From: an uncultured bacterium | GTDB lineage: Bacteria > Omnitrophota > Omnitrophia > Omnitrophales > Aquincolibacteriaceae | Assembly: GCA_964385615.1 (NCBI GenBank) | Contig: CAYLPP010000003.1 | Location: 203,288 to 267,287 of the forward strand | DNA length: 64,000 nt | Reading direction: 5' to 3' | Shown here: piece after piece, positions 1-64,000 of the stretch | Numbering within the stretch: the first letter of the stretch is position 1 | Layout of the letters: the number at the start of each line of letters is the position of its first letter | Notes under the pieces: generated by a model | What the model saw: the letters and a program-made list of their open reading frames with translations, nothing else | What the model was told of the DNA's origin: nothing | Database searches by the model: none | Program-made: the position numbers and the translations under genes

Positions 1-316
1 TATAAACCGCCATGTTGGCCGAAGAGCCTGAATGAGGCTGAACGTTGGCGTATTCGGCGCCAAACACAGCCTTCGCCCGGTCGATCGCAAGCTTTTCAAC
101 GGTATCGGCATTCTCACAGCCTCCGTACCAGCGTTTGGCCGGATAGCCTTCCGCGTATTTATTGGTCAGCACGGAACCGGCCGCTTCCAGCACCGCCGGC
201 GACGTAAAATTTTCGCTGGCAATCAGCTCGATATTGTCATTTTGCCGGTGTATTTCGTGCCGGATCGCTTCAAAAATTTCAGGATCCTGGTTTTTAAGAA
301 AAGAATCAGAGGCCAT
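1..316 (-). CDS. glyA: serine hydroxymethyltransferase, N-terminal part (runs off the left edge)
   Basis: Reverse-strand translation from the ATG at 316 reads [98 protein letters not shown], the canonical SHMT N-terminus. There is no stop codon before the window edge. Confidence 0.85.
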
Positions 317-770
317 GCTGTTTTTCGTACTGTTTGATTTTGTTAACACGCTGCTCATGTCGTCCCCCTTCAAACGGTGTCTTGAGCCATGTTTCGATGA
401 CAGGAATAACCAAAGCCGGATCCATGAAACCGGACCCAAGAATCAGCATATTGGAATCGTTGTGACCACGGCACAGTTCAGCTTCTTTCACGGTGTGCAC
501 CAGCGCCGCACGAACGCCTTTAACTTTATTCGCGGCGATCGCGGAACCAATCCCGGTGTAGCAAACCCCGATCGCGCGGGAACATTCTCCCTTACTGACT
601 TTTTCAGCAGCGGGAAACATGAAGTCCGGATAATCCGCGGAATCGGCGGAATTCGTACCGCAATCAATGACTTCATACCCATTTTTTTCAAGCCAGCCGA
701 TTACCTGTTTTTTAACTTCAAAACCCCGGTGATCGCAGGCGAAAGCAATTTTTTTATCCGAAGCGCTCAT
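306..770 (-). CDS. rpiB: ribose-5-phosphate isomerase B (RpiB/LacAB family)
   Basis: 154 aa with [14 protein letters not shown]...CGTN...[26 protein letters not shown], the RpiB signature. The 11-bp overlap with the glyA start fits a ywlF-glyA arrangement. Confidence 0.85.
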
Positions 771-1825
771 TGCACGATTCTCGGCCAGAATTCCCTGGTT
801 TTCTTTTCGATGTTTTTAATCACTTCTTCATAAATCAGCATCCCCATACCGATAGGGTCGGGAATATTCAAAACAATAATTTTATCCTTGGCTGCCGGAA
901 AAAGCCCGCTGATAAAAACGTAATGTTCGTGAGACATCGCAAACACAACATCCGCGTCTTCAATATCCTGCCTTTTGCAGAGTTTGCTGGTGTGCTTTGA
1001 AATATCCACTTCCCGGTTCTGCATAACCAGAACAGCTTCGGGAGTCGCTTTCGCGCCGTCACGCGCGCCGATACCGCAGGAAGCCACTTCAATCTGCTCA
1101 TGCAAACCTTTATGGCGCAATTCGTCGCGAAGCCAGCCTTCGGCCATTGGAGAACGGCAGGAGTTTCCCGTGCAGACAAATAGAATTTTCTTACGGGGAA
1201 ATTTCCCCGATTTAATTTTCCCAAGCGCGAACTCAATCGCCTGAGCTTCCGCTCCGCCGCGGATCAGCACCGGTTCTTTTTCGGACAAATCCACAATGGT
1301 GGATTCCTGAGCGTACTCCGTTTTTCCGCTGTCAATCAGGTAATCAATCTTACCCTCAAGGGCTTGAGCCACTTCGTCCGCCGAAACCGGAGACGGTCCG
1401 CCGGACAGATTCGCGCTGGTTCCGAAAAAAGGTTCTCCCGCCGCGTTAATCATGGCAGTTGTCACACGGTGCCTGGGATACCGCAATCCAATCTTTTCCC
1501 CCTGCTGATTCGGCACAATTAATGTCAAAGGCCCTGGCCAGAAAAGACGGGTGAGGTAGCGGAACTCCGGAGTTTTTTTAATCTTCAAAAACTCCAGCAT
1601 CTCAAGACTGCCGATATGGTAGGTATATTTCTTACCCATTTCCCGGTTTTTAACCGCGTCCAGCGCCTGGCTGATATTCGGCGCGCTGATAGCCCCGCCA
1701 ATCCCGTAAACCGTCTCCGTCGGAAACGCAATCACCTTGCCTTCACGGGCAGCGCGAACGACATCCCGAATTTTTGAAAGGTCCGGGTCTTTAGCGTCGA
1801 GCTTGATGACTGCGGTGGTTTTCAT
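767..1825 (-). CDS. fusion protein: L-threonylcarbamoyladenylate synthase (TsaC/YwlC/Sua5-YrdC domain) plus a low-molecular-weight protein tyrosine/arginine phosphatase (YwlE-like)
   Basis: The N-terminal half carries YrdC motifs (VIAFPTETVYGIGG, GTSANLSGGPSP). The C-terminal half carries the LMW-PTP P-loop CTGNSCRSPMAEG (CX5R) and a DP motif. The 4-bp overlaps with neighbours fit an operon. Confidence 0.8.
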   Translation of the reverse strand: MKTTAVIKLDAKDPDLSKIRDVVRAAREGKVIAFPTETVYGIGGAISAPNISQALDAVKNREMGKKYTYHIGSLEMLEFLKIKKTPEFRYLTRLFWPGPLTLIVPNQQGEKIGLRYPRHRVTTAMINAAGEPFFGTSANLSGGPSPVSADEVAQALEGKIDYLIDSGKTEYAQESTIVDLSEKEPVLIRGGAEAQAIEFALGKIKSGKFPRKKILFVCTGNSCRSPMAEGWLRDELRHKGLHEQIEVASCGIGARDGAKATPEAVLVMQNREVDISKHTSKLCKRQDIEDADVVFAMSHEHYVFISGLFPAAKDKIIVLNIPDPIGMGMLIYEEVIKNIEKKTREFWPRIVQ

Positions 1826-1827
1826 TT

Positions 1828-2325
1828 TTATTTGCTGTACGCGGTTTGCTGAAGCTTGGCGTCTTTTTCTTTCACGCCTTCAGCCATTTTCTTTTTGAAA
1901 GCCGTCAGCTTATCAGCCATCGCGCTATCAGCCACTCCAAGAATCTGAGCCGCGAGAATACCCGCGTTACGCGCGCCATTGACCGCGACCGTGGCCACCG
2001 GAATCCCGGCAGGCATCTGGACCGTCGCGAGAAGCGCGTCAAAGCCCTGAAGCGGTGAAGAATTCACGGGAACCCCGACAACCGGCAAAGTGGTATGGGC
2101 CGCAATCACACCGGCAAGGTGCGCCGCGCCGCCCGCGCCCGCGATAAAAACACGAAAACCTTTTTCTTTGGCGCTGGTCACAAAAGCAGCCACTTCATGA
2201 GGCGTCCGGTGCGCGGACATCACATGGATTTCATATCCAATGCCAAAATCCTTCAATACGGCCGCGGCCTCGTTCATGACCGGAAGATCGGAATCACTGC
2301 CCATTAAAATAGCGACTTTACTCAT
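1828..2325 (-). CDS. purE: N5-carboxyaminoimidazole ribonucleotide mutase
   Basis: 165 aa with KVAILMGSDSDLPVM...VMSAHRTP...FIAGAGGAAHLAGV, a typical PurE. Confidence 0.9.
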   Translation of the reverse strand: MSKVAILMGSDSDLPVMNEAAAVLKDFGIGYEIHVMSAHRTPHEVAAFVTSAKEKGFRVFIAGAGGAAHLAGVIAAHTTLPVVGVPVNSSPLQGFDALLATVQMPAGIPVATVAVNGARNAGILAAQILGVADSAMADKLTAFKKKMAEGVKEKDAKLQQTAYSK

Positions 2326-3602
2326 TTTAAAACCTCCATAGCTCTACGGCCGATATCACGGCGGTAAAAACTGCCCTCGAATTGAATGTGAGCAATTTGC
2401 GAATAAGCCCGGTCGTGAGCGGCTTTCAGATTTTCTCCCAAAACCGTCACCACCAAAACCCGCCCGCCCGAAGTGATCACTTCGTTACGTTCATTTTTAG
2501 AAGTTCCTGAGTGAAACACAAAAACATCTTCCTGACGCGCCACAGTGTCAATCCCCTGAATCGGAAAACCCTTGTGATAAAAACCCGGGTAACCGCCGGA
2601 AGCAATCACAATGCCCATGCAAGCTTTGTCATGCCACTCCAGTTTTTCAGTGGAAAGCGAACCATTGGCGATCTCAGCAAGAATCGGAAGGATATCGGAT
2701 TTCATGCGCGGTAAAATAACCTGGGCTTCAGGATCACCAAAACGGCAATTGTATTCCAGAAGCATGGGGCCGTTTTTAGTCAGCATGATACCGGCATACA
2801 AAATCCCTTTATACGGCGTGCCTTCAGCCGCCAAGCCTTTAACCATAGGTCGAATCGCGATATCGATAATTTCATTGAACTTTTCTTCAGAAACAAACGG
2901 ACACGGAGAATAAGCACCCATCCCGCCGGTGTTGGGGCCTTTGTCGTAATCATAAGCGCGTTTGTGATCCTGCGCGCTGGCCAGCGGAATAATTTTTTCA
3001 CCGTCACTGAGCGCCAGAATGGAAACCTCTTCACCTTCCAGCTTTTTCTCAACGACGACTCTTTTGCCCGCGTCGCCGAAAACACCTTCCGCCATCATGC
3101 GCGTCAGAGCGGCAACCGCGTCCTGCGTGTTGTCGCAAATCACGACGCCTTTGCCTGCGGCGAGGCCGTCAGCCTTGATGACGACCGGCATTTCCGTTTC
3201 AATGCAGAAATGTTTGGCTTCATTCACATTGGAGAAAACTTCATAATCGGCCGTGGGAATGCCGAACTTGGACATCTGGTCTTTGGCAAAAGCTTTACTG
3301 CCTTCCAGCATGGCCGTATGTTTGGAGGGACCAAAAATTTTCAAGCCGGCCGCTTCGAAAGTATCCACAATACCGGCAACCAGCGGCGCTTCAGGACCAA
3401 CCACCGTCAAATCAATAGCTTCGCGCTGGGCAAATTCCAGGAGTCCCTGAATATTGTCAGCTTCAATAGGCTGGCATTCGGCGATTTGAGAAATTCCCGC
3501 GTTTCCGGGGGCCGCGTAAAGTTTGGTTAGAAGAGGGCTTTGTGAAATTTTCCAGGCCAATGCGTGTTCCCTGCCGCCCGAACCGACGATTAAAACCTTC
3601 AT
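2322..3602 (-). CDS. purD: phosphoribosylamine--glycine ligase
   Basis: 426 aa with MKVLIVGSGGREHALAWK and an ATP-grasp core (KADGLAAGKGV, GPNTGGMGAYSP). Confidence 0.9.
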   Translation of the reverse strand: MKVLIVGSGGREHALAWKISQSPLLTKLYAAPGNAGISQIAECQPIEADNIQGLLEFAQREAIDLTVVGPEAPLVAGIVDTFEAAGLKIFGPSKHTAMLEGSKAFAKDQMSKFGIPTADYEVFSNVNEAKHFCIETEMPVVIKADGLAAGKGVVICDNTQDAVAALTRMMAEGVFGDAGKRVVVEKKLEGEEVSILALSDGEKIIPLASAQDHKRAYDYDKGPNTGGMGAYSPCPFVSEEKFNEIIDIAIRPMVKGLAAEGTPYKGILYAGIMLTKNGPMLLEYNCRFGDPEAQVILPRMKSDILPILAEIANGSLSTEKLEWHDKACMGIVIASGGYPGFYHKGFPIQGIDTVARQEDVFVFHSGTSKNERNEVITSGGRVLVVTVLGENLKAAHDRAYSQIAHIQFEGSFYRRDIGRRAMEVLK

Positions 3603-4615
3603 ACCACCTCCACCGAACGCCGACGGGTAATTTCACCAATCACCCACGACTGAAGTTTAAATTTTTCAAGCGTTTTAAGGGCCTGCTTCGAATACATGGC
3701 GTCGACAATCACCACCATGCCGATTCCCATATTAAAGGTCCGCGACATTTCGAAGTCAGATATGTTACCAGATTTCTGAACCGTGCGGAAGATAGCCGGA
3801 GCCGTCCATTCATCACGCACCAGTGTGGCGCCATAAGGTTCAGGAATGACACGAGGCAGGTTATCAATGAAACCGCCTCCGGTGATATTGACAATCCCCT
3901 TCACAGGGAGGGTCTTCATCAATGCCAGCACGGGTTTTACATAAATACGGGTAGGAGTCAGAAGCTCACGGCCGATACGGCCTTTAAGCTCCTTATTTGA
4001 GAAGATCTTCCTTAATAGAGAGTAGCCGTTGGAATGGAAGCCTGAGGAGGCAATCCCGATAATGGCGTCTCCAGGCTTAATGGTCCGTCCGGAAATAACT
4101 TTCGTGCGGTCAACCACCCCGACTGAAAAACCGGCGATATCATACTGGGCATCTCCCTTCGCGCCTGATTCATAGAAGCCAGGCATAATGGCCGTTTCCC
4201 CGCCGGTCAGCGCGCAGCCAGCCTGACGGCAGCCGTCCACCACGCCTTTCAGGACCTGCTTGATGACTTTGGGTTCAAAGCGGCCGGAGGCAAAGTAATC
4301 GAGAAAGAAAATAGGCTGAGCGCCGCAGGTAATGATGTCATTGACGCACATGGCGACCAGATCAACGCCAATGGTGTCATGTTTTCCCTGAAGGCGCGCG
4401 ATTTCAAGCTTGGTGCCGACACCGTCAGTGGAAGAAACAAGGAGAGGATCTTTAACGCCTGATTTTTTGGGATCAAAGAGGGCGGCAAAACCGGTGGCAC
4501 TGCCCAGCACGCCGGGCACGTGCGTAGAACGGATCAGTTTGGTAATTTCACGGTTATAACCCGGATCGCCTTTTAAGTGAGGCACTCCGGCTTTTTCATA
4601 AGTCCAGTTCTTCAT
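3599..4615 (-). CDS. purM: phosphoribosylformylglycinamidine cyclo-ligase (AIR synthetase)
   Basis: MKNWTYEKAGV... aligns with the PurM N-terminus (YKNAGVDI). The ORF-track start at 4624 is a TTG; the ATG at 4615 is preferred. PurM/PurL-type AIRS domains are present. Confidence 0.9.
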   Translation of the reverse strand: MKNWTYEKAGVPHLKGDPGYNREITKLIRSTHVPGVLGSATGFAALFDPKKSGVKDPLLVSSTDGVGTKLEIARLQGKHDTIGVDLVAMCVNDIITCGAQPIFFLDYFASGRFEPKVIKQVLKGVVDGCRQAGCALTGGETAIMPGFYESGAKGDAQYDIAGFSVGVVDRTKVISGRTIKPGDAIIGIASSGFHSNGYSLLRKIFSNKELKGRIGRELLTPTRIYVKPVLALMKTLPVKGIVNITGGGFIDNLPRVIPEPYGATLVRDEWTAPAIFRTVQKSGNISDFEMSRTFNMGIGMVVIVDAMYSKQALKTLEKFKLQSWVIGEITRRRSVEVV

Positions 4616-4693
4616 ACCCCTCAAAAATTTAGAGGGGCAGTATACTCTATTCCCTATACGAATTGCCAGACAAAAGAAAGAGAAGGCTGGAGA

Positions 4694-7600
4694 TCAGGAA
4701 GGATTCACGCGGTTGCGGTCGCGAACGTCGTTCACAAGCCGTTCAAGAGTGGTCGGCCCCGAAATGTTTTCCGCAACTTGGGCGCTTGGGCCATTCACCG
4801 AACCGTTATTCGAGAGATTCATGACGCTCTCTGAGGACTGTGACTTTTCAGTTCTGATTTCCGCGGGCGGATAGTAAGGCGTTCCGGCAAAAACCGATGC
4901 TTGATAACCCATCACACTATTGATCTCGGCCGCGTTCCCGGAAATCACTGGAACCGTATTGAAAAGCATGGGGTTTGAAAAATCCGGCATCGCGGAGAAG
5001 ACCGTACGGGTCAGATTCTGATTCCATTCGAAACCGCCGCCAAAAACCGCGGAAGGTTCCCCGCCGGACACGGTCAAAACTTCAGGAACAGTCAAGGTGA
5101 TTGGACTTTCGAGCGCCGGTGAAGCGGCCGCTTTAGGTGTAACAGAAACCGTTTGAACCGGCGCGGAAACGGGCGTAACCGAAACCGTTCGAACCGGAGC
5201 CGGAGGAAGCGGTAAATTTTTAACTTCAATGGATCTCACGGGCGCCGTTGAATTAGTATTTAAAAACACTGTTTGCTGAATCACGACATTTTCAAAACTA
5301 ACCGTTTCAACATAAACCGGAGCCGTTGGAGCTGTCACGCTCGCCGCCGCGCTGATCTTCGCACTTCCGCTGTAGGCGGCGGTCTCTGAGTTGTAACCGA
5401 CGCGAATGGAACCATTCGTAATCACGCCGCTGAGCAATTCAATATTCACGAACGAAATATTCTGCAGCTGCTCCTCTGTCAACTTATCGCTGATAAGGCC
5501 CAGAACAAAATCATCCAGAGGCGGCTGCATCAGAATCGAATGGCGCAGGTTTCCCGACTGTCCGGTTTTCTTAACCAGATAGTTACCGTTAAGGCCGGCC
5601 ATTGGCGCGGAACCCCATTCATAACCAAAAGCGCTTGGATTCGCGAAAATCGCAGCAATATCAATCGGAAGTGATTCGACCGGCACAGGCTGGCCAAAAG
5701 TTCCCGTATTCCAGTTTCCTCCAATATATGAAATCGATGCGGTGACAACTTGCGAACCCGGAATCGACGTGGGCGCCTGGTTCGGGCTCAGCGGCGCACC
5801 CGGATTAGGATTAGGATTGGGATTCGGCTGAGGCTGCGGTCCCGGATTAGGCGCCGGGTTTGGTTGCGGCGCCGGATTAGGATTTGGATTCGGCTGAGGC
5901 GCAGGATTCGGGTTCGGATTCGCAGGAGGCTGATCCGGGCCCGGAGCCGGAACTGGCGCTGACGGAAACACAGAAGCCACAATAGTACTTAAACTCACAC
6001 GAAGCGTGTAGTGATACATGTGGCCGTGCTGTTCAGTCGACCACACATTCAAGTTCGTGAAATTAATCCCGAAAGTATCGCCGCTGCGGTCAACGTCATT
6101 AATGGAAAGAACACCGTCCGCGTTATCACCGAGTGAAACAACATAATTTTTCATCAGGGTCATGATGTCGAGTTCTATAACGGTGTTGTTGTCTTTGATC
6201 AAAAGACCTCTGCCGGAATTTCCCGCCCCAATAATCAAAGTGTCATTCCCCACCGCGAAGGCTTCTCCGGAATTGGTGTAAGTGCCGGGAATACTGCGGA
6301 TCCCGCCCGAAACCAAATTAATGAGCTTAAGATTGCCGCCGCTATTGCCGGTCGACACCACCAGCTCATCACGGCCTTGCGTCATAAGGATGCCGCTCAT
6401 ACGGCCGGTCTCATATTCCGTAAGTCCCTGACTCGTCAGTGAAGTCCCGCTTAAATTGAATGTCTGAACAACGACTTTTTCCTCATCCGCGGACGTTCCG
6501 ACCAAATAAAGCTTGTTGCCCGAAACATGCATTGGTTTGTAAACGCCGCCGCCGATATGAAAATTTCCGATCGAGCTGCTGGCCGCGAGACCGCCGTTAC
6601 CGAAACGGTCAAACACGTAAATTTTCGGATCGCTCTCATAGGAGTTTGTATAAAGTAATAAATTTCCGTTATCATCGACATCGACCGATTTAAAAGCGTA
6701 ATAATCCGGGTCATTGATGTTTAATTCGAATATTTTCTTCTCCATGGTTACGGTGTTATAAACATAGCCGAACCGGTTACCGATGGTTCCCGCCATGAAC
6801 CGTTTATTCGCGGAATTCGCGGACCGAACATTGCCGTAATCTCCGAAATTATGCCCCGCGAGCGGTTCACCCAGGAGCACGACCAAATCTGACTCTGAAA
6901 TAATGATCTCCGTGAATTCCCCGGTTGACTGATTAAATTTCCCGAACAGCGGACGGTCATCTTCTTCAATATCACGATGGAAAAGCGTGTTCCCGGCACC
7001 GCCCGAGGACGGAGAGGGCCAGTAAGCAATCATGTATTGTTCGTTTGGACCCGCGGAAATATTCATGCCGTCGGGAATAACGTTCGGATCGCGCACAATC
7101 CGCGTTGAGGGAATAAATGGAGGCTCCTGCGGCTCCGGAGCTTCAGGAAGTTCGGGTTCCTGCGGATTCTGAGGGCCTGTGGGCGGAATCGGATTGCCCG
7201 TACTTTCTCCGAGAATAAAAAATCCGGTTATCGGAGTATCGAGAGCCTGCCCCGCGTAACTCACATGGATAACATAATCAAAGCGCGTTCCGGCCGGAGC
7301 AGACCCGGGAATTGAAAAATCAAAACTCGAAATCTGACCATCCTGGGTAATCCAGGCCGTACCGCTTCTGCTGGTGTACGGATAAAAATAGTAAGGATGC
7401 TGTACATCCACCTGTAAAGAAATCGCCGCGGGCGGTGTCATATTTTCAGGCCATTCATTCCCAATCTCATCCGTCCTTATCACAATCGTCGCGGACCCCG
7501 GCGTTTCAGGAATTCCCGGAGGCGCCCCGGGGGTTCCGGCCTGGGAAGTAATTCCAAGTACATTCGCCCGGGCATACTGTTGTCCCGGCTGAGGACCTTC

Positions 7601-10600
7601 AGGGCCCCAATTCGAAACAGGTCCCACGGGATTCTCAGGCCCCTGCGGCGGAGCCGGAGGCACCGGATTTTCAGGTCCTTGCCCAGGACCCGGAGCCGGA
7701 GGATTCTGATTTTGTCCGTAGATAAAGATTCCCGTTCTCGGAGAAGCAACCGGAATCCCGTTTTGGGTCATGGTGATTTCATAATAAAGCTGTTCCCCGG
7801 CCTGAATTCCGTTGGGATAAAGATAAGCTGTCATACTCACATGGCCCGGAGCAAATTGTTCCTGTCCCTGCCAGCCGAACGCGAAACCGTTTTCATCGTG
7901 GTATTTCACAACGACATGCGCTTCAACCGGCGGATTATAATTTTGAAGACCTGAAAGTTCTGTGAAATCAAAATCAAAAGTAGCGGATCCCGCCAATTGT
8001 GAAATCACGGTGGACTGAACACTTACATCCCCGATCATGGTCTGAGGCTGGCCCGGATTTTGCGTAGGCGGCGTTGGTGTCGGACTCAGAGTAAATCCCT
8101 GACCGACGACAAAATCACCTTCGATCGTGTTTGCGATGTTTTCGCCGTTCTGCGTGATGGTAATCGTAAAATGCAGGGTCGTTCCATTTCCATAAATATT
8201 CCAAAAAGTCGTCGGCACTATGACCTGCCCGGAACCGGAAATATACGCGGCGCCGCCGCCGGCCGGTGTGGTCATATTATTACCTTCCTCATGAACGATA
8301 TTGATGGAGATAATCCCCTGCGGAGAAAGATTCTCAAACGTTGATCCAGCCGCAGGAGCGAGCGTCAACTCAAAGTTCGCGGTTCCCGGATTTGGGAATT
8401 GAGCCGATGACTGAATAATGGACAGCGTCGCCATGCCCTGAACCGGCTGACCATTCCCCGGATTCGGGTTCGGGTTTGGATTTGGGTTCGGATTTGGATT
8501 CGGCTGAGGCGCAGGATTCGGGTTCGGATTTGGTAACGGACCGTCGCCCTGCGGAAGCATTCCAACTGTCATCTTCCCGCTCAAGGTGAAACCGCTTTGC
8601 ATTTCGAGTGCGACATAAGAAATATCTTCAATCGCCACATCCGGCAAATTCGCTCGAATAAAATCAACAACGATCCGATCAAGCGGCTGGCCGGGAATCG
8701 TCAAAATGGAATAATAACTATTTCCCGACTCCACCCGCTGTTTCACAAGATACGTTCCGTTATATCCGGCGCTCGGAGCCGAAGTGAGAGAGTATCCGAA
8801 CTGCCCCGGATTTGCGTAAATGGCGGCAAGGTCCGGGCTCACGGCATCAAATCTGCTGAATCCGCCGGACGTGATCTGATATTCAGAACCCACTTGGACG
8901 AACTTCGCAGCTGCCGTTACGGTATTTGAAATGTCATAGCCGCGCAAAGGATTCTGCGGGGGCCACGGATCAGAGCCCTTATCGCCGGGATTAATATCAT
9001 CACCATTATGATCTATACCATCGTCAGTGCCATCGCCGTCGCCATCAACCATGCCGCAATTAATAGAACCGGTTTCCAGCCAGCTTAAAAACGGACAGGC
9101 CGGGCTCGCAGCGGAAGAGCTTAAGCGGCCGCTGTTGTTTCCATTGTCCCAGAAGAATAGAATTCCTTCACTGGTTTTGAGGAGATCAACACCTTCAATC
9201 GTATAAGGCGAGCTCGCCATGCCGATGGCCGCAAAGAAATTATCCATCCCGCGGCTCATTCCCTGCACAATATTTGAATAATATTTTCCTTCAATGAACG
9301 GGCCGCCGCGGCCCGTGAGCGACGCAACCGTCACGCTCGCATGCTGGAACACGCCTGAGTCGTTATACTGCTGCGAGAAAAGAAGGGTCATGCTCCAATC
9401 CCCCAAACCACCACTGCCTTTGAGAGTGAGAGCGGTATTGTGATCATGAACCTGAACGCCGGCAGGAGTATTGTTATCCACGGCAAATTCGAACCGCGAA
9501 ATCATCGCACCTGTGCCGAAATTTACTTCAGCATAGCTGTCTCCTGTAACAACAATGCTGCTGCCGCCCTGAGGAATTTCCACATGGTCAAGCGTGCTGA
9601 AAGAATATTTCTTAGTTCCATCCGGTTCAGGAGTGTCCAGCTGAACGCTTTGACTTTTTATGACATGCAGCTGATCATCGTAGGTCACAATGTTGAGATA
9701 GCTGTTCATCTCTAGATTGCCGGGCTGGGCCGGTTTTTCAATAATCCCATAGACTACCAATCCGCTGGAGGTGCGAGTCATGCGGGCATCGCCGGCGCTC
9801 AAACCGGGATTATTCAGATAATCCATGTTCAACATCTTGAAACTGGTTTGATTAACGATGTGCCCCGTGCTGTCAACCCTCATGAGGAAAAACTCGCCGT
9901 CACCGGCATTTTCAGGCTTGGTGCCTTTGCCGTTAAAGCCAAAAACCGTAAAGGTCCCGTCACTATTCGGCTCAACGTTATAAACCGTTTTCTTGAAACC
10001 GTTCTTGTCCTTCGCATTAAAATTGGGAATAATGATTTCCGTGCGGTCGACGACATTGCGTTTGACTTTGTCGCCGTTTGCAAGCGTGATCTCCACAGCG
10101 CGCGGAATTGAATACTTATAGAATTTAGCGGGTTCATTATCAGGGAAATCGCCGCCGCCCTTTGTGAAAATAACTCCGCCCGGTCCGACACTTCCAACTA
10201 AAACGCGGCCGTAGCAATCTTCCCGCAGCCCGCAAAGCTCTCCCCCTTTACGAGGCGTCTCTTCGTAAGACCCATCGGAAGTGTTTCTGACCCATACGGG
10301 AATCGCTTCTCCATCCGGTTTCGCGTAAACCGCGCCGTTCTGGAATGCAAAGGAAAGGGCTTGGCCTTTTTTGACCACCGTCCCATTGTCGTTCAAGTAC
10401 AATTCCGCGCCGCCGGCATCCTGCAAATTACCAAGCAAAGTGCCCAAACCAATCTGGTTCGTATAGATTTTTCCACCGGAAGCTGATTTAACGAACGGCA
10501 TGGTTTGGTCGCCGCCCGTTTCATCCCCGCCTCCGTCGCCCGGATCAATATCGCCTCCGCCAGGGCCCTTGCCGTCGTCATATTTCTTAATGAGTTCCAC

Positions 10601-13600
10601 CAATTTACCGGCAGTAAATGAAGCTTGGCTGTTCGCATAATTAAACCAGAGATCCAATTTCGGATCATCCAGCGGAATCAGCGCCCGGTAACCATAAGAA
10701 ATCGTAATGGTGCCGCCCGGATTGACGGCCATTCCAAAAACCCTCAGCTTGTCATCTTTTCGCGCGATACCATCGGCCTGGAGAAAATGCATAATGGTGG
10801 TCGCGGAAGCGTCGAAAACGGCTTTGCCATCTTTATCCAGAATGGTCAGCCACGGGTCATTAAGATCACCGTTGGCAACCGTAAGAAGAATCGTGTTGCC
10901 GGTGGCCGCATCATAAATCGCGGAGTCGCGGTCATAGTAACCGGTAGCTCCATAGAGATCACCCTTATTGATGACGGTGCCGCTCAAGGCATCGATCAAA
11001 TAATATTTACTCACATTGTTCATGGTGCCCGATCCAAAAATAATGATTTTGCTAGGATCGCCTTCAATGAACTGGACGGTTCCAACCTGGTCAATCATTT
11101 TTGGATCGTCCGCATATTCTTGCAATGAAATTCCGCTGCCCGAAGGGACCGCGGTGAAGCGCAGGATTTCCATATTCGGCTCAGTGGTGCTGTAGCGGAG
11201 AGGAACCACCATAATCACAACGTCCCTGCCGCTCGCATCACGAGTAAGATTAATCCCGGCATTGTTGAGATTACCGTTGAAATTCGGAGCATCGATATCC
11301 GTTCCGCCGATCGAAACTCCGTTTTTATAAATGCGGATGCCGGGGCGAAGCGCCATCGGATTGACATTTTTATTCACAGAAGATCCGGCAAGGAAAACGG
11401 CCCCATCCTTGCCCACTTTGACCGATTCAGGCACAAAGTAGTAGGTGCCTGAAGAAGGAGGAAGATGCGTTGTAAGGGTTTGATGAGTCGCCCGGTTATA
11501 GGTATAAAGATAATTATCATCAGGGAAATTCCCGCTCCCCGTGATAAAGCAAGCGACGACCGCATCGGAAGCACCGCAGGTAATTTTGTGGTCCCAAAAC
11601 TTGTCAGGGAAATCAACGATTTTTTCAACCAGACCGGTTGCCGTGTTGGTAATCACAGCCACCTGATTATGAGTGGAATAACCCGGATTAAGCGGCGCTT
11701 CAATTCTGTTTTGTTCGCCCGCGGTTAAAATCAAATTATTCCCCAAATCGATCGTCATGCCTTTCATGGCCGACTGGGATTCAGGTCCAAAAGTGACCTG
11801 GCCGTCCATGCGAAGGTCGCGGACAATTCTCCGGGCATTGGGGTCTTGAAGATTGTCGGTCCCCATCACCACATATTCCAGGGGCTGGCTCGCGTTAAAA
11901 CCGTCCATGTGGATATCAACATTAGTCTGGCCTTCGACCACATCCTTGAAACCTTTCGAAATCACGCTTCCGTTCATATCCTGAACGAACCAGTAAATTT
12001 TCCCGCCCTGCAGGACGTCAGCGATCTGAAAATTCGCTTCATAGCTGGTTTGAGTAAAAGATAATGTCTTGTTAAAACCCTGCACGACGGCTTTGTAATT
12101 CTGTTCGTCTTTGAGAGTCCGGAAATCGCCTTTGTATTCCTGGATTTCAACGCGCTGCGGAGGCTGGCTCTGATCAAGCGCGAAAACATCAAAGTTGTAC
12201 AGGGTATCCGCTTTAAGAGGCGGCACAGCATTCGTCGTCAAGCGCACGCTGCCGTCCTCCGTGATAAGAGGATCCGTAGCAACCGTCGTCAGCAATTGAT
12301 TGGTGACCGGATCGCGCACTTCCAAAACAACTTTTGTCGGCTGATTAACCCCGGTGACGCTGAATGCGAATGTCGCATTATGAGCGGTTGGGATAATATT
12401 CATATTTTTGAAAGCTACCGTGCGGCCGCCGTTATCGTCGGCTTCGGTCCTGAACTTATTCCGGTACTCCTGCACGTCAACGCGCTCGCCGTTTTCATTA
12501 ACGGCGGTAAGAACAAAGACGTATTCTTTGTCAGGCGTAAGAACCGTGTTCGAAGGAAGGCTGAAAGTTTCGTCCTGCATGAAATCCATTTCGATATGGT
12601 CCACAGGCAGGTTAGTGACAGGATCGTAAATATCAACGTTCACTTTGGTTTTACCCGTCACACCTGAAACTCCGAATTTAAAATCAGCATTATGCTGATG
12701 CGGCGTAACTCTTGGCGACTGGAAAGTAACGGTACGGTCTTGATTTTCATTAGGAATCGTGAAAAATCCAATTTGGCTGGGCCCAGGAGGAATCGGAGTC
12801 AGACTGGAGCCGGCATAGCTCAGGCTGATCTCATAAGCAAATTGGTTCTGCCCCGGCAATAAGTAGGGATCGTAGACAAAATCAATCGCGTCGGGAATAT
12901 CAATGACTACATGCCTCGTTTCACCGGATCCGGTTACCCAAGCTGATCCCGCAACCACCGTTGAATAACCGCCAGGACGGCGTACCACCACAAGAGCCTT
13001 TACCGCGTTGGGCGGAGGGCCGGGAGGCCATGCGCCTTCCGTTATTTTTGCGTCAAAGTTGAAAGTGACATGTCCGACATGAGGGTCTACTGTTTTCCCG
13101 CTAACTTCGCCCTTATGCGGAACGCCGGGATCTTCACCGCCGCTGTCCCGAACCGTAAACTGGTTACCCACGATATGATCCAGCGGCTGGCCGTCCGGAT
13201 CATATAAATCAATATAGAAATCAAAAGTGTCGCCGGCCTGAATATCCGCAGAATCAATCGTAATGACAACATGCCCGGAAGCTGTCATGGTTGCGGTTCC
13301 ATCAAAAGATTGACCGGTCACCGTGTTCGTAATTCTCGTCTTCACGTTTGGACTCGCCAATGACGGCGGCCAGTCTCCGGTCAGAATCACATCAGCTTCC
13401 AGCACCGCATGGCCGGGAGTTCCGCTGCCGGCCGCATTCCCGCTTTGACTGCGGTCAAAATTTCCTTTGGGCGGTGTGGTTTCCCCTCCGCCGCTTCCCG
13501 GCGCGGTCCGAAAACTCTCACCTCCAAACGCGTCTTCCGTCTGCCCGTTTTCAACAATATTCCACGAGATTTTTTTATCAACCGATTGAGGAAGGCCCGT

Positions 13601-16600
13601 GAAAGTTCCTACCCAGGTGTCATTTCCCAGATAAGTCATCATGACATCTTTGATGTCGTAAACAGAATCAACAATCGCGAAAAACAGTTTTTCACCGGGA
13701 TTCAATCCCTGCATTTTGACGGTAACCGTAATATTGGCTGTCTGGGGTCCTGTAACACGGCTCGCGAAAGTAAGATTGCTTTGAGTCACAAACCTCGGAG
13801 GCCATCCCATTTGATAAGTTTTAGCTTCCGGAACTTCCTTCACCAGATCTGTCGCCAGATATGGCTGCCTGACTGCCGGCTCCGCGCCGCCCGTAGAAAT
13901 ATAATTCCTGTCCGGCGGAAACTGGAGTGTCGTTCCATCCTGCAGTTTCGCGACGACAAAAGTATGAAGAAGAGCATTGGCGGGAAGCGAACCCAGCGCC
14001 GCGGACCAGTGATTAGCCGGATTCTGATTTAATGTAACTTTGGTCCAGGAGGCAGGATCCGTATTAGGATCTCCGTAATAAAGATCGGCCCCGACAGGCA
14101 TCGCCATAGGTGAACCCGGATCACCTAATGAAGCAATTGACAAAATGGATTTAAAATCAATCTCCCAGTTACTTCCATCGAAAGCAGGATCTCCAGTCTC
14201 TAACCGGATTTTTCCATTATTGAAATCAAACGTTTGTCCGGAATTCGCGTAGTGATCGGCATTCCATTTATACTTCACGCCTGGAATAATCGGATCAATG
14301 ACCACCGGCGGGTTGGCAGGAGGATCGGATGGATTCACACCTTCCACAGATCCTTTACCGACAACCATTCCACCGCCCTTCGAACCTCGGTTCCAAGTCA
14401 TAAAAACATAGCTGACATCATTTAAATTCGCGACGGGTCCGACAATTTGCGACATTGTAGAAGGAAGCGGATCCCCCGGAATTGTGAACAGAGAAATTTG
14501 CGCACCGTTGGTTTTGATAAACCCGCGCATCCCGGCAAGCGGCACGGGAAGTGACGCGGTATACTGATAACCGTACTTTTCAGGATTCGCGTAGAGCTCC
14601 AGAACGCTTTGCCCCTGATCAAAGTAAGAAATAAATGTTTTTTCACCCTGAGCGTTTAAATCGTCAACTGAAGTGAATCCAACGGGAACAATTCCGCCAT
14701 TGAAAGTAAAATCTGCCGAAGCAATCTGAGTTCCTGAAACGTTATAGCTGTACTGTGTCCCGGGGCCGGGATCAATCGGCGGAGCAAAACCTTCAATGTA
14801 AAATTGTCCTTCCTGACGGTCGGCAATCTCCGCACCCGCGTACTGCAGTCTCACACGGAAATTCCACTGCGTCCCCGCCACGAAATCAATCTGATCGTTA
14901 ATCGTAATCGTCACATGACCGGGCTGCGGTGACCATGCCGTTCCCGCTACAGTCGCCCATCCCTGTCCGGGTCTCATCACTTCGATAATTACTTCCGGCG
15001 AATTCGGAGGCACTCCGTTGCCGGGCCATGAATATCCCGCGTCCGGATAAACATCCAGATTAAACGTCGCTTTTCCGACTTCTCCCGCCGCATGAACATT
15101 CTGAATCACTCCGCGGGGCTGCTGCGCGGGCGGCTGATCGGGGTTATCAGGATTATTCGGGTTGTCCGGAGGAAGCCGGAATGAATGAATGCTGGGAGCA
15201 AAAGACGTTTGAGCGCCGCCAAGCCCTGCCGACGTGGCTTGAGTGTAATCAATCACAAAGTTAAAATCATAGACATCACCCTCAGCGAGCGCTTCCAAAT
15301 CGCCGATCGCGACCCAAAAATCTCCGGCGCCTGGTCCCGCAGTCATCAGCACGTCGCGCGCGTGCGCGGGGCCGGCAACACCATACGTGCTGCGGGGGTA
15401 ATACCGCACCAGAACCTGCTCATTAACCGTAACACCGGAATTAAAATGGACTTTGATCAACTCCGTTTTATCATTCAGAGCGGAGACTCGAAGATTTGAA
15501 TAAGAAACTTCCGCGTAAGGCTGAGGCGTTGAAACCGTATGAACAGCATTGTCGGTATAGGTGTAGTCTGGAATCCCCGTCATGTTCTGCACCGGGTTCT
15601 GCACCGTTCCCGCAGTCGTGAAATAATCCAGATTCGGGCGGAAGGCAAGCCGGTTATCTCCGCTGTTGATCACGAAACGAAGGAAATACTGCTGACCCTG
15701 CTGAAGCCCCTGAACATTCGCGGAGCAGTTACCATTGCTGCAGGTCATGCGTGCCGTAAAAACCGAGGTCCCCTCACCAGGCGCGGCCCAGTACTCAACG
15801 TCCACCGGCCCATTCGGAAGAGTGGCACCGAAAGTCGTGCTGAAATTCACGCTCAGCGTGGCGGAATTCGCCTGAGTTGTATATTGAGTACTGCCAATAT
15901 GAAAGTGCGCGGAAGCGGGCGTGATGAAATAATATTCCTGCCCTTCCCGGCTGTTGTAAGTGTTACTGCTCGAACGGTAAGCCTGTCCGGGTGTTACTGG
16001 ATTTCCGCCTTCTGAGCTCCGCGTTGTAAAACGGTCGATTCCCGGAATAAAGCTGGTGGAAATCGGGATAAAGTTCGGATCGTTCGGATCAAGCGGGCGA
16101 TTGCGACCTCCATATAAAATGGAAACATTGGTGCGGTAGGTCGTATTCGGATTCAAACCGCTCAGATCGACCCGGCATTCCACATTCCCGTCGGCCTGTG
16201 TGGAACAGGACATCAGGGCGATACTGATATTCGGATTGGCGGCGGAAGCGTCCCAATACTGAAGCGAGACAGTGTTACCCGCAGCAAGGCGGACACCACT
16301 GTTAAAGAGCGCGCTGATGGTAGCGGTGTTGGCACCCAGCGACTCCACATTCAGTGCTTTTACGCGAATCGTCAAATTCGGATTATTTCCAACAGGAATC
16401 GTTTGCCAGTTGATCGTGGGCGGATTATTCGGTTCATCAGGGCCGGTCGGTTCCGTCGGTTCAACAGGGATCACGGGGGCAGGCGCGTTAAAACCAATCG
16501 CGGCGTAGAAATCTTCAAGTTTCATATCGACAAACGCGGCCGCGTAGCTGGAAGCCGCTGAAGCCACTGAGAAAGAAATACGGCCTTTGCCGACCGTGAA

Positions 16601-18544
16601 GCTCCAGATATAGGTTCGGCCAAAAGCCGGAGCGCCGATTCTGACTAGAAACGCGTTCATGTCATACGGCCCGCTGACAACATCGCCGTTGGCGTCATAA
16701 ATATAAAGTTCATTGATATTGGTATAACCGCTGTTAATACTGCCTCCCTCTTTGTGCCAAAGCGTCAGCTGGAGGTTGCGCAGTTCGTCACTGTCGGTGT
16801 GCGTAGGCACGGCACTGTGCATCGGGTATAACTGCGGGATGTTCGTGTCTTCAATAACATTACCGGTCAACGCATCAATAACTTGCCGTCCGCCGGCGTA
16901 GAAGCGCACGGCACGGGTATCGCCCGGAATGAGCTCCGTGTAACTGAGCGGAATGCTGCTGTTGGCGACCGGAGCCGAATAAATCCTCCCCATCGCCACG
17001 ATGCCGCCCGCGGTTTTTTCGATCCGCTGGAACTGCGCGTCCTGATTGTAGAGAATCAGTGTGTCCCCATCATACATCGCCAGATCGGTCAAAGAGGGAT
17101 CAATCAGTACGGCGGCGCCGATCGTTTCACCACTAAAAGAAAAACGCTCCACAACCAGCTCATTCCCCCCTCCCCACCAGCTGCTGCTCTGACGTTGTGC
17201 CAGAGCGTACGTATTGCCTTCATTATCCACCGCGACTTTCCCGGTAAACTGAATAAAAAGTTCGTTGCCGTTTGCGTCAACCTCATACCCCGGGAACGGC
17301 CGAATGCTCATGTCTCCAGTCACACTGTTGTAGACATAAAGTTCTGACCCGTAAGGACCGCCTTCAACTACAAAAGCCATGAAGCGCCCGTCCGGTGAAA
17401 CTGTGCCGTACGGAACCATATAATGAGCCATTGAAGGATTATCGCCTGCGTGGAAATCGGAAACTCCTTCAAAAAGAATACGGTCAGTATTACCGTCAGG
17501 CTGATAGATCACCGCGTAGGCGTGCTCACGGCCATTCACGTACGTGCGGCCGACCATAAATGTGTTGCCATTTTTCATGCGGAAAGTACCGCCGTTCCAG
17601 GAAATCCGGACACCGGGAGTCACATAAAGAGGATCAGGGTTTTCAAGGCCTATGGACGGGCCGACATTCACAACCCGTAATCCCGTTTCATCATCTCCCC
17701 ATCCGCCCGGAGGAGGTTCAAGAGGAGGTGTCCCAAGTCCCCCATTGGTAATAGGCCCGCCGCCGCTTCCCGTCACAATTCCATTACCGCGCCCCACGCC
17801 GTAACCGCCGCCGTTCGAACCATCATGAGAAACAAGATAAAGGTAACCGGCCTCCCCTTTGGAAATCGGTTCTTGAGAATTATTGTTAAAGAAAGCGGAA
17901 ACTTTGTTCCACATGGAATCCGTTACACCATTTGCGACATCAAGAGAAAGAAAACGATGAGTGCCTCCCTCATTTTTGTAATAGCCTGTCATTCCGGCAA
18001 AGGGCCCTGAAGCAACTAAAACATACTGATATCCGAACGATTCCGGATTGTTCAGAAGATTCCCGATTGAAGGGCCTCCGCTGATGTAGTTTTGAAAATT
18101 AGAATCGGCGGAGGAACCGCAATCCGCGGAGTATCCGGAAGGAACACTGTTGGATGAGTAGTCGCCCACGCAAATCTGACCGGGTTGAACTTGGGTGCAG
18201 TCTTGACCAAGACAATCGGTATTGTGGTCAGGTTCTCCGCTCGTCAAATCTGCTGAATTTGAATCTTCATTCGAAGTTAAAATACCGGTGTTGGTACCCG
18301 GTTCTTCAGGAGCTGCGGGTGAAAGAGGATTTTCCTGATTAAAATTTTGCCCCGGATCAACGTAAGCAGGCTCAGGTTCTTCCTGTTGATCGGTCGCGGG
18401 AACACCGGGATATTCCACGGCATCCGTTTGAGTGGGCGTTATATCCGAACCCGCAAGAACAGGAACCTGCCCGCTCGTGACAGAAAAGAAAAAGAAAGGA
18501 ACCAAAAGAATCCAGGAGAGTGTCTTTTGGCTGCCTTTTATCAT
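4694..18544 (-). CDS. giant secreted repeat-rich surface protein, about 4,616 aa (beta-propeller-like region, Ig/FN3-like tandem modules, Asp-Gly calcium-binding runs, Pro-Asn linkers)
   Basis: An uninterrupted 13.85-kb ORF. The ATG at 18544 has AGGAG 9 nt upstream, and the N-terminus MIKGSQKTLSWILLVPFFFFSVTSG is a signal peptide. There are at least five copies of a 95-aa module, four copies of an 'ANPxxFGY..AGxNGxYLVK' module, DGDGDGTDDGIDHNGDD, and (PN)n tracts. Confidence 0.8.
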   Translation of the reverse strand: MIKGSQKTLSWILLVPFFFFSVTSGQVPVLAGSDITPTQTDAVEYPGVPATDQQEEPEPAYVDPGQNFNQENPLSPAAPEEPGTNTGILTSNEDSNSADLTSGEPDHNTDCLGQDCTQVQPGQICVGDYSSNSVPSGYSADCGSSADSNFQNYISGGPSIGNLLNNPESFGYQYVLVASGPFAGMTGYYKNEGGTHRFLSLDVANGVTDSMWNKVSAFFNNNSQEPISKGEAGYLYLVSHDGSNGGGYGVGRGNGIVTGSGGGPITNGGLGTPPLEPPPGGWGDDETGLRVVNVGPSIGLENPDPLYVTPGVRISWNGGTFRMKNGNTFMVGRTYVNGREHAYAVIYQPDGNTDRILFEGVSDFHAGDNPSMAHYMVPYGTVSPDGRFMAFVVEGGPYGSELYVYNSVTGDMSIRPFPGYEVDANGNELFIQFTGKVAVDNEGNTYALAQRQSSSWWGGGNELVVERFSFSGETIGAAVLIDPSLTDLAMYDGDTLILYNQDAQFQRIEKTAGGIVAMGRIYSAPVANSSIPLSYTELIPGDTRAVRFYAGGRQVIDALTGNVIEDTNIPQLYPMHSAVPTHTDSDELRNLQLTLWHKEGGSINSGYTNINELYIYDANGDVVSGPYDMNAFLVRIGAPAFGRTYIWSFTVGKGRISFSVASAASSYAAAFVDMKLEDFYAAIGFNAPAPVIPVEPTEPTGPDEPNNPPTINWQTIPVGNNPNLTIRVKALNVESLGANTATISALFNSGVRLAAGNTVSLQYWDASAANPNISIALMSCSTQADGNVECRVDLSGLNPNTTYRTNVSILYGGRNRPLDPNDPNFIPISTSFIPGIDRFTTRSSEGGNPVTPGQAYRSSSNTYNSREGQEYYFITPASAHFHIGSTQYTTQANSATLSVNFSTTFGATLPNGPVDVEYWAAPGEGTSVFTARMTCSNGNCSANVQGLQQGQQYFLRFVINSGDNRLAFRPNLDYFTTAGTVQNPVQNMTGIPDYTYTDNAVHTVSTPQPYAEVSYSNLRVSALNDKTELIKVHFNSGVTVNEQVLVRYYPRSTYGVAGPAHARDVLMTAGPGAGDFWVAIGDLEALAEGDVYDFNFVIDYTQATSAGLGGAQTSFAPSIHSFRLPPDNPNNPDNPDQPPAQQPRGVIQNVHAAGEVGKATFNLDVYPDAGYSWPGNGVPPNSPEVIIEVMRPGQGWATVAGTAWSPQPGHVTITINDQIDFVAGTQWNFRVRLQYAGAEIADRQEGQFYIEGFAPPIDPGPGTQYSYNVSGTQIASADFTFNGGIVPVGFTSVDDLNAQGEKTFISYFDQGQSVLELYANPEKYGYQYTASLPVPLAGMRGFIKTNGAQISLFTIPGDPLPSTMSQIVGPVANLNDVSYVFMTWNRGSKGGGMVVGKGSVEGVNPSDPPANPPVVIDPIIPGVKYKWNADHYANSGQTFDFNNGKIRLETGDPAFDGSNWEIDFKSILSIASLGDPGSPMAMPVGADLYYGDPNTDPASWTKVTLNQNPANHWSAALGSLPANALLHTFVVAKLQDGTTLQFPPDRNYISTGGAEPAVRQPYLATDLVKEVPEAKTYQMGWPPRFVTQSNLTFASRVTGPQTANITVTVKMQGLNPGEKLFFAIVDSVYDIKDVMMTYLGNDTWVGTFTGLPQSVDKKISWNIVENGQTEDAFGGESFRTAPGSGGGETTPPKGNFDRSQSGNAAGSGTPGHAVLEADVILTGDWPPSLASPNVKTRITNTVTGQSFDGTATMTASGHVVITIDSADIQAGDTFDFYIDLYDPDGQPLDHIVGNQFTVRDSGGEDPGVPHKGEVSGKTVDPHVGHVTFNFDAKITEGAWPPGPPPNAVKALVVVRRPGGYSTVVAGSAWVTGSGETRHVVIDIPDAIDFVYDPYLLPGQNQFAYEISLSYAGSSLTPIPPGPSQIGFFTIPNENQDRTVTFQSPRVTPHQHNADFKFGVSGVTGKTKVNVDIYDPVTNLPVDHIEMDFMQDETFSLPSNTVLTPDKEYVFVLTAVNENGERVDVQEYRNKFRTEADDNGGRTVAFKNMNIIPTAHNATFAFSVTGVNQPTKVVLEVRDPVTNQLLTTVATDPLITEDGSVRLTTNAVPPLKADTLYNFDVFALDQSQPPQRVEIQEYKGDFRTLKDEQNYKAVVQGFNKTLSFTQTSYEANFQIADVLQGGKIYWFVQDMNGSVISKGFKDVVEGQTNVDIHMDGFNASQPLEYVVMGTDNLQDPNARRIVRDLRMDGQVTFGPESQSAMKGMTIDLGNNLILTAGEQNRIEAPLNPGYSTHNQVAVITNTATGLVEKIVDFPDKFWDHKITCGASDAVVACFITGSGNFPDDNYLYTYNRATHQTLTTHLPPSSGTYYFVPESVKVGKDGAVFLAGSSVNKNVNPMALRPGIRIYKNGVSIGGTDIDAPNFNGNLNNAGINLTRDASGRDVVIMVVPLRYSTTEPNMEILRFTAVPSGSGISLQEYADDPKMIDQVGTVQFIEGDPSKIIIFGSGTMNNVSKYYLIDALSGTVINKGDLYGATGYYDRDSAIYDAATGNTILLTVANGDLNDPWLTILDKDGKAVFDASATTIMHFLQADGIARKDDKLRVFGMAVNPGGTITISYGYRALIPLDDPKLDLWFNYANSQASFTAGKLVELIKKYDDGKGPGGGDIDPGDGGGDETGGDQTMPFVKSASGGKIYTNQIGLGTLLGNLQDAGGAELYLNDNGTVVKKGQALSFAFQNGAVYAKPDGEAIPVWVRNTSDGSYEETPRKGGELCGLREDCYGRVLVGSVGPGGVIFTKGGGDFPDNEPAKFYKYSIPRAVEITLANGDKVKRNVVDRTEIIIPNFNAKDKNGFKKTVYNVEPNSDGTFTVFGFNGKGTKPENAGDGEFFLMRVDSTGHIVNQTSFKMLNMDYLNNPGLSAGDARMTRTSSGLVVYGIIEKPAQPGNLEMNSYLNIVTYDDQLHVIKSQSVQLDTPEPDGTKKYSFSTLDHVEIPQGGSSIVVTGDSYAEVNFGTGAMISRFEFAVDNNTPAGVQVHDHNTALTLKGSGGLGDWSMTLLFSQQYNDSGVFQHASVTVASLTGRGGPFIEGKYYSNIVQGMSRGMDNFFAAIGMASSPYTIEGVDLLKTSEGILFFWDNGNNSGRLSSSAASPACPFLSWLETGSINCGMVDGDGDGTDDGIDHNGDDINPGDKGSDPWPPQNPLRGYDISNTVTAAAKFVQVGSEYQITSGGFSRFDAVSPDLAAIYANPGQFGYSLTSAPSAGYNGTYLVKQRVESGNSYYSILTIPGQPLDRIVVDFIRANLPDVAIEDISYVALEMQSGFTLSGKMTVGMLPQGDGPLPNPNPNPAPQPNPNPNPNPNPNPNPGNGQPVQGMATLSIIQSSAQFPNPGTANFELTLAPAAGSTFENLSPQGIISINIVHEEGNNMTTPAGGGAAYISGSGQVIVPTTFWNIYGNGTTLHFTITITQNGENIANTIEGDFVVGQGFTLSPTPTPPTQNPGQPQTMIGDVSVQSTVISQLAGSATFDFDFTELSGLQNYNPPVEAHVVVKYHDENGFAFGWQGQEQFAPGHVSMTAYLYPNGIQAGEQLYYEITMTQNGIPVASPRTGIFIYGQNQNPPAPGPGQGPENPVPPAPPQGPENPVGPVSNWGPEGPQPGQQYARANVLGITSQAGTPGAPPGIPETPGSATIVIRTDEIGNEWPENMTPPAAISLQVDVQHPYYFYPYTSRSGTAWITQDGQISSFDFSIPGSAPAGTRFDYVIHVSYAGQALDTPITGFFILGESTGNPIPPTGPQNPQEPELPEAPEPQEPPFIPSTRIVRDPNVIPDGMNISAGPNEQYMIAYWPSPSSGGAGNTLFHRDIEEDDRPLFGKFNQSTGEFTEIIISESDLVVLLGEPLAGHNFGDYGNVRSANSANKRFMAGTIGNRFGYVYNTVTMEKKIFELNINDPDYYAFKSVDVDDNGNLLLYTNSYESDPKIYVFDRFGNGGLAASSSIGNFHIGGGVYKPMHVSGNKLYLVGTSADEEKVVVQTFNLSGTSLTSQGLTEYETGRMSGILMTQGRDELVVSTGNSGGNLKLINLVSGGIRSIPGTYTNSGEAFAVGNDTLIIGAGNSGRGLLIKDNNTVIELDIMTLMKNYVVSLGDNADGVLSINDVDRSGDTFGINFTNLNVWSTEQHGHMYHYTLRVSLSTIVASVFPSAPVPAPGPDQPPANPNPNPAPQPNPNPNPAPQPNPAPNPGPQPQPNPNPNPNPGAPLSPNQAPTSIPGSQVVTASISYIGGNWNTGTFGQPVPVESLPIDIAAIFANPSAFGYEWGSAPMAGLNGNYLVKKTGQSGNLRHSILMQPPLDDFVLGLISDKLTEEQLQNISFVNIELLSGVITNGSIRVGYNSETAAYSGSAKISAAASVTAPTAPVYVETVSFENVVIQQTVFLNTNSTAPVRSIEVKNLPLPPAPVRTVSVTPVSAPVQTVSVTPKAAASPALESPITLTVPEVLTVSGGEPSAVFGGGFEWNQNLTRTVFSAMPDFSNPMLFNTVPVISGNAAEINSVMGYQASVFAGTPYYPPAEIRTEKSQSSESVMNLSNNGSVNGPSAQVAENISGPTTLERLVNDVRDRNRVNPS

Positions 18545-18730
18545 CCGATGAGACTCCTGTAGCGTAGATTTTGATAAATTCTTTTTAAGAACATATATAA
18601 AGTAATTTATACTACGGGTATCTATAATACAAACGAGTTTTGGAAAATAGACGTCTTTGATGTGAAATGCTATGCAAAGCCATAGAATGTTATAAATTGA
18701 AGATACACCATAGGTGGGAAATTGCAAATC
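18545..18730 (-). promoter_or_regulatory. AT-rich intergenic region with candidate sigma70-like promoter and RBS for the first giant gene
   Basis: A 186-bp AT-rich gap. On the minus strand TTGTAT-N15-17-TATAAA and TTGCAA-N16-TATCTT are possible -35/-10 pairs. AGGAG precedes the ATG. No experimental support. Confidence 0.25.
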
Positions 18731-21700
18731 TTAGGCAGATCTTGAAGTAAGTGTCTGGGCCTGGCGGGTCATTAGAATTTCAAGAGCTTTGGCATTAATG
18801 TAGGCATGCCCCTGTTCATCGAAGGAAACCACGGCCTGGGCTGCATCCCCGTACTGCTTTCTCAGGGCCAAAGCCTGAAGAAACTCCGCGCGAAGCTTTT
18901 CCGCGTCACCGGGCTGGCGGACCAGAAGCGCGGACAGAATTCCAAACAGCGTCTGACTGAAACGCGCCATCACCGCGGCTTCAGCATTCACCCCGGAGTC
19001 ATGATCATAACGGATGCCCACCGGCCACAGCACCTGGTTGGAAGTCTGATAGATATTTCCTGAAGCGCGGATCAGCGGTAAAACTTTTTGATTAAGAAGA
19101 ACGGTTCCTGAAATTTTTTCCATCCGGTTCTGAGCCGTCAGAGAAATTCCGCTTTCCCGGATTTTTCCGGTCACTTCAGCACTAAGTGTTCCTTTAATTA
19201 AAAGACGTTCAACTTCGTTTGAAAAATAACGGGTTAAAATATCCGCGTAATCGCTTTCGGCTCTTTCAAATCCGTTTCTATCAATCTCAGACAAGTCCAG
19301 CGCGAGCACCACTTTCCGGTTTCCGGGAACCGCTTCTGAAATTTTCTTTCTAAAGAAGGAAAGCATCGCGTCAATCATAGGCGAAAAGACCGCGTGAACA
19401 GCTTCATTCACCGAAGCCTCGGGCCGGATATTCGCCAGAGTCTGCTCTACCGCCTGGCGCAAAGTCTTTTCCAAAAGATCCAGATCGATTTCTCTGCGGG
19501 CAACTTGCTGAACCGCCCGGCGCAGTTCAGCGCGGGGAGTAACGGCAGTAGAAGCGTCGGGATACAATTGCATCGCCAATGCGGTCAAATCCTCAGAAAT
19601 CAGAATGGGCTCAAGCCTTGTCTCAGAGCGGGCCTTTGAAGCTTCAACCGCGACGCGGTCGAACCAGTATGGATCATATCGCAAATTCCCAAACGCCAAC
19701 CGCTCCGCTTCCGGGAGTGAATAGAACCAGGCCTGTCCGCCGGGAAGAAATCCAATCTCATTGAGAACCACTTTTTTATCCGGGGTAATAAAAAAGTCCA
19801 CGGAAACAATCCCCGGCTTCTGCCTCCCCTGCGTTGAGACGACATCATAAATCGCCTGAGCCGCGCGCTCCATTTCGGCGGAAAGACGGCCCTGCTCACC
19901 CGCTTCAAGCCCCAGCTGATTAAATGTTTTCTCGACAGGCCAGACATCCCGGGAAGTGTACTCGGCAGTCCGGCGTAAGAAACCTTCCTGAAGACGAACC
20001 AGACGATTCACAGTCTCCACCCTGCCCGTTTTAGGGTTGAGAGAAAGAAGCAGGCGGACTCCCCAGGAAACTTCTTTATCTCTACCGTCCGGCTTCAAAG
20101 GCAGCAAAGGAATTTTTTCTTCAATCAAGTAGCGTAAAACCGCTTTTTCGGGAGGATAACTCTTCAAATGCTCCTCAACCTTCCGCTCTATTTCACCAAG
20201 ACTGTCTGACGAGCTGAAAAACTGCACCCCGATTCCCAAAGCCCCCTGATCAGGCTTCAGCACCACATCCGTTCCGTAAGAAGTCAGAGCTCTTTGAACA
20301 TTTTTCACGATCACATCTCTCCGCTCACTTTCTAAAGTGAAAATCTTCTTATCCAAATTCTGAACCAGGTGACGCGGAACCTCAATTTCCGGGTGCGGAT
20401 CTTGAAGGGCCAGATAGATGATCGATTTAAAAGTAAACCTCTTCAAATCTCTGGACTGCGGGGGGTAGGCAAGCGGAGTCCCGAATTGCCCCCGGATAAT
20501 CCCGCCCAGACTTTCTTCCAGGGAAATATTTCCTAAATTATACGCGTTCACGAGACGAGGTTTCGTGAACCGGTGAACCCAAAAGATTTTTCCTTCTTTT
20601 ACAAACCAGCCTCCTAATACCCAAATCCGATTACCCCGGACTTCTACCTCTTTCGTAAACGGTGCCGAAACAACCATGGCCAGCTCCGGATGCCCTTGAG
20701 AAAGCAGGAAAATCCCGGTTAAATCTTCCGGAATGAAAAATTCCAGCTCCGCGAAAGTCAGCTCTTGCTCCGGCCCATCCGCGGTTTCCAGGAACTGAAC
20801 TTCATGCCCCATGGATTTCAGCATTGCCGCGGACATCAGCTTCTCCGCCTTCATGAGAAAAAGACGTTTCCTCATTCTGTCAGGATTGGAATCAAGATTA
20901 TAATCTCCAAAAGAAGATACACTTTCTTCAACAGCCGTGTAGGAAGCCGGCAGCCCCAACGCTTTCTGAATGATGGGCTCCACAACTGCCAAAAGACGCT
21001 GAAGTTCTTCCGCGGGATCATTAGGGTCCGTGAATTGCGCGGTATTCACCTCTTTTTGCAGAGCCGCGTAAATTTCTCCCCAATCCGAAGCATTCGCCGG
21101 AGCTTCAAATGAGAACGAGCGGACTTCAGAACGCGCCGCCGTCTTTAGCGCTTCGGAAAAGGGCGTTAGTGAAATTAAGACAAGCGGCCCAAGCGGAGAC
21201 TTTCCCGCCGCGATTTCCGGACTGGAAGCTTCACTGAACTCCAAAAAATAAATCTCGGGATGCTTCTTAATTTCTCTTTCCAACTCACGGCTTTCCGCAA
21301 GCTTTTCTTCATCCGAAATTTTTTGACTGTTGTACAGCCTGACAAATCCTAGACTTTGATCATTTTGAGCGTAGCGTTTGAAAACTTTGAACATCGGCCC
21401 AAATCCCTGTGAAGCCCGTCCACTGGGATCCCAGGCATTAAAAAATATAAGATCGTACCGTTTTTCAAGTTCCGTCAGGCGGGTTTCATTTTCCTCAGCT
21501 TCAATCTTCGTAATTCCGTCAGCGTTAACAACGGCTTTTTGGACAGGATACCCCGCTCTTTTACCCGCGATTACAGCCGCTCCCTTAGCTTCAAAACCCT
21601 CTACCTCAGGCACCGCGTACCCTAAGCCCATCATCTGATTTTGAATGGCGGGTAGAAAATCCCCCAGACTTGTTCCGAAGTCCGCGATTTTAAAAACTTT

Positions 21701-24700
21701 CTGCTTCCGGCTTTCCGGCGTTAAATTAAACCTGGCGTCCAGCAGACTCTCCAGAGGCAGCCGCGGCTGATCTTCCCGCCCCTTTTTATGGCCAAAAGCA
21801 TCCTCCGGAAGAATCATTGACCGAGCTTCCGAACGAGAAGCAATACCGGGTTTTAAGCTAAGCTCGAGACTAAAAATCCTGTATTTTTCGTCATCCTGGT
21901 TCGGAGCATGAGACGAGCGGACGTCACCCGCGCCGGCCTGATAATCCGGAAACAGATAAATTAAACTCCGTCTTAAAAAATCGATGGCATTCATAATCTC
22001 CGTACTCTGCCGATACTCGCCGGTCCACTGAAGAATCACGCGATCCGGCTGAGCTTCCCGTTCATTAACCGCTTCACGGCGCGCCCGCCCGAATGAGGGA
22101 AGCGCGCTTACGGCGAGGGTTTCCGCGATTGGTTTTAAAGCAGCGGTCTTCTCAAGAAAGTCCCGCCAAAAAGCCTGCTGTTGATCCGCCTCTCCCTCAG
22201 CACTACCCGGCAGGAATGAAAAAACATCCGATTGAATCAAAACGCGAAGGGTTTCCTGAAGCACCGCTTCAGTCATAAGGCCACGGGGCACGGTCGGCAG
22301 TTTTCGAATTGCTTTATCAAACGCGAGAGTCTGAAGATTTTCTTTAGCATTTGCCCATTTTGGGGAAAGAGTTCCGGAAAGTTCCTGAGCGGCTTCTAAA
22401 TAATCCCCTTGTTCGAAAAGCCGGCGCGCGTCCCAAAGGTGAGGCCCCGAACTCGTCTGAAGCCCCGAAAAAGCCCGCCGAAGTTCCGCTAAAATCCGGT
22501 CCCTTTCCTCATCCTCTAAAGGTGCTTCTGTCACAGCAGTTGCCATGCGGACCTCAGAGCGTGAACTTTCGCCCCCCCGCAAAGCCCCGATCCCTTCACT
22601 CACCGCTTTTTCAAAAGCGGTCCATTCAGGAATAAGACCGGGATCCATAAAAGCTGGATCGATTCCGTTTAAAGCCCGGGCAACTTCGAGGGCTTTTTCC
22701 AAATAGTCCGCCGCAGCCCCAGGTGTTTTTATCTCGTCGGCCGTTAATCGAACCGCGGACTCGCCAAGCGCTCCGAAAAACGAAACGCTGTCTCCATCCC
22801 TCCCCGCGCTAAAAGCATCGAGCGCTGACCCGTAAGCAAAACCCAAGGCTGAAAAGGACTCGTTATCGGGAAAAAAGAAACCGTGATCTACCACAAATAT
22901 TTTCCCGGTGCCGTTCTCCAAAACAATATTCCCTGGGTTCTCAACCACATCAAAAAAATTCACCTTCTTACGGATCATCATTAAGCCGGTCTTGAAAATG
23001 CTTTCAAACGCAGATTTGACTCGCCCCGACTCTAAAAGCTCCTTAGCGCTTTCTCCGTCCACCGCCCGCACACTCATAATTCCAACGTTACTTCTGAAAG
23101 GCAGCCGGGCACGAACACCCGTTCGAGGACCAACTTCCAGACGTCCCATGAGCTCAGTTTCACGCACTTGTTCATTATTTAAAATTCCCGCGTAAATACC
23201 AAACGTATAACTCCGGCCTTGAAATTCAGCGCGCACTCGAAAAAAATCACGGTTACTTCCGGCTTTTGACTGCGGATCGAGAATCAGTTTTATCGGCTCG
23301 CCTGCACCGGCTTCTATTTTTTCTTCGGGATAGATTAACGCCAAAGAGCCTAGAATAAACTTCCGGCTGGATAGTGTTTTACGCAAAAGATCACTCAAAC
23401 CCGCAATAAGAGGACCTCTTTTCTCTAAATCCCGAAATGCCCGGCTCTTGAGCGGAACATCCGCCGGAATATCGGCATCAACACCTCCATCCGCTAAATC
23501 CTCCGCGCTCAGCTCCGGAACCTCTCGAAACTCAACTCGAATTTCGGATCTTCGCATGGCGGAAAGTTCATCTTCGAGAGACGCGGGAGAAAGAGCGGAA
23601 ACAGAATCCGCGTTAATTTCGATAAACTCCCCCGTGACTTTCGCTTTAAAAATACCAAGGGAATTAATCCTCTCAACGACGGTCTGGCGGTACTTGTCCA
23701 GCCTTCCGGGTTCGGCCAGCATCCATTCTCCGGCGCGGCGGTATTCGTCCGGCGAATAGCCTTGGTAATTGGGCACCATTTCACGGAGCACCATATCCGC
23801 GAAATTAATTCGATACCAGTCCGTATCGACTAAAGTCCCAAGCGAATCGTAACCCAGAGCGACAGCATCCCCGGCACGGCGCCGGGCTTTGCCGACAAGC
23901 AAGAAAAGTCTCCGGGAACTCAGCCTTTCCCCATTTTTCTGATAAAGCTGGAGAAGCATGTCTCCTAGTGAAAAACTTGTTCCGGTCAGAAGGAACCCTT
24001 TATCTTTCAGATAGGGGCTTATCTGTTCAGGAATCATCGCCTCCGGATGAGGGTAATATTTAAAAACATTGTAGGCGCTTATAAAATCGAAACTTCCCGG
24101 CTGGGCCCCGCCCAAACCGTCGCTAAGCTTTCCAGTCTTAAATTTTACTTTCTTCTTTCCGCTTTCCTCACCTTGAAACGGATTGGCAATAATCGAAATT
24201 CCTTTTGCCGATCCAGCCTCCGGATTGAGCCGGACTCGTTTAAATTCCTTGAGATAATCCCGCCCAAATAGCCGGGTCCACCAGTCCGGCTTCCATTCAT
24301 AGCTGTAAATAAGTTTCGGCTCAGAGCCGTCATTTTCCTGGCGGATGAAGGCTGTCCATCTTGCAGAATCACTATCGAGAACATAATTCGCGAAGTTAAT
24401 CTGATCAATCGCCGTGTAATCTAAAACGGCTTCAGAATGAAGGCTTGAGAGAACTCCTGATATCCATTCCGCCTGATCTCTTGTGACATACGCCGGATAG
24501 CCATTTCCAAAATCCGCAACCTGATAAGTCCTCTCGCCATCCTGAGCCAAAGCTTTCGTCAAAGACTCAATGACAGGACGGGCAGGATCCATGCGCCCTT
24601 TAAAACTTCCGACGGACGTGACGCGATCCACGGATCGAAGTTCGGAACGAGCCTGGTTTTTTACAGCCTCTTCCGCCGCGGCCTTTATCAGATTCTGCCA

Positions 24701-27700
24701 AGCCTGGTCCCGTGAGGTCAACGGCCCCTCAGACGGAGCCCATATCCATTCTCGTAACTGTTTCTCCAGCCGCTGCATCACCTTAAAGTCCCCGCTCTGA
24801 AGATACGGCAGAAAATAAAGCCGAAGCGCTTCTCCCGCTTCCATTTCCGAGACCTGAATAGTCATGTCATTAGGAACCAGATCACGGCGGTTCGCAAATG
24901 AAGAAATCCAGCCATTTTCACCAAAAACCTCTTCCTGAAAAACTTCTTCCGCTGTTCTATCTTTGAAGCGGAAAGGAATTTTCACCGCACCGGGACTCTT
25001 CCGTTTAGGTCTTTCTCTGGTTTCTAAATGTGCGAGATACGCTTCACGGATTGATACCCAAACCCGCTGAGCATCGCCGGGAGTCACGTCTTTTAAATCC
25101 CGCTTCTCTCCGCGATAGAGGGACTCCAAATTCCGTTTTAACTGCTCAAGCGGAAAATTTCTCTGCTTCACCAGATACCACTCTAAAGCTTCTTCAACAA
25201 AAGCAGGTTCTTCAAGCTGACCCATTTTTCCCTGGACACCGGCCCGCAAGAATAAATCTGTCCATTCCACCCCAGCAGCTTCACGCGCCGCAAGATCTGC
25301 CTCTACTTTAACTGCCCGGATTTTGCGCTCCTCCATTTCAACCCGCCGCGCTTCCTGAGCGGCCTTCTCGCGCTGAATCAAGTCCTGATACCCTGCTGCC
25401 CCGGCACCATATCGTGGGATAAAAATTCCCGAGAACAAGTCCTGAATTGAATTTTTTTGCCCGATCCACGCCTGAATCTGAGCCAGAGGAATCTCCGGAA
25501 CCGTACCTTGCTCCGCTTTCTGATTTTCAACACTGAAAGATTCGGTCACAAGCGTGTGCAGTGAGAAATTCTGGCCATAGCCGGGAAGCTTTCTTTCAGG
25601 CCAGGGTTCACGCGTGAAAACATTTGCCTGACGTTTTCCCGTTCCGCTTTGAATTCCGCCAGCGGCGACAATCACCCCGCGCACCGGAACACCGGCCCGC
25701 CGAAGCAGTTCCAAATCGCGGACCTGCCCGGGAATCTGCGAATTGATTGTTTCCCGAATGAGCGGGTTTAAATCCGCGGCATCGTCTTCTTTAGCCTCAA
25801 CAAAATAAAGACCCTCCCCAAAATCCATTCCTTCAGGCGGCGTCACTCCCGGCCGGGGTTTAAGTGAAAGCATAATGTCGTACTCATGAAAACCAATCAG
25901 CAGATTAACGCCCAGAACCTCAACTTCATAGTAGGGTGCCAAAATTTTCTCCAGGCGGTACGCGGTCATGAGTTCACCCGCGGCCTCATCAAACCCCTTA
26001 TCACCCCCTAACTTATAAGCACTCATAAGGCGAATCACGAATTCACGCATCCCGGGAAGATTCGTATAGCGATCGGAGATCAAATATTTCAATTCTCCGA
26101 ATTTTTCCTGATTTTCCAGGATCCAAAGCTGTTCCAGCCGGCGTAACCGGGCCAGCTTGCTATGCTCAGCAAGAACATCCAGCGCCCAATCCACAGGCTC
26201 CTTTTCAGCCGGCTGCTCTGTATCGGTACGCAATTCAGAGCGCGAGATTCCGCGAAGGTTAGTTAGAAGCTCCCCGAATAATTCGGCGCTGATATTCTCG
26301 TTTGCCTCCCGAGGGGTACCCCCAAAAATCTGAACATGATTCTCTCCCACCACGCTAAAAATCTTGGTCCTGGCCGGATATAAAGCCAAACGGCGGCTGA
26401 GCACTTCACCCGCAATTTGATTGCGGACTTCAAGCCGCGCATTCCTAACACGATTCAGCCGTTCAAGAAATACGGGAATGGACGAAGGAGAGGTTCTTAG
26501 CTGTCTCAATTTTTTAACTACAAGATTGCGCTTCTGATCTTCACTCAACGGACTTCTATGAAGCGCTCTCAGTGATAAGGAAAACCATTCCGGCGCGGGC
26601 AGCTGCGTGAGCTGTAAATCGGGAACACCGCTGATTAAATGGATGAAAAGGAGGGATTCCCACACATCATCCGCGGAAAGCCCCAGAGTATCCTGAAGTC
26701 TTTGAATCACTTCGGGAGCTTCCAGTCTGGGAATAGGATCAAAAACGGGAATCCTCAAACCCCGGGCAACTTCCTTCATCGTTGTAACTTCAGCCGGAAG
26801 CGCGGCCTGGGCTCCTAAACCCGGGAGGACCAACTCCTCCGGCTCTTCGGCGCCTTCCAGCACAATGACCCAAGAACGGGGATTTCCGATCGATTTTTGC
26901 GCGATATCCAGAGCATATTCCGGTAATTGAGGATCTCCGTGCATTCCCCCGATCAAATCTACTTCATAGATTTTTCCGCTCAAAGACTCTTTCCACCGGC
27001 CTTTAAAGTGCGCGGGAGGAAGCGAGTAAATATCCAGATAATTTTGGGTGAAACTATTTTGAGCCGCCGCGTCTTTGTATTTCTTACGCACGGCCCCAAA
27101 AACTTTCCGGTTAACGAAAAGATCGTAAAAAAACCTGGGAATCACCAACAGAAGCCATTTGATCCAGGACTCCGGCTTTTCAACCTGATTTTCGGACGAA
27201 TTTTGCGTCCTGGATTCGGAGCGAGCGGACGGGACAACATTTCTTAATTGAATTTCCCTGCTCAGATCAAAACCGAGATAACCGTTTTCCTCAAGAAGTC
27301 CGAGAAAAACATACGGATCGGCTGCCGTACCAAGAATCGCCCGGATATTTGCTTCTGCCTGTTCTCGAATTGAAGCAATCGTGTTTCGAGGATGAACATT
27401 CGCGGGTGAACCTGAAGTCACTTCCGCGGCACGCCCTGTCTGGTAAATCACTTGCCCAATGGCGCCAATCATCCATTCAGGAACTTTCTGTCCGTCAAAA
27501 AGATTCCCAATCTGTTCTTTAACATGACTTTTAATCAGCTTCTCGCGCTCATAGGCAGCCTGCAGTTCGGGAGCCTGCGAAGGCTGGTACCCCTGAGACT
27601 TGAGAGCAAGACTGCTTTTCCCCTTATCCACTTCAGCAGACAGTGCATCCAGGATATTTCCGGGTTTAGCGATCAGGTCTCCAATTTTGTCAAAAGACGC

Positions 27701-30700
27701 CGCCTCCAGATTCGGTTGATCCAAGGGACCTTTTGAAACTTCGGCGGCCGCAAGCGTCAAGTCGGCCCGAACCCACCGCCCCGTCTGCAGCCGGGAAAGA
27801 GAAGAAGGCATCCCTTCATATTTCTGCGTTTCAGGAACCCAGAGATCTCCAAGGCTGATAATAAATTCTTTTTGCTCGCTCCCCGCTTCAATCCTAGCTT
27901 CAATTTCCGGATATTTTTCCGGGAACGCGTCGCGCAGAAGTTTCTGCCGTTTCTCCTGCGGAAGAGCTTTAATTTTTTCAAAATTAAGCGGGATTTTGAC
28001 TCTCTGATACATGACCCATCTCAGATACCCATGAAGAACCGGCGCGTATTCAGGCTTTCTTAAATCTTTGGAGGTCAAGCTCTCATCGCCGCGGGTTTCC
28101 GCGAGATAGGCTTTAAAGGCCGGGGGCGCGCGCCCCTGGTGCGTGGAAATCCATTCCAGCTCCTTTTGAATCGTGTCTGTCACAATTCCGAACAGAACAC
28201 TGTCCTCAGCCGGATAAAAATCGAAGCGCGCCGAAAGAAAATCATTCACTTGCTTAAAATTATCAATATCAATCATGAAGAGAAGAAGCTTTTTGTCATT
28301 GTCCATTACGCCGAAAATCTCGTCACCGATCGAAGCTTGAGAGTATCCCGAAACATGTTTATCCTCAGTGAGTCTTCTTTTATTGATCATCCGATATACG
28401 TCATAGATTAGAAAGGCCTTATTGGCCTGACGGTGATCCCGGCTGTCACGGGTGATTAGAATTTCTGTCTTCCTGAAAATTTCCCGGATTTTCGGCATGG
28501 CTTTTTTGAGCTCTTCACGTCCGCTCCGGTCTTTCCCTATTCGAATGGCTTCAAGAAGACGGGTTAAAAGATCGGTGGTCTGACGCTCAAACCGTGAAAC
28601 TGAATTGATCTTGACGGTATCATCCGGGTACCCCCAATCCAGTCCGGGCCAAGGGTGATGAACTTGCAGAGGAAAAGATCCTCTCTGACTTCCTTCCGAT
28701 AATCCGCGCCCCTCCGTGAGGACTTCCTGCCTTTTCCGGCTCTCTTCCATCATATCGCCCAGGATTTCATAAATAGTCACGGCAAGGCGGTAAGATTTTA
28801 ACCGCTTATACATATTGGCAAAAAGGAGATCATCATCAGCCGTCTGCTCACTGTCAACCGACGGCGGGATCAGTAATTCAGACAAAGATTTAGTAACCCC
28901 GGTAACAAAAACCGGATCTCCGCTGTCAATGCTTCTCCAGATGCGCCTGGCCATGACCGCGGGAAAATCTTCCATCTGAGCCTCAGCTTCAAGGGTATCG
29001 TAATCAGGATTGTTGGCATTTAAAACAGTCTCAAGCGTTCCCAGAGAAATCATCGCCGCGGGCGTTTTTAAATGCCCCTGCATCTCTTTGCGCACCGCGG
29101 CGACACGAACGGCCGTTTCTCCGCCGTCAACCGCGTTATCCTGCATCCGCTGAAGCGCGAGATCGAACTCCCGCCTGGCTTCCGCGTTAACTTCACTAAT
29201 AAACTGAGCCGCCAAGTGTTGAGGAATCCCGATAATCACCGGGCGTTTTCCTTTAACAACCCAGGCGGTTACCCCGTCCATTCTCTTTACAACCGTGTCG
29301 ATCGCGCGTTCCATCGCGTGCCACATTTCATTGCCGGCGCGCATACTGGGGTCTGCTTTATTAATCGCGCTCATCGGGGCCATGTACCCCAGAGTGATAA
29401 TAGTCTCCGCTCGAACTTCTTCGGAACGGATATTCCGGTTGCGCTGGTCGCGCATCAGCCATTGCGCTATAAATTCAGGCCCTAAATGCGTTGTGTCGAA
29501 ATCTTTTTGGAGGTACCCGTATAAACGGATCAAATCCTGCATCTGCTCCAGAACAGACGGAACCAGCCGGTCCCAGCGGCCGTCACTAGAAATTGCCGCC
29601 GCCTCTAAAACCTGCAGAATCTTTTCCACTTTTCCCAGCTGACCGGCAACGCGCAAATTTCTGCGCACAATGGGATTCGCGGTTCCGCCTCTACGCCGGT
29701 CCTCAATCCATTCGTCCCCCACCTTAACTTTGCTTTTTTCCGCCCGTAATTCACTGCGCGGAGCAACGGCACCGGCAAAGTAAGGAACCGGTATTCCAGA
29801 AGTCTTCAGCAGACTCATGACATTATTTTCATCAAGTTTTCCCAACTTATCGAGAGACCGCACACTGCGAATGAACGCGTCAATATTGGCAAGCCATTTT
29901 TCGCGCACAGAATCCAGGAAATCCCCGTTAATTTCATCTAAAAGCTGAAGATAAGAATCAGCCTTCTCCACGCGGTTCTGCGCGGAAAGATCGCGGATAA
30001 TCTGATCCCTCCACGCCTTTAAAAGTTTTCCGGGCTGATCGGTCTGCTTCAGAAGACGGTCGCGAGTTGAACGAGCAAAAGCCCGGGAGAGATTGATTTT
30101 CCCATTCTCAACCTGAAGATATTTCTTCCAGGACACATCCCCTTGCATTTGAGCCCGGTAAAGCGAAATCTCCGGGATCGACTGCATTTCCGGACGAATC
30201 AGCACGTAGGAAATCCCCGCTTCCCGTAAGATTCGGGCCAGACCCTGCGCATGAAACCCTCCAAGCACCAAAGCTCCCCGGTTCAGATTTCCGGCCTTAA
30301 TCCCATTTATAAAGTTTCCGGCAATCGCCCTCTCCCTGGCCTCCGCGTTTTTGTAAAATTCTTCAGCGGAAATAAAATAAGAGGAGGCAGGGTCTTCGGC
30401 TATTCCGTCTGATTGAATTTTTTCCCAATCTTTCCGTGAAAGCTCCAGAGAAGCCAGTTTTCGCAAGTGTTGAAAATGACGGATATCCTGAAGAAGTTTT
30501 TTCTGTTCTCCGGTTTCAGCCAGCCGATCCTGAATTTCTTCAGAATACGCTTCAAATTCCTGAAAGAACCGGGTTCCTTCTAGACCCTGAAGACGCTGAT
30601 GAGCTAAGATCCGGGCCTTGAGGCCCTCTGAATAAGCAAGCGAAGGAAGAAAAGTCTGCAGTTCTGAAGCGAAAGCGTCTTCCCGGATCTCTCCCGTCCG

Positions 30701-31588
30701 GTAGGCCTGACTCAAAGCCTGAAATTTTTTTCCGGCACCGGCGTTCTCCTGGCGGTTTTGGGGAGAATCCAAAAAAGAAAACACCCTCTGTGAAGCTTTA
30801 GAAATCTCCTCTTTGAATTCTTCTTCATTCCCGATAGAGTTTTCATTCAAAATCAGTTCCAGCGAGGAACCCTTTGGCGGTTTTTGAATACTCGCCAGAA
30901 GCTGAAGCACATTCAGCATGTCCTCCTGATTTTTCCGAAAGGCCTCAAGACTGCGTTCTAATTCCAGAAGACGCGGCGTAAAGAGCCTGTTCTTTCGATC
31001 ATTGATAATTTTTTCCATTTCCGCAATTTTGACGGAACTCTGCCGGCTGTCCGCGGCCGCCCGAAAAAGGGAGAAACCCTGCTCGTAAAGCCCCCAATCT
31101 TCAACACCTTCAAATTCCGCCAAGCCCGGTCCGGTGATTGCCGATTCGGCAGTTCCCGTCAATTCGCCTTTTTCCGCGTATCCATTGAGAACCGTCTTCA
31201 AAATTCCGGCATCCGGAAAACTTCTAAAAAGCTGCGGGTCAAAAGGCCCGAGAGCGCCCTCAACCCCGATGTAGCGGACTCCATGATCGGTCTGAAGTAA
31301 ATTCAGTAAAGCCTGAATGTTTTTCTGGGCGTCAGGAACAGCATGAGCGTCCTGAATCAGGAAAACGGCGGGAAGATCTTTTTGGCCTTCTGAGACTTCC
31401 TCAATTTTTCCAAGACCCGATGGGATTTCAAATTTGGATAAATCAGCTAAAAGAAGAACCTGGGGATCGGGTTTGGATTCAGAACCCGCCAGCGCGGATG
31501 GAAATGGAACGGGACCTGTCATGGCAAAACAGACCACGACCGCCCCCGCAACCCACCGATTTAAAGAGGTTTTCAGAGTGATTTTCAC
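18731..31588 (-). CDS. giant multidomain protein, 4,285 aa, N-terminal signal peptide, highly charged and helical, with TraB/Tiki-like, kinase-like, GGDEF-like and ATP-grasp-like motifs
   Basis: An uninterrupted 12.86-kb ORF with GTG start and N-terminus MKITLKTSLNRWVAGAVVVCFAMTGPVPFPSALAGS. Motifs by region: GGFHAQGLARIL (GxxHxxG, TraB/Tiki-like); IDIDNFKQVND; NPGNIVLENGTGKIFVVDHGFFF; and VVLKPDQGALGIGV...VVLNEIGFLPGG near the C-terminus. Confidence 0.75.
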   Translation of the reverse strand: MKITLKTSLNRWVAGAVVVCFAMTGPVPFPSALAGSESKPDPQVLLLADLSKFEIPSGLGKIEEVSEGQKDLPAVFLIQDAHAVPDAQKNIQALLNLLQTDHGVRYIGVEGALGPFDPQLFRSFPDAGILKTVLNGYAEKGELTGTAESAITGPGLAEFEGVEDWGLYEQGFSLFRAAADSRQSSVKIAEMEKIINDRKNRLFTPRLLELERSLEAFRKNQEDMLNVLQLLASIQKPPKGSSLELILNENSIGNEEEFKEEISKASQRVFSFLDSPQNRQENAGAGKKFQALSQAYRTGEIREDAFASELQTFLPSLAYSEGLKARILAHQRLQGLEGTRFFQEFEAYSEEIQDRLAETGEQKKLLQDIRHFQHLRKLASLELSRKDWEKIQSDGIAEDPASSYFISAEEFYKNAEARERAIAGNFINGIKAGNLNRGALVLGGFHAQGLARILREAGISYVLIRPEMQSIPEISLYRAQMQGDVSWKKYLQVENGKINLSRAFARSTRDRLLKQTDQPGKLLKAWRDQIIRDLSAQNRVEKADSYLQLLDEINGDFLDSVREKWLANIDAFIRSVRSLDKLGKLDENNVMSLLKTSGIPVPYFAGAVAPRSELRAEKSKVKVGDEWIEDRRRGGTANPIVRRNLRVAGQLGKVEKILQVLEAAAISSDGRWDRLVPSVLEQMQDLIRLYGYLQKDFDTTHLGPEFIAQWLMRDQRNRNIRSEEVRAETIITLGYMAPMSAINKADPSMRAGNEMWHAMERAIDTVVKRMDGVTAWVVKGKRPVIIGIPQHLAAQFISEVNAEARREFDLALQRMQDNAVDGGETAVRVAAVRKEMQGHLKTPAAMISLGTLETVLNANNPDYDTLEAEAQMEDFPAVMARRIWRSIDSGDPVFVTGVTKSLSELLIPPSVDSEQTADDDLLFANMYKRLKSYRLAVTIYEILGDMMEESRKRQEVLTEGRGLSEGSQRGSFPLQVHHPWPGLDWGYPDDTVKINSVSRFERQTTDLLTRLLEAIRIGKDRSGREELKKAMPKIREIFRKTEILITRDSRDHRQANKAFLIYDVYRMINKRRLTEDKHVSGYSQASIGDEIFGVMDNDKKLLLFMIDIDNFKQVNDFLSARFDFYPAEDSVLFGIVTDTIQKELEWISTHQGRAPPAFKAYLAETRGDESLTSKDLRKPEYAPVLHGYLRWVMYQRVKIPLNFEKIKALPQEKRQKLLRDAFPEKYPEIEARIEAGSEQKEFIISLGDLWVPETQKYEGMPSSLSRLQTGRWVRADLTLAAAEVSKGPLDQPNLEAASFDKIGDLIAKPGNILDALSAEVDKGKSSLALKSQGYQPSQAPELQAAYEREKLIKSHVKEQIGNLFDGQKVPEWMIGAIGQVIYQTGRAAEVTSGSPANVHPRNTIASIREQAEANIRAILGTAADPYVFLGLLEENGYLGFDLSREIQLRNVVPSARSESRTQNSSENQVEKPESWIKWLLLVIPRFFYDLFVNRKVFGAVRKKYKDAAAQNSFTQNYLDIYSLPPAHFKGRWKESLSGKIYEVDLIGGMHGDPQLPEYALDIAQKSIGNPRSWVIVLEGAEEPEELVLPGLGAQAALPAEVTTMKEVARGLRIPVFDPIPRLEAPEVIQRLQDTLGLSADDVWESLLFIHLISGVPDLQLTQLPAPEWFSLSLRALHRSPLSEDQKRNLVVKKLRQLRTSPSSIPVFLERLNRVRNARLEVRNQIAGEVLSRRLALYPARTKIFSVVGENHVQIFGGTPREANENISAELFGELLTNLRGISRSELRTDTEQPAEKEPVDWALDVLAEHSKLARLRRLEQLWILENQEKFGELKYLISDRYTNLPGMREFVIRLMSAYKLGGDKGFDEAAGELMTAYRLEKILAPYYEVEVLGVNLLIGFHEYDIMLSLKPRPGVTPPEGMDFGEGLYFVEAKEDDAADLNPLIRETINSQIPGQVRDLELLRRAGVPVRGVIVAAGGIQSGTGKRQANVFTREPWPERKLPGYGQNFSLHTLVTESFSVENQKAEQGTVPEIPLAQIQAWIGQKNSIQDLFSGIFIPRYGAGAAGYQDLIQREKAAQEARRVEMEERKIRAVKVEADLAAREAAGVEWTDLFLRAGVQGKMGQLEEPAFVEEALEWYLVKQRNFPLEQLKRNLESLYRGEKRDLKDVTPGDAQRVWVSIREAYLAHLETRERPKRKSPGAVKIPFRFKDRTAEEVFQEEVFGENGWISSFANRRDLVPNDMTIQVSEMEAGEALRLYFLPYLQSGDFKVMQRLEKQLREWIWAPSEGPLTSRDQAWQNLIKAAAEEAVKNQARSELRSVDRVTSVGSFKGRMDPARPVIESLTKALAQDGERTYQVADFGNGYPAYVTRDQAEWISGVLSSLHSEAVLDYTAIDQINFANYVLDSDSARWTAFIRQENDGSEPKLIYSYEWKPDWWTRLFGRDYLKEFKRVRLNPEAGSAKGISIIANPFQGEESGKKKVKFKTGKLSDGLGGAQPGSFDFISAYNVFKYYPHPEAMIPEQISPYLKDKGFLLTGTSFSLGDMLLQLYQKNGERLSSRRLFLLVGKARRRAGDAVALGYDSLGTLVDTDWYRINFADMVLREMVPNYQGYSPDEYRRAGEWMLAEPGRLDKYRQTVVERINSLGIFKAKVTGEFIEINADSVSALSPASLEDELSAMRRSEIRVEFREVPELSAEDLADGGVDADIPADVPLKSRAFRDLEKRGPLIAGLSDLLRKTLSSRKFILGSLALIYPEEKIEAGAGEPIKLILDPQSKAGSNRDFFRVRAEFQGRSYTFGIYAGILNNEQVRETELMGRLEVGPRTGVRARLPFRSNVGIMSVRAVDGESAKELLESGRVKSAFESIFKTGLMMIRKKVNFFDVVENPGNIVLENGTGKIFVVDHGFFFPDNESFSALGFAYGSALDAFSAGRDGDSVSFFGALGESAVRLTADEIKTPGAAADYLEKALEVARALNGIDPAFMDPGLIPEWTAFEKAVSEGIGALRGGESSRSEVRMATAVTEAPLEDEERDRILAELRRAFSGLQTSSGPHLWDARRLFEQGDYLEAAQELSGTLSPKWANAKENLQTLAFDKAIRKLPTVPRGLMTEAVLQETLRVLIQSDVFSFLPGSAEGEADQQQAFWRDFLEKTAALKPIAETLAVSALPSFGRARREAVNEREAQPDRVILQWTGEYRQSTEIMNAIDFLRRSLIYLFPDYQAGAGDVRSSHAPNQDDEKYRIFSLELSLKPGIASRSEARSMILPEDAFGHKKGREDQPRLPLESLLDARFNLTPESRKQKVFKIADFGTSLGDFLPAIQNQMMGLGYAVPEVEGFEAKGAAVIAGKRAGYPVQKAVVNADGITKIEAEENETRLTELEKRYDLIFFNAWDPSGRASQGFGPMFKVFKRYAQNDQSLGFVRLYNSQKISDEEKLAESRELEREIKKHPEIYFLEFSEASSPEIAAGKSPLGPLVLISLTPFSEALKTAARSEVRSFSFEAPANASDWGEIYAALQKEVNTAQFTDPNDPAEELQRLLAVVEPIIQKALGLPASYTAVEESVSSFGDYNLDSNPDRMRKRLFLMKAEKLMSAAMLKSMGHEVQFLETADGPEQELTFAELEFFIPEDLTGIFLLSQGHPELAMVVSAPFTKEVEVRGNRIWVLGGWFVKEGKIFWVHRFTKPRLVNAYNLGNISLEESLGGIIRGQFGTPLAYPPQSRDLKRFTFKSIIYLALQDPHPEIEVPRHLVQNLDKKIFTLESERRDVIVKNVQRALTSYGTDVVLKPDQGALGIGVQFFSSSDSLGEIERKVEEHLKSYPPEKAVLRYLIEEKIPLLPLKPDGRDKEVSWGVRLLLSLNPKTGRVETVNRLVRLQEGFLRRTAEYTSRDVWPVEKTFNQLGLEAGEQGRLSAEMERAAQAIYDVVSTQGRQKPGIVSVDFFITPDKKVVLNEIGFLPGGQAWFYSLPEAERLAFGNLRYDPYWFDRVAVEASKARSETRLEPILISEDLTALAMQLYPDASTAVTPRAELRRAVQQVARREIDLDLLEKTLRQAVEQTLANIRPEASVNEAVHAVFSPMIDAMLSFFRKKISEAVPGNRKVVLALDLSEIDRNGFERAESDYADILTRYFSNEVERLLIKGTLSAEVTGKIRESGISLTAQNRMEKISGTVLLNQKVLPLIRASGNIYQTSNQVLWPVGIRYDHDSGVNAEAAVMARFSQTLFGILSALLVRQPGDAEKLRAEFLQALALRKQYGDAAQAVVSFDEQGHAYINAKALEILMTRQAQTLTSRSA

Positions 31589-31712
31589 GTTTTCAGTCTT
31601 TTAAAAAGTCTTTCCTGAAAGGGTAACAGATTTTCAGAGGGCTTTCTATAGGAGGGAGCAAGAATCTAAGAGGGCTAAACTATTGCTTTAGAACAAGATA
31701 GATCAAAAACGA

Positions 31713-33122
31713 TTAAGTTCTTTTTTTCTCTAGCTTAAGCTTGTCAAAATCATCGGTAACCGCGGTAGGATATTCGCCGGAAAAACAGGCAGAACAGAAA
31801 GATTCCGCAGGCTGGGTCGTAGCCGCAAGCATCCCTTCCAGACTCAGGTAACCGATACTGTCGACTTCCAGGAATTTTTTAATTTCTTCCATCGAATTAT
31901 TGCTGGCAAGAAGCTCCGCCTTTGACGGAAAATCAATGCCGTAATAACAGGGTGAAACATGCGGAGGACAGCTGATCCGCATATGAACTTCCCGCGCACC
32001 GGCCTTGCGCAATAAAATCACGCGCGACTTGGCCGTATTCCCGCGGACGATCGAATCATCCACCACGATAACGCGCTTGCCTTCCACAACCTCTTTAATG
32101 GGATTCAATTTAATTTTAACTTTGAGAGAACGCGCGGCCTGGGTCGGACTGATAAAGGTACGGCCGATGTAGTGGTTGCGCGTGAAACCGATGCCTAACG
32201 GAATTCCTGATTCCTTGGCGTATCCCATGGCCGCGAAATTTCCGGAATCCGGCACAGGAATAACAATGTCCGCCTTCACGGGATGTTCCTTGGCCAGCTG
32301 GCGCCCTAAGCGCTCACGAACCAGCCCGACGTTATCGCCGAAAATAGTGGAATCCGGACGGGCAAAATAAACGTGCTCAAAAATGCACTGCGCCTTTTTA
32401 TATTCTTTGTCTTTGAACGGGAAAAAACTGCGCGCGCCATTTTCATCAATCACAACCACTTCCCCCGGCGCGACTTCCCGGACAAAATCCGCTTCGGTCA
32501 AATCAAAAGCGCAGGTTTCAGACGCCACGACGTAGGAGCGCCCTAATTTGCCCAGGCACAGCGGACGGAAACCATGAGGATCACGCACCGCGAACATTTT
32601 TTTCTCCGTCAGTATCACAACGCTGAAAGCGCCTTCCACGCGCCGAACCGTATCAATCACCGATTCTTCGACATTTCGGTAAGACGGCTTGGCCATCAGG
32701 TGCACAAAAATTTCAGAATCCATGGTGCTTCCAAAGATGGAGCCGTAAGCTTCAAGTTCCGCGCGCAGAATTTGAGCGTTAACCAGATTTCCGTTATGCG
32801 CGACGGCAACCTGCCCCCGGGAGTAGTCCACTTTATAGGGCTGAGCGTTAATCACCGTGGAAGAACCCGTTGTCGAATAGCGGACATGACCAATCGCGTG
32901 ATTACCAGGAAGCGCCGCGATCGCAGCCTCATCAAAAACATCGCCCACATGGCCCTGATTTTTATAGAGATGCAGTTTCTCACCGTCGGAAGTGCAGATA
33001 CCCGCGGCCTCTTCACCCCGGTGCTGAAGCGCAAACAAGCCCAGATAAGTCAGACGGGCGGCTTCCGGGTGATTGAAGATACCAAAAACACCGCAATGAT
33101 CTTTAACGTTTTCCCCGCTCAC
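31713..33122 (-). CDS. purF: amidophosphoribosyltransferase
   Basis: 469 aa starting [16 protein letters not shown] with the Ntn catalytic Cys, a PRTase domain, and C-terminal Cys residues (Fe-S-type PurF). Confidence 0.9.
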
Positions 33123-35365
33123 GCTTCCATCCTTTTGGGAATCGCTCCCTCATAGATTTTCTTCATCTCATCAATCGTCAGAGAAATTTTATCATCCACG
33201 CAAAGCTCTTTACCGCCAGTTTTCCCAATCTGCGCGATCTGAACCCCGTTGCGGTGCGCCGCCTGAATCACGGCTTCTTTATCTTTAGGATTCACGCTTA
33301 TGAGAACCCGTGACTGACTTTCACCGAAATAAATAGAATCTTTACGGAGAGCCCCGAAATCCCGGATTAGATCAACGTGATCAATCAGCGCGCCGATCTG
33401 ACCTCCCATGCAGGATTCCGCGAGGGCCACAGCCAGTCCGCCTTCAGACAAATCATGGCAGGACGCCAACAGCCCCATGCCCGCCTGCTCCAGAATAGTT
33501 TTTTGAAGAGCCGTCTCACGGTTTAAATCCAGACGCGGAGGCAACCCTTTTTCAAGACCATGTTCAATCATCAGGTAATGGCTTCCTCCGATTTCATCGA
33601 AGGTCTGCCCCATCAGAAATACCAGATCCCCTTCACGCTTGAAAAAGGAAGGAACCCGCTTTGAAATATTTTCAATCAAACCGACCGCGCCGACCGTAGG
33701 CGTCGGATAAATCGCTGCGGTCGGGCTCTCATTGTAAAAACTGACGTTACCGCCGGTCACCGGAGTCTGAAGCGCTTTGCAGGCTTCCGTCATGCCCAGA
33801 ACCGCCTGGTGAAACTGCCAGAAAACTTCGGGCTTCATCGGATTTCCAAAATTCAAACAGTTAGTAATCCCCAAAGGAACCGCGCCGGTGCAGACCACGT
33901 TGCGAACCGATTCGGCAACAGCGATTTTACCGCCTTCAAAAGGATCCAGGTAACAGTACAAACTATTGCAGTCTGTCGAAACCGCGATCCCCTTTTCGGT
34001 TCCCTTAATGCGGACCAAGCCGGCATCATGCCCCGGATAAAAAACCGTATCGGTGCGGACCATATGGTCGTACTGCTGCCAGACCCAGGCTTTAGAAGCG
34101 ATCGTCGGGTGGTTTAAAAGTTTTTTCAGAACCGCGTTAAAATCTTTAGGTTCCGAGACCGTTTTAAGATCGAGCGTTTGCGCTTCTTTTAAGTACGCAG
34201 GCAATTTCTCTTCACGGATATAAATCGGGCCGTCATCCGCAAGCGCCTTGGCCGGAATTTCAGCGACCAATTTTCCGTTCTGAAGCACACGCATCAGCTT
34301 GCCGTCCTTCACTTCGCCGATCTGAACCGCGTGCAAATCCCATTTCTTAAAAATATCTTCAACGATTTTTTCTTTGCCCTTTTTAGCGATAATCAGCATG
34401 CGCTCCTGCGACTCCGAGAGCATAATTTCATACGGAATCATCCCGGTTTCACGCAAAGGAACTTTGGCCAGATCAATTTCAATTCCGGTAGAACCGCGCG
34501 CCGCGGTCTCACAGGTCGAACAGGTCAAACCAGCCGCGCCCATGTCCTGCATACCCACCAGAGCGTCGGTTTTAATCAATTCAAGACAGGCTTCGAGCAA
34601 AAGTTTTTCCATGAACGGATCGCCGACCTGCACCGCGGGCCGGTCCGTCTGACTTTCTTCCGTCAATTCGCGCGACGCGAATGCCGCTCCGCCCAAACCG
34701 TCACGGCCGGTAGCGGAACCCACGTAATAAACCGGGTTGCCGGTTCCCGCAGCCTTGCCTTTCACAATGCCTTTGGTGTCCACAAGACCAAGACACATGG
34801 CATTCACCAAAGGATTCCCTTCGTAGGAAGGATGAAAATAAACTTCTCCGCCGATCGTGGGAACGCCCATACAGTTGCCGTAATGCGAAATCCCCGCGAC
34901 AACCCCTTTAAAAAGACGCTTGGTTGTGACTGAGTCACCGGAATCCAGAGAACCAAACCGCAGAGAATTCATGGAAAGAATCGGCCGGGCTCCCATCGTG
35001 AAAATATCGCGCATAATCCCGCCGACACCGGTCGCCGCGCCCTGAAAAGGTTCAATCGCCGATGGATGATTGTGGCTTTCAATCTTGAAGCAGATCGCAA
35101 GCCCTTCGCCGATATCGATAATCCCCGCGTTTTCCTCCCCCGCTTTCACCAGCAGTTTAGCGCCGGACGTGGGGAAAAGTTTCAGAATGGGTTTGGAATT
35201 TTTGTAAGAGCAATGCTCACTCCACATGACACTGAACATCCCGAGTTCGGTGATGTTCGGCTCACGGCCGAGAATGGTTTTGATTTTCTGATACTCTTCA
35301 GGCGTGATCCCGTGCTTGGCGATCAGTTCAGGCGTGATTTTAGGTTCGGTCATAGTCATTGTCAT
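33119..35365 (-). CDS. purL: phosphoribosylformylglycinamidine synthase subunit PurL (FGAM synthase II)
   Basis: 748 aa with [22 protein letters not shown] and duplicated AIRS domains. Confidence 0.9.
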
Positions 35366-35367
35366 TT

Positions 35368-36051
35368 TTAAACACTCAAAAGGCTTTCCCAGATTTTTTT
35401 ACCGTCACAGCCCGCGAGAATATCTTCGCTGGCGCGTTCAGGGTGAGGCATCATGCCCATGACATTCCCTTTTTCATTAAGAATCCCGGCGATATGGTCC
35501 CGGGAACCGTTCGGGTTGAATTCTTCACCCAGCTTTCCGTCCGCGGAGCAATAGCGGAACAGAATCTGATTTTGATCCTGAAGACGCTTAAGCGTATCGT
35601 CATCGCAGAAATAATTGCCTTCGCCGTGCGCGATCGGGATATTCAGGACTTCGCCCTTTTTGATATTTTTCGTAAAGATGGAATTATTGTTCTCACAGCG
35701 GATAGGCGTGAACTTCGAGATAAAGGAAAGCGTTTTATTGCGAAGCATAGCGCCGGGAAGAAGCCCGGCTTCCAGAAGAATCTGAAAACCATTGCAGATA
35801 CCCACCACGTAACGGCCTTCCGCGGCATGACGGCGGACCGATTCCATCGCGGGTGAAAAACGGGCAACCGCGCCCGTGCGCAGGTAATCCCCGTAACTGA
35901 AACCGCCGGGAAGAACCACAAGATCAACTTTTGGGAGGGTATTTTCTTTATGCCAGACAAATTCGACCGGAATTTTCATAACGTCTTTGAGGACGTGAAA
36001 ACAGTCCGTATCACAGTTGGAACCGGGAAAAACGACAACCGCGGCCTTCAT
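35368..36051 (-). CDS. purQ: phosphoribosylformylglycinamidine synthase glutaminase subunit PurQ
   Basis: [16 protein letters not shown]... with a class I glutamine amidotransferase triad (C, H..E). The ATG at 36051 is preceded by AAAGGAGAG; the ORF-track start at 36093 is rejected as too long. Confidence 0.88.
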
Positions 36052-36105
36052 TTCAAAACTCTCCTTTGTCTGACGGGGGCATTCTACCGTCACGCGCCCT
36101 TTGTG

Positions 36106-36615
36106 TCAAAGCACCCGTGAAGTGATGCTTTTTTCCGATTTAGCCCAATTCACTTCGACTTCCAGACTTCCCTGCCCATCCGGCCTGAAAACAACATCCA
36201 TCCAGCTGAAGGTCATGCAGGCTTTTCCCTCAAGAACCGCCTTGCGGGCCTCCAGACTCATAGCCTCAAGATTCATCAGCGCGGGTTCAAAAGTGTAGAT
36301 AACCGGCTTCCCTTCGGCCATCCGGTATTTGTAATCTTTTCCGCCGTTTTTTTCAATCAGCGCCAGAGCGTCATCTTCCCCGTGGATTTTTAAATCTTTT
36401 TGAGCTTCCTGAAGCGCTTTGCGGGAAACCTGATCGAAATACGCTTTCTCAGCTTCTTCGTTTTTAAAGAGCCGGTCTTCTTTCAGAAGCTTTGAAATTT
36501 CCCGCTTAAAATCCGGAGCTGACTCCTCTTTCGAAGCGCAAAGTGAAACCGGCGGAAAAACCACGCAAAGCAGAAGAAGAGCCGCGGAAAACCGGCGGAA
36601 TGAAGAAGGAAACAT
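36106..36615 (-). CDS. hypothetical secreted protein inserted between purS and purQ
   Basis: 169 aa with a signal peptide (MFPSSFRRFSAALLLLCVVFPPVSLCAS) and a charged coiled region. No recognisable family. Confidence 0.5.
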   Translation of the reverse strand: MFPSSFRRFSAALLLLCVVFPPVSLCASKEESAPDFKREISKLLKEDRLFKNEEAEKAYFDQVSRKALQEAQKDLKIHGEDDALALIEKNGGKDYKYRMAEGKPVIYTFEPALMNLEAMSLEARKAVLEGKACMTFSWMDVVFRPDGQGSLEVEVNWAKSEKSITSRVL

Positions 36616-36629
36616 TCGCCCCGTTCCGC

Positions 36630-36881
36630 TCAGGCTTCCTGAAGCTGGAAGGTGTAATCCTCAATGACCGGATTGGTCAAAAGTTTTTCGCACATTTCGC
36701 GGATCCGGGCTTCGGCTTTCTGACGATTTTCAGCGTCAAGCGCCAGCTCGAAAAACTTTCCGACTCTCAGATTTTTCGCTTCTTTAAAACCCAGCGAATC
36801 CAAAGCGTGCAGAACCGTCTGCCCCTGCGGATCCAAAACCGACTTCTTCAATGTTACGTTAATGGTCGCCTTAAACATCAC
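36630..36881 (-). CDS. purS: phosphoribosylformylglycinamidine synthase subunit PurS
   Basis: 83 aa, MMFKATINVTLKKSVLDPQG..., the typical PurS fold. Confidence 0.85.
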   Translation of the reverse strand: MMFKATINVTLKKSVLDPQGQTVLHALDSLGFKEAKNLRVGKFFELALDAENRQKAEARIREMCEKLLTNPVIEDYTFQLQEA

Positions 36882-37792
36882 AGCAAATCCTTTCCGGTAA
36901 GCTTGCGGTAAGCATCCCGGTATGCAAGACTGGTTTTTTCCACGACTTCATTCGGAAGAACCGGCGCCGGAGGCTGCTGGTTCCACTTGATATCGAGCAG
37001 GTAGTTGCGCACGATCTGCTTATCAAAGCTGACCTGGTCGCGCCCCTCTTCGTAATCGGCCGCAGGCCAGAAACGCGAGCTGTCAGGCGTGAGAACTTCG
37101 TCGATCAGGATCAGCTGATCGCCCAAAAGACCGAATTCAAACTTCGTGTCCGCGATCAAAATACCTTTGGAAGCCGCGAAATCCCTTCCCTTTTCATAAA
37201 TCATAATGGAAAGGTCACGGGCCTTTTCGGCAACCTGCCGGCCCACGCGTTTGCACGCTTCTTCGAAATCAATATTGATATCGTGCCCGGTGGATTCTTT
37301 GGTTGCAGGAGTGAAAAGCGGTTTTTCAAGTTTCCCGCACTGCTTCAAACCTTTCGGCAAAACGTGCCCGCAGACCGAACCGGTTTTCTGATAATCCTTC
37401 CACCCGGAACCCGTGACATAACCGCGCACCACGCATTCAATGGTCAGCGGCTGGCAACGGCGGACCAGCATACTGCGGCCTTCCAGTTCTTCACCGTGCT
37501 TGGAAACCAGATCCGCGGGCAAGCCCATCTTTGAAACCTGGGTAGTAATCAAATGGTGTTTCACGCTGGAAGCGAAGTAATCAAACCAGAATGAGGAAAT
37601 CTGAGTCAGAACCTGCCCCTTATAAGGAATGGGGTTGGGCAGAACCACGTCAAACGCGCTTAAGCGGTCGCTGGTGACAATCAAAAGCTTATCGTTTCCT
37701 ACGGCATAAATGTCACGGACTTTTCCACGGCCGATGAGCGGCAGAGGGAGATGAGTTTGGCTTACGGTCCTGGGTTGAGATTGCGCAGTCAT
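36878..37792 (-). CDS. purC: phosphoribosylaminoimidazole-succinocarboxamide synthase (SAICAR synthetase)
   Basis: 304 aa with GKVRDIY...SDRLSAFD...LIDEVLTPDSSRFW motifs. Confidence 0.9.
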   Translation of the reverse strand: MTAQSQPRTVSQTHLPLPLIGRGKVRDIYAVGNDKLLIVTSDRLSAFDVVLPNPIPYKGQVLTQISSFWFDYFASSVKHHLITTQVSKMGLPADLVSKHGEELEGRSMLVRRCQPLTIECVVRGYVTGSGWKDYQKTGSVCGHVLPKGLKQCGKLEKPLFTPATKESTGHDINIDFEEACKRVGRQVAEKARDLSIMIYEKGRDFAASKGILIADTKFEFGLLGDQLILIDEVLTPDSSRFWPAADYEEGRDQVSFDKQIVRNYLLDIKWNQQPPAPVLPNEVVEKTSLAYRDAYRKLTGKDLL

Positions 37793-37807
37793 TCGGTTTC
37801 CTCTTGG

Positions 37808-39106
37808 TTAGGCTGAAAGCCCGGTGCGTTTGAAAATTTTATCCACGTTTTTTAAATGATATTCATAATTAAAAACTTCGTTAATCTCCTTGGGAGAAAG
37901 GTGCTTGAGAATCTTGGGATCCTTGAGCACCACGTCTTTAAGCTTGGCGTTATCCTCCCAGACTTTCTTGGCGGCATCCTGCACAAGCTTATAGCCTTCC
38001 TCGCGCGTCAAATTTTTCTGCACCAGCTTGAGCAAAAGCCCCTGAGAAAAAACCATGCCCCGGCTTTTTTCCAGATTGGCCATCATGTTTTCATCAAGCA
38101 CCAGCAGGTTCTTGATGACCGTCTGCATACAACCGATCATGTAATCCAGAAGAATCGTGCTGTCGGGGAAAATCACACGCTCGACGGAAGAGTGCGTGAT
38201 ATCACGTTCGTGCCAAAGCGCCACGTTTTCCATGGCCGCCATCGCGTTGCCCCGGAGAATACGGGCAAGACCCGCGACACGCTCGCAGGTAATCGGGTTG
38301 CGTTTGTGAGGCATGGCCGAAGAACCCTTCTGCCCTTCGCCGAAAGATTCCTGAACTTCAAGGGTTTCGGTTTTCTGCAAGCCCCGGATCTCAGTGGCCA
38401 GTTTTTCAAGCGAGCTTCCGACAATGGCCAGCGTGGACATATATTCCGCGTGGCGGTCACGCTGAACAATCTGCGTGGAAACCGGCGCCGGCTTCAGCCC
38501 CAATTTTTTACAAACCATTTCTTCCACTTTTGGGTCGACGTTGGCAAATGTTCCAACCGCGCCGGAAATTTTTCCGAAAGCGATTCCTTCCGCCGCAATC
38601 TCCATGCGTTTCAGATTTCTTTTAAATTCCTCATAGAAAAGCGCCATCTTCAAACCAAAAGTAATCGGTTCCGCGTGCACACCGTGACTGCGGCCGACCA
38701 TCAGGGTCTTTTTGTGCTGTTTAGCTTTGGAAGCGATGATCTCGATTAATTTCTTCAATTCACGGATCAGAATGGTAGAAGCATCTTTAATCTGAAGGGC
38801 AAGACCGGTATCAAGAATATCGGAGGAAGTCAGGCCGTAGTGAACGTAACGGCCGTCAGGGCCGACGTTTTCAGCCAGGTTGGTCAAAAACGCGATCACA
38901 TCGTGCTGAACCACTTTTTCGATTTCGCGCACACGCTCAAGGTCAAACTTCGCCTTTTTGCGGACTTTCGCGGGAATATCTTTAGGAATGTCGCCGTTAG
39001 CAGCCAGCGCGTCAAGCGCGGCTAATTCCACATCAAGCCATTTTTGAACTTTGTTTTGCTCAGTCCAAATCGAGCCCATTTCGGGGCGGGTATAACGGTT
39101 AATCAT
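37808..39106 (-). CDS. purB: adenylosuccinate lyase
   Basis: 432 aa with MINRYTRPEM...GLTSSDILDT...GSSAMPHKRNP, the fumarate lyase signature. Confidence 0.9.
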   Translation of the reverse strand: MINRYTRPEMGSIWTEQNKVQKWLDVELAALDALAANGDIPKDIPAKVRKKAKFDLERVREIEKVVQHDVIAFLTNLAENVGPDGRYVHYGLTSSDILDTGLALQIKDASTILIRELKKLIEIIASKAKQHKKTLMVGRSHGVHAEPITFGLKMALFYEEFKRNLKRMEIAAEGIAFGKISGAVGTFANVDPKVEEMVCKKLGLKPAPVSTQIVQRDRHAEYMSTLAIVGSSLEKLATEIRGLQKTETLEVQESFGEGQKGSSAMPHKRNPITCERVAGLARILRGNAMAAMENVALWHERDITHSSVERVIFPDSTILLDYMIGCMQTVIKNLLVLDENMMANLEKSRGMVFSQGLLLKLVQKNLTREEGYKLVQDAAKKVWEDNAKLKDVVLKDPKILKHLSPKEINEVFNYEYHLKNVDKIFKRTGLSA

Positions 39107-39128
39107 AGTAATATTCTTTCTTTATATA

Positions 39129-39206
39129 TGGTAGCGCTAACGGGATTTAAACCCGTGTCTTCACCGTGAGAGGGTGACGTCCTAGATCGGGCTAGACGAT
39201 AGCGCC
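39129..39206 (-). tRNA. tRNA-Glu (anticodon CUC)
   Basis: The reverse complement folds as a cloverleaf. The acceptor stem is GGCGCUA/UAGCGCU with A73 and CCA encoded. The D-arm UCGUCUAG... resembles bacterial tRNA-Glu. The anticodon stem is UCACC/GGUGA with loop CUCUCAC, and the T-arm is ACGGG-UUUAAAU-CCCGU. Confidence 0.8.
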
Positions 39207-39224
39207 CTGTTTTCCCCTAACGGG

Positions 39225-39494
39225 TTAAAAACGTCTCTTTAATTCACTAACATCGCGGTCAAGCTGGCGCAAGCGGTCCTGATCGAAACGGCGGTCCCGT
39301 TCCATATCGTTCAGCCGGCGTTCAAGCTCATTGACCTTGGCTTTCAAAAGGGAATAATGATCACTGACAAGCTCTTCAGCGTTACGCGATGGCTTCTTCA
39401 CGTCGGGTGCCGAAAAATCCCCATCCACTTCCGCAGCGGCAAGTCCCGCTCCGGTCACGCAAAAAATTGCTGCAAGCAACAGGATTTTCTTCAT
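39225..39494 (-). CDS. small secreted coiled-coil protein (hypothetical)
   Basis: MKKILLLAAIFCVTGAGLAAA is a signal peptide, followed by a charged helical segment (ELERRLNDMERDRRFDQDRLRQLDRDVSELKRRF). Confidence 0.4.
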   Translation of the reverse strand: MKKILLLAAIFCVTGAGLAAAEVDGDFSAPDVKKPSRNAEELVSDHYSLLKAKVNELERRLNDMERDRRFDQDRLRQLDRDVSELKRRF

Positions 39495-39569
39495 GAATCC
39501 CCCAAGATTTGAGGGGTGAGTATAACATGACGGGCCCTGGAACGGCAATCAGGTTGTGGCGGGAAATAT

Positions 39570-39704
39570 GTCAACCTTCGGGCACTTGCGCCCATGCGCA
39601 AGTATCTCGCGGTGACGTCTAAGGAATACGTCAACCTCTCGGACACTTGCGCCCATGCGCAAGTATCTCGCGGTGACGTCTAAGGAATACGTCAACCGCG
39701 AGGA
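39570..39704. repeat. 61-bp tandem direct repeat (2.2 copies) with an internal palindrome, directly 3' of xerD
   Basis: Copy 1 is 39570-39629 and copy 2 is 39630-39690; they are near-identical (2 substitutions plus 1 indel). A partial third copy overlaps the xerD stop codon. Each unit contains the inverted repeat ACTTGCGC-CCAT-GCGCAAGT and a GTGACGTC motif. Confidence 0.8.
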
Positions 39705-40573
39705 TGGTATTTGGCGTGAACGGATTTAAGCCGGTCTCGTGAAACGTGGGTGTAGATCTGCGTGGTGGAGATATCAGAGTGGCCCAGAAGCTCCTGAACG
39801 ACACGAAGGTCCGCGCCCCTTTCCAATAAGTGCGTGGCGAAAGAGTGCCGGAAGGTGTGCGGGGTGATTTCCTTTTGGATCCCGGCCGCTTTTGCGTATT
39901 TCTTGATCATCTGCCAGACGCCGATCCGGTTGAGCTTCCGGCCTCCCCGCCCCAGAAAAAGTTCTCCGGCGGGACTTTTAATTTTGCTCCGGTCTTTTTC
40001 TATGTACGCTTTGCAGAGCTGAAGCGCCCGACGGCCGACTGGAACCAGCCGTTCCTTGCTTCCCTTCCCTTTGCACCGGACAAAAGCCCCTTCAAAATTC
40101 AAATCCCCTGTCTGAAGATTCACGAGTTCGGAAACCCGCATTCCGGTCGCGTAAAGAAGCTCCAGCAAAGCGCGGTCGCGAAGCTGAACTTTGGAAGACG
40201 CGATTAATTTTAAAAAGGCGTCCATTTCCATAAGAGACAAAAACTGAGGCAGACGCTTCCACAGGCGGGGTGATTCAATCACGCTGGTCACATCTTCTTT
40301 TAAATAGCGTTCCTTCAGAAGGAACCGGTGAAAAACTTTTACAGCTACCAGCCGGCGCGCGATGCTCGCGGCTTCAAGGCCCCGCTTTTTTTCAGCGATC
40401 AGAAAATCCATAATATGACTGCGTTTGACATCTTCCCATTTGGCGATATTTCCAGATTCCATGTACCCCCGGTAAGTTTCCAAGTCGCGGGTGTAGGCCT
40501 CAAGCGTATTTTCGGACAGGCCTTTTTCCACGGAAAGATAATCGAGGAATTCACGGACGTATGCGAGCTTCAT
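39692..40573 (-). CDS. xerD: tyrosine site-specific recombinase XerD/XerC
   Basis: 293 aa with LSENTLEAYTRDL, ELLYATGMRVSEL, and HTFRHSFATHLLERGADLRVVQELLGHSDISTTQIYTHV (R-H-R-Y catalytic residues). Confidence 0.85.
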   Translation of the reverse strand: MKLAYVREFLDYLSVEKGLSENTLEAYTRDLETYRGYMESGNIAKWEDVKRSHIMDFLIAEKKRGLEAASIARRLVAVKVFHRFLLKERYLKEDVTSVIESPRLWKRLPQFLSLMEMDAFLKLIASSKVQLRDRALLELLYATGMRVSELVNLQTGDLNFEGAFVRCKGKGSKERLVPVGRRALQLCKAYIEKDRSKIKSPAGELFLGRGGRKLNRIGVWQMIKKYAKAAGIQKEITPHTFRHSFATHLLERGADLRVVQELLGHSDISTTQIYTHVSRDRLKSVHAKYHPRG

Positions 40574-40609
40574 ACTGCTTTTATCGGCGGAAGAACCGGG
40601 AGGCTTGAC

Positions 40610-41005
40610 TCAGGCGGCTTTTTTATCGCGAAATTCGGTGTCCCGGGCAATCGAGCTTTCAATGGCATTAAAAAGACTTTGAGCGGTAAAAGGTTTATCG
40701 AGAATCATAAAAGCGCCTTTCCCGAGGAAATCTTCACGGGGCACTCCGTCCACGGCCGTGACAATAATCACCGGAAGGTCCGGCCATTGCCGGCGGAGCC
40801 AGGGAAGCATCTGGCGCCCGTCAAATAGAGGCATCCGCACATCCAGAAGAATACAGTCCGGCTGAAACTGGCGGATTCGATTAATGCTGTGAGTAGGCTT
40901 CTCACAGAAAGCCGCTTCATATCCGTTTTCTAAAAGAAGTTGAGACGTTTCTCTTAAAAAAGACGTGTCGTCGTCAATCAGGAAAACTTTTCTCGGTTTT
41001 TTCAT
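40610..41005 (-). CDS. stand-alone response regulator receiver domain (CheY-like)
   Basis: 131 aa with VFLIDDD, the phospho-acceptor D in LLDVRMP, and T/K motifs. There is no output domain and no adjacent histidine kinase. Confidence 0.7.
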   Translation of the reverse strand: MKKPRKVFLIDDDTSFLRETSQLLLENGYEAAFCEKPTHSINRIRQFQPDCILLDVRMPLFDGRQMLPWLRRQWPDLPVIIVTAVDGVPREDFLGKGAFMILDKPFTAQSLFNAIESSIARDTEFRDKKAA

Positions 41006-41115
41006 TAGTTAAAGTTTACAAGTCGAAGGCAGGAACAGCCAAACCAAATGAGAGGATTTATCTTAATAAATAACTTTAAGATTTCAGGAAAGAGCCTTAT
41101 GAGCGGTATGTCAGT

Positions 41116-43837
<2,722 letters not shown>

Positions 43838-43838
<1 letters not shown>

Positions 43839-44113
43839 CAGGGGCGGATTGAAAATGTTTTGAAACTGTTTTCAGGTTCAGACCAGGAGGTTTCCAGATC
43901 CCGGATATAAGCATTCATCCGCGATTCACGCACGGCCTTTAAAAATGCCTGGGCTTCTTTTTCTTCGCCTTCCGCCGTCAACTCAACCCGGCCGTCAGGA
44001 AGATTGCGGACGAAACCCGTCACATCAAAGCGCCGGGAAACTTCCTGAACCGTAAAACGAAACCCCACGCCCTGCACCGTTCCGCTGAAATAAACCTTCA
44101 ACTGCTTTTTCAT
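43838..44113 (-). CDS. acyP: acylphosphatase
   Basis: [17 protein letters not shown]...[13 protein letters not shown], a typical acylphosphatase. The ATG at 44113 overlaps the upstream TGA (ATGA), so the ORF-track start is trimmed. Confidence 0.75.
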
Positions 44114-44640
44114 AAGGCTCCGGTCCGTTTCTTTAGAATGGATCTCAGATGATAAACCGCAATTCCAAAGGCGACGGTCACAGTGAGGGACTTTTTCAGA
44201 CACGACATTTCAATTTCGACCTCCGTGTCCGCAAGGTCAAGCAGGCTATCACACACACCGCCGGTTTCATTGCCCAGCACCAGACAGATTTTTCCGTCCG
44301 GCTCAAAGCTCTCAACCGGAAGGCTCCGGTCAGTCTGCTCCAGAAGCACGATCTGATAACCTTCAGCCTTAAGCTTTTGAACACAGGCGCGGGCATCCGC
44401 GCAAAACTCCCAGGCGACTTCGTTTTCAGCACCCAGCGCGGTTTTGGAAATTTTAGAAGAAGGCGGAATTCCGGTAATCCCGCACAGCCAGATTTTTTCG
44501 ATCCCCGCGCCGTCTGCCGTGCGGAAAATGGAACCCACGTTGTAAAGACTCCGGATATTATTGAGAACAACGGTTATCGGAAGGCGCGCGGAACGGACTT
44601 CCTGACGGGAAACCAGCTGGGCATGGGAAAGCTTTTGCAT
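44110..44640 (-). CDS. SpoU/TrmH-family RNA 2'-O-methyltransferase
   Basis: 176 aa with the SPOUT motifs [22 protein letters not shown] and a C-terminal knot region. Confidence 0.75.
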
Positions 44641-44698
44641 GAGGGATTTTATCAGACAAAAACACGGCGGAGCAACAGGAAGCTCTCCAGTGAGAATT

Positions 44699-45100
44699 TT
44701 AAGTCAGTTTGCCGTCAAGAACCAAACTGCGTAAAAGCCCGCGATGTTCCGGCCGAATCTCCTCAAATAAAACACCCACCCGGTAAACCTTGTAGCGAAT
44801 GTCCAGCGGACGAATCCAGACCACGCGACCCAGAATGGGAATATCCTGATTGCGCTCGATCAGATTGATAACCATTTGAATCATACTGCCGGTCGCGAGT
44901 TTTTGGCGGGCAGTAAACTGAAGACCGCCTTCGGAAAGATCCACAATATTCGTGAGAAGTTCAGGTGATCGGGCGGAAGGATCATAGTACTTAAGCAGAT
45001 TAAAAGAGGATATACGCTGATAAGCGCGGTTCATTTTGCGCTTACGCTGCAGAATTCTATCCTTAAACTTCATGAGTCCCGCCCAGCGAATAACGAGCAT
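44699..45100 (-). CDS. PilZ domain protein (putative c-di-GMP receptor)
   Basis: RKRKMNR (RxxxR) followed by DLSEGGLQF (DxSxGG). The ATG at 45100 has AGAGGGG upstream. Confidence 0.6.
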   Translation of the reverse strand: MLVIRWAGLMKFKDRILQRKRKMNRAYQRISSFNLLKYYDPSARSPELLTNIVDLSEGGLQFTARQKLATGSMIQMVINLIERNQDIPILGRVVWIRPLDIRYKVYRVGVLFEEIRPEHRGLLRSLVLDGKLT

Positions 45101-45162
45101 AAACCCCTCTTTTTAAAGCAACGATTAAAAGGTACACGCCTCTGAGGGGGTTTACAAGAAGT

Positions 45163-45759
45163 TTAGGCAGTAATTTTTCGAAATAAATCCCGGTAATTAA
45201 AAACCGCGGGCAGGTCCTTACATTCCTTACGGATATTGGCGGGAGGGTTGAAAAGCACACCCCGGTCAGCGGTGCGGAGCATGGTCAGATCATTATAGGA
45301 ATCCCCCGCAGCCGCGATTTTAAAACCGGCCGACCGTAGGGCTTTGACGGCCTTGCGCTTGCCGTCTTTCTGGCGAAGGGTGTAACCGGAAATGAAGCCT
45401 TTCTTGTCTGAGTGAAGCTGATTGCAGAAAATCGTGGGGTATCCCAGCTGGGCCATCAGGGGCCCCGCGAACTCATAGAAAGTATCGGAAAGAATAATGA
45501 CCTGCCCTTTTTGGCGAAGGGAATCCAGAAATGCTTTCGCCCCCGGAAGCGGTTTCAAGGTGGAAATGACTTTTTGAATGTCCTTAAGGCGAATCCCCGC
45601 CTTCTTCAGGATGCCGATTCGGTACTTCATCAGCTTATCGTAATCGGGAATATCGCGGGTGGTCAGGCGCAGGGACTTCATGCGGAACTTCCTGGAAACC
45701 CCGATCCAGATTTCGGGTACCAGAACTCCTTCAAGATCGAGGCAGTAAATCGTAGGCAT
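45163..45759 (-). CDS. thrH: ThrH-like HAD phosphatase (phosphoserine phosphatase/homoserine phosphotransferase family)
   Basis: MPTIYCLDLEGVLVPEIWI...TTRDIPDYD...ILSDTFYEF...AAGDSYND aligns closely with Pseudomonas ThrH. The ORF-track TTG start at 45786 is trimmed to the ATG at 45759. Confidence 0.75.
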   Translation of the reverse strand: MPTIYCLDLEGVLVPEIWIGVSRKFRMKSLRLTTRDIPDYDKLMKYRIGILKKAGIRLKDIQKVISTLKPLPGAKAFLDSLRQKGQVIILSDTFYEFAGPLMAQLGYPTIFCNQLHSDKKGFISGYTLRQKDGKRKAVKALRSAGFKIAAAGDSYNDLTMLRTADRGVLFNPPANIRKECKDLPAVFNYRDLFRKITA

Positions 45760-45784
45760 GCGATAACGTATCAGAAAAATGGGC

Positions 45785-45821
45785 AAAAAAAAAGCCCGGC
45801 TTTTTTCAGCCGGGCTTTTTT
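45785..45821 (-). terminator. rho-independent terminator downstream of cspA (bidirectional hairpin)
   Basis: GCCCGGC-TTTTTTCA-GCCGGGC flanked by an A9 run (a U-run on the minus strand) and a T6 run. Confidence 0.7.
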
Positions 45822-45829
45822 CCCGTCAA

Positions 45830-46042
45830 TTAAACCTTCTTGACGTTGGTGGCCTGATCGCCTTTGGGGCCCTTGGTCACTTCAAACTCGACCGCTTGGC
45901 CTTCCTGCAAAGACTTGAATCCTTCCCCCAGAATCGCGGTATGATGGACAAACACATCACTGCCTGAATCGCGGGAAATGAACCCATAGCCCTTAGCATT
46001 GTCAAACCACTTCACTGTTCCTTTAGCCATGTCTATTTCCAC
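45830..46042 (-). CDS. cspA: cold-shock protein (CspA family)
   Basis: 70 aa with [15 protein letters not shown] (RNP1) and VFVHH (RNP2). Confidence 0.9.
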
Positions 46043-46107
46043 CTTTCGTTGAAATTATAGTAAAAAATGAAAGGCTCCCCGGATTCAGGGAGTTTCTTCA
46101 GCTTATA

Positions 46108-46147
46108 GCCCGTAAAACACAAAAAAACCGTAAGGCAAATTCACGAT
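46108..46147 (-). terminator. putative rho-independent terminator between the mobA-like gene and the cspA leader
   Basis: On the minus strand, CCGTAAGG-N14-CCTTACGG is followed by a T7 run. Confidence 0.55.
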
Positions 46148-46271
46148 CACCTTACGGAATAAGTTTTACGCAATTCATACTATTGGCGTCAATACTGAAC
46201 GAATCCCGAAAGCCTGTCAAGCGTTAATTCTACGGCTTAAAACAGCCGCACTTTAGCCTGATTTTAGAGAC

Positions 46272-46829
46272 TCAGGAAGCTTTAACTGCTGGGATTTGCT
46301 CAGGTTTTAGTGATGGAACCCCTTGCACCACTGCTACTTCCATCAATCGCCAGAGAGAAGTCTCTCCCCGCTCCAGGAGAAGTCGGATTAAGTGCCGGGT
46401 GGCCCGCAGATAGACACCTGGAAACGGCTTAGGCTGTCCTGAATCATCCTCCAGACAGACAATGTCATAGTCCGCTTTATGGCGGGCTGCCAGACTGCGG
46501 ACCATGACTTCATTGAGGCATTCAGGCTCACAAGTCAGCACAAAGCAGGCTTGGTGAAGCGAGTAGGAAAGACCCGTGTAAAGCGCCGCCAACGGCCCCT
46601 GGTTTTCAAATAAATCCGCCAGCACCGTCGCCCGCCCTAAGTCGAGGCCTTCAAACTTTTGGTCCTTATTCACGATGATGAAGGTTTCACTGAAAACGGC
46701 TGAAGAAAACCGCACCAAAGCTTCTAACATGGTTTCGGGACCAAACGGCTGCATCGCCCGGGTTTTACCCACCCTTGCATTTTTACCGCCCGCCAGAATG
46801 ATAGCGGTCATCGCGATTTTAGGTTCCAT
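46272..46829 (-). CDS. MobA-like NTP-transferase (molybdenum cofactor guanylyltransferase family)
   Basis: IILAGGKNARVG (LAGGxxxRMG-like), then GPLAALYTGL and CEP (CD.P-like) motifs. Confidence 0.65.
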   Translation of the reverse strand: MEPKIAMTAIILAGGKNARVGKTRAMQPFGPETMLEALVRFSSAVFSETFIIVNKDQKFEGLDLGRATVLADLFENQGPLAALYTGLSYSLHQACFVLTCEPECLNEVMVRSLAARHKADYDIVCLEDDSGQPKPFPGVYLRATRHLIRLLLERGETSLWRLMEVAVVQGVPSLKPEQIPAVKAS

Positions 46830-46839
46830 AGTAATTCCT

Positions 46840-47022
46840 TCAGGATAAAAAGCGTTTGAGAACAGCGTCCCGCTTGCGGAAATCTTCCTGCCCCCTGTCT
46901 TCCTCTATATCCGTAAAACGGCTCCTGCGATGCTTAAGCAGGAGGTATTCCTGACGCATTTTTTCTTCCCGCTGAACCCAGAACCGGATCATGGTTTCAA
47001 GAGCTTGAGTGCTTCTTTCCAC
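46840..47022 (-). CDS. small hypothetical protein (60 aa)
   Basis: An ORF 10 bp upstream of the mobA-like start, with no similarity recognised. Low coding confidence. Confidence 0.25.
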   Translation of the reverse strand: MERSTQALETMIRFWVQREEKMRQEYLLLKHRRSRFTDIEEDRGQEDFRKRDAVLKRFLS

Positions 47023-47042
47023 GGCAATCCTCCTTGAGTTTC

Positions 47043-47082
47043 AAAAAAAAAGCGTTCAACACTTTTAACAAGTATTGAACGC
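47043..47082 (-). terminator. putative rho-independent terminator
   Basis: On the minus strand, GCGTTCAA-N15-TTGAACGC is followed by a T9 run, just downstream of the 47224 stop. Confidence 0.55.
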
Positions 47083-47223
47083 CTTTGTTCGGTTTAAAAA
47101 TGACGGTTCCTTCACAAATCCGTCGCACAATTTTGTCTTCGAGGCTTCTTCATCAAGCTAAAAGCGGAGACACGGACAATAATGCAATCACCGTGCCAAT
47201 TCAGGAGGAAAATTAGGGGAGAT

Positions 47224-47775
47224 TTAAAGAAAATTCCACTTACTAAAAGAAGCTGCCTGGCCCGCAAACCGGCCGTCCGCATCCCGCAGGTTCCAAACCG
47301 TGGCTTGCTGGATTTCAAACCTCCGGCCTCGGCTTGAAACGCGGATACCTCGATAATCATCAATATAGCCCTGCCGGCGAACCGTTTCTAAAAATTTCTC
47401 ACGAGCCTGTCTTTCCATCGGCTCCGCCGTATGACGGCCGGGAGTTTTCACCAGAACATCCCATGTCATTTCCCAGAGTTCAAGGGCGCGGAGGTTACCG
47501 TAATTCAAGACAGGGTCTTCTTCTGCTCCGGATGAAACCAGAACAAAGGGAGCTTCATAAACTTCACGGATGAGAACTTCATCCGGCCGGTCTTCCGGCC
47601 ATAAACTAGTTCCCTTCCAATGCCGGTAACTTGAAAGGATTAACCGGGTTTGGCGGATTAAATAAGACGCCTCGCAAGGAGGAAAAGACTCAGCGGACAC
47701 GGATCGACTTTCCTTCAAATTCCACCTGATGCCCGGATCTGACTTTAAAAGCTTTACGGGTTTCCACTTCACCAT
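47224..47775 (-). CDS. hypothetical protein, possibly MEKHLA/PAS-like
   Basis: 183 aa. The C-terminal half (LVSSGAEEDPVLNYGNLRALELWEMTWDVLV...) resembles MEKHLA domains. The start is uncertain because the ORF-track start overlaps the S4 gene by 86 bp. Confidence 0.4.
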   Translation of the reverse strand: MVKWKPVKLLKSDPGIRWNLKESRSVSAESFPPCEASYLIRQTRLILSSYRHWKGTSLWPEDRPDEVLIREVYEAPFVLVSSGAEEDPVLNYGNLRALELWEMTWDVLVKTPGRHTAEPMERQAREKFLETVRRQGYIDDYRGIRVSSRGRRFEIQQATVWNLRDADGRFAGQAASFSKWNFL

Positions 47776-47902
47776 TCACGCAAACCATCCCCGCGGCAAT
47801 TGTTTGCTTGGCCGTACCGCCGCTCCCGCAAAATCCGGTCACTTTTAAAAGCTTGTAAAGCTCGATGAACTCTGTTTTCAATTCAAATTCAATCGTTTCC
47901 AT
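47690..47902 (-). CDS. S4-domain RNA-binding protein (YbcJ/YaaA-like)
   Basis: 70 aa with LYKLLKVTGFCGSGGTAKQTIAAGMVCVNGEVETRKAFKVRSGHQVEF matching the YbcJ S4 fold. Confidence 0.7.
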   Translation of the reverse strand: METIEFELKTEFIELYKLLKVTGFCGSGGTAKQTIAAGMVCVNGEVETRKAFKVRSGHQVEFEGKSIRVR

Positions 47903-47987
47903 AAAACTCCATAGTTTCCGGCATTATAGCAAACCTCAGCGGAAAATAGCATTTCCCGGACAAGCAGACCTTCTTTATAATGCTTAA

Positions 47988-48581
47988 ATGAAAATTTTAC
48001 GCGGTCTGCTTATTTTAATTTCACTGACACTGCCTTCCCTTTGCCTTTCGGCCGCCGAGTACACCTACAACCAGGATAAAAGCAAAGTTCTTTTCACGCT
48101 CAAGCATCTCAATATCGTTACTGTTTCAGGCTGGTTCAAAAAATTTGAAGGCAGTTTCGATTTCGATCCCGCGAAAATCGAAGGTTCCTCCGTGCGTTTG
48201 AGAATTGAATGTGCCAGCCTGGACTCAGGCAACAAAATGCGCGACCGGGAGTTGAGAGGTAAGAACTTTTTCTGGGCGGAGAAATACCCTTTAATCACTT
48301 TCACCAGCGAGGCGTTTAAAGACGTACAGGGAACTTCTTTCAACATTTACGGGAATTTAACCATTAGAGGAAAAACGGTACCGGTCATTTTTAAAACGGA
48401 CATGCTGACTCCAAAAGAGAACGCCGCCCCCGGGAAACCCATCCGCTTCAAAACCGAAACCTTTATCCACCGTAAGGATTTTCAGCTCGGCACGGGGAAT
48501 ATTTTTGACCCGATCATGGCTCTGACAAACGAAATCCTGCGCATTAGCCTGGAAGTTGAGGGCATTCCCGCTTCCGCATGA
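47988..48581 (+). CDS. YceI-family periplasmic protein
   Basis: 197 aa with a signal peptide and the YceI-like beta-barrel motifs (FTLKHLNIVTVSGWFKKFEGSFDFD). Confidence 0.8.
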   Translation: MKILRGLLILISLTLPSLCLSAAEYTYNQDKSKVLFTLKHLNIVTVSGWFKKFEGSFDFDPAKIEGSSVRLRIECASLDSGNKMRDRELRGKNFFWAEKYPLITFTSEAFKDVQGTSFNIYGNLTIRGKTVPVIFKTDMLTPKENAAPGKPIRFKTETFIHRKDFQLGTGNIFDPIMALTNEILRISLEVEGIPASA

Positions 48582-49072
48582 TTTATATTCTGGACGCTTA
48601 TAACCTTATCCATAAAATCCGCCGTTTCGATAAAGCGCTGGACCGGAACCTCCAGACCGCCCGGGAAGCCCTCATCACCTTCTGCAGTCAGTGGGCGGAA
48701 AAACGCGGAGACGTTTCAGAAATCATTTTGGTGTTTGACGGCCGTTCCGAATTCCGTGACCTGAACCACCCGGCGGCGCCTAAAGTCCGGCTGGTTTTTT
48801 CTGAAACAGGCGAAGACGCGGACGAGAGAATTATTACAGTTCTGGAAGACTTGGGAAACAAACGCAAATGCGTGGTCTCTGACGACAATTTTGTGCGCAA
48901 TCAGGCCCGCTCGCACCAGACGCCGTCTCTTTCCGCAGCAGAATTTGAAGCACTGGTTACCGCCGCACCAAAATTGAAGCCTCAGCCGCCGATTCCCGGA
49001 AAATCAAATCTTCCCAGAGAAATTGCCGACGAAATTACCGAAGAATACAAAAAAAAGCTCGGCCTTAACTGA
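48578..49072 (+). CDS. NYN-domain ribonuclease (YacP/Rae1-like)
   Basis: MIYILDAYNLIHKI...ILVFDG...VVSDDN aligns with B. subtilis YacP. The ATGA overlap with yceI fits co-transcription. Confidence 0.7.
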   Translation: MIYILDAYNLIHKIRRFDKALDRNLQTAREALITFCSQWAEKRGDVSEIILVFDGRSEFRDLNHPAAPKVRLVFSETGEDADERIITVLEDLGNKRKCVVSDDNFVRNQARSHQTPSLSAAEFEALVTAAPKLKPQPPIPGKSNLPREIADEITEEYKKKLGLN

Positions 49073-49514
49073 CAGGCTCCTCGTCTTCCTCAGCGGTTTC
49101 ATCTCCCATTGATTTGAGGTAAGCCACAAGATCGATTAACTGCCGGACGGTCATTCTTCCGGTGAAATCTCCCATTCTTGAAAGCTGAGTTCCTTCAACC
49201 TCTCCGTTGGAATCCAAGGCAATCGTGTGCGAAGGCGACACGATTGAATTCGCGATCCACCCGGTGGCATAATTACCCTGTTTTACCCCTAAAACCGGCC
49301 CAGGAGGAACCATTGAAGGTGTGCTAAACTCAGCATCTTTCTCGACCGCGTGGCAAGCCAGACACTGCAAGTCTTTAAAGGCCTGACGCCCCGCTTCCGG
49401 GTTCCCTTTCGGAAGAAAAAATCCTTTTGCAGGCTCCATATTATCATCACGGCCCGCAAAACAAACCCCGGCACCCACCAGAACCAAAACTGAAATAAAC
49501 AGTATCTTTTTCAT
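49065..49514 (-). CDS. monoheme c-type cytochrome
   Basis: A signal peptide (MKKILFISVLVLVGAGVCFA) and a single CLACH (CxxCH) heme-binding motif. The start is moved to 49514 to remove the overlap with the upstream gene. Confidence 0.7.
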   Translation of the reverse strand: MKKILFISVLVLVGAGVCFAGRDDNMEPAKGFFLPKGNPEAGRQAFKDLQCLACHAVEKDAEFSTPSMVPPGPVLGVKQGNYATGWIANSIVSPSHTIALDSNGEVEGTQLSRMGDFTGRMTVRQLIDLVAYLKSMGDETAEEDEEPVS

Positions 49515-49554
49515 ATCGGCAAACACCTCCCCCGGTTTTTGATACCCGGAAAGA

Positions 49555-50040
49555 TCATCGGCCGTTTCTGCGAATAACTGAAAAGTCGCCAAAAACCGCC
49601 CGGTTTAAGACCCTCATAAAATCGGTTTCTGAAATCTTTACGGCCTTTAAATGACTGCCCGCGTTGAAATAAAGCTCATCAGCTTCGCGCAGGCTTTCAT
49701 CCACATAGCAGGGAATCCCGTAAAGCTTTCCGAAAGGAGGCATCCCTCCCGCTTCACAATCGGGAAATAGCCGGCGGAATTCCACTTCATCTTCAACTCG
49801 GACATTGTGAGTTCCCAACGCCGTACTGAGCTTGAACAAATCCACGACTCGATCGGCCGGTAAAACCACCATCGCGTCTTTTTCATCAACCTTGACCATC
49901 ACCACTTTGACAAAACTGTGCCCTGAAACATGACTCGCTTCCGCGATTTCCAAGGCTGTGAAGGCTTGAGGATGATGCTGAACTTCAAAATTCACTTTAT
50001 GTTTTCTTAAAAACTTGGCAAGTCTTCTAGGCATTTCCAT
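49555..50040 (-). CDS. YbaK/ProX-like aminoacyl-tRNA deacylase domain protein
   Basis: 161 aa with a GGMPPFG motif and a fold resembling the YbaK/EbsC trans-editing domain. Confidence 0.55.
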   Translation of the reverse strand: MEMPRRLAKFLRKHKVNFEVQHHPQAFTALEIAEASHVSGHSFVKVVMVKVDEKDAMVVLPADRVVDLFKLSTALGTHNVRVEDEVEFRRLFPDCEAGGMPPFGKLYGIPCYVDESLREADELYFNAGSHLKAVKISETDFMRVLNRAVFGDFSVIRRNGR

Positions 50041-50069
50041 GACAGACCTCCTTGTTAAATGCTTTTTCT

Positions 50070-50375
50070 TTACCCTAATACAGGAAAATGAAAAGTCTCC
50101 ATCATTTCCTCAACTCTCCCCGCCCGTCCTTCTCTCGTCTTTACGGTTTGGGAAGCTCCGCAATTATGATTCTCATCACAAACCTGGTTTTGACTGCGAT
50201 ATTCCGACGCCCTCAGCTCATTGACTGCGCTGTAGCCGCCAGTCTGTTTCATCATATTCGCCGAATAGCTCTGCTCATATAAATCCCCGGTCGTGGCCCT
50301 AAAATGCTCCGCATATGCCAAAGACGCAACCGCAGCCGTCATGAGCAGGATGAGGTAAAACTCCATGGTTTTCAT
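50070..50375 (-). CDS. small secreted Cys-containing hypothetical protein
   Basis: A signal peptide (MKTMEFYLILLMTAAVASLAYA) and a strong SD (GAAGGAGG). It lies downstream of the CRP-like box. Confidence 0.4.
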   Translation of the reverse strand: MKTMEFYLILLMTAAVASLAYAEHFRATTGDLYEQSYSANMMKQTGGYSAVNELRASEYRSQNQVCDENHNCGASQTVKTREGRAGRVEEMMETFHFPVLG

Positions 50376-50439
50376 AACCGCCTCCTTCGGGGGGCTTCCT
50401 CACCCCGACTTCAGGTTACGCCTGAGAAGCGCGGTCTGC

Positions 50440-50455
50440 TGTGACAGACGTCACT
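50440..50455. promoter_or_regulatory. candidate CRP/FNR-family binding site
   Basis: TGTGA-CAGACG-TCACT has one mismatch to TGTGA-N6-TCACA. It overlaps the crp-like stop codon and lies about 65-80 bp upstream of the small secreted ORF's start codon. Confidence 0.4.
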
Positions 50456-51128
50456 GAAGGAGTTTTTTAAGGCCTTCGAGGTTAAGAATGGCAATCTGGT
50501 AGGGCTTCACATCGATAAGTTTCTTACGTTTGAGGTCAGAAATCTGGCGGGCAATCGTCTCACGGGAAGTCCCCAGACGCTGAGCGATTTCTTCCCGGGT
50601 GGATTGAATAAAAAGAACGTTATTTTTAGAGGCGGACTCTTTTTTATGCTCCAGCATATCCAAAAGGTATTTAACCAGCCTTTTCTTGGAATCCTTGAGA
50701 GAAACCTCTTCGATAAGATTGCTGAAGCATTGAAGCCTCTTGGCAAAAAGCGCATTAAGCGAATGGAGCATTTTCGGGTTTTCAGAAATCATCTGGATGT
50801 ATTTTTCGCGCGGTAAAAACCAGACAACGCTGTCTTCGATCGCTTCCGCGTTGGAACCGCAATGCCAGCTGGATTCTCCGGGGTTGCAGGCGCAAGTATC
50901 CCCAAACCCCAGGACTTCGTAAATCTGGTCCCGGCCCTCCTGAGAGCTGCGGTAAATTTTAACCCGCCCAGAACGTACGAAGAAAAGCGCGGTGCAATGA
51001 GAACCCTCATTGTGGATGATCTCACCTTTTTTGAAAGACTTCTCAATCAAATAGGCCGCGATCGCTCCGACCTCAGCCGGGCTTAAACCTTGAAAGAATG
51101 GAATGTCTTTTACTTCAATTGAATGCAT
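50451..51128 (-). CDS. Crp/Fnr-family transcriptional regulator
   Basis: An N-terminal cNMP-binding beta-barrel and a C-terminal HTH (REEIAQRLGTSRETIARQISDLKRKKLI). An internal Cys cluster, CACNPGESSWHC, is present. Confidence 0.8.
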   Translation of the reverse strand: MHSIEVKDIPFFQGLSPAEVGAIAAYLIEKSFKKGEIIHNEGSHCTALFFVRSGRVKIYRSSQEGRDQIYEVLGFGDTCACNPGESSWHCGSNAEAIEDSVVWFLPREKYIQMISENPKMLHSLNALFAKRLQCFSNLIEEVSLKDSKKRLVKYLLDMLEHKKESASKNNVLFIQSTREEIAQRLGTSRETIARQISDLKRKKLIDVKPYQIAILNLEGLKKLLQ

Positions 51129-51153
51129 AGAGATCGGGTTGAGAGGTTAAACG

Positions 51154-51228
51154 TCGGGGCGGCAGGATTTGAACCTGCGACCTCCACTTCCCGAAAGTGG
51201 CGCGATAGCCAGGCTACGCTACGCCCCG
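51154..51228 (-). tRNA. tRNA-Pro (anticodon CGG)
   Basis: The acceptor stem CGGGGCG/CGCCCCG is perfect. The anticodon stem is CCACU/AGUGG with loop UUCGGGA (anticodon CGG, G37). The T-arm is GCAGG-UUCAAAU-CCUGC. CCA is not encoded. Confidence 0.8.
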
Positions 51229-51285
51229 AGTAAAGAGGGAGATTATAACGAAGGTTGGAGAAAAATTCAGTAAGAAAATAGGCTC

Positions 51286-52644
51286 TTAAAAGCTCAGGTA
51301 ATCGATCAATTTCGCGGGGTTTTGGGCCCAGGTTCCGTTCCACTTTTCAAGCAGAGTCTCTGCCGGAGACTTTCCCGGCCTAATGATCTTGTCACGAATC
51401 GCGTTGAGAAAAACGCATTCACTGGAGGGACCGCTGCTTTCCTGCCTTCCGAGGCTGGCGCAGGAAAGATTCACCAATTCTTCGGCAATCGGGAAAATAG
51501 GCCGCCCATTCAGGCGGGCCTGAAGACCAAGACGCGGAACTTCCGCGTGAAGATTGCGGCGGTCTTCCTCAGTCGCATCCTCGACTAAAGCCCAGGCTTT
51601 TGCCCGGGTTTCCACGTCATAGAGAATCCCTTTCCAAAATGCGGCAACCGCGGGAATCAAATCAGGGCTTTGACAATCCACGCCCCGGACTTCCATATAC
51701 TGCTTGAGGCGGACTTCAGGGAAAAGAGTGCTAAGGTGAAGCTCAAAGTCCCCCAGCGTGGCTTTAGCTCCGGAATAACCTTCTTTGAGAAATTTTCGAA
51801 AGGTGCAGTCTTTAAGCGCCGTCCACTTGCCGGAACGCACAATAAAAATCAGCGGAATATCGAGAACATAATTTAAATAGTCTAAAAACCGGCGGCCGGG
51901 CCGGGTAAACTGGGAAATCAGACCGGTCCGCAACGGATCCGTGTAGCGCCAGATTTCCGCACGGTAAGTTTTATAGCCGTTGGGTCGGCCTTCTGAAAAA
52001 CCGGAATTAGCAAAAAGCGCTGTCACAATGGATGTAATGCCAAGGGCCGTGCGAAGCATACACATAGCATCTTCTTCACTGGTGTAATCCACATTGACTT
52101 GATTCGTCGCCGTGCGTTTCATCATGTGATGAGACAAACTCCCATGTGTTCCCAAATATTCACGCATCAGATCGTAGCGTTTTTTAGGGACCCAGGAAAT
52201 TTCATCTAAAGAACTAAACGGATGAATGCCTACGGCGAGCCAGGCAATCTCGGAAAATCCTGAAGACGCTTGTTTAAGTTCTTCCAAAAATTTTCGAATC
52301 TGCGCCTGAATTTCAAAAACATCATGAACCGGAGGCGCGGAAAGCTCCACCTGCCCTCCCGGCTCCAGGGAAACCGCGCTGTCACGGCGGGTTAACCCGA
52401 TAATATTACGGTTCTCCAGAACAGGCTGGTAGTCAAACCGCTCAGCCATTTTCTTTAAAACGGCCTGAATTCCCTCTGGGCCTGCGTAAGGAATTGCCTT
52501 ACCGGTCTTCCTGCAAACCCCGAAAAACTCCGCTTCCAACCCCACTCGCTTTTGGTCGGCCGGCTTAATAAACCGATGGAAATAGTTTTCCAGATCTTTC
52601 TCGGATTTCAGTAAAATTGTCTGTTCTTTAATGGAAGTCGTCAA
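51286..52644 (-). CDS. gshA: glutamate--cysteine ligase (GCS2/plant-proteobacterial type)
   Basis: 452 aa resembling GCS2-family gamma-glutamylcysteine synthetases (GLEAEFF..., a glutamine-synthetase-like fold). It is divergent from gshB. Confidence 0.65.
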   Translation of the reverse strand: MTTSIKEQTILLKSEKDLENYFHRFIKPADQKRVGLEAEFFGVCRKTGKAIPYAGPEGIQAVLKKMAERFDYQPVLENRNIIGLTRRDSAVSLEPGGQVELSAPPVHDVFEIQAQIRKFLEELKQASSGFSEIAWLAVGIHPFSSLDEISWVPKKRYDLMREYLGTHGSLSHHMMKRTATNQVNVDYTSEEDAMCMLRTALGITSIVTALFANSGFSEGRPNGYKTYRAEIWRYTDPLRTGLISQFTRPGRRFLDYLNYVLDIPLIFIVRSGKWTALKDCTFRKFLKEGYSGAKATLGDFELHLSTLFPEVRLKQYMEVRGVDCQSPDLIPAVAAFWKGILYDVETRAKAWALVEDATEEDRRNLHAEVPRLGLQARLNGRPIFPIAEELVNLSCASLGRQESSGPSSECVFLNAIRDKIIRPGKSPAETLLEKWNGTWAQNPAKLIDYLSF

Positions 52645-52714
52645 ACTTAAATCCTTATTTTAATAGTCATTTACAATCCCGGCCCTGCCGGGGCATTATT
52701 GTAACCTAACAGAC

Positions 52715-53656
52715 ATGAATATCTTAGTTATTTTAGACCCTTTGAACAGGCTGAATCACGAGTGGGATAATTCGCTCGCGGTCAGTGCCGAACTGAAGCG
52801 TAGAGGCCACACCCTCTGGACCGCGGATGTTCCGGATTTACACCTCAAAGGAAAACATTTGAAAATCCAAGCCCGGAAGCTGGAAATCGAGTTTCCAAAA
52901 AAGTCCCGCCCTCAATACCGCTCCGGCGTCACCCGTGTCTGGGACGCGTCTGAACTCGACTTGATTTTAATCCGTAAAGAACCGCCGGTAAACCGTGCCT
53001 ATATCGAGATGACCCGCAAGCTTGAGCTCGTTTCAAAAAAAATTCCCGTCATTAACCAGCCTAGCGGTATTCGCACTCAAAACGAGAAACTTTCTATTTT
53101 AAATTTTCCCAAATGGATCCCGCCTAACCTTGTGTCATCGAAAAGAACTGAAATTTTAAAATTTCTAAACACTCATAAAGAAATTGTGGTCAAACCTCTC
53201 GATGAAAAGGGCGGAAAAGGCGTTTTTACCATGCGGCCCGGGGGGAACCTTCTCCAACTGCGCCGGTTACTCAGAAAAAATAAACCGGTCATGGCTCAGA
53301 AGAGACTTTTTCTAACGGAAGGTTCGGGAGAAAAACGCATTGTCTTGCTTAACGGAAAACTGCTTTGCGCTTACGAAAAACGTCCTGTTGGGAAGGAGTG
53401 GCGAGGGAACCTGGATCTGGGAGCAACTTTTCACCGGTGCAGGCTGACATCACAGGAAAAGCAAATGCTCCGGGCGCTTAAACCATTTCTCCTGCGGCAC
53501 GGACTCTATTTTGCCGGACTCGATACCATTAACGGAAAACTGATTGAAATTAATGTCACCTGTCCGGCAGGCGCTACCGAGTCGCAATTCTTGAACCCGC
53601 GTTCGAAACCCGTTTCGGTTTGGGCAGATTTTCTGGAGCGCTCTGCTTCTTCTTAA
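52715..53656 (+). CDS. gshB: glutathione synthetase (ATP-grasp)
   Basis: MNILVILDPLNRLN...ILIRKEPP...INQPSGIR..NEKL...VVKPLDEKGGKGVF...GEKRIVLLNG...WRGNLDLGA...EINVT aligns along the full length of E. coli GshB. Confidence 0.8.
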   Translation: MNILVILDPLNRLNHEWDNSLAVSAELKRRGHTLWTADVPDLHLKGKHLKIQARKLEIEFPKKSRPQYRSGVTRVWDASELDLILIRKEPPVNRAYIEMTRKLELVSKKIPVINQPSGIRTQNEKLSILNFPKWIPPNLVSSKRTEILKFLNTHKEIVVKPLDEKGGKGVFTMRPGGNLLQLRRLLRKNKPVMAQKRLFLTEGSGEKRIVLLNGKLLCAYEKRPVGKEWRGNLDLGATFHRCRLTSQEKQMLRALKPFLLRHGLYFAGLDTINGKLIEINVTCPAGATESQFLNPRSKPVSVWADFLERSASS

Positions 53657-55376
53657 AGCTTTCATTGATCTGGTCCAGCGTTTTAGCGTTGTCAGGAATA
53701 TGCCCCATCGATAAAAGCGCCGTTTCCATAACCTCTTTGAACACGGGAGCCGCTACAACACCGCCGTAATAAACCGGCCTTGGCTCATCAACCACCACTG
53801 TCATGACAAACTTCGGATCTTCCACGGGAGCGAAACCAATAAAAGAAGACATAAACGCGCTGTGCGAATACCCTCGCCCATTAGGCAGAACTTTTTGCGC
53901 GGTGCCGGTTTTACCGCCCGCGGAAATACCATTCATCTTGGCGCTCTTTCCCGTTCCCTCTTCAACAACCCGCATCAAAATATGGCGCATGGTTTCGGCG
54001 ACTTCTGGGCGAATCACCTGGGCGCGTATAAAAGGTTTGTTCTCTTTTATCACAACCCCTGCTGAATCTTCTATTTTTTCCAGGATAAACGGCTTAACCA
54101 AATTACCGCCGTTAGCAATCACATCCATCGCGACTGTCATCTGAAGAGCGGTGACCATGATTTCCTGTCCAATCGGAACATTGTAAGGTGAGGTCTTGGA
54201 CCATTGAGTATAAGGCCTCACAAATCCAGGCGCTTCACCCGGCAGATCAATTCCTGTCGCTTTTCCGAAACCAAACCGCTCCACATAACTTTCATAAACG
54301 GCCGGCTCCATCCGCTGTGAAATTTTCACCGACCCGATATTGCTGGATTTAATAATAACTTCCTCAAAAGTCAGTGTCCCGTAGGAGTGAACGTCATGTA
54401 AAACTTTTGGGCCGTAATCCCAGGCTCCATTTTCGCAATTAAATGTAGTCTCAGGGGTCACTTTATTCTCATTAAGAGCCGCGCTAGCCGCCACAATTTT
54501 AAAAACCGATCCAGGTTCATACATATCGGTAACCGCACGGTTACGATGCGCGTCCGAAGTCGCTTTTCCATAATGATTGGGATCGAAAGAAGGGCGGTTT
54601 GCCATGGCGAGAATCCGCCCCGTTTTTACTTCCATAATAATAGCCGTGGCGCCTTTAGCTTTGTACTGAGTATACGCGCGGTCCAATGCCCGCTCGGTCA
54701 AGTATTGAAGATATTGGTCAATGGTCAGCGTGACTTTATGCCCATCCACAGCCGGGATGTGTTTAACTTCAAACGCTTTGAGCTCGCGCCCTAAAGCATC
54801 GCGCTTGGTATAGCGCCATCCGGAACGGCCCTGCAGTTCACGATTCCAGTTCAATTCAATGCCTTCCAAACCAGAATTATCAATTCCGGTAAACCCGAGA
54901 ATCTGCGCTAAAAGATCGCCTTGAGGATAAAAACGTTTGTACTCCTTAATGGTTCCTAAACTGGAAACTCCCAGTTTATCAATCGCTGAAGCTTCTTCCG
55001 GAGAGACTTTCCGTTTGAGCCAGACAAAAGATTTATCTCTGGAAATTCGATCGGAAACTCTCGTTTGTGAAAGCTTGAGAATATCCGCGATTTTTTTGGA
55101 CAGAGCGGGAACATCTTCTTTCGCGATCATACGGGGAACGGCATAAATGGAAGGCGCCATTAAATTAGTGGCAAGCTCTTTACCCATCCGGTCGACAATC
55201 AATCCGCGGACGGGCGGAACTTCGATTTTAAGGCGATGCTGTTTATCCGCAAGCTCGAGAAGAGCGGGCCGGCGCACAATCATCAGCTGAGTGAGCTGAT
55301 AAATAATGATCAGGAATAAAGAGACGACGAAGAGATTAAAAATCCAGAGACGCCGGGGACTAACTGTGGACGGCAT
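53574..55376 (-). CDS. ftsI: peptidoglycan D,D-transpeptidase (class B PBP, FtsI-like)
   Basis: 600 aa with an N-terminal TM segment, a PBP dimerisation domain and a transpeptidase with STFK / SSN / KTGT motifs. It sits in the dcw cluster after ftsL. Confidence 0.85.
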   Translation of the reverse strand: MPSTVSPRRLWIFNLFVVSLFLIIIYQLTQLMIVRRPALLELADKQHRLKIEVPPVRGLIVDRMGKELATNLMAPSIYAVPRMIAKEDVPALSKKIADILKLSQTRVSDRISRDKSFVWLKRKVSPEEASAIDKLGVSSLGTIKEYKRFYPQGDLLAQILGFTGIDNSGLEGIELNWNRELQGRSGWRYTKRDALGRELKAFEVKHIPAVDGHKVTLTIDQYLQYLTERALDRAYTQYKAKGATAIIMEVKTGRILAMANRPSFDPNHYGKATSDAHRNRAVTDMYEPGSVFKIVAASAALNENKVTPETTFNCENGAWDYGPKVLHDVHSYGTLTFEEVIIKSSNIGSVKISQRMEPAVYESYVERFGFGKATGIDLPGEAPGFVRPYTQWSKTSPYNVPIGQEIMVTALQMTVAMDVIANGGNLVKPFILEKIEDSAGVVIKENKPFIRAQVIRPEVAETMRHILMRVVEEGTGKSAKMNGISAGGKTGTAQKVLPNGRGYSHSAFMSSFIGFAPVEDPKFVMTVVVDEPRPVYYGGVVAAPVFKEVMETALLSMGHIPDNAKTLDQINESFKKKQSAPENLPKPKRVSNAGSRIATR

Positions 55377-55756
55377 TAATTATCGGTTTTAGCTTGAGCA
55401 ACCTCAACCCAGTGGCCCAAAAAACCAAACATATTCCCGGAAAAGGATCCGGTGGATACTTGCTGATTAGGCAGCGGCACTTTAAGGGCCGGCGTACGCA
55501 CAACATGGATTTCACGGGGAAGCGTCAAATCCATAGAGAGACTTTTCATTTTTTCTTCAAGCAAACGCGGAGCTTTCAGCTGGTCAACTTCAAATTTAAT
55601 CTGCCGGTAATCTTCTTTCATTTTTGAAAGTTTATCGGCTTTGGAATCAATCTGGTAGGAAACTCGAACTAGAGACACCTGTTCATGGACGTAAAGAAGA
55701 AGCGCTAACGTCAAGATCCCAACTCCAAAAATCATTTTCCCCATGGATTGGATCAT
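55376..55756 (-). CDS. ftsL: cell-division protein FtsL-like
   Basis: 126 aa with a single TM segment followed by a coiled coil. Its position between rsmH and ftsI matches ftsL. Confidence 0.6.
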   Translation of the reverse strand: MIQSMGKMIFGVGILTLALLLYVHEQVSLVRVSYQIDSKADKLSKMKEDYRQIKFEVDQLKAPRLLEEKMKSLSMDLTLPREIHVVRTPALKVPLPNQQVSTGSFSGNMFGFLGHWVEVAQAKTDN

Positions 55757-56658
55757 ATTTTTTCTACAGCGCGCAGTTTAGCGCTTCTCGATCTTGGATT
55801 CAAGTCCTGTTCTTCACTTTTTGCTAAAATCGGCTTCTTGGTCAGAATTGTGCCGGCACCCGCTTGCTTCCATTCCACAAATTGGTGCTTAACAATCCGG
55901 TCTTCAAGCGAATGAAAACTGATCACCACAAGCCTCCCGCCCTTTTTCAACCGTTTCCAGATTGCCGGTAACCCAGTTTTGAGGGCTTCCAACTCTCCGT
56001 TGACCGCGATGCGCAACGCCTGAAACACTTTCGTGGCCGGATGGCGCTTCATCCAGAACGGCCTGTTGCCCTTTTCCGCCGAAAAACCCTTCGGTAAGCT
56101 CTTTTCAAGGGCCCTCACCAGGTCAACGGTAGTTAAAATCCGCTTTTTCTGCCGTTCCTGCACAATCACCTGGGCTAATCGCCTGCCATTCCGCTCTTCT
56201 CCAAGCTCCCAAAACAGCTTGGCTAATTCCCACTCTGACAGCCCATTGACCAAATCCGCTGCCGTAACCGATGACTCAGGGCCGAGGCGCATATCAAGCG
56301 GCCCTTCCCGCTCAAAACTAAACCCTCTTGAGGGGTCTTCAAGCTGATCTGACGAAAACCCTATATCAAGTAGTACGGCATCTACGGCCGGAATGTTTAG
56401 AGAATCCAAAACCTTGTCCAGTTGCGAGTAGTTCGCATTCTGCAAGGTTACCCGGGAGTCTTCTCCAAACACCGCCTGGCAACGCTTGATGCTCTCGGGG
56501 TCCCGGTCCAGGGCAATCAACCTGCCCGACTTGCCTATCTTTTCCAGGATCGCCCGGCTGTGACCGGCACTCCCCAAAGTACCGTCCACCGCGATACAAC
56601 CTTCTTTAAGGCCCAGATAGTCCAGGGCCTCCGTCAAAAGAACAGATTTATGCAGCAA
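55753..56658 (-). CDS. rsmH: 16S rRNA (cytosine1402-N4)-methyltransferase
   Basis: 301 aa with HKSVLL...DGTLGSAGHS...DLGFSS, the MraW motifs. Confidence 0.9.
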   Translation of the reverse strand: MLHKSVLLTEALDYLGLKEGCIAVDGTLGSAGHSRAILEKIGKSGRLIALDRDPESIKRCQAVFGEDSRVTLQNANYSQLDKVLDSLNIPAVDAVLLDIGFSSDQLEDPSRGFSFEREGPLDMRLGPESSVTAADLVNGLSEWELAKLFWELGEERNGRRLAQVIVQERQKKRILTTVDLVRALEKSLPKGFSAEKGNRPFWMKRHPATKVFQALRIAVNGELEALKTGLPAIWKRLKKGGRLVVISFHSLEDRIVKHQFVEWKQAGAGTILTKKPILAKSEEQDLNPRSRSAKLRAVEKI

Positions 56659-56986
56659 AGCTCCGGATCGCCTCCTCTTCGGAGTGAAACTGTTCCATCA
56701 AACCGCCGACCCCAATCATCTGGAAGGTCTTGGCGACTTCAGGGCGCAGGTTGCAAAGCTTAATGTCCCCTTTCTGGGCACGCACCTTCATCAGGCGGTC
56801 AACCAGAATCCCGAGGCCGGCAAGCTCAACCTTGCGGGCTTCGCTGAGATCCAGAAGAAGTTTCTTCTGGTTCTTATTGAGGAGGCGGGTCAAACGCTCC
56901 TTAATCTTAATCATTTCTGAAGCATTCAAATCGCCATGAAACCGCAACACTTCAACGCCCATCTTTGCTCTGGAACGGTATGCCAT
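56648..56986 (-). CDS. STAS-domain anti-sigma-factor antagonist (SpoIIAA-like)
   Basis: 112 aa with the pattern L.G.L.......L..LL.....LLLDLS.....ELAGLG.L. The ATG at 56986 is preceded by GGGAGG. Inserted between mraZ and rsmH. Confidence 0.65.
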   Translation of the reverse strand: MAYRSRAKMGVEVLRFHGDLNASEMIKIKERLTRLLNKNQKKLLLDLSEARKVELAGLGILVDRLMKVRAQKGDIKLCNLRPEVAKTFQMIGVGGLMEQFHSEEEAIRSFAA

Positions 56987-57008
56987 ATTTCCTCCCGGGT
57001 TTTGATCC

Positions 57009-57455
57009 TCAGTTCTGAGGATCGGTGATCAGCTTTTCAGCCAGTTCTTCAAAATTACCTTTGTTCGATTCAAAAAACTCTGTCCACTTGTCCTTGGACC
57101 AAATTTCGATACGGTCCGAAACGCCGATAATAACGACGTCTGTTTTGATTTCAGCGTAAGACTTCAGGTAATCAGGAATCAGGATTCTTCCCTGTTTGTC
57201 GCAAATAACTTCAGAAGCTCCTGAAAAATAAAGACGGTTGAATTTACGGGCTTCCCCTTTGGTAAAAGGCAGTTCCCGGAACTTCTTTTCCTGGGTTTTC
57301 CAGGACTCTTCCGTAAACACAAACAAGCACTGATCCAGGCCGCGCGTAATAAAGAATTTCTCCGCGTAATGTTCCTTGAAAATCTCACGGAACTTCGCGG
57401 GGATGATCACGCGATCCTTGTTATCCAGCGAGTGTTGGTATTCACCGTAGAACAT
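57009..57455 (-). CDS. mraZ: transcriptional regulator MraZ
   Basis: 148 aa. MFYGEYQHSLDNKDRVIIPAKFR and a second GRILIP repeat are the duplicated MraZ DxxxR motifs. Confidence 0.9.
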   Translation of the reverse strand: MFYGEYQHSLDNKDRVIIPAKFREIFKEHYAEKFFITRGLDQCLFVFTEESWKTQEKKFRELPFTKGEARKFNRLYFSGASEVICDKQGRILIPDYLKSYAEIKTDVVIIGVSDRIEIWSKDKWTEFFESNKGNFEELAEKLITDPQN

Positions 57456-57479
57456 TTACTTGAGTTCTCCTTTGAAATC

Positions 57480-57508
57480 TACCACTTATCCCCACTTTAC
57501 CCCACATC
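57480..57508 (-). promoter_or_regulatory. putative MraZ operator: three direct GTGG(G/T) repeats at 10-bp spacing
   Basis: On the minus strand, GTGGGGTAAA-GTGGGGATAA-GTGGTAG lies 26-55 nt upstream of the mraZ ATG. It matches the GTGGG-type periodic boxes described for MraZ. Confidence 0.5.
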
Positions 57509-57671
57509 ATTATCGACCAAAGTATAGCCGTGCCTTAAGTGCCCGTCAATGCTATTTTTAGGAAAACTTTAGTTTTTTTTGAAAAGAGGGTTAAAAGCAC
57601 AATAGCTGGGGTCTTAAGGGGAAAAACCACTACTAATGGAGGCTTGAGAAGCTCAAAAAGAAGGAAAAACC

Positions 57672-57710
57672 GCAAAAAAACAGAAAAATCCCCCACTTTT
57701 TGGAGGATTA
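57672..57710 (-). terminator. putative rho-independent terminator after the zinc-ribbon gene
   Basis: On the minus strand, ATCCTCC-AAAAAGT-GGGGGAT is followed by a T-rich run (TTTTCTGTTTTTTT). Confidence 0.5.
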
Positions 57711-57733
57711 TCTTAAATTAAGGCTTTTTGGGA

Positions 57734-58462
57734 TTAAGTTTCGTCAGTGTAGAGGATACGGCTGCAGTTCTCGCAGACCACAAGGGCCTGATACATCCTA
57801 ACTTCATTAATCAGCTGCGGGCGCAACTGAAGCTGGCAGGCACCACAAATATCATTACTGATCTTGGCAAGTGCCATGCCCTGTTTCTTTTGAATAATTA
57901 AATCGTAAAGGCTCCGGACATCCTGTGGAACCTGCTGAATGATGGTATCCCGCTCTTTTTTCAGACCGTCCAGCTTGTCATTAATAGCTTTGACCTTCTG
58001 ATCAAGTTCAGACTCCTTGGCCTGATAATCTTTCTCTATAACTTTGAGACGTTCTTTTTCTTTCTTGATCTCAACTTCAGCCGCCTCAACCTGATCCATA
58101 ACTTTGATGATTTCTTCTTCGAGCAACGAGCCGTCAGCCTTCAGAGAGGCAATTTCCTGCTGGAGAGCGCTGTATTCCTTATTTGTCTTAACCTGGCTTA
58201 GCTGGCCTTCAAGCTTCTTAACGTTGGTTTCCTTTTGGCCAAGCTCACCGTCTTTTTCCTTTTGCTTCATCTGAAGCTTACGGAATTCACCCTCGAGCTG
58301 TTTAAGATGGTCTTTTTCAGCTTCCAGTTCAGTCTTAATTTTTTCACGAATCTCAGGGATTTCCTGCCCCGTTTCGCGCTGGCTGGTATAGAGCTCACGG
58401 TCGATAGTCTGAGCCCGCTTGAGGATTTCGATACTTTCTTTGATGGAAACTGTATTTGCCAA
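57734..58462 (-). CDS. coiled-coil protein with C-terminal C4 zinc-ribbon (COG1579/zf-RING_7-like)
   Basis: 242 aa. A long heptad-rich region, then CGACQ...CENCSR. Confidence 0.7.
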   Translation of the reverse strand: MANTVSIKESIEILKRAQTIDRELYTSQRETGQEIPEIREKIKTELEAEKDHLKQLEGEFRKLQMKQKEKDGELGQKETNVKKLEGQLSQVKTNKEYSALQQEIASLKADGSLLEEEIIKVMDQVEAAEVEIKKEKERLKVIEKDYQAKESELDQKVKAINDKLDGLKKERDTIIQQVPQDVRSLYDLIIQKKQGMALAKISNDICGACQLQLRPQLINEVRMYQALVVCENCSRILYTDET

Positions 58463-58529
58463 GAGATGAGTCCTTTAGTTGAGGAGGGATTATAGAGGAG
58501 TTTCAGCCAGGCATCAAGGTTAAAACTTG

Positions 58530-59057
58530 TCAGTTGGTCAGCTTACGGATTCCCAGACTAATCTCAATTAACTCACTGATTTCCGACCGGCTCAGGCGCG
58601 GCAGAGTCGATTGAACCTGAAAACCTTCAGGCGCAGGCGGGAGCACCTTGGGAGCGGCCTGACAGAGGTCTTTTAAGGCCAGTGCGGATCCGCTCTCGGA
58701 ACTCAGAAAAGAATATTGAAAGCACCGCGGATTCCCCGGCAATGCTTTTAAAAGTCCGTGCCCGCTCGTAAGCTCCTGAAAAAAAGCGAATATCCGCAAG
58801 GGCAGGTTAAAAGTCGACTGCAAGCGCTGAATCTCTTTAGCCAATTCCGAAAGGTCTTGATGGCCTGCGGGAGTGTTAAATACACGGCTCCAAACGATGA
58901 ATTCCCCTGTTTTTATAAAAAACTGATCTTCCCGGTCATAGCTTAGAGCGAAGACCCGGTCGTAATCATCAATGTGCTCATACTCCAGGACAGCCTTCTT
59001 TAAAGACTCCACAACCCCTTTGGATGGCGCCGTAGCCCGGATAAAGTAGGTCTTCAC
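58530..59057 (-). CDS. hypothetical protein
   Basis: 175 aa in a tight array with the flanking genes. No recognised domain. Confidence 0.4.
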   Translation of the reverse strand: MKTYFIRATAPSKGVVESLKKAVLEYEHIDDYDRVFALSYDREDQFFIKTGEFIVWSRVFNTPAGHQDLSELAKEIQRLQSTFNLPLRIFAFFQELTSGHGLLKALPGNPRCFQYSFLSSESGSALALKDLCQAAPKVLPPAPEGFQVQSTLPRLSRSEISELIEISLGIRKLTN

Positions 59058-59812
59058 GAGGCTCTCAAGGAGTGACTCAATGCCTGCTTTTCACTGAGCA
59101 TAAGAAAATTATCATGGGAAATTAAAAGTTCCAGATCAAAAGCAGGTATGCCGTGAAAACCTCCTCTGGAAACAGGATGACACCCAAACCATCCCAGATC
59201 GCAGCCTAAGTGCCGGGAGACCATTTCAGAAAGCTTTTCATAAAGATACGCTCCGGTTTTCTCCTCCAAGCCGTCATAAGCCAGCAGGCACTCAAGGCGG
59301 GCATTGCGTTGAAGAGCCCATTTGATCCACTTATAGACCTCAGAAAGATTTTCCATCTCAGGAGTAACCCAAAAAACCGTTTTATCAAGAAGCCCGACGG
59401 CCTTCTCGAACACACCCGCGTTGTGCCAGGAAAAATCGAGAAACATAAGGGAAGACTCCATTTCTCCTCTTCCCGAAGAAGAACATGAACAATTTTTTTC
59501 AAACTCACTCAGGTCCATATGCCGGTGCTTGACCCAACTGCCTTTTAAGGCACTGGCGCCCTCAGGCTCTCCCTGGCAACCAATAGACACAATGCTTGAG
59601 GGGTATCCCGCGGCAGAGGCTTGTTCCGCCGCTGCGCGGCAAAGATCAAAGGATGAAATCAAGCCTGGATGAGAAAGACTAATCAGCTGAATGGATGCGT
59701 CGGGAAGAATGTTCCGGGCAATCGGCTTTTCCCCGGATTCAAAACCCGCTTTTTCTGAAAACAAGGTGGAAATATCTTTAAGACCACGCTTCAGTTTCCG
59801 GACTTCATCCAT
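59054..59812 (-). CDS. hypothetical protein (Cys-rich middle segment)
   Basis: 252 aa; its start overlaps the ParA-like gene end by 8 bp and its stop overlaps the next gene by 4 bp. No recognised domain. Confidence 0.4.
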   Translation of the reverse strand: MDEVRKLKRGLKDISTLFSEKAGFESGEKPIARNILPDASIQLISLSHPGLISSFDLCRAAAEQASAAGYPSSIVSIGCQGEPEGASALKGSWVKHRHMDLSEFEKNCSCSSSGRGEMESSLMFLDFSWHNAGVFEKAVGLLDKTVFWVTPEMENLSEVYKWIKWALQRNARLECLLAYDGLEEKTGAYLYEKLSEMVSRHLGCDLGWFGCHPVSRGGFHGIPAFDLELLISHDNFLMLSEKQALSHSLRAS

Positions 59813-60917
59813 AATTCGCCCCCAGGTTCAGGTCGAGAAAAGAATCAAAGGTTCCGAAAGCGTTAAGTTGATGGAAGGGCTGTCCGGGGTCCACCTGCCA
59901 TTCCCCATCAATAATATATTTATAGCGGTAAGTTCCCGCCGTAATGGGAATAATTTTCTGCCAAAGCCCTTCTTCCCTGGAAATCATGGGTTCAGGAATC
60001 CAGTTATTAAAATCACCGGCAAGTTCGACCGTGCGCGCATTCTTGCTGACCGTCTGAAAAAGAATACCGCCGTGGACTTTGCGAGGGCCGAAATGGCTCT
60101 GCACGGCATTGTCCCACCCAAGCTTTTTGGCCGGAAGCGCTCGGTCCAGCTGACGCTCTAAATATTCCACAGCCAGATTAAAATAGTCCCTGAACGCGCC
60201 TGACCCACGGTCATACTGAACAATACTTTTACCCGCGCCGGCCGCTTCTTTCAGAAGAACGCTTTCATGAATAATGCTCTTGAACAGCTTTTCTTTGAAG
60301 AATCCTCTAACCTCTTCATACACTTCTTTGCCGAAGCAGGTGCGGGAATCAAAAATCGTCAGCAGCGCGTTAATTTCAACAGGATGGGTCCGTTTGAGGT
60401 TCAGGCCCGCAAGGGTTTCAGTCATTTTAGCCAAGCCGTGAAGGGAAAAAAATGAAGGCTCTATCGGAATGATAATTTCATCCGAAGCTTCCAGAGCGTT
60501 AAAAGTCAGGCTTCCCAAATTAGGCGGGCAATCCAAAATAACGTAATCAAATCCAGGCATCTGACTGTCAATCCATCGCAGCTGCTGGCGTAACTTTTTC
60601 TCTATCCCCGGCACCCCTGCCATTTCGCTTTCAATTTCAGCAAGCCTCGTATAGGCAGGAATTAAAGAAAGATTTTCATCAATACGGTGGATGAGCGGAG
60701 AAGCGCTGAGAACCGCGCTGTAGGGAGTGAGTAAATCGTAAGTGCCCTGCGGAGCTTCCCGTTCACGGACACCCAAACCGCAGGTCGAGTGCCCCTGCGG
60801 ATCCATATCCACAATCAGAACTTTTTTATGAAGCAGTGCCAGGCAGGCCGCAAAATTAATACTGGTAGTCGTCTTGCCGCAGCCGCCTTTTAAATTCGCA
60901 ATTGCCAGAACCCTCAA
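59805..60917 (-). CDS. ParA/MinD-family ATPase fused to a C-terminal CBM48/AMPK-beta glycogen-binding-like domain
   Basis: A deviant Walker A (KGGCGKTTTS) with Walker A'/B (DMDPQG, VILDCPP). The C-terminus (AGDFNNW...YRYKYIIDGEWQVDPGQP) matches the AMPK-beta GBD pattern FNNW...YKFFVDGQWTHDP. Confidence 0.75.
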   Translation of the reverse strand: MRVLAIANLKGGCGKTTTSINFAACLALLHKKVLIVDMDPQGHSTCGLGVREREAPQGTYDLLTPYSAVLSASPLIHRIDENLSLIPAYTRLAEIESEMAGVPGIEKKLRQQLRWIDSQMPGFDYVILDCPPNLGSLTFNALEASDEIIIPIEPSFFSLHGLAKMTETLAGLNLKRTHPVEINALLTIFDSRTCFGKEVYEEVRGFFKEKLFKSIIHESVLLKEAAGAGKSIVQYDRGSGAFRDYFNLAVEYLERQLDRALPAKKLGWDNAVQSHFGPRKVHGGILFQTVSKNARTVELAGDFNNWIPEPMISREEGLWQKIIPITAGTYRYKYIIDGEWQVDPGQPFHQLNAFGTFDSFLDLNLGANYG

Positions 60918-61023
60918 TCCCGCCTCCCTTTTCGAATGGTGAAGATTTCGGAGCCGGGTATATTAACGGCAGGTGCCGGTACTTTCTAAAGGGTTAAGGA
61001 AAGTCCCCCTCTGAAAGGGGTTT

Positions 61024-61509
61024 TCAATTATCGCGGCGGTCGTTGGAAAGCTGATTGAGGATTTTCATGAAAAAATCCTGCTCAATATCAAGATCATCAC
61101 CGGTAGGCTTAATTAACTCCCAGGGATCCTGGATTCTGGTACCTATTCTCTGCTGGAAGACCCCGGTAATTTCAATCATTGTGTCTCCAGCACGATCGCG
61201 AAGCCGTACCTTCATACGGTAGCGCCGGTCATACATCTGTTTGGGAATATTCTTCAAAAGACGGTTGGAACGCCGAACCCGGTCCTGAACCCAATCCGTT
61301 TCAATGGTTTTCTTATTTTCATTTATTTTCCGGATTCCGAAAGGTTTCAAGGCCGTCTGAACAGCTTTCCAAACTTCATCCTGAGAAACAGCGATTTCAT
61401 CCGAATAGCGCGCGAAAGAGTTTTTAGGGGCTACTGTTAATAACAAGACAAGCCCTGCGAGCGCGAAAAAGCTGAAGACACCCCGCTGAATCAAGCCGCG
61501 AAACTTCAT
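61024..61509 (-). CDS. hypothetical exported/membrane-anchored protein
   Basis: 161 aa with an N-terminal hydrophobic segment (VFSFFALAGLVLLLTVA) and a basic middle region. Confidence 0.45.
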   Translation of the reverse strand: MKFRGLIQRGVFSFFALAGLVLLLTVAPKNSFARYSDEIAVSQDEVWKAVQTALKPFGIRKINENKKTIETDWVQDRVRRSNRLLKNIPKQMYDRRYRMKVRLRDRAGDTMIEITGVFQQRIGTRIQDPWELIKPTGDDLDIEQDFFMKILNQLSNDRRDN

Positions 61510-62447
61510 AAAGTAAACAGCCTTTCAATCGGGACAACCCCGATGACTTCCCCATGCATATCCGTCACCACAGCAAAAGACTGACGCTTTTGCTGTAAAG
61601 TCAGAAACGCTTTTTCAATTGATGTATTTTTGGATAAAAAAATGGGCGACCTCAGATATTTCTTTAAAGTTTGTTTTTCATCTTTTTCAAACAGAAGGTC
61701 AAACACATAAATCATACCTACGATAATCGACGGGATTTCTTCGTAAACGAGAATCATCCTGGCCTGTGTTTTCAGCGCGATTTCTTTAGCTCTGGCTATA
61801 GATTCAGAAATTTCGATCTTCGCGACCCGATCTGAAGAAGTCATGACTGACTCCACGTGAATTCTCTCAAAATCCAGGATTGTGTCTACCAGCTTTTTTT
61901 CGTGAGGATTCAAAATCCCGGAACTTGTACTTTCTTCAATCAGGAGGCGGAATTCCTCTTCGGAAACAAAAATACTGCGGTGCAGGGGTCCGCCAAAAGG
62001 CCCCAGAATTAAATCCACGCCTTTGAGCAGCCAAACCGCCGGTCTCTGGAGAATCTTTAAAAAAAACTCCAGAACGGAAGCCCAGGCAAGCAGGAACTGC
62101 TGAGAGCGAAGTCTGCCGTAATCTTTAGGAACTGTTTCACCCAAAATAATAAAAAACGGAACCGTCAGCAAGGTCACCAGCCACTCGCTTTCGATCTTAA
62201 AATTCTGCTGAAGCCAGAAAGCCGCCGCCGATGTCGCGGTAATCATGGTGATATTATTCATAATCAGGACAATCGTCAGAAATTGATGCGGATGTTCCTG
62301 AAGGCGCATGATCTTCTTTGCCCGAAGATCCCCGCCATCGGCAAGCTCTCTAAGTTTGAGTTTATTGGCCGACACAAAAGCCATTTCAGAACCCGATAAA
62401 AATCCGGAAAGAATCAAACAAAGAAAAAAGACGAAAAGGAATGTCAT
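61506..62447 (-). CDS. CNNM/DUF21-CBS membrane protein (HlyC/CorC-family transporter, short form)
   Basis: 313 aa with the DUF21 TM region (FLSGSEMAFVS) and a CBS pair. It lacks the CorC_HlyC C-terminal domain. Confidence 0.75.
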   Translation of the reverse strand: MTFLFVFFLCLILSGFLSGSEMAFVSANKLKLRELADGGDLRAKKIMRLQEHPHQFLTIVLIMNNITMITATSAAAFWLQQNFKIESEWLVTLLTVPFFIILGETVPKDYGRLRSQQFLLAWASVLEFFLKILQRPAVWLLKGVDLILGPFGGPLHRSIFVSEEEFRLLIEESTSSGILNPHEKKLVDTILDFERIHVESVMTSSDRVAKIEISESIARAKEIALKTQARMILVYEEIPSIIVGMIYVFDLLFEKDEKQTLKKYLRSPIFLSKNTSIEKAFLTLQQKRQSFAVVTDMHGEVIGVVPIERLFTL

Positions 62448-63682
62448 TTCTTTACCGCCTTGACCAATACGGTCCGGATAAGGCGGTGCCGGATCACATC
62501 CTGTATTTTCATCTGGCAGTCAGGAAGACTGAGTATCTTCCCCTTCTCCGGGACTTCTCCGATTTTCTCCAAAATAAAGCCGGCGAGTGTGGATGTTTCC
62601 TGAGCTTCCAGATTCAGCGAAAAGAATTCATTAAACTCCGAAAGCGGGATTTTCGCTTCCACAAGATATTCCTGGTTTCCAGCCGGGCGGATGGGATTTT
62701 CGGGTTTCGCGTATTCATCGTAAAACTCTCCGAAAATTTCCTCAAAAATATCCTCCAAGGTTACAATCCCTGCCGTTCCGCCGTATTCATCCACGCAAAC
62801 CGCGAAATTCTTATTTTTAGAACGGAATTCTTCCAGAAGATCATCAATCCGTTTGAATTCAGGAATGAAAAGAGGCTGTTTAAGCAGTTGGGCCGCAGGC
62901 GTCTGCCGGTCCAGCACATACTCCTGAACAGGAACCACACCTAAGAGATTGTCTACCGATCCCTGGTAAACCGGGAAGTGAGAGAAATGATATTTCTGAA
63001 TCATCTCCAGATGTTTTTCTCGGGGTTCTTCAATATCAAGCGCCGCGATCGCGGTACGAGGCGTCATAATGTCCTTAACCGCGCGCTCCCCCAGGTCGAG
63101 AAGCTTCTGGATCATCTGCCTCTCCTGGCGGTCCAAAACCCCCTCCTCTTCTCCAATCTTAACAAGGGTCTTCAGCTCTTCTTCAGAAATCTGGTCTGTA
63201 TGCTCTTTTTTCTCCGGAATTAGAACGTGGATGATTTTTTCAGTAACCCATCGGACCGTCCAGCGGAAAGGAAATAAAAGCACTGAAATAACTTGAAGCG
63301 GTAAAGCGGCCAGAAGTGAAATTTTCTCGTTTTTCCGGACGGCTACCGTCTTGGGAAGAATTTCAGCAAAAAAAATCAGAACAATCGTAAATAAAACCAT
63401 AACAAAGCCGAGAGCACCCGGGTGTAAGTATCGAAGAACCAGAAGTGTCATATTCGCCGCGGCAAGGGTATTAACAAACAGATTGCCGATTAAAATAGTG
63501 ATCAGCGCCTGGCGAGGATGATCCAAATGCCTCTGAACCCAGGGTGAAAGCCCAGGATGCGCCTGCTGGAGACGGCGGCGCTCCATTTTGGAAAGAGAAA
63601 AAATCGCGGTTTCAGCCGAAGAAAAAAACGCGCTTAAGATAAAAAGCAGCGCTAATCCGGCCATATGAAGAAAAAGATGCAT
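62444..63682 (-). CDS. CNNM/DUF21-CBS-CorC_HlyC family transporter
   Basis: 412 aa with DUF21 (FFSSAETAIFS), two CBS motifs and a C-terminal CorC_HlyC-like domain. Confidence 0.8.
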   Translation of the reverse strand: MHLFLHMAGLALLFILSAFFSSAETAIFSLSKMERRRLQQAHPGLSPWVQRHLDHPRQALITILIGNLFVNTLAAANMTLLVLRYLHPGALGFVMVLFTIVLIFFAEILPKTVAVRKNEKISLLAALPLQVISVLLFPFRWTVRWVTEKIIHVLIPEKKEHTDQISEEELKTLVKIGEEEGVLDRQERQMIQKLLDLGERAVKDIMTPRTAIAALDIEEPREKHLEMIQKYHFSHFPVYQGSVDNLLGVVPVQEYVLDRQTPAAQLLKQPLFIPEFKRIDDLLEEFRSKNKNFAVCVDEYGGTAGIVTLEDIFEEIFGEFYDEYAKPENPIRPAGNQEYLVEAKIPLSEFNEFFSLNLEAQETSTLAGFILEKIGEVPEKGKILSLPDCQMKIQDVIRHRLIRTVLVKAVKK

Positions 63683-64000
63683 TAGGAAGCTCCGTACAAT
63701 TTCATTTTACGAATATAGTTTTCGACCTTTTCCGGCAAAACTTCGCTCCCCGGAGAGGTTCCTAAGGCAAACTGACTGCGGATATTCGACGCAGAAATGG
63801 GCATATTCGGCATATTGAGCCACTCGACTTTCGCGTCAAAATCACCGAGTTCGTATCCGGGACGCCGGGCTGCGGCAAGCCGGGCCATTTTTAGAATTTG
63901 TTCCGGTTCTTTCCAGGATGGAAACTGTTTAAGAGAATCTTCCCCGAGAATCAGATAAAACTCAGCACCGGGAAATTTACTCCGTAATTCCTTAAGAGAA
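63682..64000 (-). CDS. nadD: nicotinate-nucleotide adenylyltransferase, C-terminal part (start lies beyond the right edge)
   Basis: Reverse translation reads FYLILGEDSLKQFPSWKEPEQILKMARLAAARRPGYEL...ISASNIRSQF...VENYIRKMKLY, matching the NadD C-terminus (ISST.IR motif). Confidence 0.7.
   Translation of the reverse strand, partial: SLKELRSKFPGAEFYLILGEDSLKQFPSWKEPEQILKMARLAAARRPGYELGDFDAKVEWLNMPNMPISASNIRSQFALGTSPGSEVLPEKVENYIRKMKLYGAS

Follow-up and report, generated by a model that had tools for sequence, protein, structure and literature searches.

Two giant genes, G2 and G1, lie between purF and purM on the minus strand of the 64-kb stretch of Omnitrophota DNA analysed here (the window), in a segment of 26.9 kb that is, judging from gene order in relatives, a derived insertion splitting an ancestral purB-C-S-Q-L-F-M-D-E cluster. 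The position of the giants looks like the product of gene turnover at a tolerated site; it is apparently incidental and not a matter of purine biology. G2 belongs to an apparently undescribed, Omnitrophota-restricted, multi-copy and fast-evolving family, which is best read as a family of secreted effector polyproteins that would resemble MARTX toxins in their working but stand outside the MARTX family. G1 is most likely a lineage-specific, beta-rich, repeat-containing exoprotein that would form a surface or adhesive structure. To this explanation as a whole, comprising insertion at a tolerated site, effector polyproteins of the G2 family and a G1 exoprotein, we assign a probability of roughly 50%.

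Two intact giant genes between purF and purM

The locus is laid out as follows.

39692-40573: XerC/D-like recombinase, at the head of the pur operon, about 7.5 kb from G2
39129-39206: tRNA-Glu, at the head of the pur operon, about 7.5 kb from G2
31713..39106, minus strand: upstream half of the pur cluster (purB, purC, purS, orf169, purQ, purL, purF)
36630-36881, minus strand: purS (Pfam)
31589..31712, minus strand: purF-G2 spacer, 124 bp, 36% GC
18731..31588, minus strand: G2, GTG start, 4,285 aa, exported modular protein of an Omnitrophota family
18545..18730, minus strand: G2-G1 spacer, 186 bp, 32% GC, open in the G2/G1 frame except for a TAA
4694..18544, minus strand: G1, from ATG, 4,616 aa, exported beta-rich orphan
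4625..4693, minus strand: G1-purM spacer; an 8-bp hairpin in it overlaps the ribosome-binding site of purM
767..4624, minus strand: downstream half of the cluster (purM, purD, purE, Sua5/LMW-phosphatase fusion)

The first-pass annotation had described two giants free of in-frame stops, each with a signal peptide and separated from their neighbours by gaps of 124, 186 and 69 bp (purF-G2, G2-G1 and G1-purM), and had taken them for real coding sequence and not assembly junk. All of this held. No internal stop occurs in either frame over 12.9 kb (G2) and 13.9 kb (G1), and an open reading frame of more than 4,000 codons is impossible by chance at 50% GC, so both must be coding. An independent gene call places the purM ATG at 4615, giving a G1-purM gap of 78 bp, and the longest possible G1 frame extends to a TTG at 18727 (4,677 aa). 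GC, GC3 and codon usage of the giants resemble those of neighbouring housekeeping genes (RSCU r = 0.90 and 0.78). Each protein has one hydrophobic segment, at its N-terminus, and after it a cleavage site of A-x-A type, predicted between ALA and GSE in G2 and between VLA and GSD in G1, and neither has a further transmembrane-like segment.

Two observations would allow for an assembly artefact, a chimeric join or decaying pseudogenes. G2 and G1 share one reading frame, in which the TAA of G2 is the sole stop between them, and an independent Logan assembly (SRR16481186), identical to window positions 2002-4945 at 100%, runs from the end of G1 through purM and purD into the start of purE and thus reaches the G1/purM junction but not purF/G2 or G2/G1. 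Such an origin is nevertheless very improbable, given the unbroken frames, the host-like composition and codon usage, the perfect match at the one junction covered, the recurrence of the purF/G2 order in a relative (L083), and the presence in G2 of every hallmark of its family, from signal peptide through [SA]A terminus.

Pfam agrees with the earlier identification of the flanking pur genes, all on the minus strand. The cluster holds a second insert, an exported 169-aa ORF between purS and purQ. A comparison with the pur loci of relatives, proposed in the first-pass annotation, recovered contiguous purF and purM without the insert: the two genes are 15-60 bp apart in L086, L089, L093, L105 and L141. 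Because these relatives have the same purM-purD-purE-sua5 order as the window, the insertion is the derived state. It does not look like a classical island, as had also been noted; the spacers are short, with no integrase, transposase, tRNA or other visible mobile-element gene at the junctions, and GC and codon usage are host-like. The nearby XerC/D-like gene and tRNA-Glu are syntenic housekeeping features in a relative and are thus not junction elements. In that syntenic arrangement, L024 shares with the window PBP, gshB, gshA, tRNA-Pro, spoU, ligA, xerC, tRNA-Glu and purB, and its G2-family member is located between ligA and xerC instead. In L083, purL and a purF 87% identical to that of the window are followed, after 142 bp, by a G2-type gene, the N-domain of which is just 38-42% identical to that of G2 and the cargo unrelated. 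In other Omnitrophota genomes the family is dispersed among unrelated housekeeping genes.

Two explanations had been offered for the placement: control of the giants by purine starvation, or a permissive insertion site. The second is the better fit to a scattered family, to the placement in L024 and to the pur-adjacent position of only 2 of 80 family loci, which is about what a rough estimate predicts by chance. The first found no support in riboswitch, RNA structure or spacer evidence. An Rfam scan of the 64-kb window at gathering thresholds returned two tRNAs and no riboswitch, whether purine, ZTP or other; none of the three spacers around the giants showed significant RNA structure (for the G1-purM spacer as a whole, z = -1.2), and neither a terminator nor a structured RNA was found in the purF-G2 spacer. 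At 32-41% GC the three spacers are AT-rich, and they are also long; the pur genes, in contrast, follow one another with 4-nt overlaps or gaps of 12-14 nt, a difference that suggests separate regulatory regions. We know of no PurR-type operator motif for Omnitrophota. Coupling between expression of the giants and purine limitation, serving for instance host attachment or attack at low nucleotides, would draw on the shared direction of all the genes, the lack of an intrinsic terminator in the three spacers, the G2-type gene after purF in L083, a family member that lies upstream of tRNA-Glu and purB, at a distance of about 1.8 kb, in another relative, and the proposal that Omnitrophota are predators or parasites (PMC10066038). 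Set against the missing riboswitches and RNA structures, the loose spacers, the mostly unrelated neighbours of family members, the near-chance frequency of pur adjacency and the contiguity of purF and purM in relatives, we regard such coupling as quite improbable.

The G2 family: hydrolase-like domain, recurrent motif and variable cargo

Along the G2 chain we recognize the following features, all on the minus strand.

31487..31588, minus strand: signal peptide, aa 1-34, ending ...PSALA before GSE; the sole hydrophobic segment
29789..31447, minus strand: N-domain, aa ~48-600, TIKI/erythromycin-esterase/ChaN/TraB-like alpha/beta core
31343..31354, minus strand: Q79-D80-A81-H82, directly after a beta-strand, invariant in 16 sequences; putative catalytic Asp/His
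31256..31261, minus strand: E110-G111, invariant, 28 residues past H82; putative catalytic Glu
30251..30262, minus strand: G443-G444-F445-H446, second His motif of GxxH type, after strand 437-442 of the model
29744..29758, minus strand: motif 1, RSELR, aa 611-615, at the end of the N-domain
19631..29743, minus strand: eight cargo modules of 845, 327, 531, 366, 330, 242, 234 and 501 aa, each unique
27209..27223, minus strand: motif 2, RSESR, aa 1456
26228..26242, minus strand: motif 3, RSELR, aa 1783
24635..24649, minus strand: motif 4, RSELR, aa 2314
23537..23551, minus strand: motif 5, RSEIR, aa 2680
22547..22561, minus strand: motif 6, RSEVR, aa 3010
21821..21835, minus strand: motif 7, RSEAR, aa 3252
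21119..21133, minus strand: motif 8, RSEVR, aa 3486
19616..19630, minus strand: motif 9, RSETR, aa 3987
19520..19534, minus strand: motif 10, RAELR, aa 4019, at the start of the C-terminal module
18734..19534, minus strand: C-terminal module, aa 4019-4285, ending ...TSRSA

Pfam matched nothing in the whole of G2 at E <= 0.01. Homologues of its N-terminal 1,200 aa (P0001-P0015) come from Omnitrophota/Omnitrophica wherever they are named. A genome scan for the family gave 101 matches; the best 80, which we inspected, were titled Omnitrophota/Omnitrophica or 'uncultured bacterium', apart from one Planctomycetales, and among these 80 several copies per genome were found. Many members exceed 3,000-4,000 aa and some stand in tandem. 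Common to the family are a signal peptide, an N-domain of about 560 aa, non-homologous modules of about 320 aa, the motif R-[SA]-E-x-R, scarce cysteine and an [SA]-A end. G2 shows all of them, with the N-domain signatures QD[AV]H, EG and GGFH, ten motifs, 0.02% cysteine and an end in ...RSA.

An equivalent N-terminal hydrophobic segment is present in 65 of 72 family members. In G2 it consists of Lys and Arg, a hydrophobic core of about 14 residues and the A-x-A site, and by the positive-inside rule Lys/Arg before an N-terminal hydrophobic core places the bulk of the chain outside. The single cysteine of G2 lies within the signal peptide, leaving the mature chain cysteine-free; the family averages 0.10% cysteine, compared with 1-2% in most neighbouring housekeeping proteins. 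The cargo of about half of the members contains additional hydrophobic segments, and the products of these members could be membrane-anchored rather than released. Were the N-terminal segment an uncleaved anchor, the modules would remain in the cytoplasm of the producer as parts of a membrane-tethered regulatory or metabolic multi-enzyme, which would suit the likeness of the cargo to cytoplasmic-type enzymes; nearly half of long Omnitrophota proteins have been read as membrane-anchored with cytoplasmic domains (10.64898/2026.06.07.730766). The charge, core length and A-x-A site of the G2 segment, the family-wide depletion of cysteine and the lack of a further transmembrane segment in G2 make this arrangement improbable.

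The structure model of the N-domain (pLDDT 80) shows a fold of the TIKI/erythromycin-esterase-like class. Its best structural match is the core of the TIKI/Ere/ChaN/TraB superfamily, with RRSP among the matches, and the central parallel beta-sheet of the alpha/beta core of Bcr135, EreB/C, ChaN, TraB and RRSP is present in the model. The TIKI superfamily includes esterases and non-enzymes (ChaN, PMT), so the fold by itself implies no protease role. Invariant across 16 aligned sequences are D80-x-H82, E110, R418 and H446, as well as G443 and G444, with F445 in at least 90%. The spacing of 28 residues between H82 and E110 is that of H85 and E113 in Bcr135 and of H3902 and E3930 in RRSP, the latter belonging to a set of E3900-x-H3902 and E3930 (PMC6254334). 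With the TIKI/Ere/ChaN/TraB-PrgY-GumN proteins the N-domain thus shares the core fold, an acid-x-His, a Glu at +28 and a GxxH-type His, and by sequence position the conserved set fits a 2His/2Glu arrangement, save that Asp (D80) stands for the first Glu. The N-domain differs from the superfamily in this substitution, in a helical insertion of about 250 aa that splits the core of the model, and in having no sequence-profile link to it: the Pfam families TraB/PrgY/GumN, erythromycin esterase and ChaN gave no match to the N-domain even at E <= 5, and a profile search of PDB sequences returned nothing relevant. The N-domain is the most economical candidate for a processing enzyme of the family.

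The motif is strongly over-represented. G2 has nine RSE.R and one RAELR, where a composition estimate gives about 0.15, and 81 family proteins hold 279 RSE.R against 5.7 expected, an enrichment of about 50-fold that makes it the top gapped pentamer in these proteins, above the conserved motifs of the N-domain itself. Across the family its flanks are unconstrained and its median spacing is 323 aa. Synonymous codon variation among the ten G2 sites places the constraint on the peptide and not on the DNA. Motif 1 falls in a linker with pLDDT < 50 (residues 596-620). In complete homologues the last motif is 255-320 aa from the C-terminus, and in three members (P0001, L013 and, as KAEIR, L026) a motif is three residues from it. 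In L005 and L054 the module array runs on into a second ORF, which in L005 has RAE.R sites.

The Pfam domains of homologues fall inside the modules bounded by the motif. Among these, PPDK_N, pseudouridine synthase, DnaJ and methyltransferase domains are clear, and a protein kinase match is sub-threshold. The clear domains depend on ATP, SAM, RNA or Hsp70, which to our knowledge are not available outside a cell. In the G2 cargo, Pfam and NCBIfam gave hints of GGDEF-, SAM-methyltransferase-, PI3/4-kinase- and ATP-grasp-like domains, all below curated thresholds. We found no internal repeats in G2, no homologues of its cargo modules among the family loci and, for aa 3010-4285, no homologue in a database of 5.8 billion proteins. 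By sequence the C-terminal module is weakly linked to those of L026, L030, L049 and P0005 at their C-termini, and profile-profile comparison with two other C-terminal clusters gave E of about 0.002; of 17 family ORFs that are long and complete, 16 terminate in [SA]A.

The proposed order of events is as follows: the Sec signal peptide would export the cysteine-free chain, in which a constant N-terminal hydrolase domain of TIKI/erythromycin-esterase type is followed by unrelated, cytoplasmic-type enzyme-like modules of about 320 aa. The R-[SA]-E-x-R linker motif bounding each module would serve as a proteolytic processing site. The modules would then be freed as separate products and act outside the producer, probably in a host or prey cell. 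We infer cleavage at the motif, a protease role for the N-domain and delivery to another cell; alternatively, the motif could serve as a linker with a structural or docking function or a part in secretion. The specific proposal of a bacterial polyprotein strategy, in which programmed cuts at R-[SA]-E-x-R, possibly made by the protein's own N-terminal TIKI-type hydrolase, deliver orphan enzymes of about 300 aa into host or prey cells, is a tentative one; under it, many secreted precursors would be encoded in Omnitrophota genomes, each yielding its own set of enzymes.

The family might also consist of uncleaved giant multi-enzyme scaffolds of the periplasm or cell surface, with the motif as a hinge, a docking peptide or a secretion/chaperone element. 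'Multi-enzyme metabolic cluster' giants of at least 10,000 aa are described in Omnitrophota (10.64898/2026.06.07.730766), the motif is tied to no protease, and a motif three residues from the C-terminus fits a module-end tag equally well. A pentapeptide that has free flanks and lies in a linker predicted to be disordered, however, looks more like the recognition sequence of an enzyme than like a structural hinge; cargo that is unrelated between paralogues makes one cooperative machine unlikely, and ATP-, SAM- and RNA-dependent domains would lack their substrates in the periplasm. We consider a scaffold unlikely on balance and retain processing at the motif as the preferred reading.

G1, an exported orphan

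G1 is rich in Gly, Asn, Pro, Thr and Ser. Its recognizable parts, all on the minus strand, are these.

18452..18544, minus strand: signal peptide, aa 1-31, ending ...VPVLA before GSD
17771..18190, minus strand: 'A' domain copy 1, aa 119-258, from tile-against-tile phmmer and alignment
14342..14740, minus strand: 'A' domain copy 2, aa 1269-1401, from phmmer tiles and alignment
8555..8992, minus strand: 'A' domain copy 3, aa 3185-3330
8414-8557, minus strand: second Pro/Asn-rich low-complexity linker
5714..5962, minus strand: Pro/Asn-rich low-complexity linker, aa ~4195-4277
5393..5818, minus strand: 'A' domain copy 4, aa 4243-4384, from phmmer tiles and alignment

The four copies of the 'A' domain (about 140 aa) are divergent, and no solved structure matched it. 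Pfam gave marginal fn3, Pur_ac_phosph_N and PhoD_N matches around aa 768-961; the fn3 matches reach 27.5 bits against a cutoff of 25, with no single stretch significant. A search with aa 1-1300 and 3185-4384 (2,500 of the 4,616 aa) found no true homologue; the top matches inspected in the representative search all align to the two linkers. PADLOC and PDB had no match to the whole protein. Giant adhesins of the RTX type (e.g. LapA, SiiE) and the Bap/Ig-repeat type are, like G1, large, exported, beta-rich and poor in cysteine, and share with it Pro-rich linkers and repeated Ig/fn3-like units. G1 differs from them in that its repeats are highly divergent and not near-identical, in that whole-protein Pfam and NCBIfam scans found no adhesin-type family (RTX, TPS, cadherin or BIg), and in that no cell-wall or membrane anchor motif was seen on reading through the sequence.

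The first-pass annotation had treated the giants as a pair. Sequence, composition and distribution show no relationship between the two, no G1-like partner stands beside other G2-family members, and what links G2 and G1 is adjacency only.

Comparison with known systems and significance

MARTX toxins carry effector modules that are excised by a built-in protease, and have a C-terminal type I secretion signal. Those of Vibrio and relatives share with G2 secretion, a length of several thousand residues and variable, unrelated effector-enzyme modules; the MARTX trait of a module array that differs between close relatives is seen in G2 as well, including against its counterpart in L083. The glycine-rich A/B/C repeats found at both MARTX termini are absent from G2, and the inositol-hexakisphosphate-activated cysteine protease domain was not detected (no Pfam match; cysteine-free mature chain). 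In place of type I secretion, G2 has an N-terminal Sec signal peptide with no transporter family found nearby; scans of the larger ORFs of the window found neither a secretion-system nor a transporter family, and the G2/G1 locus has no linked secretion system, immunity gene or dedicated protease. The proposed G2 cut site is a fixed pentapeptide, unlike that of MARTX. The MARTX effector RRSP is a TIKI-superfamily endopeptidase (PMC6254334); the TIKI-like domain is thus a cargo module in MARTX and a constant N-terminal element in G2. Viral polyproteins likewise combine, in a single product, unrelated units, a short recurring recognition sequence and a protease-like domain within the chain. G2 differs from them in being encoded on a bacterial chromosome and exported with a Sec signal peptide, and its processing is a proposal.

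Giant genes of Omnitrophota have been described already, and cleavage of their products into several proteins has been suggested (10.1101/2023.11.21.568195; PMC10066038; 10.64898/2026.06.07.730766). The Archaeovorins, dockerin-type giants and 'multi-enzyme clusters' come from the same phylum as G2 and G1. These giants mostly exceed 10,000-30,000 aa; they have numerous transmembrane helices, peptidase domains of C39 or S8 type, SecA-like domains and secretion or pilus genes as neighbours, and the Archaeovorin and dockerin-type proteins are marked by a length of more than 30,000 aa, SecA-like or dockerin domains and type II secretion or pilus genes nearby (10.1101/2023.11.21.568195). In contrast, G2 and G1 measure 4,285 and 4,616 aa, carry just a signal peptide and gave no Pfam match to any of these domains, and their neighbours are pur and other housekeeping genes. 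Searched by term, the preprints 10.1101/2023.11.21.568195 and 10.64898/2026.06.07.730766 yielded no mention of purine, polyprotein or purF, and the latter none of TraB, Tiki or erythromycin. According to West-Roberts et al., the giants were not split into units because the cleavage points were not known (10.1101/2023.11.21.568195).

Two giants within a purine operon are of modest interest alone; they document free insertion between essential genes. Turnover is fast: between the window and L083 the adjoining purF retains 87% identity and the N-domain about 40%, and the cargo can no longer be recognized. Giant genes are a signature of Omnitrophota of obscure function, and the G2 family offers a testable candidate, with a peptide motif enriched at module boundaries, a conserved hydrolase-like domain carried on the chain itself and a C-terminal end that is also conserved. 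If the polyprotein reading is true, the motif would be the first concrete cleavage code for Omnitrophota giant proteins, and the giants could be separated computationally into functional units. Should the motif prove to be a processing site, hundreds of kilobases of so far unannotated coding sequence in Omnitrophota could be resolved into discrete candidate effectors, the TIKI/Ere hydrolases would gain a new branch, and this uncultured phylum, made up of predators or parasites, would have arrived independently at a delivery logic like that of MARTX.

Two giant genes in the purine cluster

Both giant open reading frames placed by the first-pass annotation were recovered on the minus strand, and the gaps of 124, 186 and 69 bp that it had given around them are correct. 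Its location of the pair inside the purine cluster and in operon orientation was likewise confirmed: Pfam names the flanking genes, and the strand is the same throughout.

Features of the cluster (window positions)
purB, purC, purS (36630-36881), purQ, purL and purF; minus; purine genes upstream of the giants (Pfam)
18731..31588; minus; G2, the giant gene after purF, GTG start, 4,285 aa
4694..18544; minus; G1, the giant gene before purM, ATG start, 4,616 aa (longest possible ORF from TTG at 18727)
purM, purD, purE and a Sua5/LMW-phosphatase fusion; minus; genes downstream of the giants (Pfam)

The literature already describes giant ORFs as a hallmark of Omnitrophota (PMC10066038; 10.1101/2023.11.21.568195; 10.64898/2026.06.07.730766), so two large genes are unsurprising here, and the giant genes as such are part of a known phenomenon. 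G2 and G1 are real genes, as first supposed, rather than assembly junk: their GC, GC3 and codon usage are like those of the adjacent housekeeping genes, and window 2002-4945, which spans the end of G1, purM, purD and the start of purE, was reproduced at 100% identity in Logan, an independent assembly of run SRR16481186. An exact-sequence look-up of purF, G2 and G1 returned no record; purD alone was recorded, on a 2.9-kb Logan contig. The signal peptides proposed for both proteins were also borne out, each having one hydrophobic segment, at the N-terminus, with an A-x-A-type site after it; beyond that segment, no other transmembrane-like stretch was found in either.

G2 and G1 lie in one reading frame (window 18545-18733), and the 186-nt AT-rich spacer is stop-free in that frame save for the TAA of G2, read-through of which would yield a product of ~8,960 aa. 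By rough estimate, the chance of such a shared open frame is ~1-2%. The sharing is probably coincidence, because G2 has the [SA]A terminus of its family and G1 opens with a signal peptide of its own; a single split gene was rejected on the same two features.

The purM metagenome scan reached distant relatives only (≤58% identity). In L086, L089, L093, L105 and L141, purine loci that share the purM-purD-purE-sua5 order with the window, purM follows purF after 15-60 bp; the comparison of relatives for the insert, as suggested at first pass, thus found the two genes contiguous. The giant-gene insertion between purF and purM is derived. Locus L083 carries purL and purF (87% identical at the protein level), then 142 bp, then a G2-type gene with RSELR motifs that extends to the contig end; its N-terminal domain is 38-42% identical to that of G2, and its remaining modules are unrelated. 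Locus L024 matches the right-hand gene order of the window (PBP, gshB, gshA, tRNA-Pro, spoU, ligA, xerC, tRNA-Glu, purB, purC), with a family member between ligA and xerC. Further family members were placed among unrelated housekeeping genes, some in tandem with another member.

The first-pass annotation had offered two accounts of the location, control by purine starvation (of PurR or riboswitch type) and a permissive insertion site. The former found no backing: Rfam detected two tRNAs only over the window, and in the three spacers bordering the giants, sequence scans and folding gave no RNA structure, promoter or terminator signal beyond chance. These spacers have 32-41% GC; pur-pur junctions are 4-nt overlaps or gaps of 12-14 nt. 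The latter account fits the family genes placed elsewhere among unrelated genes, including the member between ligA and xerC. Arguing from sequence and gene order, we conclude that the giants probably occupy a tolerated insertion site where such genes turn over.

Several further features of the region were recorded. An 8-bp GC-rich hairpin (GCCCCUCU...UGAGGGGU) at 4625-4660 (minus) sits just before the ATG of purM and overlaps its ribosome-binding site; folded as a whole, the G1-purM spacer shows no significant structure (z = -1.2). A second non-pur insert within the cluster separates purS from purQ, at distances of merely 12-14 nt from each: a 169-aa ORF (36106-36615, minus) whose N-terminus is signal- or lipoprotein-like and which has no Pfam match and no homologue among the fetched loci. 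A tRNA-Glu(CTC) (39129-39206, minus) stands directly upstream of purB, and a XerC/D-type tyrosine recombinase (39692-40573, minus) just beyond it; L024 has the same xerC, tRNA-Glu, purB order, so both belong to the conserved housekeeping surroundings and do not mark island borders. Directly after purE comes a fusion of a Sua5/YciO/YrdC domain with a low-molecular-weight phosphotyrosine phosphatase domain (767-1825, minus), and the order purM-purD-purE-sua5 is kept in several distant metagenomic loci. A ParA/MinD-type ATPase (59805-60917, minus) bears a C-terminal glycogen-binding (AMPK1_CBM/CBM48) domain, a combination that seemed unusual.

G1 and tandem giants

The most fitting description of G1 is a secreted or surface protein specific to its lineage. 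Gly, Asn, Pro, Thr and Ser are abundant in it, Cys makes up 0.3%, and the only family matches of G1 are marginal and of fn3 type. A domain of ~140 aa occurs in four divergent copies (aa 119-258, 1269-1401, 3185-3330 and 4243-4384), and the chain further contains several Ig-like repeats, also divergent, and two linkers rich in Pro/Asn. No homologue was found for residues 1-1,300. When aa 3185-4384 were compared by full HMMER with 1.84 billion representatives, the best stretches of the matches fell in the Pro-rich linkers, and the six top matches inspected are unrelated proteins with such linkers. PADLOC, NCBIfam and PDB sequence searches returned no match above threshold. An adhesive role for G1 is a guess from composition.

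Tandem giants recur in the phylum: at several loci the ORF immediately before a family gene is large and motif-rich, in apparent tandem with it (L038 3-9671 and L079 2-9868; also L006, L029, L045 and L084); only the ORF of L079 contains the family N-domain motif. G1, the second giant of the window, is not a family member, and no G1-like gene was found downstream of other members.

Head, modules and boundary motif of the G2 family

Homologues of the N-terminal 1,200 residues of G2 belong to Omnitrophota/Omnitrophica wherever the source names them. A family scan with one genome per species gave 101 matches, of which the best 80 were inspected; these carry Omnitrophota/Omnitrophica or 'uncultured bacterium' in their titles, except for one Planctomycetales, and the best N-domain identity to G2 among them was 42%, so the genomes scanned do not include the one that the window comes from. 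The N-domain common to the family covers ~560 aa, with Q79, D80, H82, Q88, E110, G111, R418, G443, G444 and H446 invariant. Sequence profiles of this domain (Pfam families; PDB sequences) reached no known superfamily member. An AlphaFold2 model from 16 sequences (mean pLDDT 80) was compared with the PDB by Foldseek, which ranked EreC and BcR135, both members of the TIKI/erythromycin-esterase superfamily, at the top with non-significant E-values of 0.08-0.46; the structural signal is consistent but moderate. In the model, D80-x-H82, E110 (28 residues on) and H446 each follow a beta-strand. The 2His/2Glu set described for this superfamily comprises H85/E113 in Bcr135 and E3900, H3902, E3930 and H4030 in RRSP (PMC6254334), and the G2 residues match its arrangement and spacing. 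On fold and motif only, we place the N-domain as a putative new, divergent branch of the superfamily.

As a whole, G2 has no internal repeats and no Pfam match at E ≤ 0.01; its cargo modules gave sub-threshold hints only, of GGDEF, methyltransferase, PI3/4-kinase-like and ATP-grasp folds. They have no homologue in 80 family loci apart from one weak C-terminal link, and aa 3010-4285 have none in a 5.8-billion-protein index. In homologues, clear Pfam domains (PPDK_N, PseudoU_synth_2, DnaJ and SAM methyltransferases) each fall inside a single module; one protein-kinase match was under the curated cutoff. It is established that the chain carries a string of heterologous modules, some like enzymes needing ATP, SAM, RNA or Hsp70.

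The motif at the module boundaries, R-[SA]-E-x-R, occurs in G2 nine times as RSE.R and once as RAELR, against ~0.15 expected by a composition estimate. In 81 family proteins (205,000 residues), RSE.R was observed 279 times against 5.7 expected and is the top gapped pentamer by enrichment; position 4 is taken by Leu, Val, Met, Ala or Thr, residues on either side are free to vary, and the median spacing is 323 residues. Because codons at the ten G2 sites differ at synonymous positions, selection on the motif acts at the peptide level, and a DNA-level cause such as a recombination site was rejected. The first G2 site falls in a linker with modelled pLDDT below 50; occupation of flexible linkers by this short conserved peptide is established.

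The architecture varies. In two other Omnitrophota genomes, at L005 (12775-22613) and L054 (6208-15057), the N-domain protein is short and the motif-bounded array has an ORF to itself further downstream, at least ~3,000 aa long; the second ORF of L005 uses RAE.R instead of RSE.R and starts with transmembrane helices. The proteins of L014 (3,727 aa) and L026 (3,082 aa) are without R[SA]E.R and keep the N-domain and an AA C-terminus; the L026 end, KAEIRKAA, suggests that some lineages carry the motif in a Lys form. C-terminal modules form small clusters, and marginal profile-profile similarity (E about 0.002) suggests that this module may be homologous across the family. A type V (autotransporter) module, raised by the constant ~270 aa, was rejected on inspection, the region looking helical and having no terminal aromatic residue. 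The chain ends family-wide in [KST]-[SA]-A-COOH (G2 aa 4281-4285, window 18734-18748; L007-L082), the long complete members having [SA]-A there in 16 cases of 17. The terminus resembles a PDZ or tail-specific-protease ligand; no partner for it was identified.

Export and possible processing

That the G2 chain is exported and cysteine-free, with a constant hydrolase-like head, is established. An N-terminal hydrophobic segment is present in 65 of 72 family members, family Cys content is 0.10%, and the sole Cys of G2 lies in the signal peptide. A rival reading, in which G2 is a membrane-tethered enzyme array facing the cytoplasm, has the N-terminal charge and the A-x-A pattern against it. On our reading of an exported chain, R-[SA]-E-x-R would be a processing site, the N-domain may act as the processing enzyme, and the modules, once released, would act within another cell. 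Alternatively, G2 would be an uncleaved scaffold and the motif a docking or hinge element within it.

Processing followed by the action of released modules in another cell is also the logic of MARTX toxins. G2 nevertheless fails all structural tests of MARTX membership: the Gly-rich repeats and the cysteine protease domain are absent, and export is via Sec, in contrast to type I secretion.

We could not find an earlier description of the G2 family architecture or of the R-[SA]-E-x-R code. By term search, purine, polyprotein and purF are not mentioned in 10.1101/2023.11.21.568195 or 10.64898/2026.06.07.730766, nor TraB, Tiki or erythromycin in the latter. West-Roberts et al. (10.1101/2023.11.21.568195) stated that the cleavage points of Omnitrophota giant proteins are unknown. 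The G2 family and its R-[SA]-E-x-R code are a finding worth pursuing, with which cleavage of the giants becomes a directly testable question.

Follow-up and report, generated by a model that had tools for sequence, protein, structure and literature searches.

The window, that is the whole 64-kb stretch of DNA analysed here, stems from a Candidatus Omnitrophota bacterium whose PurF shares 87% identity with the nearest counterparts among Omnitrophota MAGs. Two giant genes, g1 and g2, sit between purF and purM, with purM beginning about 80 nt past the g1 stop codon. In 17 related genomes purF directly adjoins purM, and in the five closest relatives a g2-like gene comes next after purF. The g2 product (4,285 aa) carries faint methyltransferase and ATP-grasp signals, all below threshold, and bears no similarity to that of g1. 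The pair is an insertion into the purine operon that is specific to this lineage. The two junctions scanned (g2/g1 and g1/purM) show no terminator-like site, so that g1 may share a transcript with the purine genes, the promoter/terminator scan as such being uninformative. Type II secretion or pilus genes were not found within the window, nor were glycoside hydrolase genes near g1.

The g1 reading frame is intact across 13.8 kb and specifies a product of 4,616 aa. An AGGAG lies 9 nt before its ATG (18544), and the frame stays open further, up to a TTG at 18727. Synonymous codon usage of g1 correlates with that of the housekeeping genes in the window (r = 0.90). A separate short contig (L001) carries the last 70 aa of g1 and purM-purD at 100% identity, which confirms the 3' junction between g1 and purM independently. 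The internal repeats have diverged yet keep their conserved motifs, which implies selection. We conclude that g1 is a genuine gene encoding a probably exported protein built from repeats. Its features are listed in Table 1.

Table 1. Features of g1, from the N- to the C-terminus of its product (E, leave-one-out profile E value)
Feature	Residues (aa)	Window position	Strand	Remarks
g1, complete gene	1-4616	4694..18544	minus	4,616 codons plus stop
Signal-type N-terminus	1-31	18452..18544	minus	sole hydrophobic segment of g1
Acidic low-complexity stretch	32-116	18197..18451	minus	net charge -18, no K or R
Module A copy 1	117-297	17654..18196	minus	NNPESFGY...AGMTGYY; E 7e-5
R1, beta-rich region	300-690	16475..17647	minus	place of claimed propeller
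Three FN3/purple-acid-phosphatase-N-like (FN3/PAP-N-like) modules	716-853, 870-990, 1000-1125	15170..16399	minus	
Module B copy 1	1145-1264	14753..15112	minus	E 1e-15
Module A copy 2	1267-1423	14276..14746	minus	ANPEKYGY...AGMRG; E 3e-11
Region resembling, by eye, two more sandwich-type modules	1430-1690	13475..14257	minus	no Pfam match
Module B copies 2 and 3	1699-1816, 1812-1933	12746..13450	minus	E 2e-6, 2e-13
Module C (FN3-like), three in tandem	1927-2033, 2031-2143, 2141-2250	11795..12766	minus	
R2	2255-2660	10565..11782	minus	one Cys pair; nothing above threshold in Pfam
R3	2690-3165	9050..10477	minus	two Cys pairs
Asp/Gly run DGDGDGTDDGIDHNGDDINPGDKGSD	3167-3192	8969..9046	minus	one DxDxDGxxDxxD calcium-loop consensus match
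Module A copy 3	3203-3345	8510..8938	minus	ANPGQFGY...SAPSAGYNGTYLVK
Module B copies 4-6	3375-3496, 3507-3623, 3674-3793	7166..8422	minus	Pro-rich linkers between
R4, beta-type region	3812-4196	5957..7111	minus	weak likeness to R1
Long Pro/Asn/Gln linker	4196-4258	5771..5959	minus	
Module A copy 4	4259-4400	5345..5770	minus	ANPSAFGY...SAPMAGLNGNYLVK; E 4e-10
Ser/Thr/Val/Pro/Ala-rich C-terminal tail	4401-4616	4697..5344	minus	

The signal peptide and the acidic, low-complexity N-terminus described in the initial annotation are both present as sequence features. The lone hydrophobic segment of g1 spans aa 12-30, preceded by K3 and K7; the hydrophobic core of the signal segment was placed at aa 9-22, and no lipobox cysteine accompanies it. 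Cleavage is possible after TSG25 or VLA31, or the N-terminus may serve as an uncleaved signal anchor instead of a cleavable signal peptide. All 14 cysteines fall into seven local pairs with a spacing of 5-17 aa, an arrangement matched by none of 200,000 random placements. The first of these pairs (C111/C116) closes the acidic stretch and the second (C125/C142) lies just within module A copy 1. Together with the signal segment and a net charge of -203 for the whole protein, this pairing points to an extracytoplasmic location for g1. In the C-terminal tail no hydrophobic anchor, LPXTG motif, PEP-CTERM-like end or RTX repeat was found, the last 192 aa have no Pfam match at E ≤ 10, and no outer-membrane secretion or anchoring signal is recognisable in g1.

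Most of the chain consists of modules in repeated families. The motif NPxx[FY]GY occurs four times in g1, against 0.008 occurrences expected. The four scattered copies of a 50-aa ANP..FGY motif noted earlier were thus all recovered, each within a larger module of about 140-150 aa (module A) whose conserved core reads NPxx[F/Y]GY...AGxxG. Each copy was retrieved in leave-one-out profile searches (E 7e-5 to 2e-13). Copy 1 is the most divergent and reads NNP where the others read ANP, and copies 3 and 4 share 54% identity over 63 aa (E 8e-15). An AlphaFold model of copy 3, for which the four paralogues served as input and whose confidence is moderate (pLDDT 71.1, pTM 0.66), comprises eight strands and three short helices; module A is accordingly predicted to be folded rather than disordered. 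No structural neighbour of this predicted alpha/beta domain was found. A match of module A to PDB entry 3e48 (E 4e-4, 23.7 bits) was treated as due to chance, and derivation of module A from module B was rejected (profile-profile probability 0.1%).

Of module B, for which at least five copies of 95 aa had been reported, there are six copies of about 115 aa, each recovered from the other five by profile at E values between 2e-6 and 1e-15. Copy 2 was absent from the seed set and was picked up by the profile. Likewise, the two modules described as FN3-like and ending in EYRNKFRT and EYKGDFRT do constitute a repeat (module C copies 1 and 2; 41% identity, E 7e-10), followed by a degenerate third copy. 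The FN3 label itself is borderline, Pfam scores being weak: fn3 (PF00041) sums to 27.5 bits over the whole of g1 against a cutoff of 25 that no single stretch reaches (24.5 bits for aa 730-1140, 19.9 bits for aa 1927-2260), and the module C profile reached titin and neogenin FN3 domains among PDB sequences only at E 0.03-1.1. A relationship between modules B and C was tried and rejected (profile-profile probability 0.1%). In the FN3/PAP-N-like stretch, Pur_ac_phosph_N reaches 28.1 bits and fn3 reaches 24.5 bits, each slightly under its cutoff. Internal similarity between aa 738-797 and aa 892-947 links the first two of its modules, which hold one Cys pair each, and the third (aa 1000-1125) was assigned by eye. 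No Big, cadherin or other bacterial Ig-like Pfam family was found in g1 at threshold, with DUF11 at E 0.035.

The Asp/Gly run had been described as a thrombospondin-type-3-like calcium-binding stretch. The run is real, and its DxDxDGxxDxxD consensus occurs once in g1 (aa 3167-3178) and in none of 2,000 shuffles. Membership of TSP3 did not hold, no Pfam family, TSP3 (PF02412, PF18884) included, matching the run at E ≤ 10 in segments of 51 aa and 206 aa. Pro-Asn linkers, also described earlier, were confirmed in an inventory of linkers, and DNA-level repetition in g1 is confined to them: 66 nt of the long linker at 5771..5959 match the linker at 8465-8530 with 85% identity. Since only the linkers repeat as DNA, the module duplications must be old.

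Four larger regions, R1-R4, together make up about 1,650 aa without family match. A beta-propeller with repeated strand motifs had been placed in R1, and this proposal was not confirmed, though R1 may still have a propeller fold: YxxDG occurs twice against 1.2 expected, VxxxDGxxxF does not occur, and PD40 (PF07676) yields a single repeat in R1 at 13.5 bits against a cutoff of 20.9. Internal self-similarity of R1 is modest (z = 3.2). A single-sequence AlphaFold model of aa 283-690 is all-beta in secondary structure, at a pLDDT (38.9) too low for fold assignment. R2 gives no internal repeat signal, and R4 contains one internal pair about 3 sd above shuffles. R1 and R4 align in BLAST at E 7e-4 across 75 aa; as a set, R1-R4 were rejected as paralogues of each other (hhalign probabilities ≤ 4.5%). 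The end of R3, NFFAAIGM, resembles that of R1, DFYAAIGF.

As far as sequence comparison can tell, g1 is without detectable homologue in any collection searched. In a collection of 5.8 billion clusters, aa 3160-3800, 2250-3165 and 117-1140 gave zero matches at E ≤ 1e-3, and the metagenome search suggested for the FGY module, run with module A copies 3 and 4, likewise returned none. Exhaustive phmmer comparison of aa 3160-4359 with 1.84 billion representatives produced 530 matches of up to 74 bits. Of the 150 matches listed, nearly all are best aligned on, or end in, either of two Pro/Asn linkers (aa 4196-4258 and aa 3324-3384), which account for all database matches of g1. Eleven proteins, among them those matched over the greatest length, were inspected; in all of them the similarity lies in Pro-rich linkers and does not extend to any module, and these matches were rejected as low-complexity. 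The six top-scoring proteins (P0001-P0006) are multi-domain, with repeated modules of about 130 aa between Pro-rich linkers.

Other searches gave the same picture. Exact-sequence look-up found no record of g1, PurM or PurF, and PurD on one 2.9-kb contig only. A genome-contig search with g1 had no match, and a metagenome scan with PurM, in which generic PurM motifs swamped the result, had a best match of 58% identity and no g1-like sequence. When 2 Mb of fetched loci were translated in six frames and searched with profiles of modules A, B and C, only g1 itself was recovered, and tblastn of g1 against plasmids and phages returned nothing. No family was found in PDB sequences (with g1 and the three profiles) or by NCBIfam on g1, and Pfam, applied to the whole of g1 and 15 segments, assigned nothing at threshold to single stretches. 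TSP3, RTX, SLH, autotransporter, TPS, dockerin and toxin domains were not detected in g1.

The initial annotation had characterised the product as a modular surface-type protein. This general reading stands, because of the signal segment, the 14 paired cysteines, the charge of -203, three families of repeated modules and the Pro-rich linkers; the specific domain labels lack support as assignments to families. The reading we favour, giving it an even chance, is that g1 encodes a surface or attachment protein of this uncultured Omnitrophota bacterium that is exported by Sec, extended in shape and multivalent. The signal-type segment would carry the chain over the inner membrane, and outside the cytoplasm the protein would fold, its seven Cys pairs presumably becoming disulfide-stapled loops. 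At least 12 of the modules of about 100-120 aa (six B, three C and three FN3/PAP-N-like), which recur as observed repeats and would adopt a sandwich fold and an extended shape, could form a long semi-flexible stalk on Pro/Asn-rich linkers. R1-R4, of about 400 aa each and of which R1 at least looks beta-rich, would together with the four module A copies provide multiple binding heads from end to end, with cations perhaps held at Asp-rich loops. The gene would have been inserted between purF and purM jointly with the unrelated, helical g2. By analogy, the protein would most likely serve in multivalent attachment, either to the surface of a partner or host cell or to a polymer, or in forming an extracellular coat, since such roles have been proposed for large, poorly annotated proteins of Omnitrophota. 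Neither Pfam nor NCBIfam places an adhesin, lectin, enzyme or anchor domain in g1 at threshold.

An envelope, coat or S-layer-type protein, in which the acidic chain self-assembles into a protective or spacing layer without binding a partner, would fit a product that is very acidic, Cys-poor, beta-rich and devoid of a membrane anchor. However, Pfam and NCBIfam reveal neither SLH domains nor others known to anchor S-layers, and long flexible Pro/Asn linkers joining many different modules are commoner in stalk-like adhesins than in lattice-forming subunits. Moreover, envelope proteins are expected to be conserved within a clade, whereas g1 has no homologue even among the available contigs of close relatives. 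We consider this explanation unlikely.

Improbable as well is a secreted enzyme scaffold, in which at least one of R1-R4 is a divergent hydrolase with polysaccharide, peptidoglycan or protein as its substrate, and the sandwich modules and module A bind substrate as in multi-domain carbohydrate-active enzymes. The unassigned length of R1-R4 leaves room for such a domain, the six best linker-matched proteins have a comparable multi-domain, repeat-bearing layout, and for Omnitrophota giants the leading hypothesis is degradation of prey cell walls (bioRxiv 10.1101/2023.11.21.568195). Yet no catalytic family was found for any R region at E ≤ 5 in Pfam or at E ≤ 1 in NCBIfam and PDB sequences, the neighbourhood lacks glycoside hydrolase genes, and the all-beta model of R1 has no recognisable fold.

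The initial annotation had placed g1 among adhesins, S-layer proteins or contact-dependent proteins, and the last of these finds no counterpart in its features. Proteins that deliver toxins or effectors on contact (CDI, Rhs or MARTX type) would share large size and an N-terminal signal segment with g1, but g1 has no TPS, RHS, RTX or PT-VENN domain and no toxin domain, it ends in a Ser/Thr/Val/Pro tail of low complexity, and it is followed by purM, with neither a partner transporter nor a small immunity-sized gene, making this very unlikely. That g1 is non-functional (an assembly chimera, a decaying or a fortuitous open reading frame) has next to no probability: its want of homologues in the collections searched and of an exact protein on record is outweighed by an open frame of 4,616 codons that is impossible by chance, by codon usage in agreement with the host, by conserved motifs held in diverged repeats, by ordered cysteine pairing and by the independently confirmed 3' junction.

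A bolder version of the attachment reading, which we regard as quite unlikely, would make module A a new ligand-binding fold and the gene pair a host-interaction cassette co-expressed with the purine operon. The g2 product would then be an inner-membrane-anchored helical protein with RSExR motifs, and g1 the exported stalk with four module A heads. If true, attachment to partner cells would be coupled to nucleotide supply in a host-dependent nanobacterium.

Returning to attachment as the preferred role, giant repetitive adhesins, both of the RTX type (LapA, MpIBP) and of the Ig-repeat type (SiiE, Ebh), use beta-sandwich repeats of about 100 aa as a stalk, with ligand-binding regions along it or at its end. 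With these g1 would have the general stalk design in common, and it shares the acidity and calcium-type loops. Unlike the RTX adhesins, it lacks the RTX nonapeptide (GGxGxDxUx), HemolysinCabind and a type I secretion C-terminus, and has a putative Sec-type N-terminal signal instead; moreover, its repeats are few and heterogeneous, whereas giant adhesins carry dozens of near-identical copies. From two-partner-secretion and autotransporter adhesins it differs in having no TPS domain or C-terminal beta-barrel (Pfam and NCBIfam, E ≤ 1). The secreted Pro/Thr-linker proteins P0001-P0006 resemble g1 in placing Pro-rich linkers between beta modules of about 100-150 aa, but the similarity is restricted to the low-complexity linkers and no g1 module aligns with any of theirs.

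Omnitrophota are widespread, ultra-small and probably host-dependent. Giant or large open reading frames are common among them, poorly conserved and with few annotated domains; adhesion or attack on prey surfaces has been proposed for their products (PMC10066038; bioRxiv 10.1101/2023.11.21.568195). Among catalogued proteins of 10 kAA or more, those with nothing but a signal peptide account for 9% and those lacking any InterPro hit for 15%, while 80% of the sequence clusters are singletons (bioRxiv 10.64898/2026.06.07.730766). Closest to g1 are the 'tandem-repeat scaffold' and 'signal-peptide-only' classes of Omnitrophota giants (Nielsen & Lui 2026, bioRxiv 10.64898/2026.06.07.730766) and the giant open reading frames of Seymour et al. 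(2023, PMC10066038). Like these, g1 comes from the same phylum, has a signal segment without further membrane helices, repeats modules whose DNA-level repeats have decayed, is a singleton with almost no Pfam content, and is assigned an attachment function by analogy. At 4.6 kAA, however, it falls under the 10-kAA and 20-kb thresholds of the catalogued giants, and its modules belong to no Pfam family, whereas the repeats of the catalogued scaffolds are TSP3, NHL, WD40, lectin-type or similar domains. In addition, it resides inside a purine operon without secretion or pilus genes nearby, while among 14 of the largest Omnitrophota giants 13 have such genes on their flanks (bioRxiv 10.64898/2026.06.07.730766; PMC10066038).

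Archaeovorin-type giants have many transmembrane helices and SecA DEAD-like, glycosyltransferase, methyltransferase and hydrolase domains, none of which is found in g1. The dockerin-type Omnitrophota giants (West-Roberts et al. 2023, bioRxiv 10.1101/2023.11.21.568195) differ from g1 in that the latter has no dockerin (PF00404), TSP3 Pfam match, SecA-like domain or membrane helices beyond the N-terminus, and a single TSP3-like consensus match; they are, as g1 would be, extracellular, are likewise repeat-rich and furnished with Asp-rich calcium-type loops, and share with g1 unannotated beta modules on linkers. Exported giants that are built from repeats and have no relatives are the norm in Omnitrophota already, and g1 overturns nothing in this respect. 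Among the large unannotated proteins of the phylum, it is a compact and tractable example: its module boundaries are clean, its modules can be expressed singly, module A combines a fold predicted in silico and a sharply conserved motif with the lack of any known relative, and the g2-g1 pair inside an otherwise conserved purine operon represents a dated lineage-specific acquisition with a testable co-expression hypothesis.

The giant gene g1 lies in an open frame that runs from 18727 to 4694 on the minus strand. Its ATG start is preceded by AGGAG nine bases upstream, and its synonymous codon usage matches that of the housekeeping genes (r = 0.90) more closely than does that of the neighbouring giant gene g2 (r = 0.68). 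The ORF is a genuine gene.

Coordinates of the features discussed (nt, position in the window; aa, residue of g1)
Feature	Position	Strand	Remark
g1	nt 4694-18544	minus	4,616 aa; ATG at 18544
g2	nt 18731-31588	minus	4,285 aa
Span of the operon comparison	nt 4624-31713		against related loci L002-L021, L063, L069, L073, L081
ORF between purC and purQ	nt 36106-36615	minus	169 aa, no Pfam match
tRNA-Glu(CTC) and tyrosine recombinase	nt 39129-40573	minus
MEKHLA-domain protein	nt 47224-47775	minus	183 aa, E 3e-50
ParA/MinD-type fusion protein	nt 59805-60917	minus
Hydrophobic segment	aa 12-30
Acidic stretch	aa 32-116
Module A copies	aa 117-297; 1267-1423; 3203-3345; 4259-4400		~140-150 aa
NPxx[F/Y]GY starts	aa 166; 1320; 3245; 4302
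Supposed propeller region R1	aa ~300-690
Three further modules	aa 716-1125
Module B copy recovered by profile	aa 1699-1816
EYRNKFRT; EYKGDFRT	aa 2026; aa 2136		module C
DGDGDG run	from aa 3167 (nt 9046 downward)
Pro/Asn runs	around aa 3338-3361 and 4209-4247
Repeated linker DNA	nt 5855-5920; 8465-8530		66 nt
Operon interruption in related locus L008	L008:6796-16776

Fragment-against-fragment BLAST of g1 yielded significant off-diagonal pairs for three repeat families, designated modules A, B and C. Module A is centred on the motif NPxxFGY, which occurs four times where 0.008 occurrences are expected by chance. Identity between copies 3 and 4 reaches 54% across 63 aa (E 8e-15), and in a leave-one-out analysis the profile of the other three recovers each copy (E 7e-5 to 2e-13). 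Module B comprises six copies by the same analysis (E 2e-6 to 1e-15), one of which was absent from the seed set. The initial annotation had proposed four ANP..FGY motifs, at least five copies of a 95-aa module (module B) and Pro-Asn linkers; all are borne out, the second with a higher count. It had also described two FN3-like modules. These form module C, a pair (41% identity, E 7e-10) that retains both expected motif ends and is followed by a third, degenerate tandem copy, but the FN3 membership score is borderline. Three more modules resemble FN3 or the N-terminal domain of purple acid phosphatase and score slightly below Pfam cutoffs. Profile-profile comparison linked module B neither to A nor to C.

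At the DNA level, the linkers alone are repeated. The two main linkers, 2.6 kb apart, share a stretch encoding Pro/Asn/Gln with 85% identity, which may reflect recent linker exchange or slippage. Since DNA-level repetition is confined to the linkers, the module duplications are old.

When modelled from an alignment of its four paralogues, module A has eight strands and three short helices (pLDDT 71.1, pTM 0.66), with the NPxxFGY segment within the best-predicted block (mean pLDDT 90). Disorder, which would speak against such modules, is therefore not predicted. Foldseek found no convincing neighbour of the model in the PDB (TM<=0.26) or among viral models (TM<=0.38); either the fold would be new or the model is imperfect.

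Four large regions of ~400 aa each (R1-R4) complete the picture. R1 had been described as beta-propeller-like, a label that found no confirmation: of the supposed strand motifs, YxxDG occurs 2 times (1.2 expected) and VxxxDGxxxF 0 times, neither being enriched, and the only hint of a propeller is a lone PD40 repeat, with 13.5 bits (cutoff 20.9). The single-sequence AlphaFold model of R1 (pLDDT 39) has all-beta secondary structure, with 25 strands and zero helix. Unbiased self-similarity is modest in R1 (z = 3.2), limited to a single good pair in R4 and absent from R2 and R3, and no kinship among the four regions was detectable except a single weak R1-R4 match. The run previously likened to thrombospondin type 3 is present, with one fit to DxDxDGxxDxxD, but matches zero Pfam families, TSP3 included, at E<=10.

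The neighbours of g1 are housekeeping genes on one shared strand, transcribed in the order purB, purC, purQ, purL, purF, g2, g1, purM, purD, purE and a Sua5-family gene. Scans of the g2/g1 and g1/purM junctions showed no terminator-like site. The ORF between purC and purQ occupies the expected place of the short purS. Immediately upstream of purB lies tRNA-Glu(CTC) and, 486 nt further, a 293-aa XerC/D-type tyrosine recombinase, which is probably the chromosomal Xer recombinase; a tRNA beside an integrase is also a signature of an integration site. Elsewhere in the window, a ParA/MinD-type P-loop ATPase is unusual in being fused, at its C-terminus, to a glycogen-binding module (AMPK1_CBM / CBM48), and a MEKHLA-domain protein stands alone. 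No secretion-system or pilus genes were found within the 64 kb.

The closest relatives of PurF come from Candidatus Omnitrophota MAGs (best 87% identity, about 20 others 72-82%). In 17 of these related loci purM-purD directly follow purF, and in the five closest (L002, L003, L005, L006, L073) the gene after purF shares 30-46% identity with the N-terminal ~600 aa of g2, each such gene being cut by the contig end, where coverage of the region stops. This gene order argues that the g2-g1 pair represents a lineage-specific insertion splitting the purF/purM junction. In L008 the operon is interrupted at the same junction by unrelated metabolic genes (transhydrogenase pntA/B, sodium:solute symporter, saccharopine dehydrogenase, Orn/DAP decarboxylase), after which comes a large ORF weakly similar to g2; this site may be one where rearrangement or insertion recurs.

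The g2 product has a helical, charged composition, one N-terminal hydrophobic segment and one Cys. RSExR, mostly as [A/S/R]RSE[L/V]R, occurs in it nine times (0.14 expected) at spacings of 234-845 aa, and the g2-like ORFs of L002 and L005 contain four and one, respectively. The motif has the look of conserved punctuation, or of a processing site, between blocks. Pfam signals, all faint and sub-threshold, were for methyltransferase, ATP-grasp, GGDEF and PI3/4-kinase.

In line with the signal-type, acidic N-terminus claimed for g1, there is just one hydrophobic segment in the entire protein, preceded by K3 and K7 and followed by a stretch of net charge -18 with zero Lys/Arg. All 14 cysteines fall into seven pairs spaced 5-17 residues apart, an arrangement matched by none of 200,000 random placements and the one that would be expected for disulfide-stapled loops of an exported protein. 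No C-terminal anchor, LPXTG motif, RTX repeat or beta-barrel translocator was found in g1. The chain would be exported via Sec and fold outside the cytoplasm, where at least 12 modules of ~100-120 aa, likely sandwich-type, on Pro/Asn linkers would build an extended stalk with R1-R4 and the four A modules spread along it as binding heads. Asp-rich loops and a net charge of -203 suggest cation binding. We infer a role in multivalent attachment or as an extracellular coat, as already put forward for the large proteins of Omnitrophota (PMC10066038; bioRxiv 10.1101/2023.11.21.568195).

The modularity, signal-type N-terminus and paired cysteines are seen in the sequence itself; the disulfides, the shape of the stalk, the binding and the biological role are inferred. 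The initial observation thus stands for the most part, and its surface-protein reading is plausible but unproven. Rival readings are an S-layer or coat protein and an enzyme scaffold whose hydrolase regions go unrecognised; a contact-dependent toxin is poorly supported. An artefact is effectively excluded; the C-terminus of g1 recurs, together with purM and purD and at 100% identity, on an independent contig of 2.9 kb (run SRR16481186).

Word-seeded searching of 5.8 billion protein clusters, done in three parts that together span 2,580 of the 4,616 g1 residues, returned zero matches. HMMER run exhaustively with aa 3160-4359 against 1.84 billion representatives gave linker matches alone: for nearly all of the 150 matches listed the best stretch lay on, or ended in, either Pro/Asn linker, and the 11 inspected were all unrelated proteins with Pro-rich linkers. 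No homologue of g1 was found in 185,579 species genomes, plasmids and phages, PDB sequences or NCBIfam, nor the module A pattern in JGI metagenome contigs; in 2 Mb of related loci the module profiles matched nothing outside g1. Such orphan status is typical of Omnitrophota.

As a Dockerin-type or Archaeovorin-type giant, an RTX adhesin, a TPS or autotransporter adhesin, or an SLH S-layer protein, g1 does not qualify. Closest in kind are exported Omnitrophota proteins of large size that are poorly conserved and for the most part lack annotation. Among proteins of at least 10 kAA catalogued in 2026, 9% belong to a signal-peptide-only class, 15% have no InterPro match, singletons make up 80% of sequence clusters and nucleotide repeats are mostly decayed (bioRxiv 10.64898/2026.06.07.730766). 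On a smaller scale g1 fits this description, but it differs from the catalogued Omnitrophota giants in lacking secretion or pilus neighbours, in repeat modules that lie outside every known family and in its location within a purine operon. Two things chiefly make it interesting: module A, which is new, and the insertion that splits this operon.

Follow-up and report, generated by a model that had tools for sequence, protein, structure and literature searches.

The pentapeptide RSExR marks the junctions between exchangeable modules in a family of putatively exported giant proteins

The window, by which we mean the whole 64,000-nucleotide stretch of DNA analyzed here, encodes a 4285-residue protein in which every module boundary is marked by one short peptide, [R]-S-E-x-R, with a variant, RAELR, before the tail. 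In orthologues at the same chromosomal site the head, the tail and the motif are kept while the internal modules are swapped, moved, duplicated or replaced. Our leading reading, to which we assign a probability of roughly 45 %, is that the protein is a multi-enzyme cargo of modular build that an Omnitrophota-type bacterium exports, and that the motif is most plausibly an endopeptidase site. The features on which the argument draws are given here from the N-terminus to the C-terminus.

18731..31588, minus strand: whole open reading frame, 4285 aa, GTG start, TAA stop, uninterrupted
31487..31588, minus strand: aa 1-34, predicted Sec-type signal peptide or signal anchor (basic n-region, hydrophobic aa 16-34, ALA/GS)
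29759..31486, minus strand: aa 35-610, module E (head), predicted TIKI/ChaN/EreA/TraB-superfamily alpha/beta core
29744..29758, minus strand: junction 1, RSELR, aa 611-615, also at the head junction of H1, P0002 and P0003
27224..29743, minus strand: aa 616-1455, module H, common to H1 only (53 % identity)
27209..27223, minus strand: junction 2, RSESR, aa 1456-1460
26243..27208, minus strand: aa 1461-1782, module S3, without detectable homologue
26228..26242, minus strand: junction 3, RSELR, aa 1783-1787
24650..26227, minus strand: aa 1788-2313, module I, homologous to a module of P0007
24635..24649, minus strand: junction 4, RSELR, aa 2314-2318
23552..24634, minus strand: aa 2319-2679, module A, in all five orthologues at varying positions
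23537..23551, minus strand: junction 5, RSEIR, aa 2680-2684
22562..23536, minus strand: aa 2685-3009, module B, protein-kinase-like
22547..22561, minus strand: junction 6, RSEVR, aa 3010-3014
21836..22546, minus strand: aa 3015-3251, module F, common to P0001-P0003
21821..21835, minus strand: junction 7, RSEAR, aa 3252-3256
21134..21820, minus strand: aa 3257-3485, module G, common to P0001-P0003
21119..21133, minus strand: junction 8, RSEVR, aa 3486-3490
19631..21118, minus strand: aa 3491-3986, module J, C-terminal half with a probable ATP-grasp ligase-like domain
19616..19630, minus strand: junction 9, RSETR, aa 3987-3991
19520..19534, minus strand: junction 10, variant RAELR, aa 4019-4023, after a 27-aa spacer (RSELR in H1)
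18734..19519, minus strand: aa 4024-4285, module C (tail), conserved as the C-terminal module in each of the five orthologues (40-59 % identity)

The initial annotation had described a giant, signal-peptide-bearing, highly charged protein rich in E, K, R, L and A, exported and built of enzyme-like modules rather than a structural fiber, and in these respects it agrees with our analysis. The single uninterrupted frame opens with a basic stretch followed by the hydrophobic segment aa 16-34 and by ALA/GS, the likely point of signal cleavage; the N-termini of P0001-P0003 have the same layout. Export of the protein is predicted from its sequence. Its composition is 10.7 % L, 9.2 % A, 8.9 % E and 7.5 % R. 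Only two segments of the 4285-aa protein, aa 16-34 and aa 4205-4223, reach our transmembrane threshold, a Kyte-Doolittle mean of at least 1.4 over a window of 19 residues. The transmembrane anchor that had been proposed at ESWIKWLLLVIPRFFYDLFV (aa 1473-1492) is not supported: the stretch holds K, R and D, its mean over 19 residues is below 1.4, and it is an amphipathic part of module S3. One Cys occurs in 4285 residues, compared with 1.16 % Cys across the 18 neighboring ORFs, and it lies inside the signal peptide, leaving the mature chain Cys-free. Self-BLAST of the protein found no internal repeats. All the strings of the four motif islands picked out in the annotation were found at about the nucleotide positions claimed. 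The Pfam and profile searches that it had called for returned only sub-threshold matches when the whole protein was searched (Pfam, NCBIfam and PDB sequences), and PADLOC and PHROGs searches of the protein gave no match. The annotation had overlooked the junction peptide, the module shuffling among orthologues, the conserved locus at purF and the tie to Omnitrophota. Most modules carry no significant family assignment, and an enzymatic nature is putative for five of the ten.

The motif is far more frequent than chance would allow. The window protein has nine copies of RSExR, in addition to RAELR at aa 4019, against an expectation of 0.15, and 2000 shuffled sequences reached two at most. Its relative H1 has ten copies (0.10 expected), and P0001, P0002, P0003, P0005 and P0007 have 7, 10, 22, 8 and 5, respectively, with about 0.1 expected in each. 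RSExR is absent from the adjacent 4677-aa protein and from all other real ORFs of the window. At the head and tail junctions the motif is sometimes doubled, the two copies lying 20-43 residues apart. A literature search on the motif strings returned nothing relevant, and we know of no protease specificity that matches RSExR.

Cutting the sequences at the motif yields a module map in which x stands for a module without a letter. The window protein reads E-H-x-I-A-B-F-G-J-C, ten modules in all; H1 reads E-H-J-K-A-x-D-D-x-C, P0001 E-x-B-x-x-L-G-A-F-x-C, P0002 E-x-D-D-x-A-x-L-G-F-C and P0003 E-M-K-x-G-x-M-x-F-A-...-D-x-x-D-C. The blocks aligned by BLAST and HMMER likewise start and stop at the motif, as where window aa 3482-4004 correspond to H1 aa 1132-1645, and module J of H1 directly follows module H. 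The relatives are from 3814+ to 7370 aa long and include modules with significant Pfam matches to WD40, PP2C, Methyltransf_28 and epimerase; P0007 has the motif and lacks the head. P0004, once considered a free-standing module A, was withdrawn, its contig being a 2.8x long-read assembly with overlapping motif-bearing ORFs. Word-index homologue searches with aa 3253-4285 or aa 617-1456 found nothing, and the method was productive only with a short alignment of conserved head blocks. A scan of genome contigs found one relative (L001), and a metagenome scan found only L002, an unrelated, genuine GGDEF protein. All five head-module homologues that bear organism names are Candidatus Omnitrophota/Omnitrophica MAG proteins.

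The locus is conserved as well. In the window, as in L003, L004, L005 and L006, purF immediately precedes the gene, and the window gene and three full-length relatives occupy a fixed purine-operon site. A second giant secreted protein is paired with the gene in the window, in L001 and in L005/L006; the neighboring giant in the window, of 4677 aa, is rich in fn3 domains. P0003 has no giant partner gene nearby.

The head, module E, is confidently modeled as a globular alpha/beta fold of the TIKI/ChaN/EreA/TraB superfamily, and the His/Glu pattern that it keeps suggests a putative hydrolase. Its candidate catalytic residues are D80, H82, E110 and H446: D80-x-H82 (in IQDAH, nt 31343-31357) is followed 28 residues on by E110 and then by H446 within GGFH (GGFHA, nt 30248-30262), in a 2His/2Glu-like arrangement. 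D80, H82 and E110 are invariant in 33 of 33 aligned homologues and H446 is kept in eight of ten. An H/E spacing of 28 also occurs in Bcr135 (H85/E113) and RRSP (H3902/E3930), and the superfamily fold consists of a central parallel beta-sheet with helices on both sides (PMC6254334). Module E resembles the TIKI/TraB/PrgY/GumN/ChaN/erythromycin-esterase superfamily in this parallel-sheet core with flanking helices and in the x-H ... E (+28) ... H pattern, but differs in having Asp rather than Glu as the first acidic residue, in a helical insert of about 270 residues, with long predicted helices, that divides the core into two halves, and in being invisible to Pfam, NCBIfam and PDB sequence profiles. 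Pfam TraB_PrgY_gumN (PF01963) and its relatives gave no match at E<=1 with the whole protein, five head modules scanned singly gave none in Pfam at E<=10, NCBIfam and PDB profile searches of the head were empty, and Foldseek of the good head model against PDB returned nothing significant. The TraB/GumN/Tiki-type N-terminus of the initial annotation is thus upheld by fold and by residue pattern and not by any sequence-profile match.

Support for a protein-kinase-like module B comes from its alignment with homologous modules. In the seven aligned modules D2880, N2887 and D2901 are invariant, and these correspond, at the usual spacing, to the catalytic-loop Asp and Asn and the DFG-equivalent Mg-binding Asp (FDVVENPGN, nt 22928-22954; FVVDHG, nt 22880-22897). 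The conserved motifs G-I-x-A-G and GPRxG, considered for a Gly-rich loop, are also present, and the alignment has no invariant Lys that could be the ATP anchor of strand beta3. The seven-sequence profile matched YopO (E 0.036), a PknB-type kinase (0.052) and RIO2 (0.086) in PDB; Pfam gives ABC1 for one homologue (6.6e-6) and, below the cut-off, PI3_PI4_kinase for the window module itself (E 0.046). The kinase likeness noted earlier therefore stands, while the idea of a pseudokinase with its D replaced does not fit these invariant residues.

For module J (aa ~3760-3960) an assignment as ATP-grasp ligase-like is suggested, weakly, by the company of its best sub-threshold matches, which are all ATP-grasp ligases: Pfam Dala_Dala_lig_C at E 0.046, its 13.7 bits falling short of the cut-off of 24, NCBIfam Ddl models at E 0.007-0.2, and, among PDB profiles, BacD at 0.01 and Ddl at 0.13, the alignments covering two co-linear stretches. 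No ATP-grasp model in Pfam or NCBIfam passed its curated threshold, and no signal emerged when hhalign compared the module with PurD of the window. VVLKPDQGALGIGV (nt 20225-20266) and VDFF...LNEIGFLPGG (VLNEIGFLPGG, nt 19736-19768) are kept in H1; read by eye against the Ddl motifs with their Mg-binding D ... E-x-N triad, Asp and Glu are present and the Asn position is Gly in both proteins. The ATP-grasp core that had been proposed is thus consistent with where the best matches fall, but none reaches its cut-off and the Asn is replaced.

Module H contains, at aa ~1062-1161, a degenerate GGDEF-like half-domain, in accordance with the earlier observation of a GGDEF-like start that lacks GGDEF. 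Compared pairwise, the module and a genuine GGDEF protein (itself a Pfam match at 1.3e-37) are 31 % identical over 104 aa (E 3e-9). The module keeps DIDNFKQVND, which belongs to the first half of the palm, within the IDIDNFKQVND island (MIDIDNFKQVND, nt 28241-28276), and HQGRAPP stands where GGEEF would be, in H1 also. TIGR00254 matched at 0.07, and the PDB profile search found no match.

The other modules offer less. PDB profile searches with modules I, A, G and C were each without a relevant match. By eye, HEYDIML...FVEAKE of module I looks like a PD-(D/E)xK nuclease motif, and KIADFGTSLGDF and FFNAWDP of module G look methyltransferase-like; module A is possibly a Rossmann-type methyltransferase, given VADFGNGYP and a weak Methyltransf_12 match. 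Module S3 echoes the His/Glu/His pattern of TIKI proteins in H1550, E1578 (at a spacing of 28 residues) and H1751, and hhalign of S3 against module E gave no signal. A single-sequence AlphaFold2 model of aa 3487-4285 had a pLDDT of 37.5 and was not usable.

How these modules are used depends on what RSExR is. The chain may stay in one piece, as a surface or periplasmic multi-enzyme scaffold in which RSExR is an uncleaved hinge or a docking peptide for a partner such as the fn3-rich neighboring giant, a chaperone or a translocation factor. This is a possibility we take seriously and yet think unlikely. It would suit the pairing with a second giant secreted protein and the linkers around the motif, which are short and, apart from a slight enrichment in acidic and polar residues, of near-average composition; moreover, published accounts of Omnitrophota present their very long multi-enzyme proteins as architectures anchored in the membrane, without demonstrating cleavage. 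A hinge would not need an invariant R, S, E and R, however, motifs doubled at the head and tail junctions fit hinges poorly, and P0003 carries its 22 motifs with no giant partner nearby. The linkers, being short and not obviously disordered spacers, also weigh against processing. A structural adhesin or coiled-coil fiber with enzyme-like motifs arising by chance is hardly credible: the high L, A, E and R content and the long predicted helices of the head insert would agree with it, but the head is confidently modeled as a globular alpha/beta hydrolase fold, catalytic residues are conserved in the kinase-like module, internal repeats are missing, and relatives contain Pfam-significant enzyme domains.

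RSExR could be the DNA footprint of in-frame module shuffling, a recombination core or micro-homology (CGY-TCN-GAR...) with a secondary role for the peptide, which we judge improbable. The points of module exchange coincide exactly with the motif; CGY encodes the first Arg at 56 of 58 sites (59 % in comparable contexts), and CGG, which makes up 26 % of Arg codons, never does; and a tyrosine recombinase gene (39692-40573) lies in the conserved neighborhood. Yet the recombinase adjoins ligA and resembles an ordinary XerC/D, conservation stops outside the motif's 15 nt, the Ser is written with all four TCN codons and with AGY, and position 4 and the second Arg use many codons. Because five amino-acid positions are fixed while their codons vary, selection appears to act on the peptide. 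The CGY bias at the first Arg hints at a nucleotide-level or translational constraint, which also counts against a protease model. We consider it very improbable that each module is a separate translation product begun at a start codon within the motif, or that the long ORF results from faulty assembly or annotation. At 52 of 71 sites the residue in position 4 is L, M or V, and in P0005 and P0007 a signal-peptide-like stretch directly follows RSEMR, but in the window gene the position-4 codons (TTG, TTA, TCC, CTT, ATT, GTC, GCT, GTC, ACA) include a canonical start at one of nine (TTG), and there is no Shine-Dalgarno-like sequence upstream of the motifs; a combined internal ribosome-binding site and start codon was rejected on the basis of these codons. 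As for an artefact, the relative in L010 is broken into overlapping ORFs, but it lies on a 2.8x long-read contig in which frameshift errors are expected, whereas in each of five independent assemblies an ORF of 3.8-7.4 kaa runs without a break and has this head and tail.

The motif is independent of fold, selected at the level of protein and sometimes doubled at a distance of 20-43 residues. Its most likely role is therefore that of a recognition site, and we envision that a single factor, acting in trans or in cis, would recognize it. That factor would most plausibly be an endopeptidase, by which the chain would be divided into individual enzymes in the manner of a polyprotein, cleavage at RSExR being a prediction from sequence. 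The head module is the obvious candidate for this protease because members of the TIKI superfamily include site-specific endopeptidases; P0007 has the motif without the head, so a cis-acting head protease would not be the general rule. Because several modules would depend on ATP or SAM, and because the chain is Cys-free once mature, the cargo is more likely to work within a host or prey cell, or on its surface, than to act in the open medium, perhaps as an effector or toxin. A fuller scenario, in which the chain is cut after Sec export at each RSExR by the head or by a lineage-specific protease and an Omnitrophota epibiont supplies its host or prey with about ten enzymes that evolution reassorts as cassettes, is one that we offer only as speculation and consider rather unlikely.

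The closest described proteins are the giants of Omnitrophota. West-Roberts et al. (2023, 10.1101/2023.11.21.568195) described 'Archaeovorin-type' multi-enzyme giants and proposed that Omnitrophota giant proteins are cleaved, at points that they state to be unknown; a 'multi-enzyme metabolic cluster' class was defined by Nielsen & Lui (2026, 10.64898/2026.06.07.730766). The statement in the initial annotation that no described family fits is accordingly correct for the family and too strong for the class. Judged from the named homologues, the window protein probably belongs to the same phylum, and it shares with these giants an N-terminal signal or hydrophobic segment ahead of many unrelated enzyme domains (methyltransferases, kinases, GGDEF and others), much sequence that is invisible to Pfam, and suspected post-translational cleavage. 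At 4.3 kaa, however, it is much smaller than their at least 10-30 kaa, the published surveys having applied a length threshold of at least 10,000 aa (10.1101/2023.11.21.568195; 10.64898/2026.06.07.730766), and its family is a defined orthologous set with a fixed TIKI-like head, a fixed tail, an explicit junction motif and, for the window gene and three full-length relatives, a fixed purine-operon site. Neither paper mentions a motif, and the words cleavage, motif and linker are absent from one of them. What is new relative to the described class is a compact family of 4-7 kaa with a fixed junction pentapeptide and reshuffling at that peptide. Uncharted cleavage points hamper structure prediction and functional dissection of Omnitrophota giants; if the fuller scenario of processing at each RSExR is right, the motif would be the first sequence rule for dividing them into functional units. 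The family offers a simple, testable splitting rule, a candidate protease in its TIKI-fold head and a tractable model of how multi-enzyme cargo diversifies. Were it merely a linker, it would still be a practical marker of domain boundaries in Pfam-dark sequence.

Three other systems are reminiscent of this organization. MARTX toxins of Vibrio and relatives are large secreted proteins with conserved ends and internal modules that vary between strains, their effector modules being freed by proteolysis at inter-domain sites. The window protein has no sequence homology to them, lacks RTX or glycine-rich repeats and a cysteine protease domain (none in Pfam/NCBIfam; the mature chain has no Cys), and has an N-terminal Sec signal and fixed pentapeptide junctions where MARTX toxins have a C-terminal type I secretion signal and Leu-containing linkers. 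In viral and retroelement polyproteins a single long product likewise carries unrelated enzymes with a short consensus site between them; a dedicated protease cuts them, and short spacer peptides lie between doubled sites as they do in the motif pairs described above. The window gene, unlike these, is cellular and chromosomal and sits in a housekeeping operon, and processing of its product is a prediction. Polymorphic toxins (Rhs, CdiA), finally, combine a conserved delivery part with variable enzymatic parts that strains exchange at a short conserved motif, VENN in CdiA and PxxxxDPxGL in Rhs; the window protein has no adjacent immunity gene and no YD or FHA repeats, and whereas theirs is one C-terminal toxin, it carries many variable modules in series.

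The gene at 31588 to 18731 (minus strand) is a single unbroken ORF of 4285 codons that starts with GTG and stops with TAA, and its product is divided by a short peptide, R-S-E-x-R, that occurs nine times (aa 611, 1456, 1783, 2314, 2680, 3010, 3252, 3486 and 3987), with a variant, RAELR, at aa 4019. Shuffled versions of the protein contain a mean of 0.15 copies and at most 2 (2000 trials), and none was found in the adjoining 4677-aa protein or in any real reading frame of the window's other genes. Cutting at the motifs yields ten modules, each 230-845 residues long. The junction motif and the shuffling of these modules, both missed in the initial annotation, are the chief addition made here. 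A full-text literature search for RSExR strings returned nothing relevant.

Word-index homologue searches with long pieces of the protein gave no match. A scan of species-representative genomes identified a single relative, H1, encoded on a 21-kb contig (L001) of an uncultured-bacterium MAG. When aa 2315-3486 served as query of an exhaustive HMMER search, three relatives of full length emerged, P0001 (4490 aa), P0002 (4107 aa) and P0003 (7370 aa), together with further large proteins that share single modules. RSExR is present in 10 copies in H1, 7 in P0001, 10 in P0002 and 22 in P0003, where about 0.1 would be expected, and also in two otherwise dissimilar proteins, P0005 (8) and P0007 (5). 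We cut the proteins at RSExR and clustered the pieces to obtain module maps.

Module maps of the window protein and its relatives (E, head; C, tail)
Window protein: E-H-x-I-A-B-F-G-J-C
H1: E-H-J-K-A-x-D-D-x-C
P0001: E-x-B-x-x-L-G-A-F-x-C
P0002: E-x-D-D-x-A-x-L-G-F-C
P0003: E-M-K-x-G-x-M-x-F-A-(six singletons)-D-x-x-D-C

Head and tail are constant, and the proteins differ in which interior modules they carry and how these are arranged. RSExR marks both ends of the homology blocks: in three relatives the alignment of module A spans from the S of one motif to the next motif, and window aa 3482-4004 align with H1 aa 1132-1645, so that the ATP-grasp-like module has moved from directly after H (H1) to directly before the tail (window). 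In several members paired motifs, 20-43 residues apart, lie beside the head and the tail. Because it bounds WD40 propellers, PP2C, kinase-like and Rossmann domains alike, RSExR belongs to no single fold. Its codons vary from copy to copy in the window gene, and comparison of the copies shows an invariant junction peptide under selection at the protein level.

The initial annotation had proposed an exported, multi-enzyme giant with four enzyme-like islands, a reading that is supported in part. By residue count the protein is rich in L, A, E and R, the four motif strings lie within a few bases of where that annotation placed them, and the N terminus fits a Sec signal, with basic residues, the sole clearly hydrophobic stretch (aa 16-34) and then ALA followed by GS. 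The proposed transmembrane segment (aa 1473-1492) does not hold up; it carries K, R and D and has a Kyte-Doolittle mean below 1.4. Nor is the catalytic Asp of the kinase-like island replaced: alignment with homologues reveals it in place, with D2880, N2887 and D2901 invariant. This module, B, appears to be protein-kinase-like; its best PDB profile matches are kinases (E 0.04-0.09) and one homologue matches Pfam ABC1 (6.6e-6). The head module E has a hydrolase fold of the TIKI/ChaN/EreA/TraB (TIKI) superfamily with its catalytic residues intact. Module H matches a genuine GGDEF protein at E 3e-9 over the first half of the palm, and other residues stand in place of the signature. The best sub-threshold matches of module J are ATP-grasp ligases without exception and fall in two co-linear stretches; none passes a threshold, and the ExN motif has Gly in place of Asn. 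Modules A and G carry methyltransferase-like motifs, with a weak Pfam match only and no match in a PDB search, and module I has a PD-(D/E)xK-like motif seen by eye only. Modules F and C carry no assignment. Module S3 contains, within aa 1545-1752 (nt 26333-26956), LIGGMH(1550), IVLE(1578)GAE and VVGENH(1751), and its His-to-Glu spacing of 28 equals that in the head and in known TIKI enzymes. These residues suggest a second, compact TIKI-like domain, for which hhalign gave no support.

The genes of P0001-P0003, like the window gene, lie directly 3' of purF, and the order ligA-xerC-purB-purC-purS-purQ-purL-purF, giant gene(s), purM-purD-purE-sua5 is shared. Given this same place and surrounding order, the giant gene is a single orthologous locus of one lineage and no mobile island. 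The neighbouring features in the window are:

767-4624 and 31713-39106, minus: purine operon split by two giant genes (purB, purC, purS?, purQ, purL, purF ... purM, purD, purE, then sua5)
4694-18727, minus: neighbouring giant ORF, 4677 aa as listed, G/P/T/N-rich, fn3-like matches, no RSExR
36106-36615, minus: 169-aa ORF without Pfam match, at the place of an 82-aa purS in metagenomic contig L005

The last probably represents purS with its start called too far upstream, and the neighbouring giant ORF probably begins at Met62, with signal-like MIKGSQKTLSWILLVPFFFFSVTSG. The post-purF insertion point recurs in four contigs representing three metagenomic relatives. In the window, L001 and L005/L006 the next product is a second giant protein, fn3-like and signal-bearing, which is absent in L004; the L001 ORF after the orthologue is related to the neighbouring giant ORF (44 % over 289 aa). 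Among the 31 head-module homologues, all those with an organism name are from Candidatus Omnitrophota or Omnitrophica. In these genomes genes headed by E are also found at other loci, running off contig ends, and are thus widespread in the phylum as the start of long genes.

How might these elements work together? We envision a scenario in which a chain with a Sec-type N-terminus, hydrolase-fold head, constant tail, variable enzyme-like cargo and invariant junction peptide would be recognised at RSExR by one factor. Most plausibly this factor is an endopeptidase and the chain a polyprotein. Site-specific endopeptidases exist within the TIKI superfamily, which makes the head a candidate protease for the junctions. 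The mature window protein has no Cys, the only one sitting in the signal peptide (versus 1.16 % in 18 neighbouring ORFs); P0001-P0003 have 1-3 each and H1 none. Absence of Cys is common among translocated proteins, and since several modules would in addition need ATP or SAM, the probable place of action of the cargo is a host or prey cell, within it or at its surface.

Cleavage is a prediction, and the short linkers and their ordinary composition count against it, as does P0007, which has motifs and lacks the head. The chain could instead be an uncleaved scaffold with RSExR as a docking or hinge peptide. A further feature at odds with a polyprotein is an unexplained pyrimidine preference at the wobble position of the first Arg codon: across 58 codon-scored sites (window 18731-31588, L001, L003, L004 and L005) it is CGC or CGT in 56 and CGG in 0; in the rest of the same genes 26 % of Arg codons are CGG, and CGY accounts for only 59 % of those that precede TC codons. 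Such a bias, and blocks that end at the motif, might be read as a recombination footprint; the second Arg has ordinary codon usage, and the other codons differ between copies. Internal initiation at the motifs and a structural fibre are contradicted by the codons and the fold results. Among these readings we tentatively favor the polyprotein.

Signal-peptide-like stretches directly follow a motif in P0005 (aa 83-110, RSEMR then RRDFLKEGLAAIAAAS, Tat-like) and P0007 (aa 146-180, RSEMR then MPKWGLAAVSVGAAMMVALTLPVAAES, Sec-like). The gene calls may extend too far upstream, or the stretches may be export signals that cleavage exposes.

MARTX toxins likewise combine constant ends with a shuffled effector array, there released by proteolysis; however, all defining MARTX parts are absent from the window protein. 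Omnitrophota giant multi-enzyme proteins have been described as a class (10.1101/2023.11.21.568195; 10.64898/2026.06.07.730766). The former suspects cleavage and calls the cleavage points unknown; in the latter the words cleavage, motif and linker are all absent. New here is the compact family of orthologues, in which a TIKI-fold head, a fixed tail and a fixed locus go together with an explicit junction motif.

A 2.8x long-read contig, L010 (1-9990), has six overlapping same-strand ORFs without Pfam matches, in which the RSExR variants RSEAR, RSEGR, RSESR and RSEVR and a homologue of module A occur; frameshift errors have probably split a further giant gene of the same type here. Elsewhere in the window, 59805-60917 (minus) encodes an unusual fusion of a ParA/MinD-type ATPase (AAA_31, CbiA) with a glycogen-binding AMPK1_CBM/CBM48 domain, and 47224-47775 (minus) a stand-alone MEKHLA-domain protein (Pfam E 3e-50).

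Follow-up and report, generated by a model that had tools for sequence, protein, structure and literature searches.

What does a ParA-type ATPase do with a glycogen-binding module at its C-terminus, and which of the neighboring genes work with it? The question is raised by four minus-strand ORFs (here G1 to G4) within the window, a 64,000-nucleotide stretch of DNA from an uncultured member of the Omnitrophota. The original prediction listed these four ORFs, all of which were found; it took the first as a ParA-CBM48 fusion acting in ParA fashion on glycogen and regarded the genes downstream as possible cargo or adaptors.

The ParA-CBM48 fusion protein G1

59805..60917, minus strand: G1, ParA-CBM48 fusion of 370 aa, a ParA/Soj-like deviant-Walker-A ATPase with an AMPK-beta-type CBM48
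60153..60917, minus strand: G1 ATPase domain, residues 1-255 (AAA_31, solved ParA/Soj relatives)
60072..60152, minus strand: G1 linker, residues 256-282
59832..60071, minus strand: G1 CBM48, an AMPK-beta-type glycogen-binding module, residues 283-362 (PF16561, PF02922, alignment to 1z0n)
60923..60928, minus strand: Shine-Dalgarno-like GGGAGG, 5 nt 5' of the G1 TTG start (read from the sequence)
61006..61020, minus strand: terminator-like hairpin 3' of the upstream BamC-like gene (consensus scan and sequence)

The hairpin at 61006..61020, a call of the consensus scan alone in a region whose number of such sites is not above chance, is probably the upstream limit of the G1 transcription unit. 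Residues 1-173 of G1 match Pfam AAA_31 (E 7.4e-47, 160 bits against a cutoff of 27) and CbiA is exceeded as well (E 2.6e-16, 60 bits, cutoff 25.4); the NCBIfam ParA_partition score of 100 bits lies under the equivalog cutoff of 180. The best solved relatives of the ATPase domain are ParA 8ray (E 4e-47) and Soj 1wcv from T. thermophilus (E 1e-43), with about 40% identity across 255 residues, and the domain features the deviant Walker A motif KGGCGKTT (signature lysine K10, together with K15), D39 of Walker A' and D129 of Walker B. The original prediction had staked its reading on CBM48 profile matches in the C-terminal domain, and this domain passes the thresholds of both AMPK1_CBM (PF16561; residues 292-359, E 1.5e-12, 48 bits against 26.8) and CBM_48 (PF02922; E 2.6e-7, 31.3 bits against 22.4). 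It aligns to the AMPK beta1 CBM 1z0n with an E value of 2e-9, its best PDB matches are AMPK beta1 and beta2, and the motifs quoted earlier for G1, FNNW and YRYKYIIDGEWQVDP, are both present. The linker keeps an LGW...GPR pattern in the close Omnitrophota clade and is longer and variable in other lineages.

Full-length homologues of G1 number in the hundreds, and 80 genome loci match it over residues 1 to about 363. Nearly all of the best 150 cluster representatives at 50% identity match the ATPase region, most of them with a full-length match or a second matched stretch, so the fusion is no product of chance or of assembly. The ParA-CBM48 fusion is a large, uncharacterized family, found in the Omnitrophota (the source), Thermodesulfobacteriota, Nitrospirota, Planctomycetota including anammox bacteria, and others.

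Residue conservation was counted over the 80 members, which span several phyla. The Walker A motif is present in 77 of them; K10, K15, T16 and D39 are invariant in the 79 aligned proteins (one gap), and D129 is kept in all 80. R189 of Bacillus subtilis Soj, an arginine required for binding DNA without sequence specificity, probably corresponds to R192 of the window protein; since only 54/80 members have R at this place, nucleoid binding is uncertain. In the CBM48, W306 (AMPK beta1 W100) is kept in 80/80 members, K333 (K126) is K in 71 and R in 9, and W340 (W133) and G355 (G147) are each kept in 79/79. In AMPK beta1, glycogen binding is lost with W100G or K126Q and reduced with W133L or G147R (PMC6274970). 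Judged by alignment, all catalytic residues and all predicted glycogen-contacting residues of G1 are intact.

Downstream genes and the extent of the module

59054..59812, minus strand: G2, 252 aa, ParA/MinD-fold protein without a P-loop, candidate ATPase-activating partner
59759..59800, minus strand: G2 N-terminal basic peptide RKLKRGLKDISTLF, residues 5-18, invariant in the G2 alignment
59063..59692, minus strand: G2 ParA/MinD-like body, residues 41-250 (Foldseek)
58530..59057, minus strand: G3, 175 aa, weak PD-(D/E)xK / NucS_C-like fold with a conserved C-terminal helix
58554..58595, minus strand: G3 C-terminal conserved motif LSRSEISELIEISL, residues 155-168 (alignments)
58489..58517, minus strand: sigma-70-like promoter match in the G3-G4 gap, TTGATG, 17-nt spacer, TATAAT (consensus match only)
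57734..58462, minus strand: G4, 242 aa, COG1579 / CT398-like coiled-coil hairpin and C4 zinc ribbon
57687..57709, minus strand: terminator-like hairpin, 9-bp stem and T run, 25 nt past the G4 stop, between the G4 unit and the mraZ/dcw cluster

The 8- and 4-bp overlaps described for the two hypothetical genes are seen in the sequence: the G1 stop and G2 start share the 8 nt ATGGATGA, and the G2 stop and G3 start share the 4 nt GTGA. On these overlaps, G1, G2 and G3 are translationally coupled. Both hypothetical proteins lack a Pfam or NCBIfam match, including any ParBc or HTH domain.

The body of G2 resembles the ATPase family itself. Foldseek finds FlhG 4rz3 as the best match (E 2.8e-7), followed by FleN, ParF, Soj, MipZ and MinD (E up to 1e-4). 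At the place of the Walker A motif the window protein has IQLISLSHPGLISSF (SHPGLISSF), and GxGK[ST] occurs in 0/58 peptide-bearing proteins. HHalign joins the window G2 family to its far-lineage counterpart (99.4% probability, E 4.6e-21), and the latter to the G1 ATPase domain (89.6%, E 1.9e-6) in an alignment that begins just past the P-loop; direct comparison of the window G2 family with the G1 ATPase domain was without success. The far-lineage G2 proteins exceed the Pfam cutoffs for ParA, AAA_31 and CbiA. As read from these profile comparisons and the structure model, G2 is a diverged ParA paralogue whose P-loop has been lost.

The most conserved part of G2 is its N-terminal peptide, invariant as RKLKRGLKDISxLF in the G2 alignment. 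The structure model has low confidence at residues 1-14 and 19-37 (pLDDT under 50), and the stretch 19-37 that follows the peptide is probably disordered. Partners of ParA/MinD ATPases work through N-terminal peptides that are short and positively charged and are joined to a variety of interaction domains (PMC7993993; 10.1101/2022.06.09.495121); the predicted layout of G2, a short basic peptide and then probable disorder, is this known architecture. A scan of 4822 ORFs finds the peptide motif in two settings alone, the gene directly 3' of G1 and DUF4912 proteins. Of the 79 evaluable loci, 56-57 have a gene with the peptide immediately 3' of G1, where several different protein bodies bear it; in about 22 loci, mostly from Planctomycetota, no such partner adjoins G1. 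One partner variant (locus L080) carries a RodZ_C domain. These patterns suggest that G2 is likely an adaptor or ATPase activator of G1.

G3 accompanies G2 across phyla, and its far-lineage members carry LTPEEIAEFM as the counterpart of the C-terminal motif. Its model (pLDDT 82) gives weak Foldseek matches to N.BspD6I and EndoMS/NucS (best E 0.015-0.05, probability 0.9-0.97), and far-lineage G3 reaches NucS_C with E 0.0023, under the cutoff. The D...(D/E)xK catalytic motif is not common to the near and far G3 alignments, nor is any catalytic or DNA-binding motif conserved between them. PADLOC defense models match neither G2 nor G3 of the window; G1 yields only a 19.9-bit P-loop match to the candidate model PDC-M28B, and far-lineage G3 only the candidate nuclease-domain models PDC-S18 and PDC-S11.

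G4 is the COG1579-type zinc-ribbon coiled-coil gene of the original prediction, with CT398_CC (57 bits) and Zn_ribbon_9 (37 bits) both over cutoff. It is not a CdsZ equivalog, because it scores 102 bits against the NCBIfam cutoff of 275, and nothing evident around it points to type III secretion or a flagellum. A gap of 67 bp separates G4 from G3. The gene is a neighbor of the module in a single Omnitrophota clade, and wherever it is present mraZ follows it immediately. The source clade has the module directly 5' of G4-mraZ-rsmH-ftsL-ftsI, an order kept in about 25 loci, and elsewhere the G1-G2-G3 triad occurs without dcw adjacency. The conserved unit is G1-G2-G3 without G4. Given its restriction to one clade, its own promoter-like site and its position before mraZ, G4 probably stands outside the core module and stays with the mraZ/dcw cluster. 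The earlier guess about the downstream genes has to be revised: G2 is the likely adaptor or activator, G3 travels with it, and G4 probably has no part in the module.

Proposed role and alternative explanations

Glycogen genes occur beside G1 in some lineages. Nine of the 80 loci, from two phyla, have a GH57 branching enzyme and a DUF4912 protein within 10 kb of G1, and one further locus (L058) has GlgB directly 3' of it. In 5 of 9 cases the DUF4912 protein has the same peptide, K[KR]LGKGL[EK]DIS.LFLS, and its occurrence next to GH57 points to glycogen-associated partners. A glycogen gene within 10 kb was found in only 10/80 loci, eight of which belong to one clade, and no recognizable glycogen gene lies within the 64-kb window. 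At some far-lineage loci mnmG/gidA is nearby.

We propose that G1, G2 and G3 may form a ParA/MinD-type tethering or positioning module whose cargo would be cytoplasmic alpha-glucan, either glycogen granules or the enzymes assembled on such granules, a reading to which we give slightly less than an even chance. G1 dimers with bound ATP would attach to a matrix, most likely the nucleoid, and hold glycogen with their two CBM48 modules; the G2 peptide would trigger ATP hydrolysis and release, and the granules would thereby be dynamically tethered and distributed instead of aggregating or drifting. In some lineages the peptide-carrying DUF4912 protein beside the GH57 branching enzyme would trigger release in the same way as G2. 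Within the adaptor, the G2 body and G3 would provide the part for interaction. The ParA-type action on glycogen suggested originally fits the GH57, DUF4912 and GlgB neighborhoods of other lineages. The canonical ParA scheme counts against it: there the partner alone occupies the cargo, and G1 departs from this with a cargo-binding domain of its own. More broadly, and tentatively, glycogen granules could be actively organized cargo in many anaerobic and uncultured bacterial lineages, gripped by the ATPase through its CBM48, with the activating peptide supplied by a degenerate ParA paralogue and carried also by DUF4912 proteins. In the source clade, where the module abuts the dcw cell-division cluster, a division-related role would also fit.

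It is possible, though in our view unlikely, that the CBM48 is a regulatory input and not a cargo handle, so that glycogen modulates a ParA-type switch which, with G2 and G3, positions or regulates for example the divisome or chromosome and couples division to carbon reserves. The G1 module is of the AMPK-beta subtype, and AMPK is inhibited by glycogen through this same type of module in its beta subunit (PMC6274970); the dcw adjacency in about 25 loci, the RodZ_C domain at L080 and the lack of a nearby glycogen gene at most loci are likewise consistent with such a sensor. The adjacency, however, belongs to one Omnitrophota lineage, with the triad free of dcw elsewhere, terminator-like and promoter-like sites intervene between the module and mraZ, and the activating peptide recurs on the DUF4912 protein next to GH57.

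A role in DNA segregation, with G1 as a chromosome- or plasmid-type partition ATPase, G2 and G3 in place of ParB and the CBM48 as an accessory anchor, appears quite improbable to us. The nuclease-like G3 would then bind DNA and G2 deliver a ParB-like activating peptide. It draws on the chromosomal ParA/Soj proteins as the closest solved relatives of G1, the label "chromosome partitioning protein" given to G1 homologues at JGI, the likeness of the G2 peptide to the LG(R/K)GL-type motif carried by the ParB N-terminus, the weak matches of G3 to the DNA nucleases NucS/EndoMS and N.BspD6I and to NucS_C, and mnmG/gidA near some far-lineage loci. Yet the partners have neither ParBc nor HTH, G1 falls short of ParA_partition (100 of 180 bits), the G3 fold match is weak (best E 0.015) with no catalytic or DNA-binding motif kept from near to far, the probable Soj R189 equivalent is R in only 54/80, and the strict conservation of the sugar-binding residues would be left unexplained. 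It is very doubtful, finally, that G1 moves nothing and works by analogy with SIMIBI-class assembly ATPases as an ATP-gated recruiter of glycogen enzymes (GH57, DUF4912) onto the granule surface. The clustering with GH57, DUF4912 and GlgB, the peptide on DUF4912 proteins and a CBM48 that would keep G1 on glycogen whatever its nucleotide state argue for such a scaffold; against it, the ATPase domain is specifically Soj/ParA-like and not Get3-, Mrp- or HypB-like, and the enzyme clustering is confined to few lineages.

Comparison with known systems

ParA/MinD ATPases are a general bacterial means of placing large cargos, among them chromosomes, plasmids, carboxysomes, chemoreceptor arrays and the divisome. 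Like the chromosomal (type Ib) ParA/Soj, which acts with ParB/Spo0J, G1 has a deviant Walker A motif with the signature lysine and the A' and B motifs, and its downstream partner starts with a basic (K/R)LG(K/R)GL-type peptide. It differs from characterized ParAs in its C-terminal CBM48, its sub-cutoff ParA_partition score and the variable Soj R189 equivalent of its family; G2 differs from ParB as a ParA-fold protein without P-loop, ParBc or HTH. The best structural matches of G2 are FlhG and FleN. FlhG, of the FlhG/FlhF pair, is a MinD-fold protein whose N-terminal activator peptide stimulates a partner SIMIBI NTPase. Unlike G2, which lacks a Walker A motif and would presumably act on a ParA, FlhG is catalytically active as an ATPase, has a membrane-targeting helix and acts on a GTPase.

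The orphan systems McdA-McdB (carboxysome), PomXYZ, ParC-ParP and PpfA-TlpT, all with protein cargos, share the logic of G1 and G2, a ParA-like ATPase gene beside a non-ParB partner gene. These partners are predicted to activate the ATPase through a charged N-terminal peptide, and the remainder of the protein is a domain for binding cargo or for interaction (PMC7993993; 10.1101/2022.06.09.495121). The module described here differs in having a polysaccharide as its predicted cargo, in carrying the cargo-binding domain on the ATPase, and in a partner whose body is a pseudo-ATPase with the fold of the ATPase itself. In the published cargo lists and literature that could be searched, we found no storage polysaccharide reported as ParA/MinD cargo and no publication on a ParA-type system for glycogen granules. 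If the proposed tethering is true, the family would gain a new cargo class, cargo recognition built into the ParA ATPase itself, and a new partner type in which a pseudo-ATPase paralogue is the activator; glycogen, not DNA, could even serve as the positioning matrix, and DUF4912 proteins and two conserved hypothetical families would receive a first functional lead.

G4 shares the CT398_CC hairpin and C4 Zn_ribbon_9 with the COG1579 proteins CT398 (CdsZ) and HP0958, and differs by its sub-cutoff CdsZ score. Non-catalytic CBM48 modules serve glycogen or starch targeting or sensing in AMPK beta, plant PTST1-3 and SEX4/LSF1. With the AMPK beta CBM, G1 shares the subtype, the W100, K126, W133 and G147 equivalents, and the fusion to a regulatory and not a hydrolytic protein; the contexts there are a eukaryotic kinase, scaffold and phosphatase, and here a bacterial ParA ATPase. 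PhaM and PhaF-type proteins link PHB storage granules to the nucleoid for distribution to daughter cells; they are not ATPases and have no sequence relation to the proposed module, to which they offer a functional analogy.

Gene order and boundaries of the conserved unit

The span named in the original prediction contains four ORFs, all read in the same direction from the minus strand of the window:

59805-60917, minus strand: G1, the ParA-CBM48 fusion, 370 aa
59054-59812, minus strand: G2, the downstream partner, 252 aa
58530-59057, minus strand: G3, a small third protein, 175 aa
57734-58462, minus strand: G4, the COG1579 zinc-ribbon coiled-coil gene, 242 aa

The 8- and 4-bp overlaps are real: ATGGATGA is common to the G1 stop and the G2 start, and GTGA to the G2 stop and the G3 start; the G3-G4 spacing is 67 bp. 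The succession of two hypothetical proteins and a COG1579-type gene was likewise borne out. Neither G2 nor G3 has a Pfam or NCBIfam match. G4 has the two COG1579 features, a coiled-coil hairpin like that of CT398 and a C4 zinc ribbon, scoring 102 bits against the NCBIfam CdsZ equivalog, far under its cutoff of 275. Two tRNAs are the sole Rfam matches in the window.

The order of the source clade, CNNM-CNNM-BamC-like-G1-G2-G3-G4-mraZ-STAS-rsmH-ftsL-ftsI, is kept in about 25-37 loci, and the G1-G2-G3 triad is retained without G4 or the dcw genes in distant Omnitrophota, Nitrospirota and Thermodesulfobacteriota. A consensus scan returned the following sites, which are sensibly placed but whose total counts are not above chance:

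61020-61006: terminator-like hairpin just upstream of G1
58517-58489: promoter-like site in the G3-G4 gap
57709-57687: terminator-like hairpin after G4, 9-bp stem
before mraZ: promoter-like site

G4 is read as a clade-specific neighbour tied to mraZ and probably not part of the core module; as a cargo or adaptor of that module it was rejected because the far-lineage triads have no G4.

Directly upstream of G1 (61024-63682, minus strand) come a gene for a small lipoprotein resembling BamC/NlpB and a pair of CNNM/CBS-domain genes, and their order is kept in most close Omnitrophota loci. Within the dcw cluster, mraZ and rsmH are separated by a STAS/anti-sigma-factor-antagonist gene (56648-56986, minus strand; STAS E 1.3e-15), an insertion conserved in about 25 Omnitrophota loci. 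Elsewhere in the window, purine-biosynthesis genes flank two giant ORFs that stand back to back on the minus strand, one of 4677 aa (4694-18727) and one of 4285 aa (18731-31588); the latter begins with a stretch resembling a signal peptide.

The ATPase-CBM48 fusion G1

Both domains originally read into G1 match Pfam. The ATPase half matches AAA_31 over residues 1-173 (E 7.4e-47) and also CbiA; its closest structures are the chromosomal ParA/Soj proteins (8ray, E 4e-47; Thermus thermophilus Soj 1wcv, E 1e-43). The C-terminal domain, for which a comparison with CBM48 profiles had been named beforehand as a check, matches AMPK1_CBM over residues 292-359 (E 1.5e-12, 48 bits, cutoff 26.8) and CBM_48 (31.3 bits, cutoff 22.4), and its best alignment is with the carbohydrate-binding module of AMPK beta1/beta2 (1z0n, E 2e-9).

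When 80 members are aligned, four residues are invariant in all 79 that align there (K10, which is the signature lysine, K15 and T16 of Walker A, and D39), and the Walker B residue D129 in 80 of 80. As read off the 1z0n alignment, W100, K126, W133 and G147 of AMPK beta1 correspond to G1 W306 (80/80), K333 (K in 71, R in nine), W340 (79/79) and G355 (79/79). Glycogen binding by AMPK beta1 is abolished by W100G and K126Q and weakened by W133L and G147R (PMC6274970). Because catalytic and glycogen-contacting residues alike are conserved, both halves of G1 seem to be maintained by selection for their canonical activities, and at sequence level G1 joins an ATPase of the Soj type to a glycogen-binding module, each of them intact. 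Nucleoid binding by G1 is plausible, yet uncertain: R192 of the window protein is, by a count of positions, the presumed counterpart of Bacillus subtilis Soj R189, an arginine needed for non-specific DNA binding, and under this mapping arginine is present in only 54 of the 80 members.

The fusion is no one-off. The protein database yielded hundreds of full-length relatives (about 366 aa, 55-81% identity); the named homologues are from Candidatus Omnitrophota. In source records the members of the family bear no label beyond 'chromosome partitioning protein' or 'AAA family ATPase'. With one genome taken per species, a scan gave at least 440 related stretches, the best 80 of which match residues 1 to about 363 and come from Omnitrophota, Nitrospirota, Thermodesulfobacteriota (deltaproteobacteria), Planctomycetota (Pirellulales, Phycisphaerae, Ca. 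Kuenenia), Poribacteria and Krumholzibacteriia. Among the 150 best representatives in a library clustered at 50% identity (350-700 aa, with linkers of variable length), nearly all match the ATPase region, and most of them match over their full length or over a second stretch as well. In three library proteins, P0148, P0281 and P0251 (1812, 1436 and 698 aa), there are 17, 7 and 6 separate stretches, respectively, that match the CBM48 part, and these proteins look like tandem repeats of this CBM48 subtype.

The proposed partner proteins G2 and G3

The AlphaFold model of G2 (mean pLDDT 75, core 85-93) contains an alpha/beta domain at residues 41-250, preceded by segments with pLDDT below 50 (residues 1-14 and 19-37). 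Foldseek matches of this domain are FlhG (4rz3, E 2.8e-7), FleN, ParF, Soj, MipZ and MinD. Direct HHalign comparison of the window G2 family with the G1 family gave a probability of 0.1%. The window family aligns with the G2 family of distant lineages (99.4% probability, E 4.6e-21, 217 columns), which in turn aligns with the G1 ATPase domain (89.6%, E 1.9e-6) starting directly after the P-loop, and two far-lineage G2 proteins score above the Pfam cutoffs for ParA, AAA_31 and CbiA from about profile position 15 on. Homology of G2 to G1 is thus drawn from these less diverged proteins together with the structure model, the direct comparison having failed.

Conservation within G2 is highest at the N-terminus, where the peptide M..RKLKRGLKDISxLF is invariant in 12 homologues that are 31-58% identical elsewhere. 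This peptide resembles the N-terminus of chromosomal ParB proteins, (K/R)GLG(R/K)GL; against the PDB it retrieved only spurious zinc-finger repeats. The 80 loci contain 4822 ORFs (crude longest-ORF calls), among which a regular expression for the peptide gave 58 matches: 53 are the gene directly downstream of G1, five are DUF4912 proteins, and no other ORF matches. With relaxed matching, a peptide-bearing gene directly follows G1 in 56-57 of 79 evaluable loci. The GxGK[ST] motif is found in 0/58 peptide-bearing proteins, versus 77/80 for G1. We read G2, from sequence and model, as a P-loop-less ParA paralogue, a translationally coupled partner presenting a putative activator-type peptide on a pseudo-ATPase body.

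The bodies bearing the peptide differ: most are ParA-like, and the others include an unrelated protein of 182 aa, one of 553 aa and one that combines HTH_17 with RodZ_C.

Genes after the fusion with the peptide on a non-ParA-like body
L048, 11091-11639
L054, 11091-11639
L055, 1947-2495
L057, 1510-3171
L080, 7940-9295

A downstream peptide-bearing gene is absent from L052, L061, L063, L066, L067, L069, L072 and most Planctomycetota loci (L053, L059, L070-L079). Many of these fusions have longer linkers, and several from Omnitrophota have mnmG/gidA and a LOG-family gene close by; any partner of these fusions would be encoded elsewhere.

G3 is the third co-conserved protein. With its model (pLDDT 82, above 90 in core residues 20-130), Foldseek finds no more than weak similarity, to N.BspD6I, a nickase, and to NucS/EndoMS (E 0.015-0.05, probability 0.9-0.97), and one far-lineage G3 matches NucS_C (E 0.0023) and PADLOC nuclease-domain candidate models. 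The near and far G3 families align with 43% probability (E 2.5e-4) and agree in position and size; both also have a conserved helix at the C-terminus (LSRSEI.EL near, LTPEEIAEF far). No D...(D/E)xK motif is conserved between them, and G3 is read as a candidate non-catalytic, nuclease-fold adaptor.

Glycogen genes and the proposed role of the module

The 64-kb window contains no recognisable glycogen gene. Genes for PgeF, a DUF4912 (+Glucodextran_B) protein and a 1,4-alpha-glucan branching enzyme of family GH57 (Glyco_hydro_57 + BE_C) come after the triad in one distant Omnitrophota clade. GH57 and DUF4912 genes occur within 10 kb of the fusion in nine of the 80 loci; one of the nine, from Thermodesulfobacteriota, additionally encodes a CBM48 of 98 aa that stands alone. 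Of the nine DUF4912 proteins, five have the peptide seen in G2, K[KR]LGKGL[EK]DIS.LFLS, within an N-terminal tail rich in lysine; the remaining four have the basic tail without the peptide. DUF4912 receives passing mentions only in the literature searched.

Peptide-bearing DUF4912 (+Glucodextran_B) genes beside a GH57 branching enzyme
L042, 7758-9230
L043, 13725-15608
L044, 4637-6487
L049, 4209-5891
L074, 13707-15245

Stand-alone CBM48 ORF (about 100 aa; AMPK1_CBM E 3e-14) between the triad and a GH57 branching enzyme
L046, 6373-6669, minus strand

L056 has a similar 119-aa ORF, and no GH57 gene was found there. GlgB directly follows the fusion in L058; in L059, gap and pgk come after it. Beyond the DUF4912/PgeF clade, a bulk Pfam scan of 98 far-locus neighbours (the first half of the set) revealed no general enrichment of glycogen enzymes. 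The association of the module with glycogen genes is real and confined to about three independent lineages.

In L058 (10001-12479), the GlgB after the fusion is of bacterial type (GlgB_N, CBM_48, Alpha-amylase), and the record is a 3.2-Mb chromosome named 'Methanomassiliicoccales archaeon'; horizontal transfer or a mislabelled bin could account for the pair.

We tentatively propose, with a little less than even confidence, that G1-G2-G3 tethers and distributes glycogen granules. ATP-bound G1 dimers would attach to a matrix that is probably DNA, with their two CBM48 modules holding glycogen; the G2 peptide, and likewise the DUF4912 peptide where present, would trigger ATP hydrolysis and release, so that granules would be dynamically tethered and distributed. 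The dcw adjacency in the source clade favours instead an AMPK-like glycogen sensor gating a division or segregation switch, which we consider unlikely. A DNA partition system in which G2 and G3 take the place of ParB seems improbable, and an ATP-gated scaffold for glycogen enzymes is more doubtful still. The combination of an ATPase with a nuclease-like fold also raised the idea of a defence system, which was rejected because PADLOC gave no meaningful match and the locus keeps a syntenic position between housekeeping genes.

The literature searched, in which subscription journals are poorly covered, contained nothing relevant on ParA/MinD proteins with glycogen, CBM48 or a glycogen-binding domain, and a recent survey of ParA/MinD cargos makes no mention of glycogen (10.1101/2022.06.09.495121). 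Granule tethering by G1-G2-G3 would depart from the canonical diffusion-ratchet, because cargo recognition here would reside on the ATPase itself.
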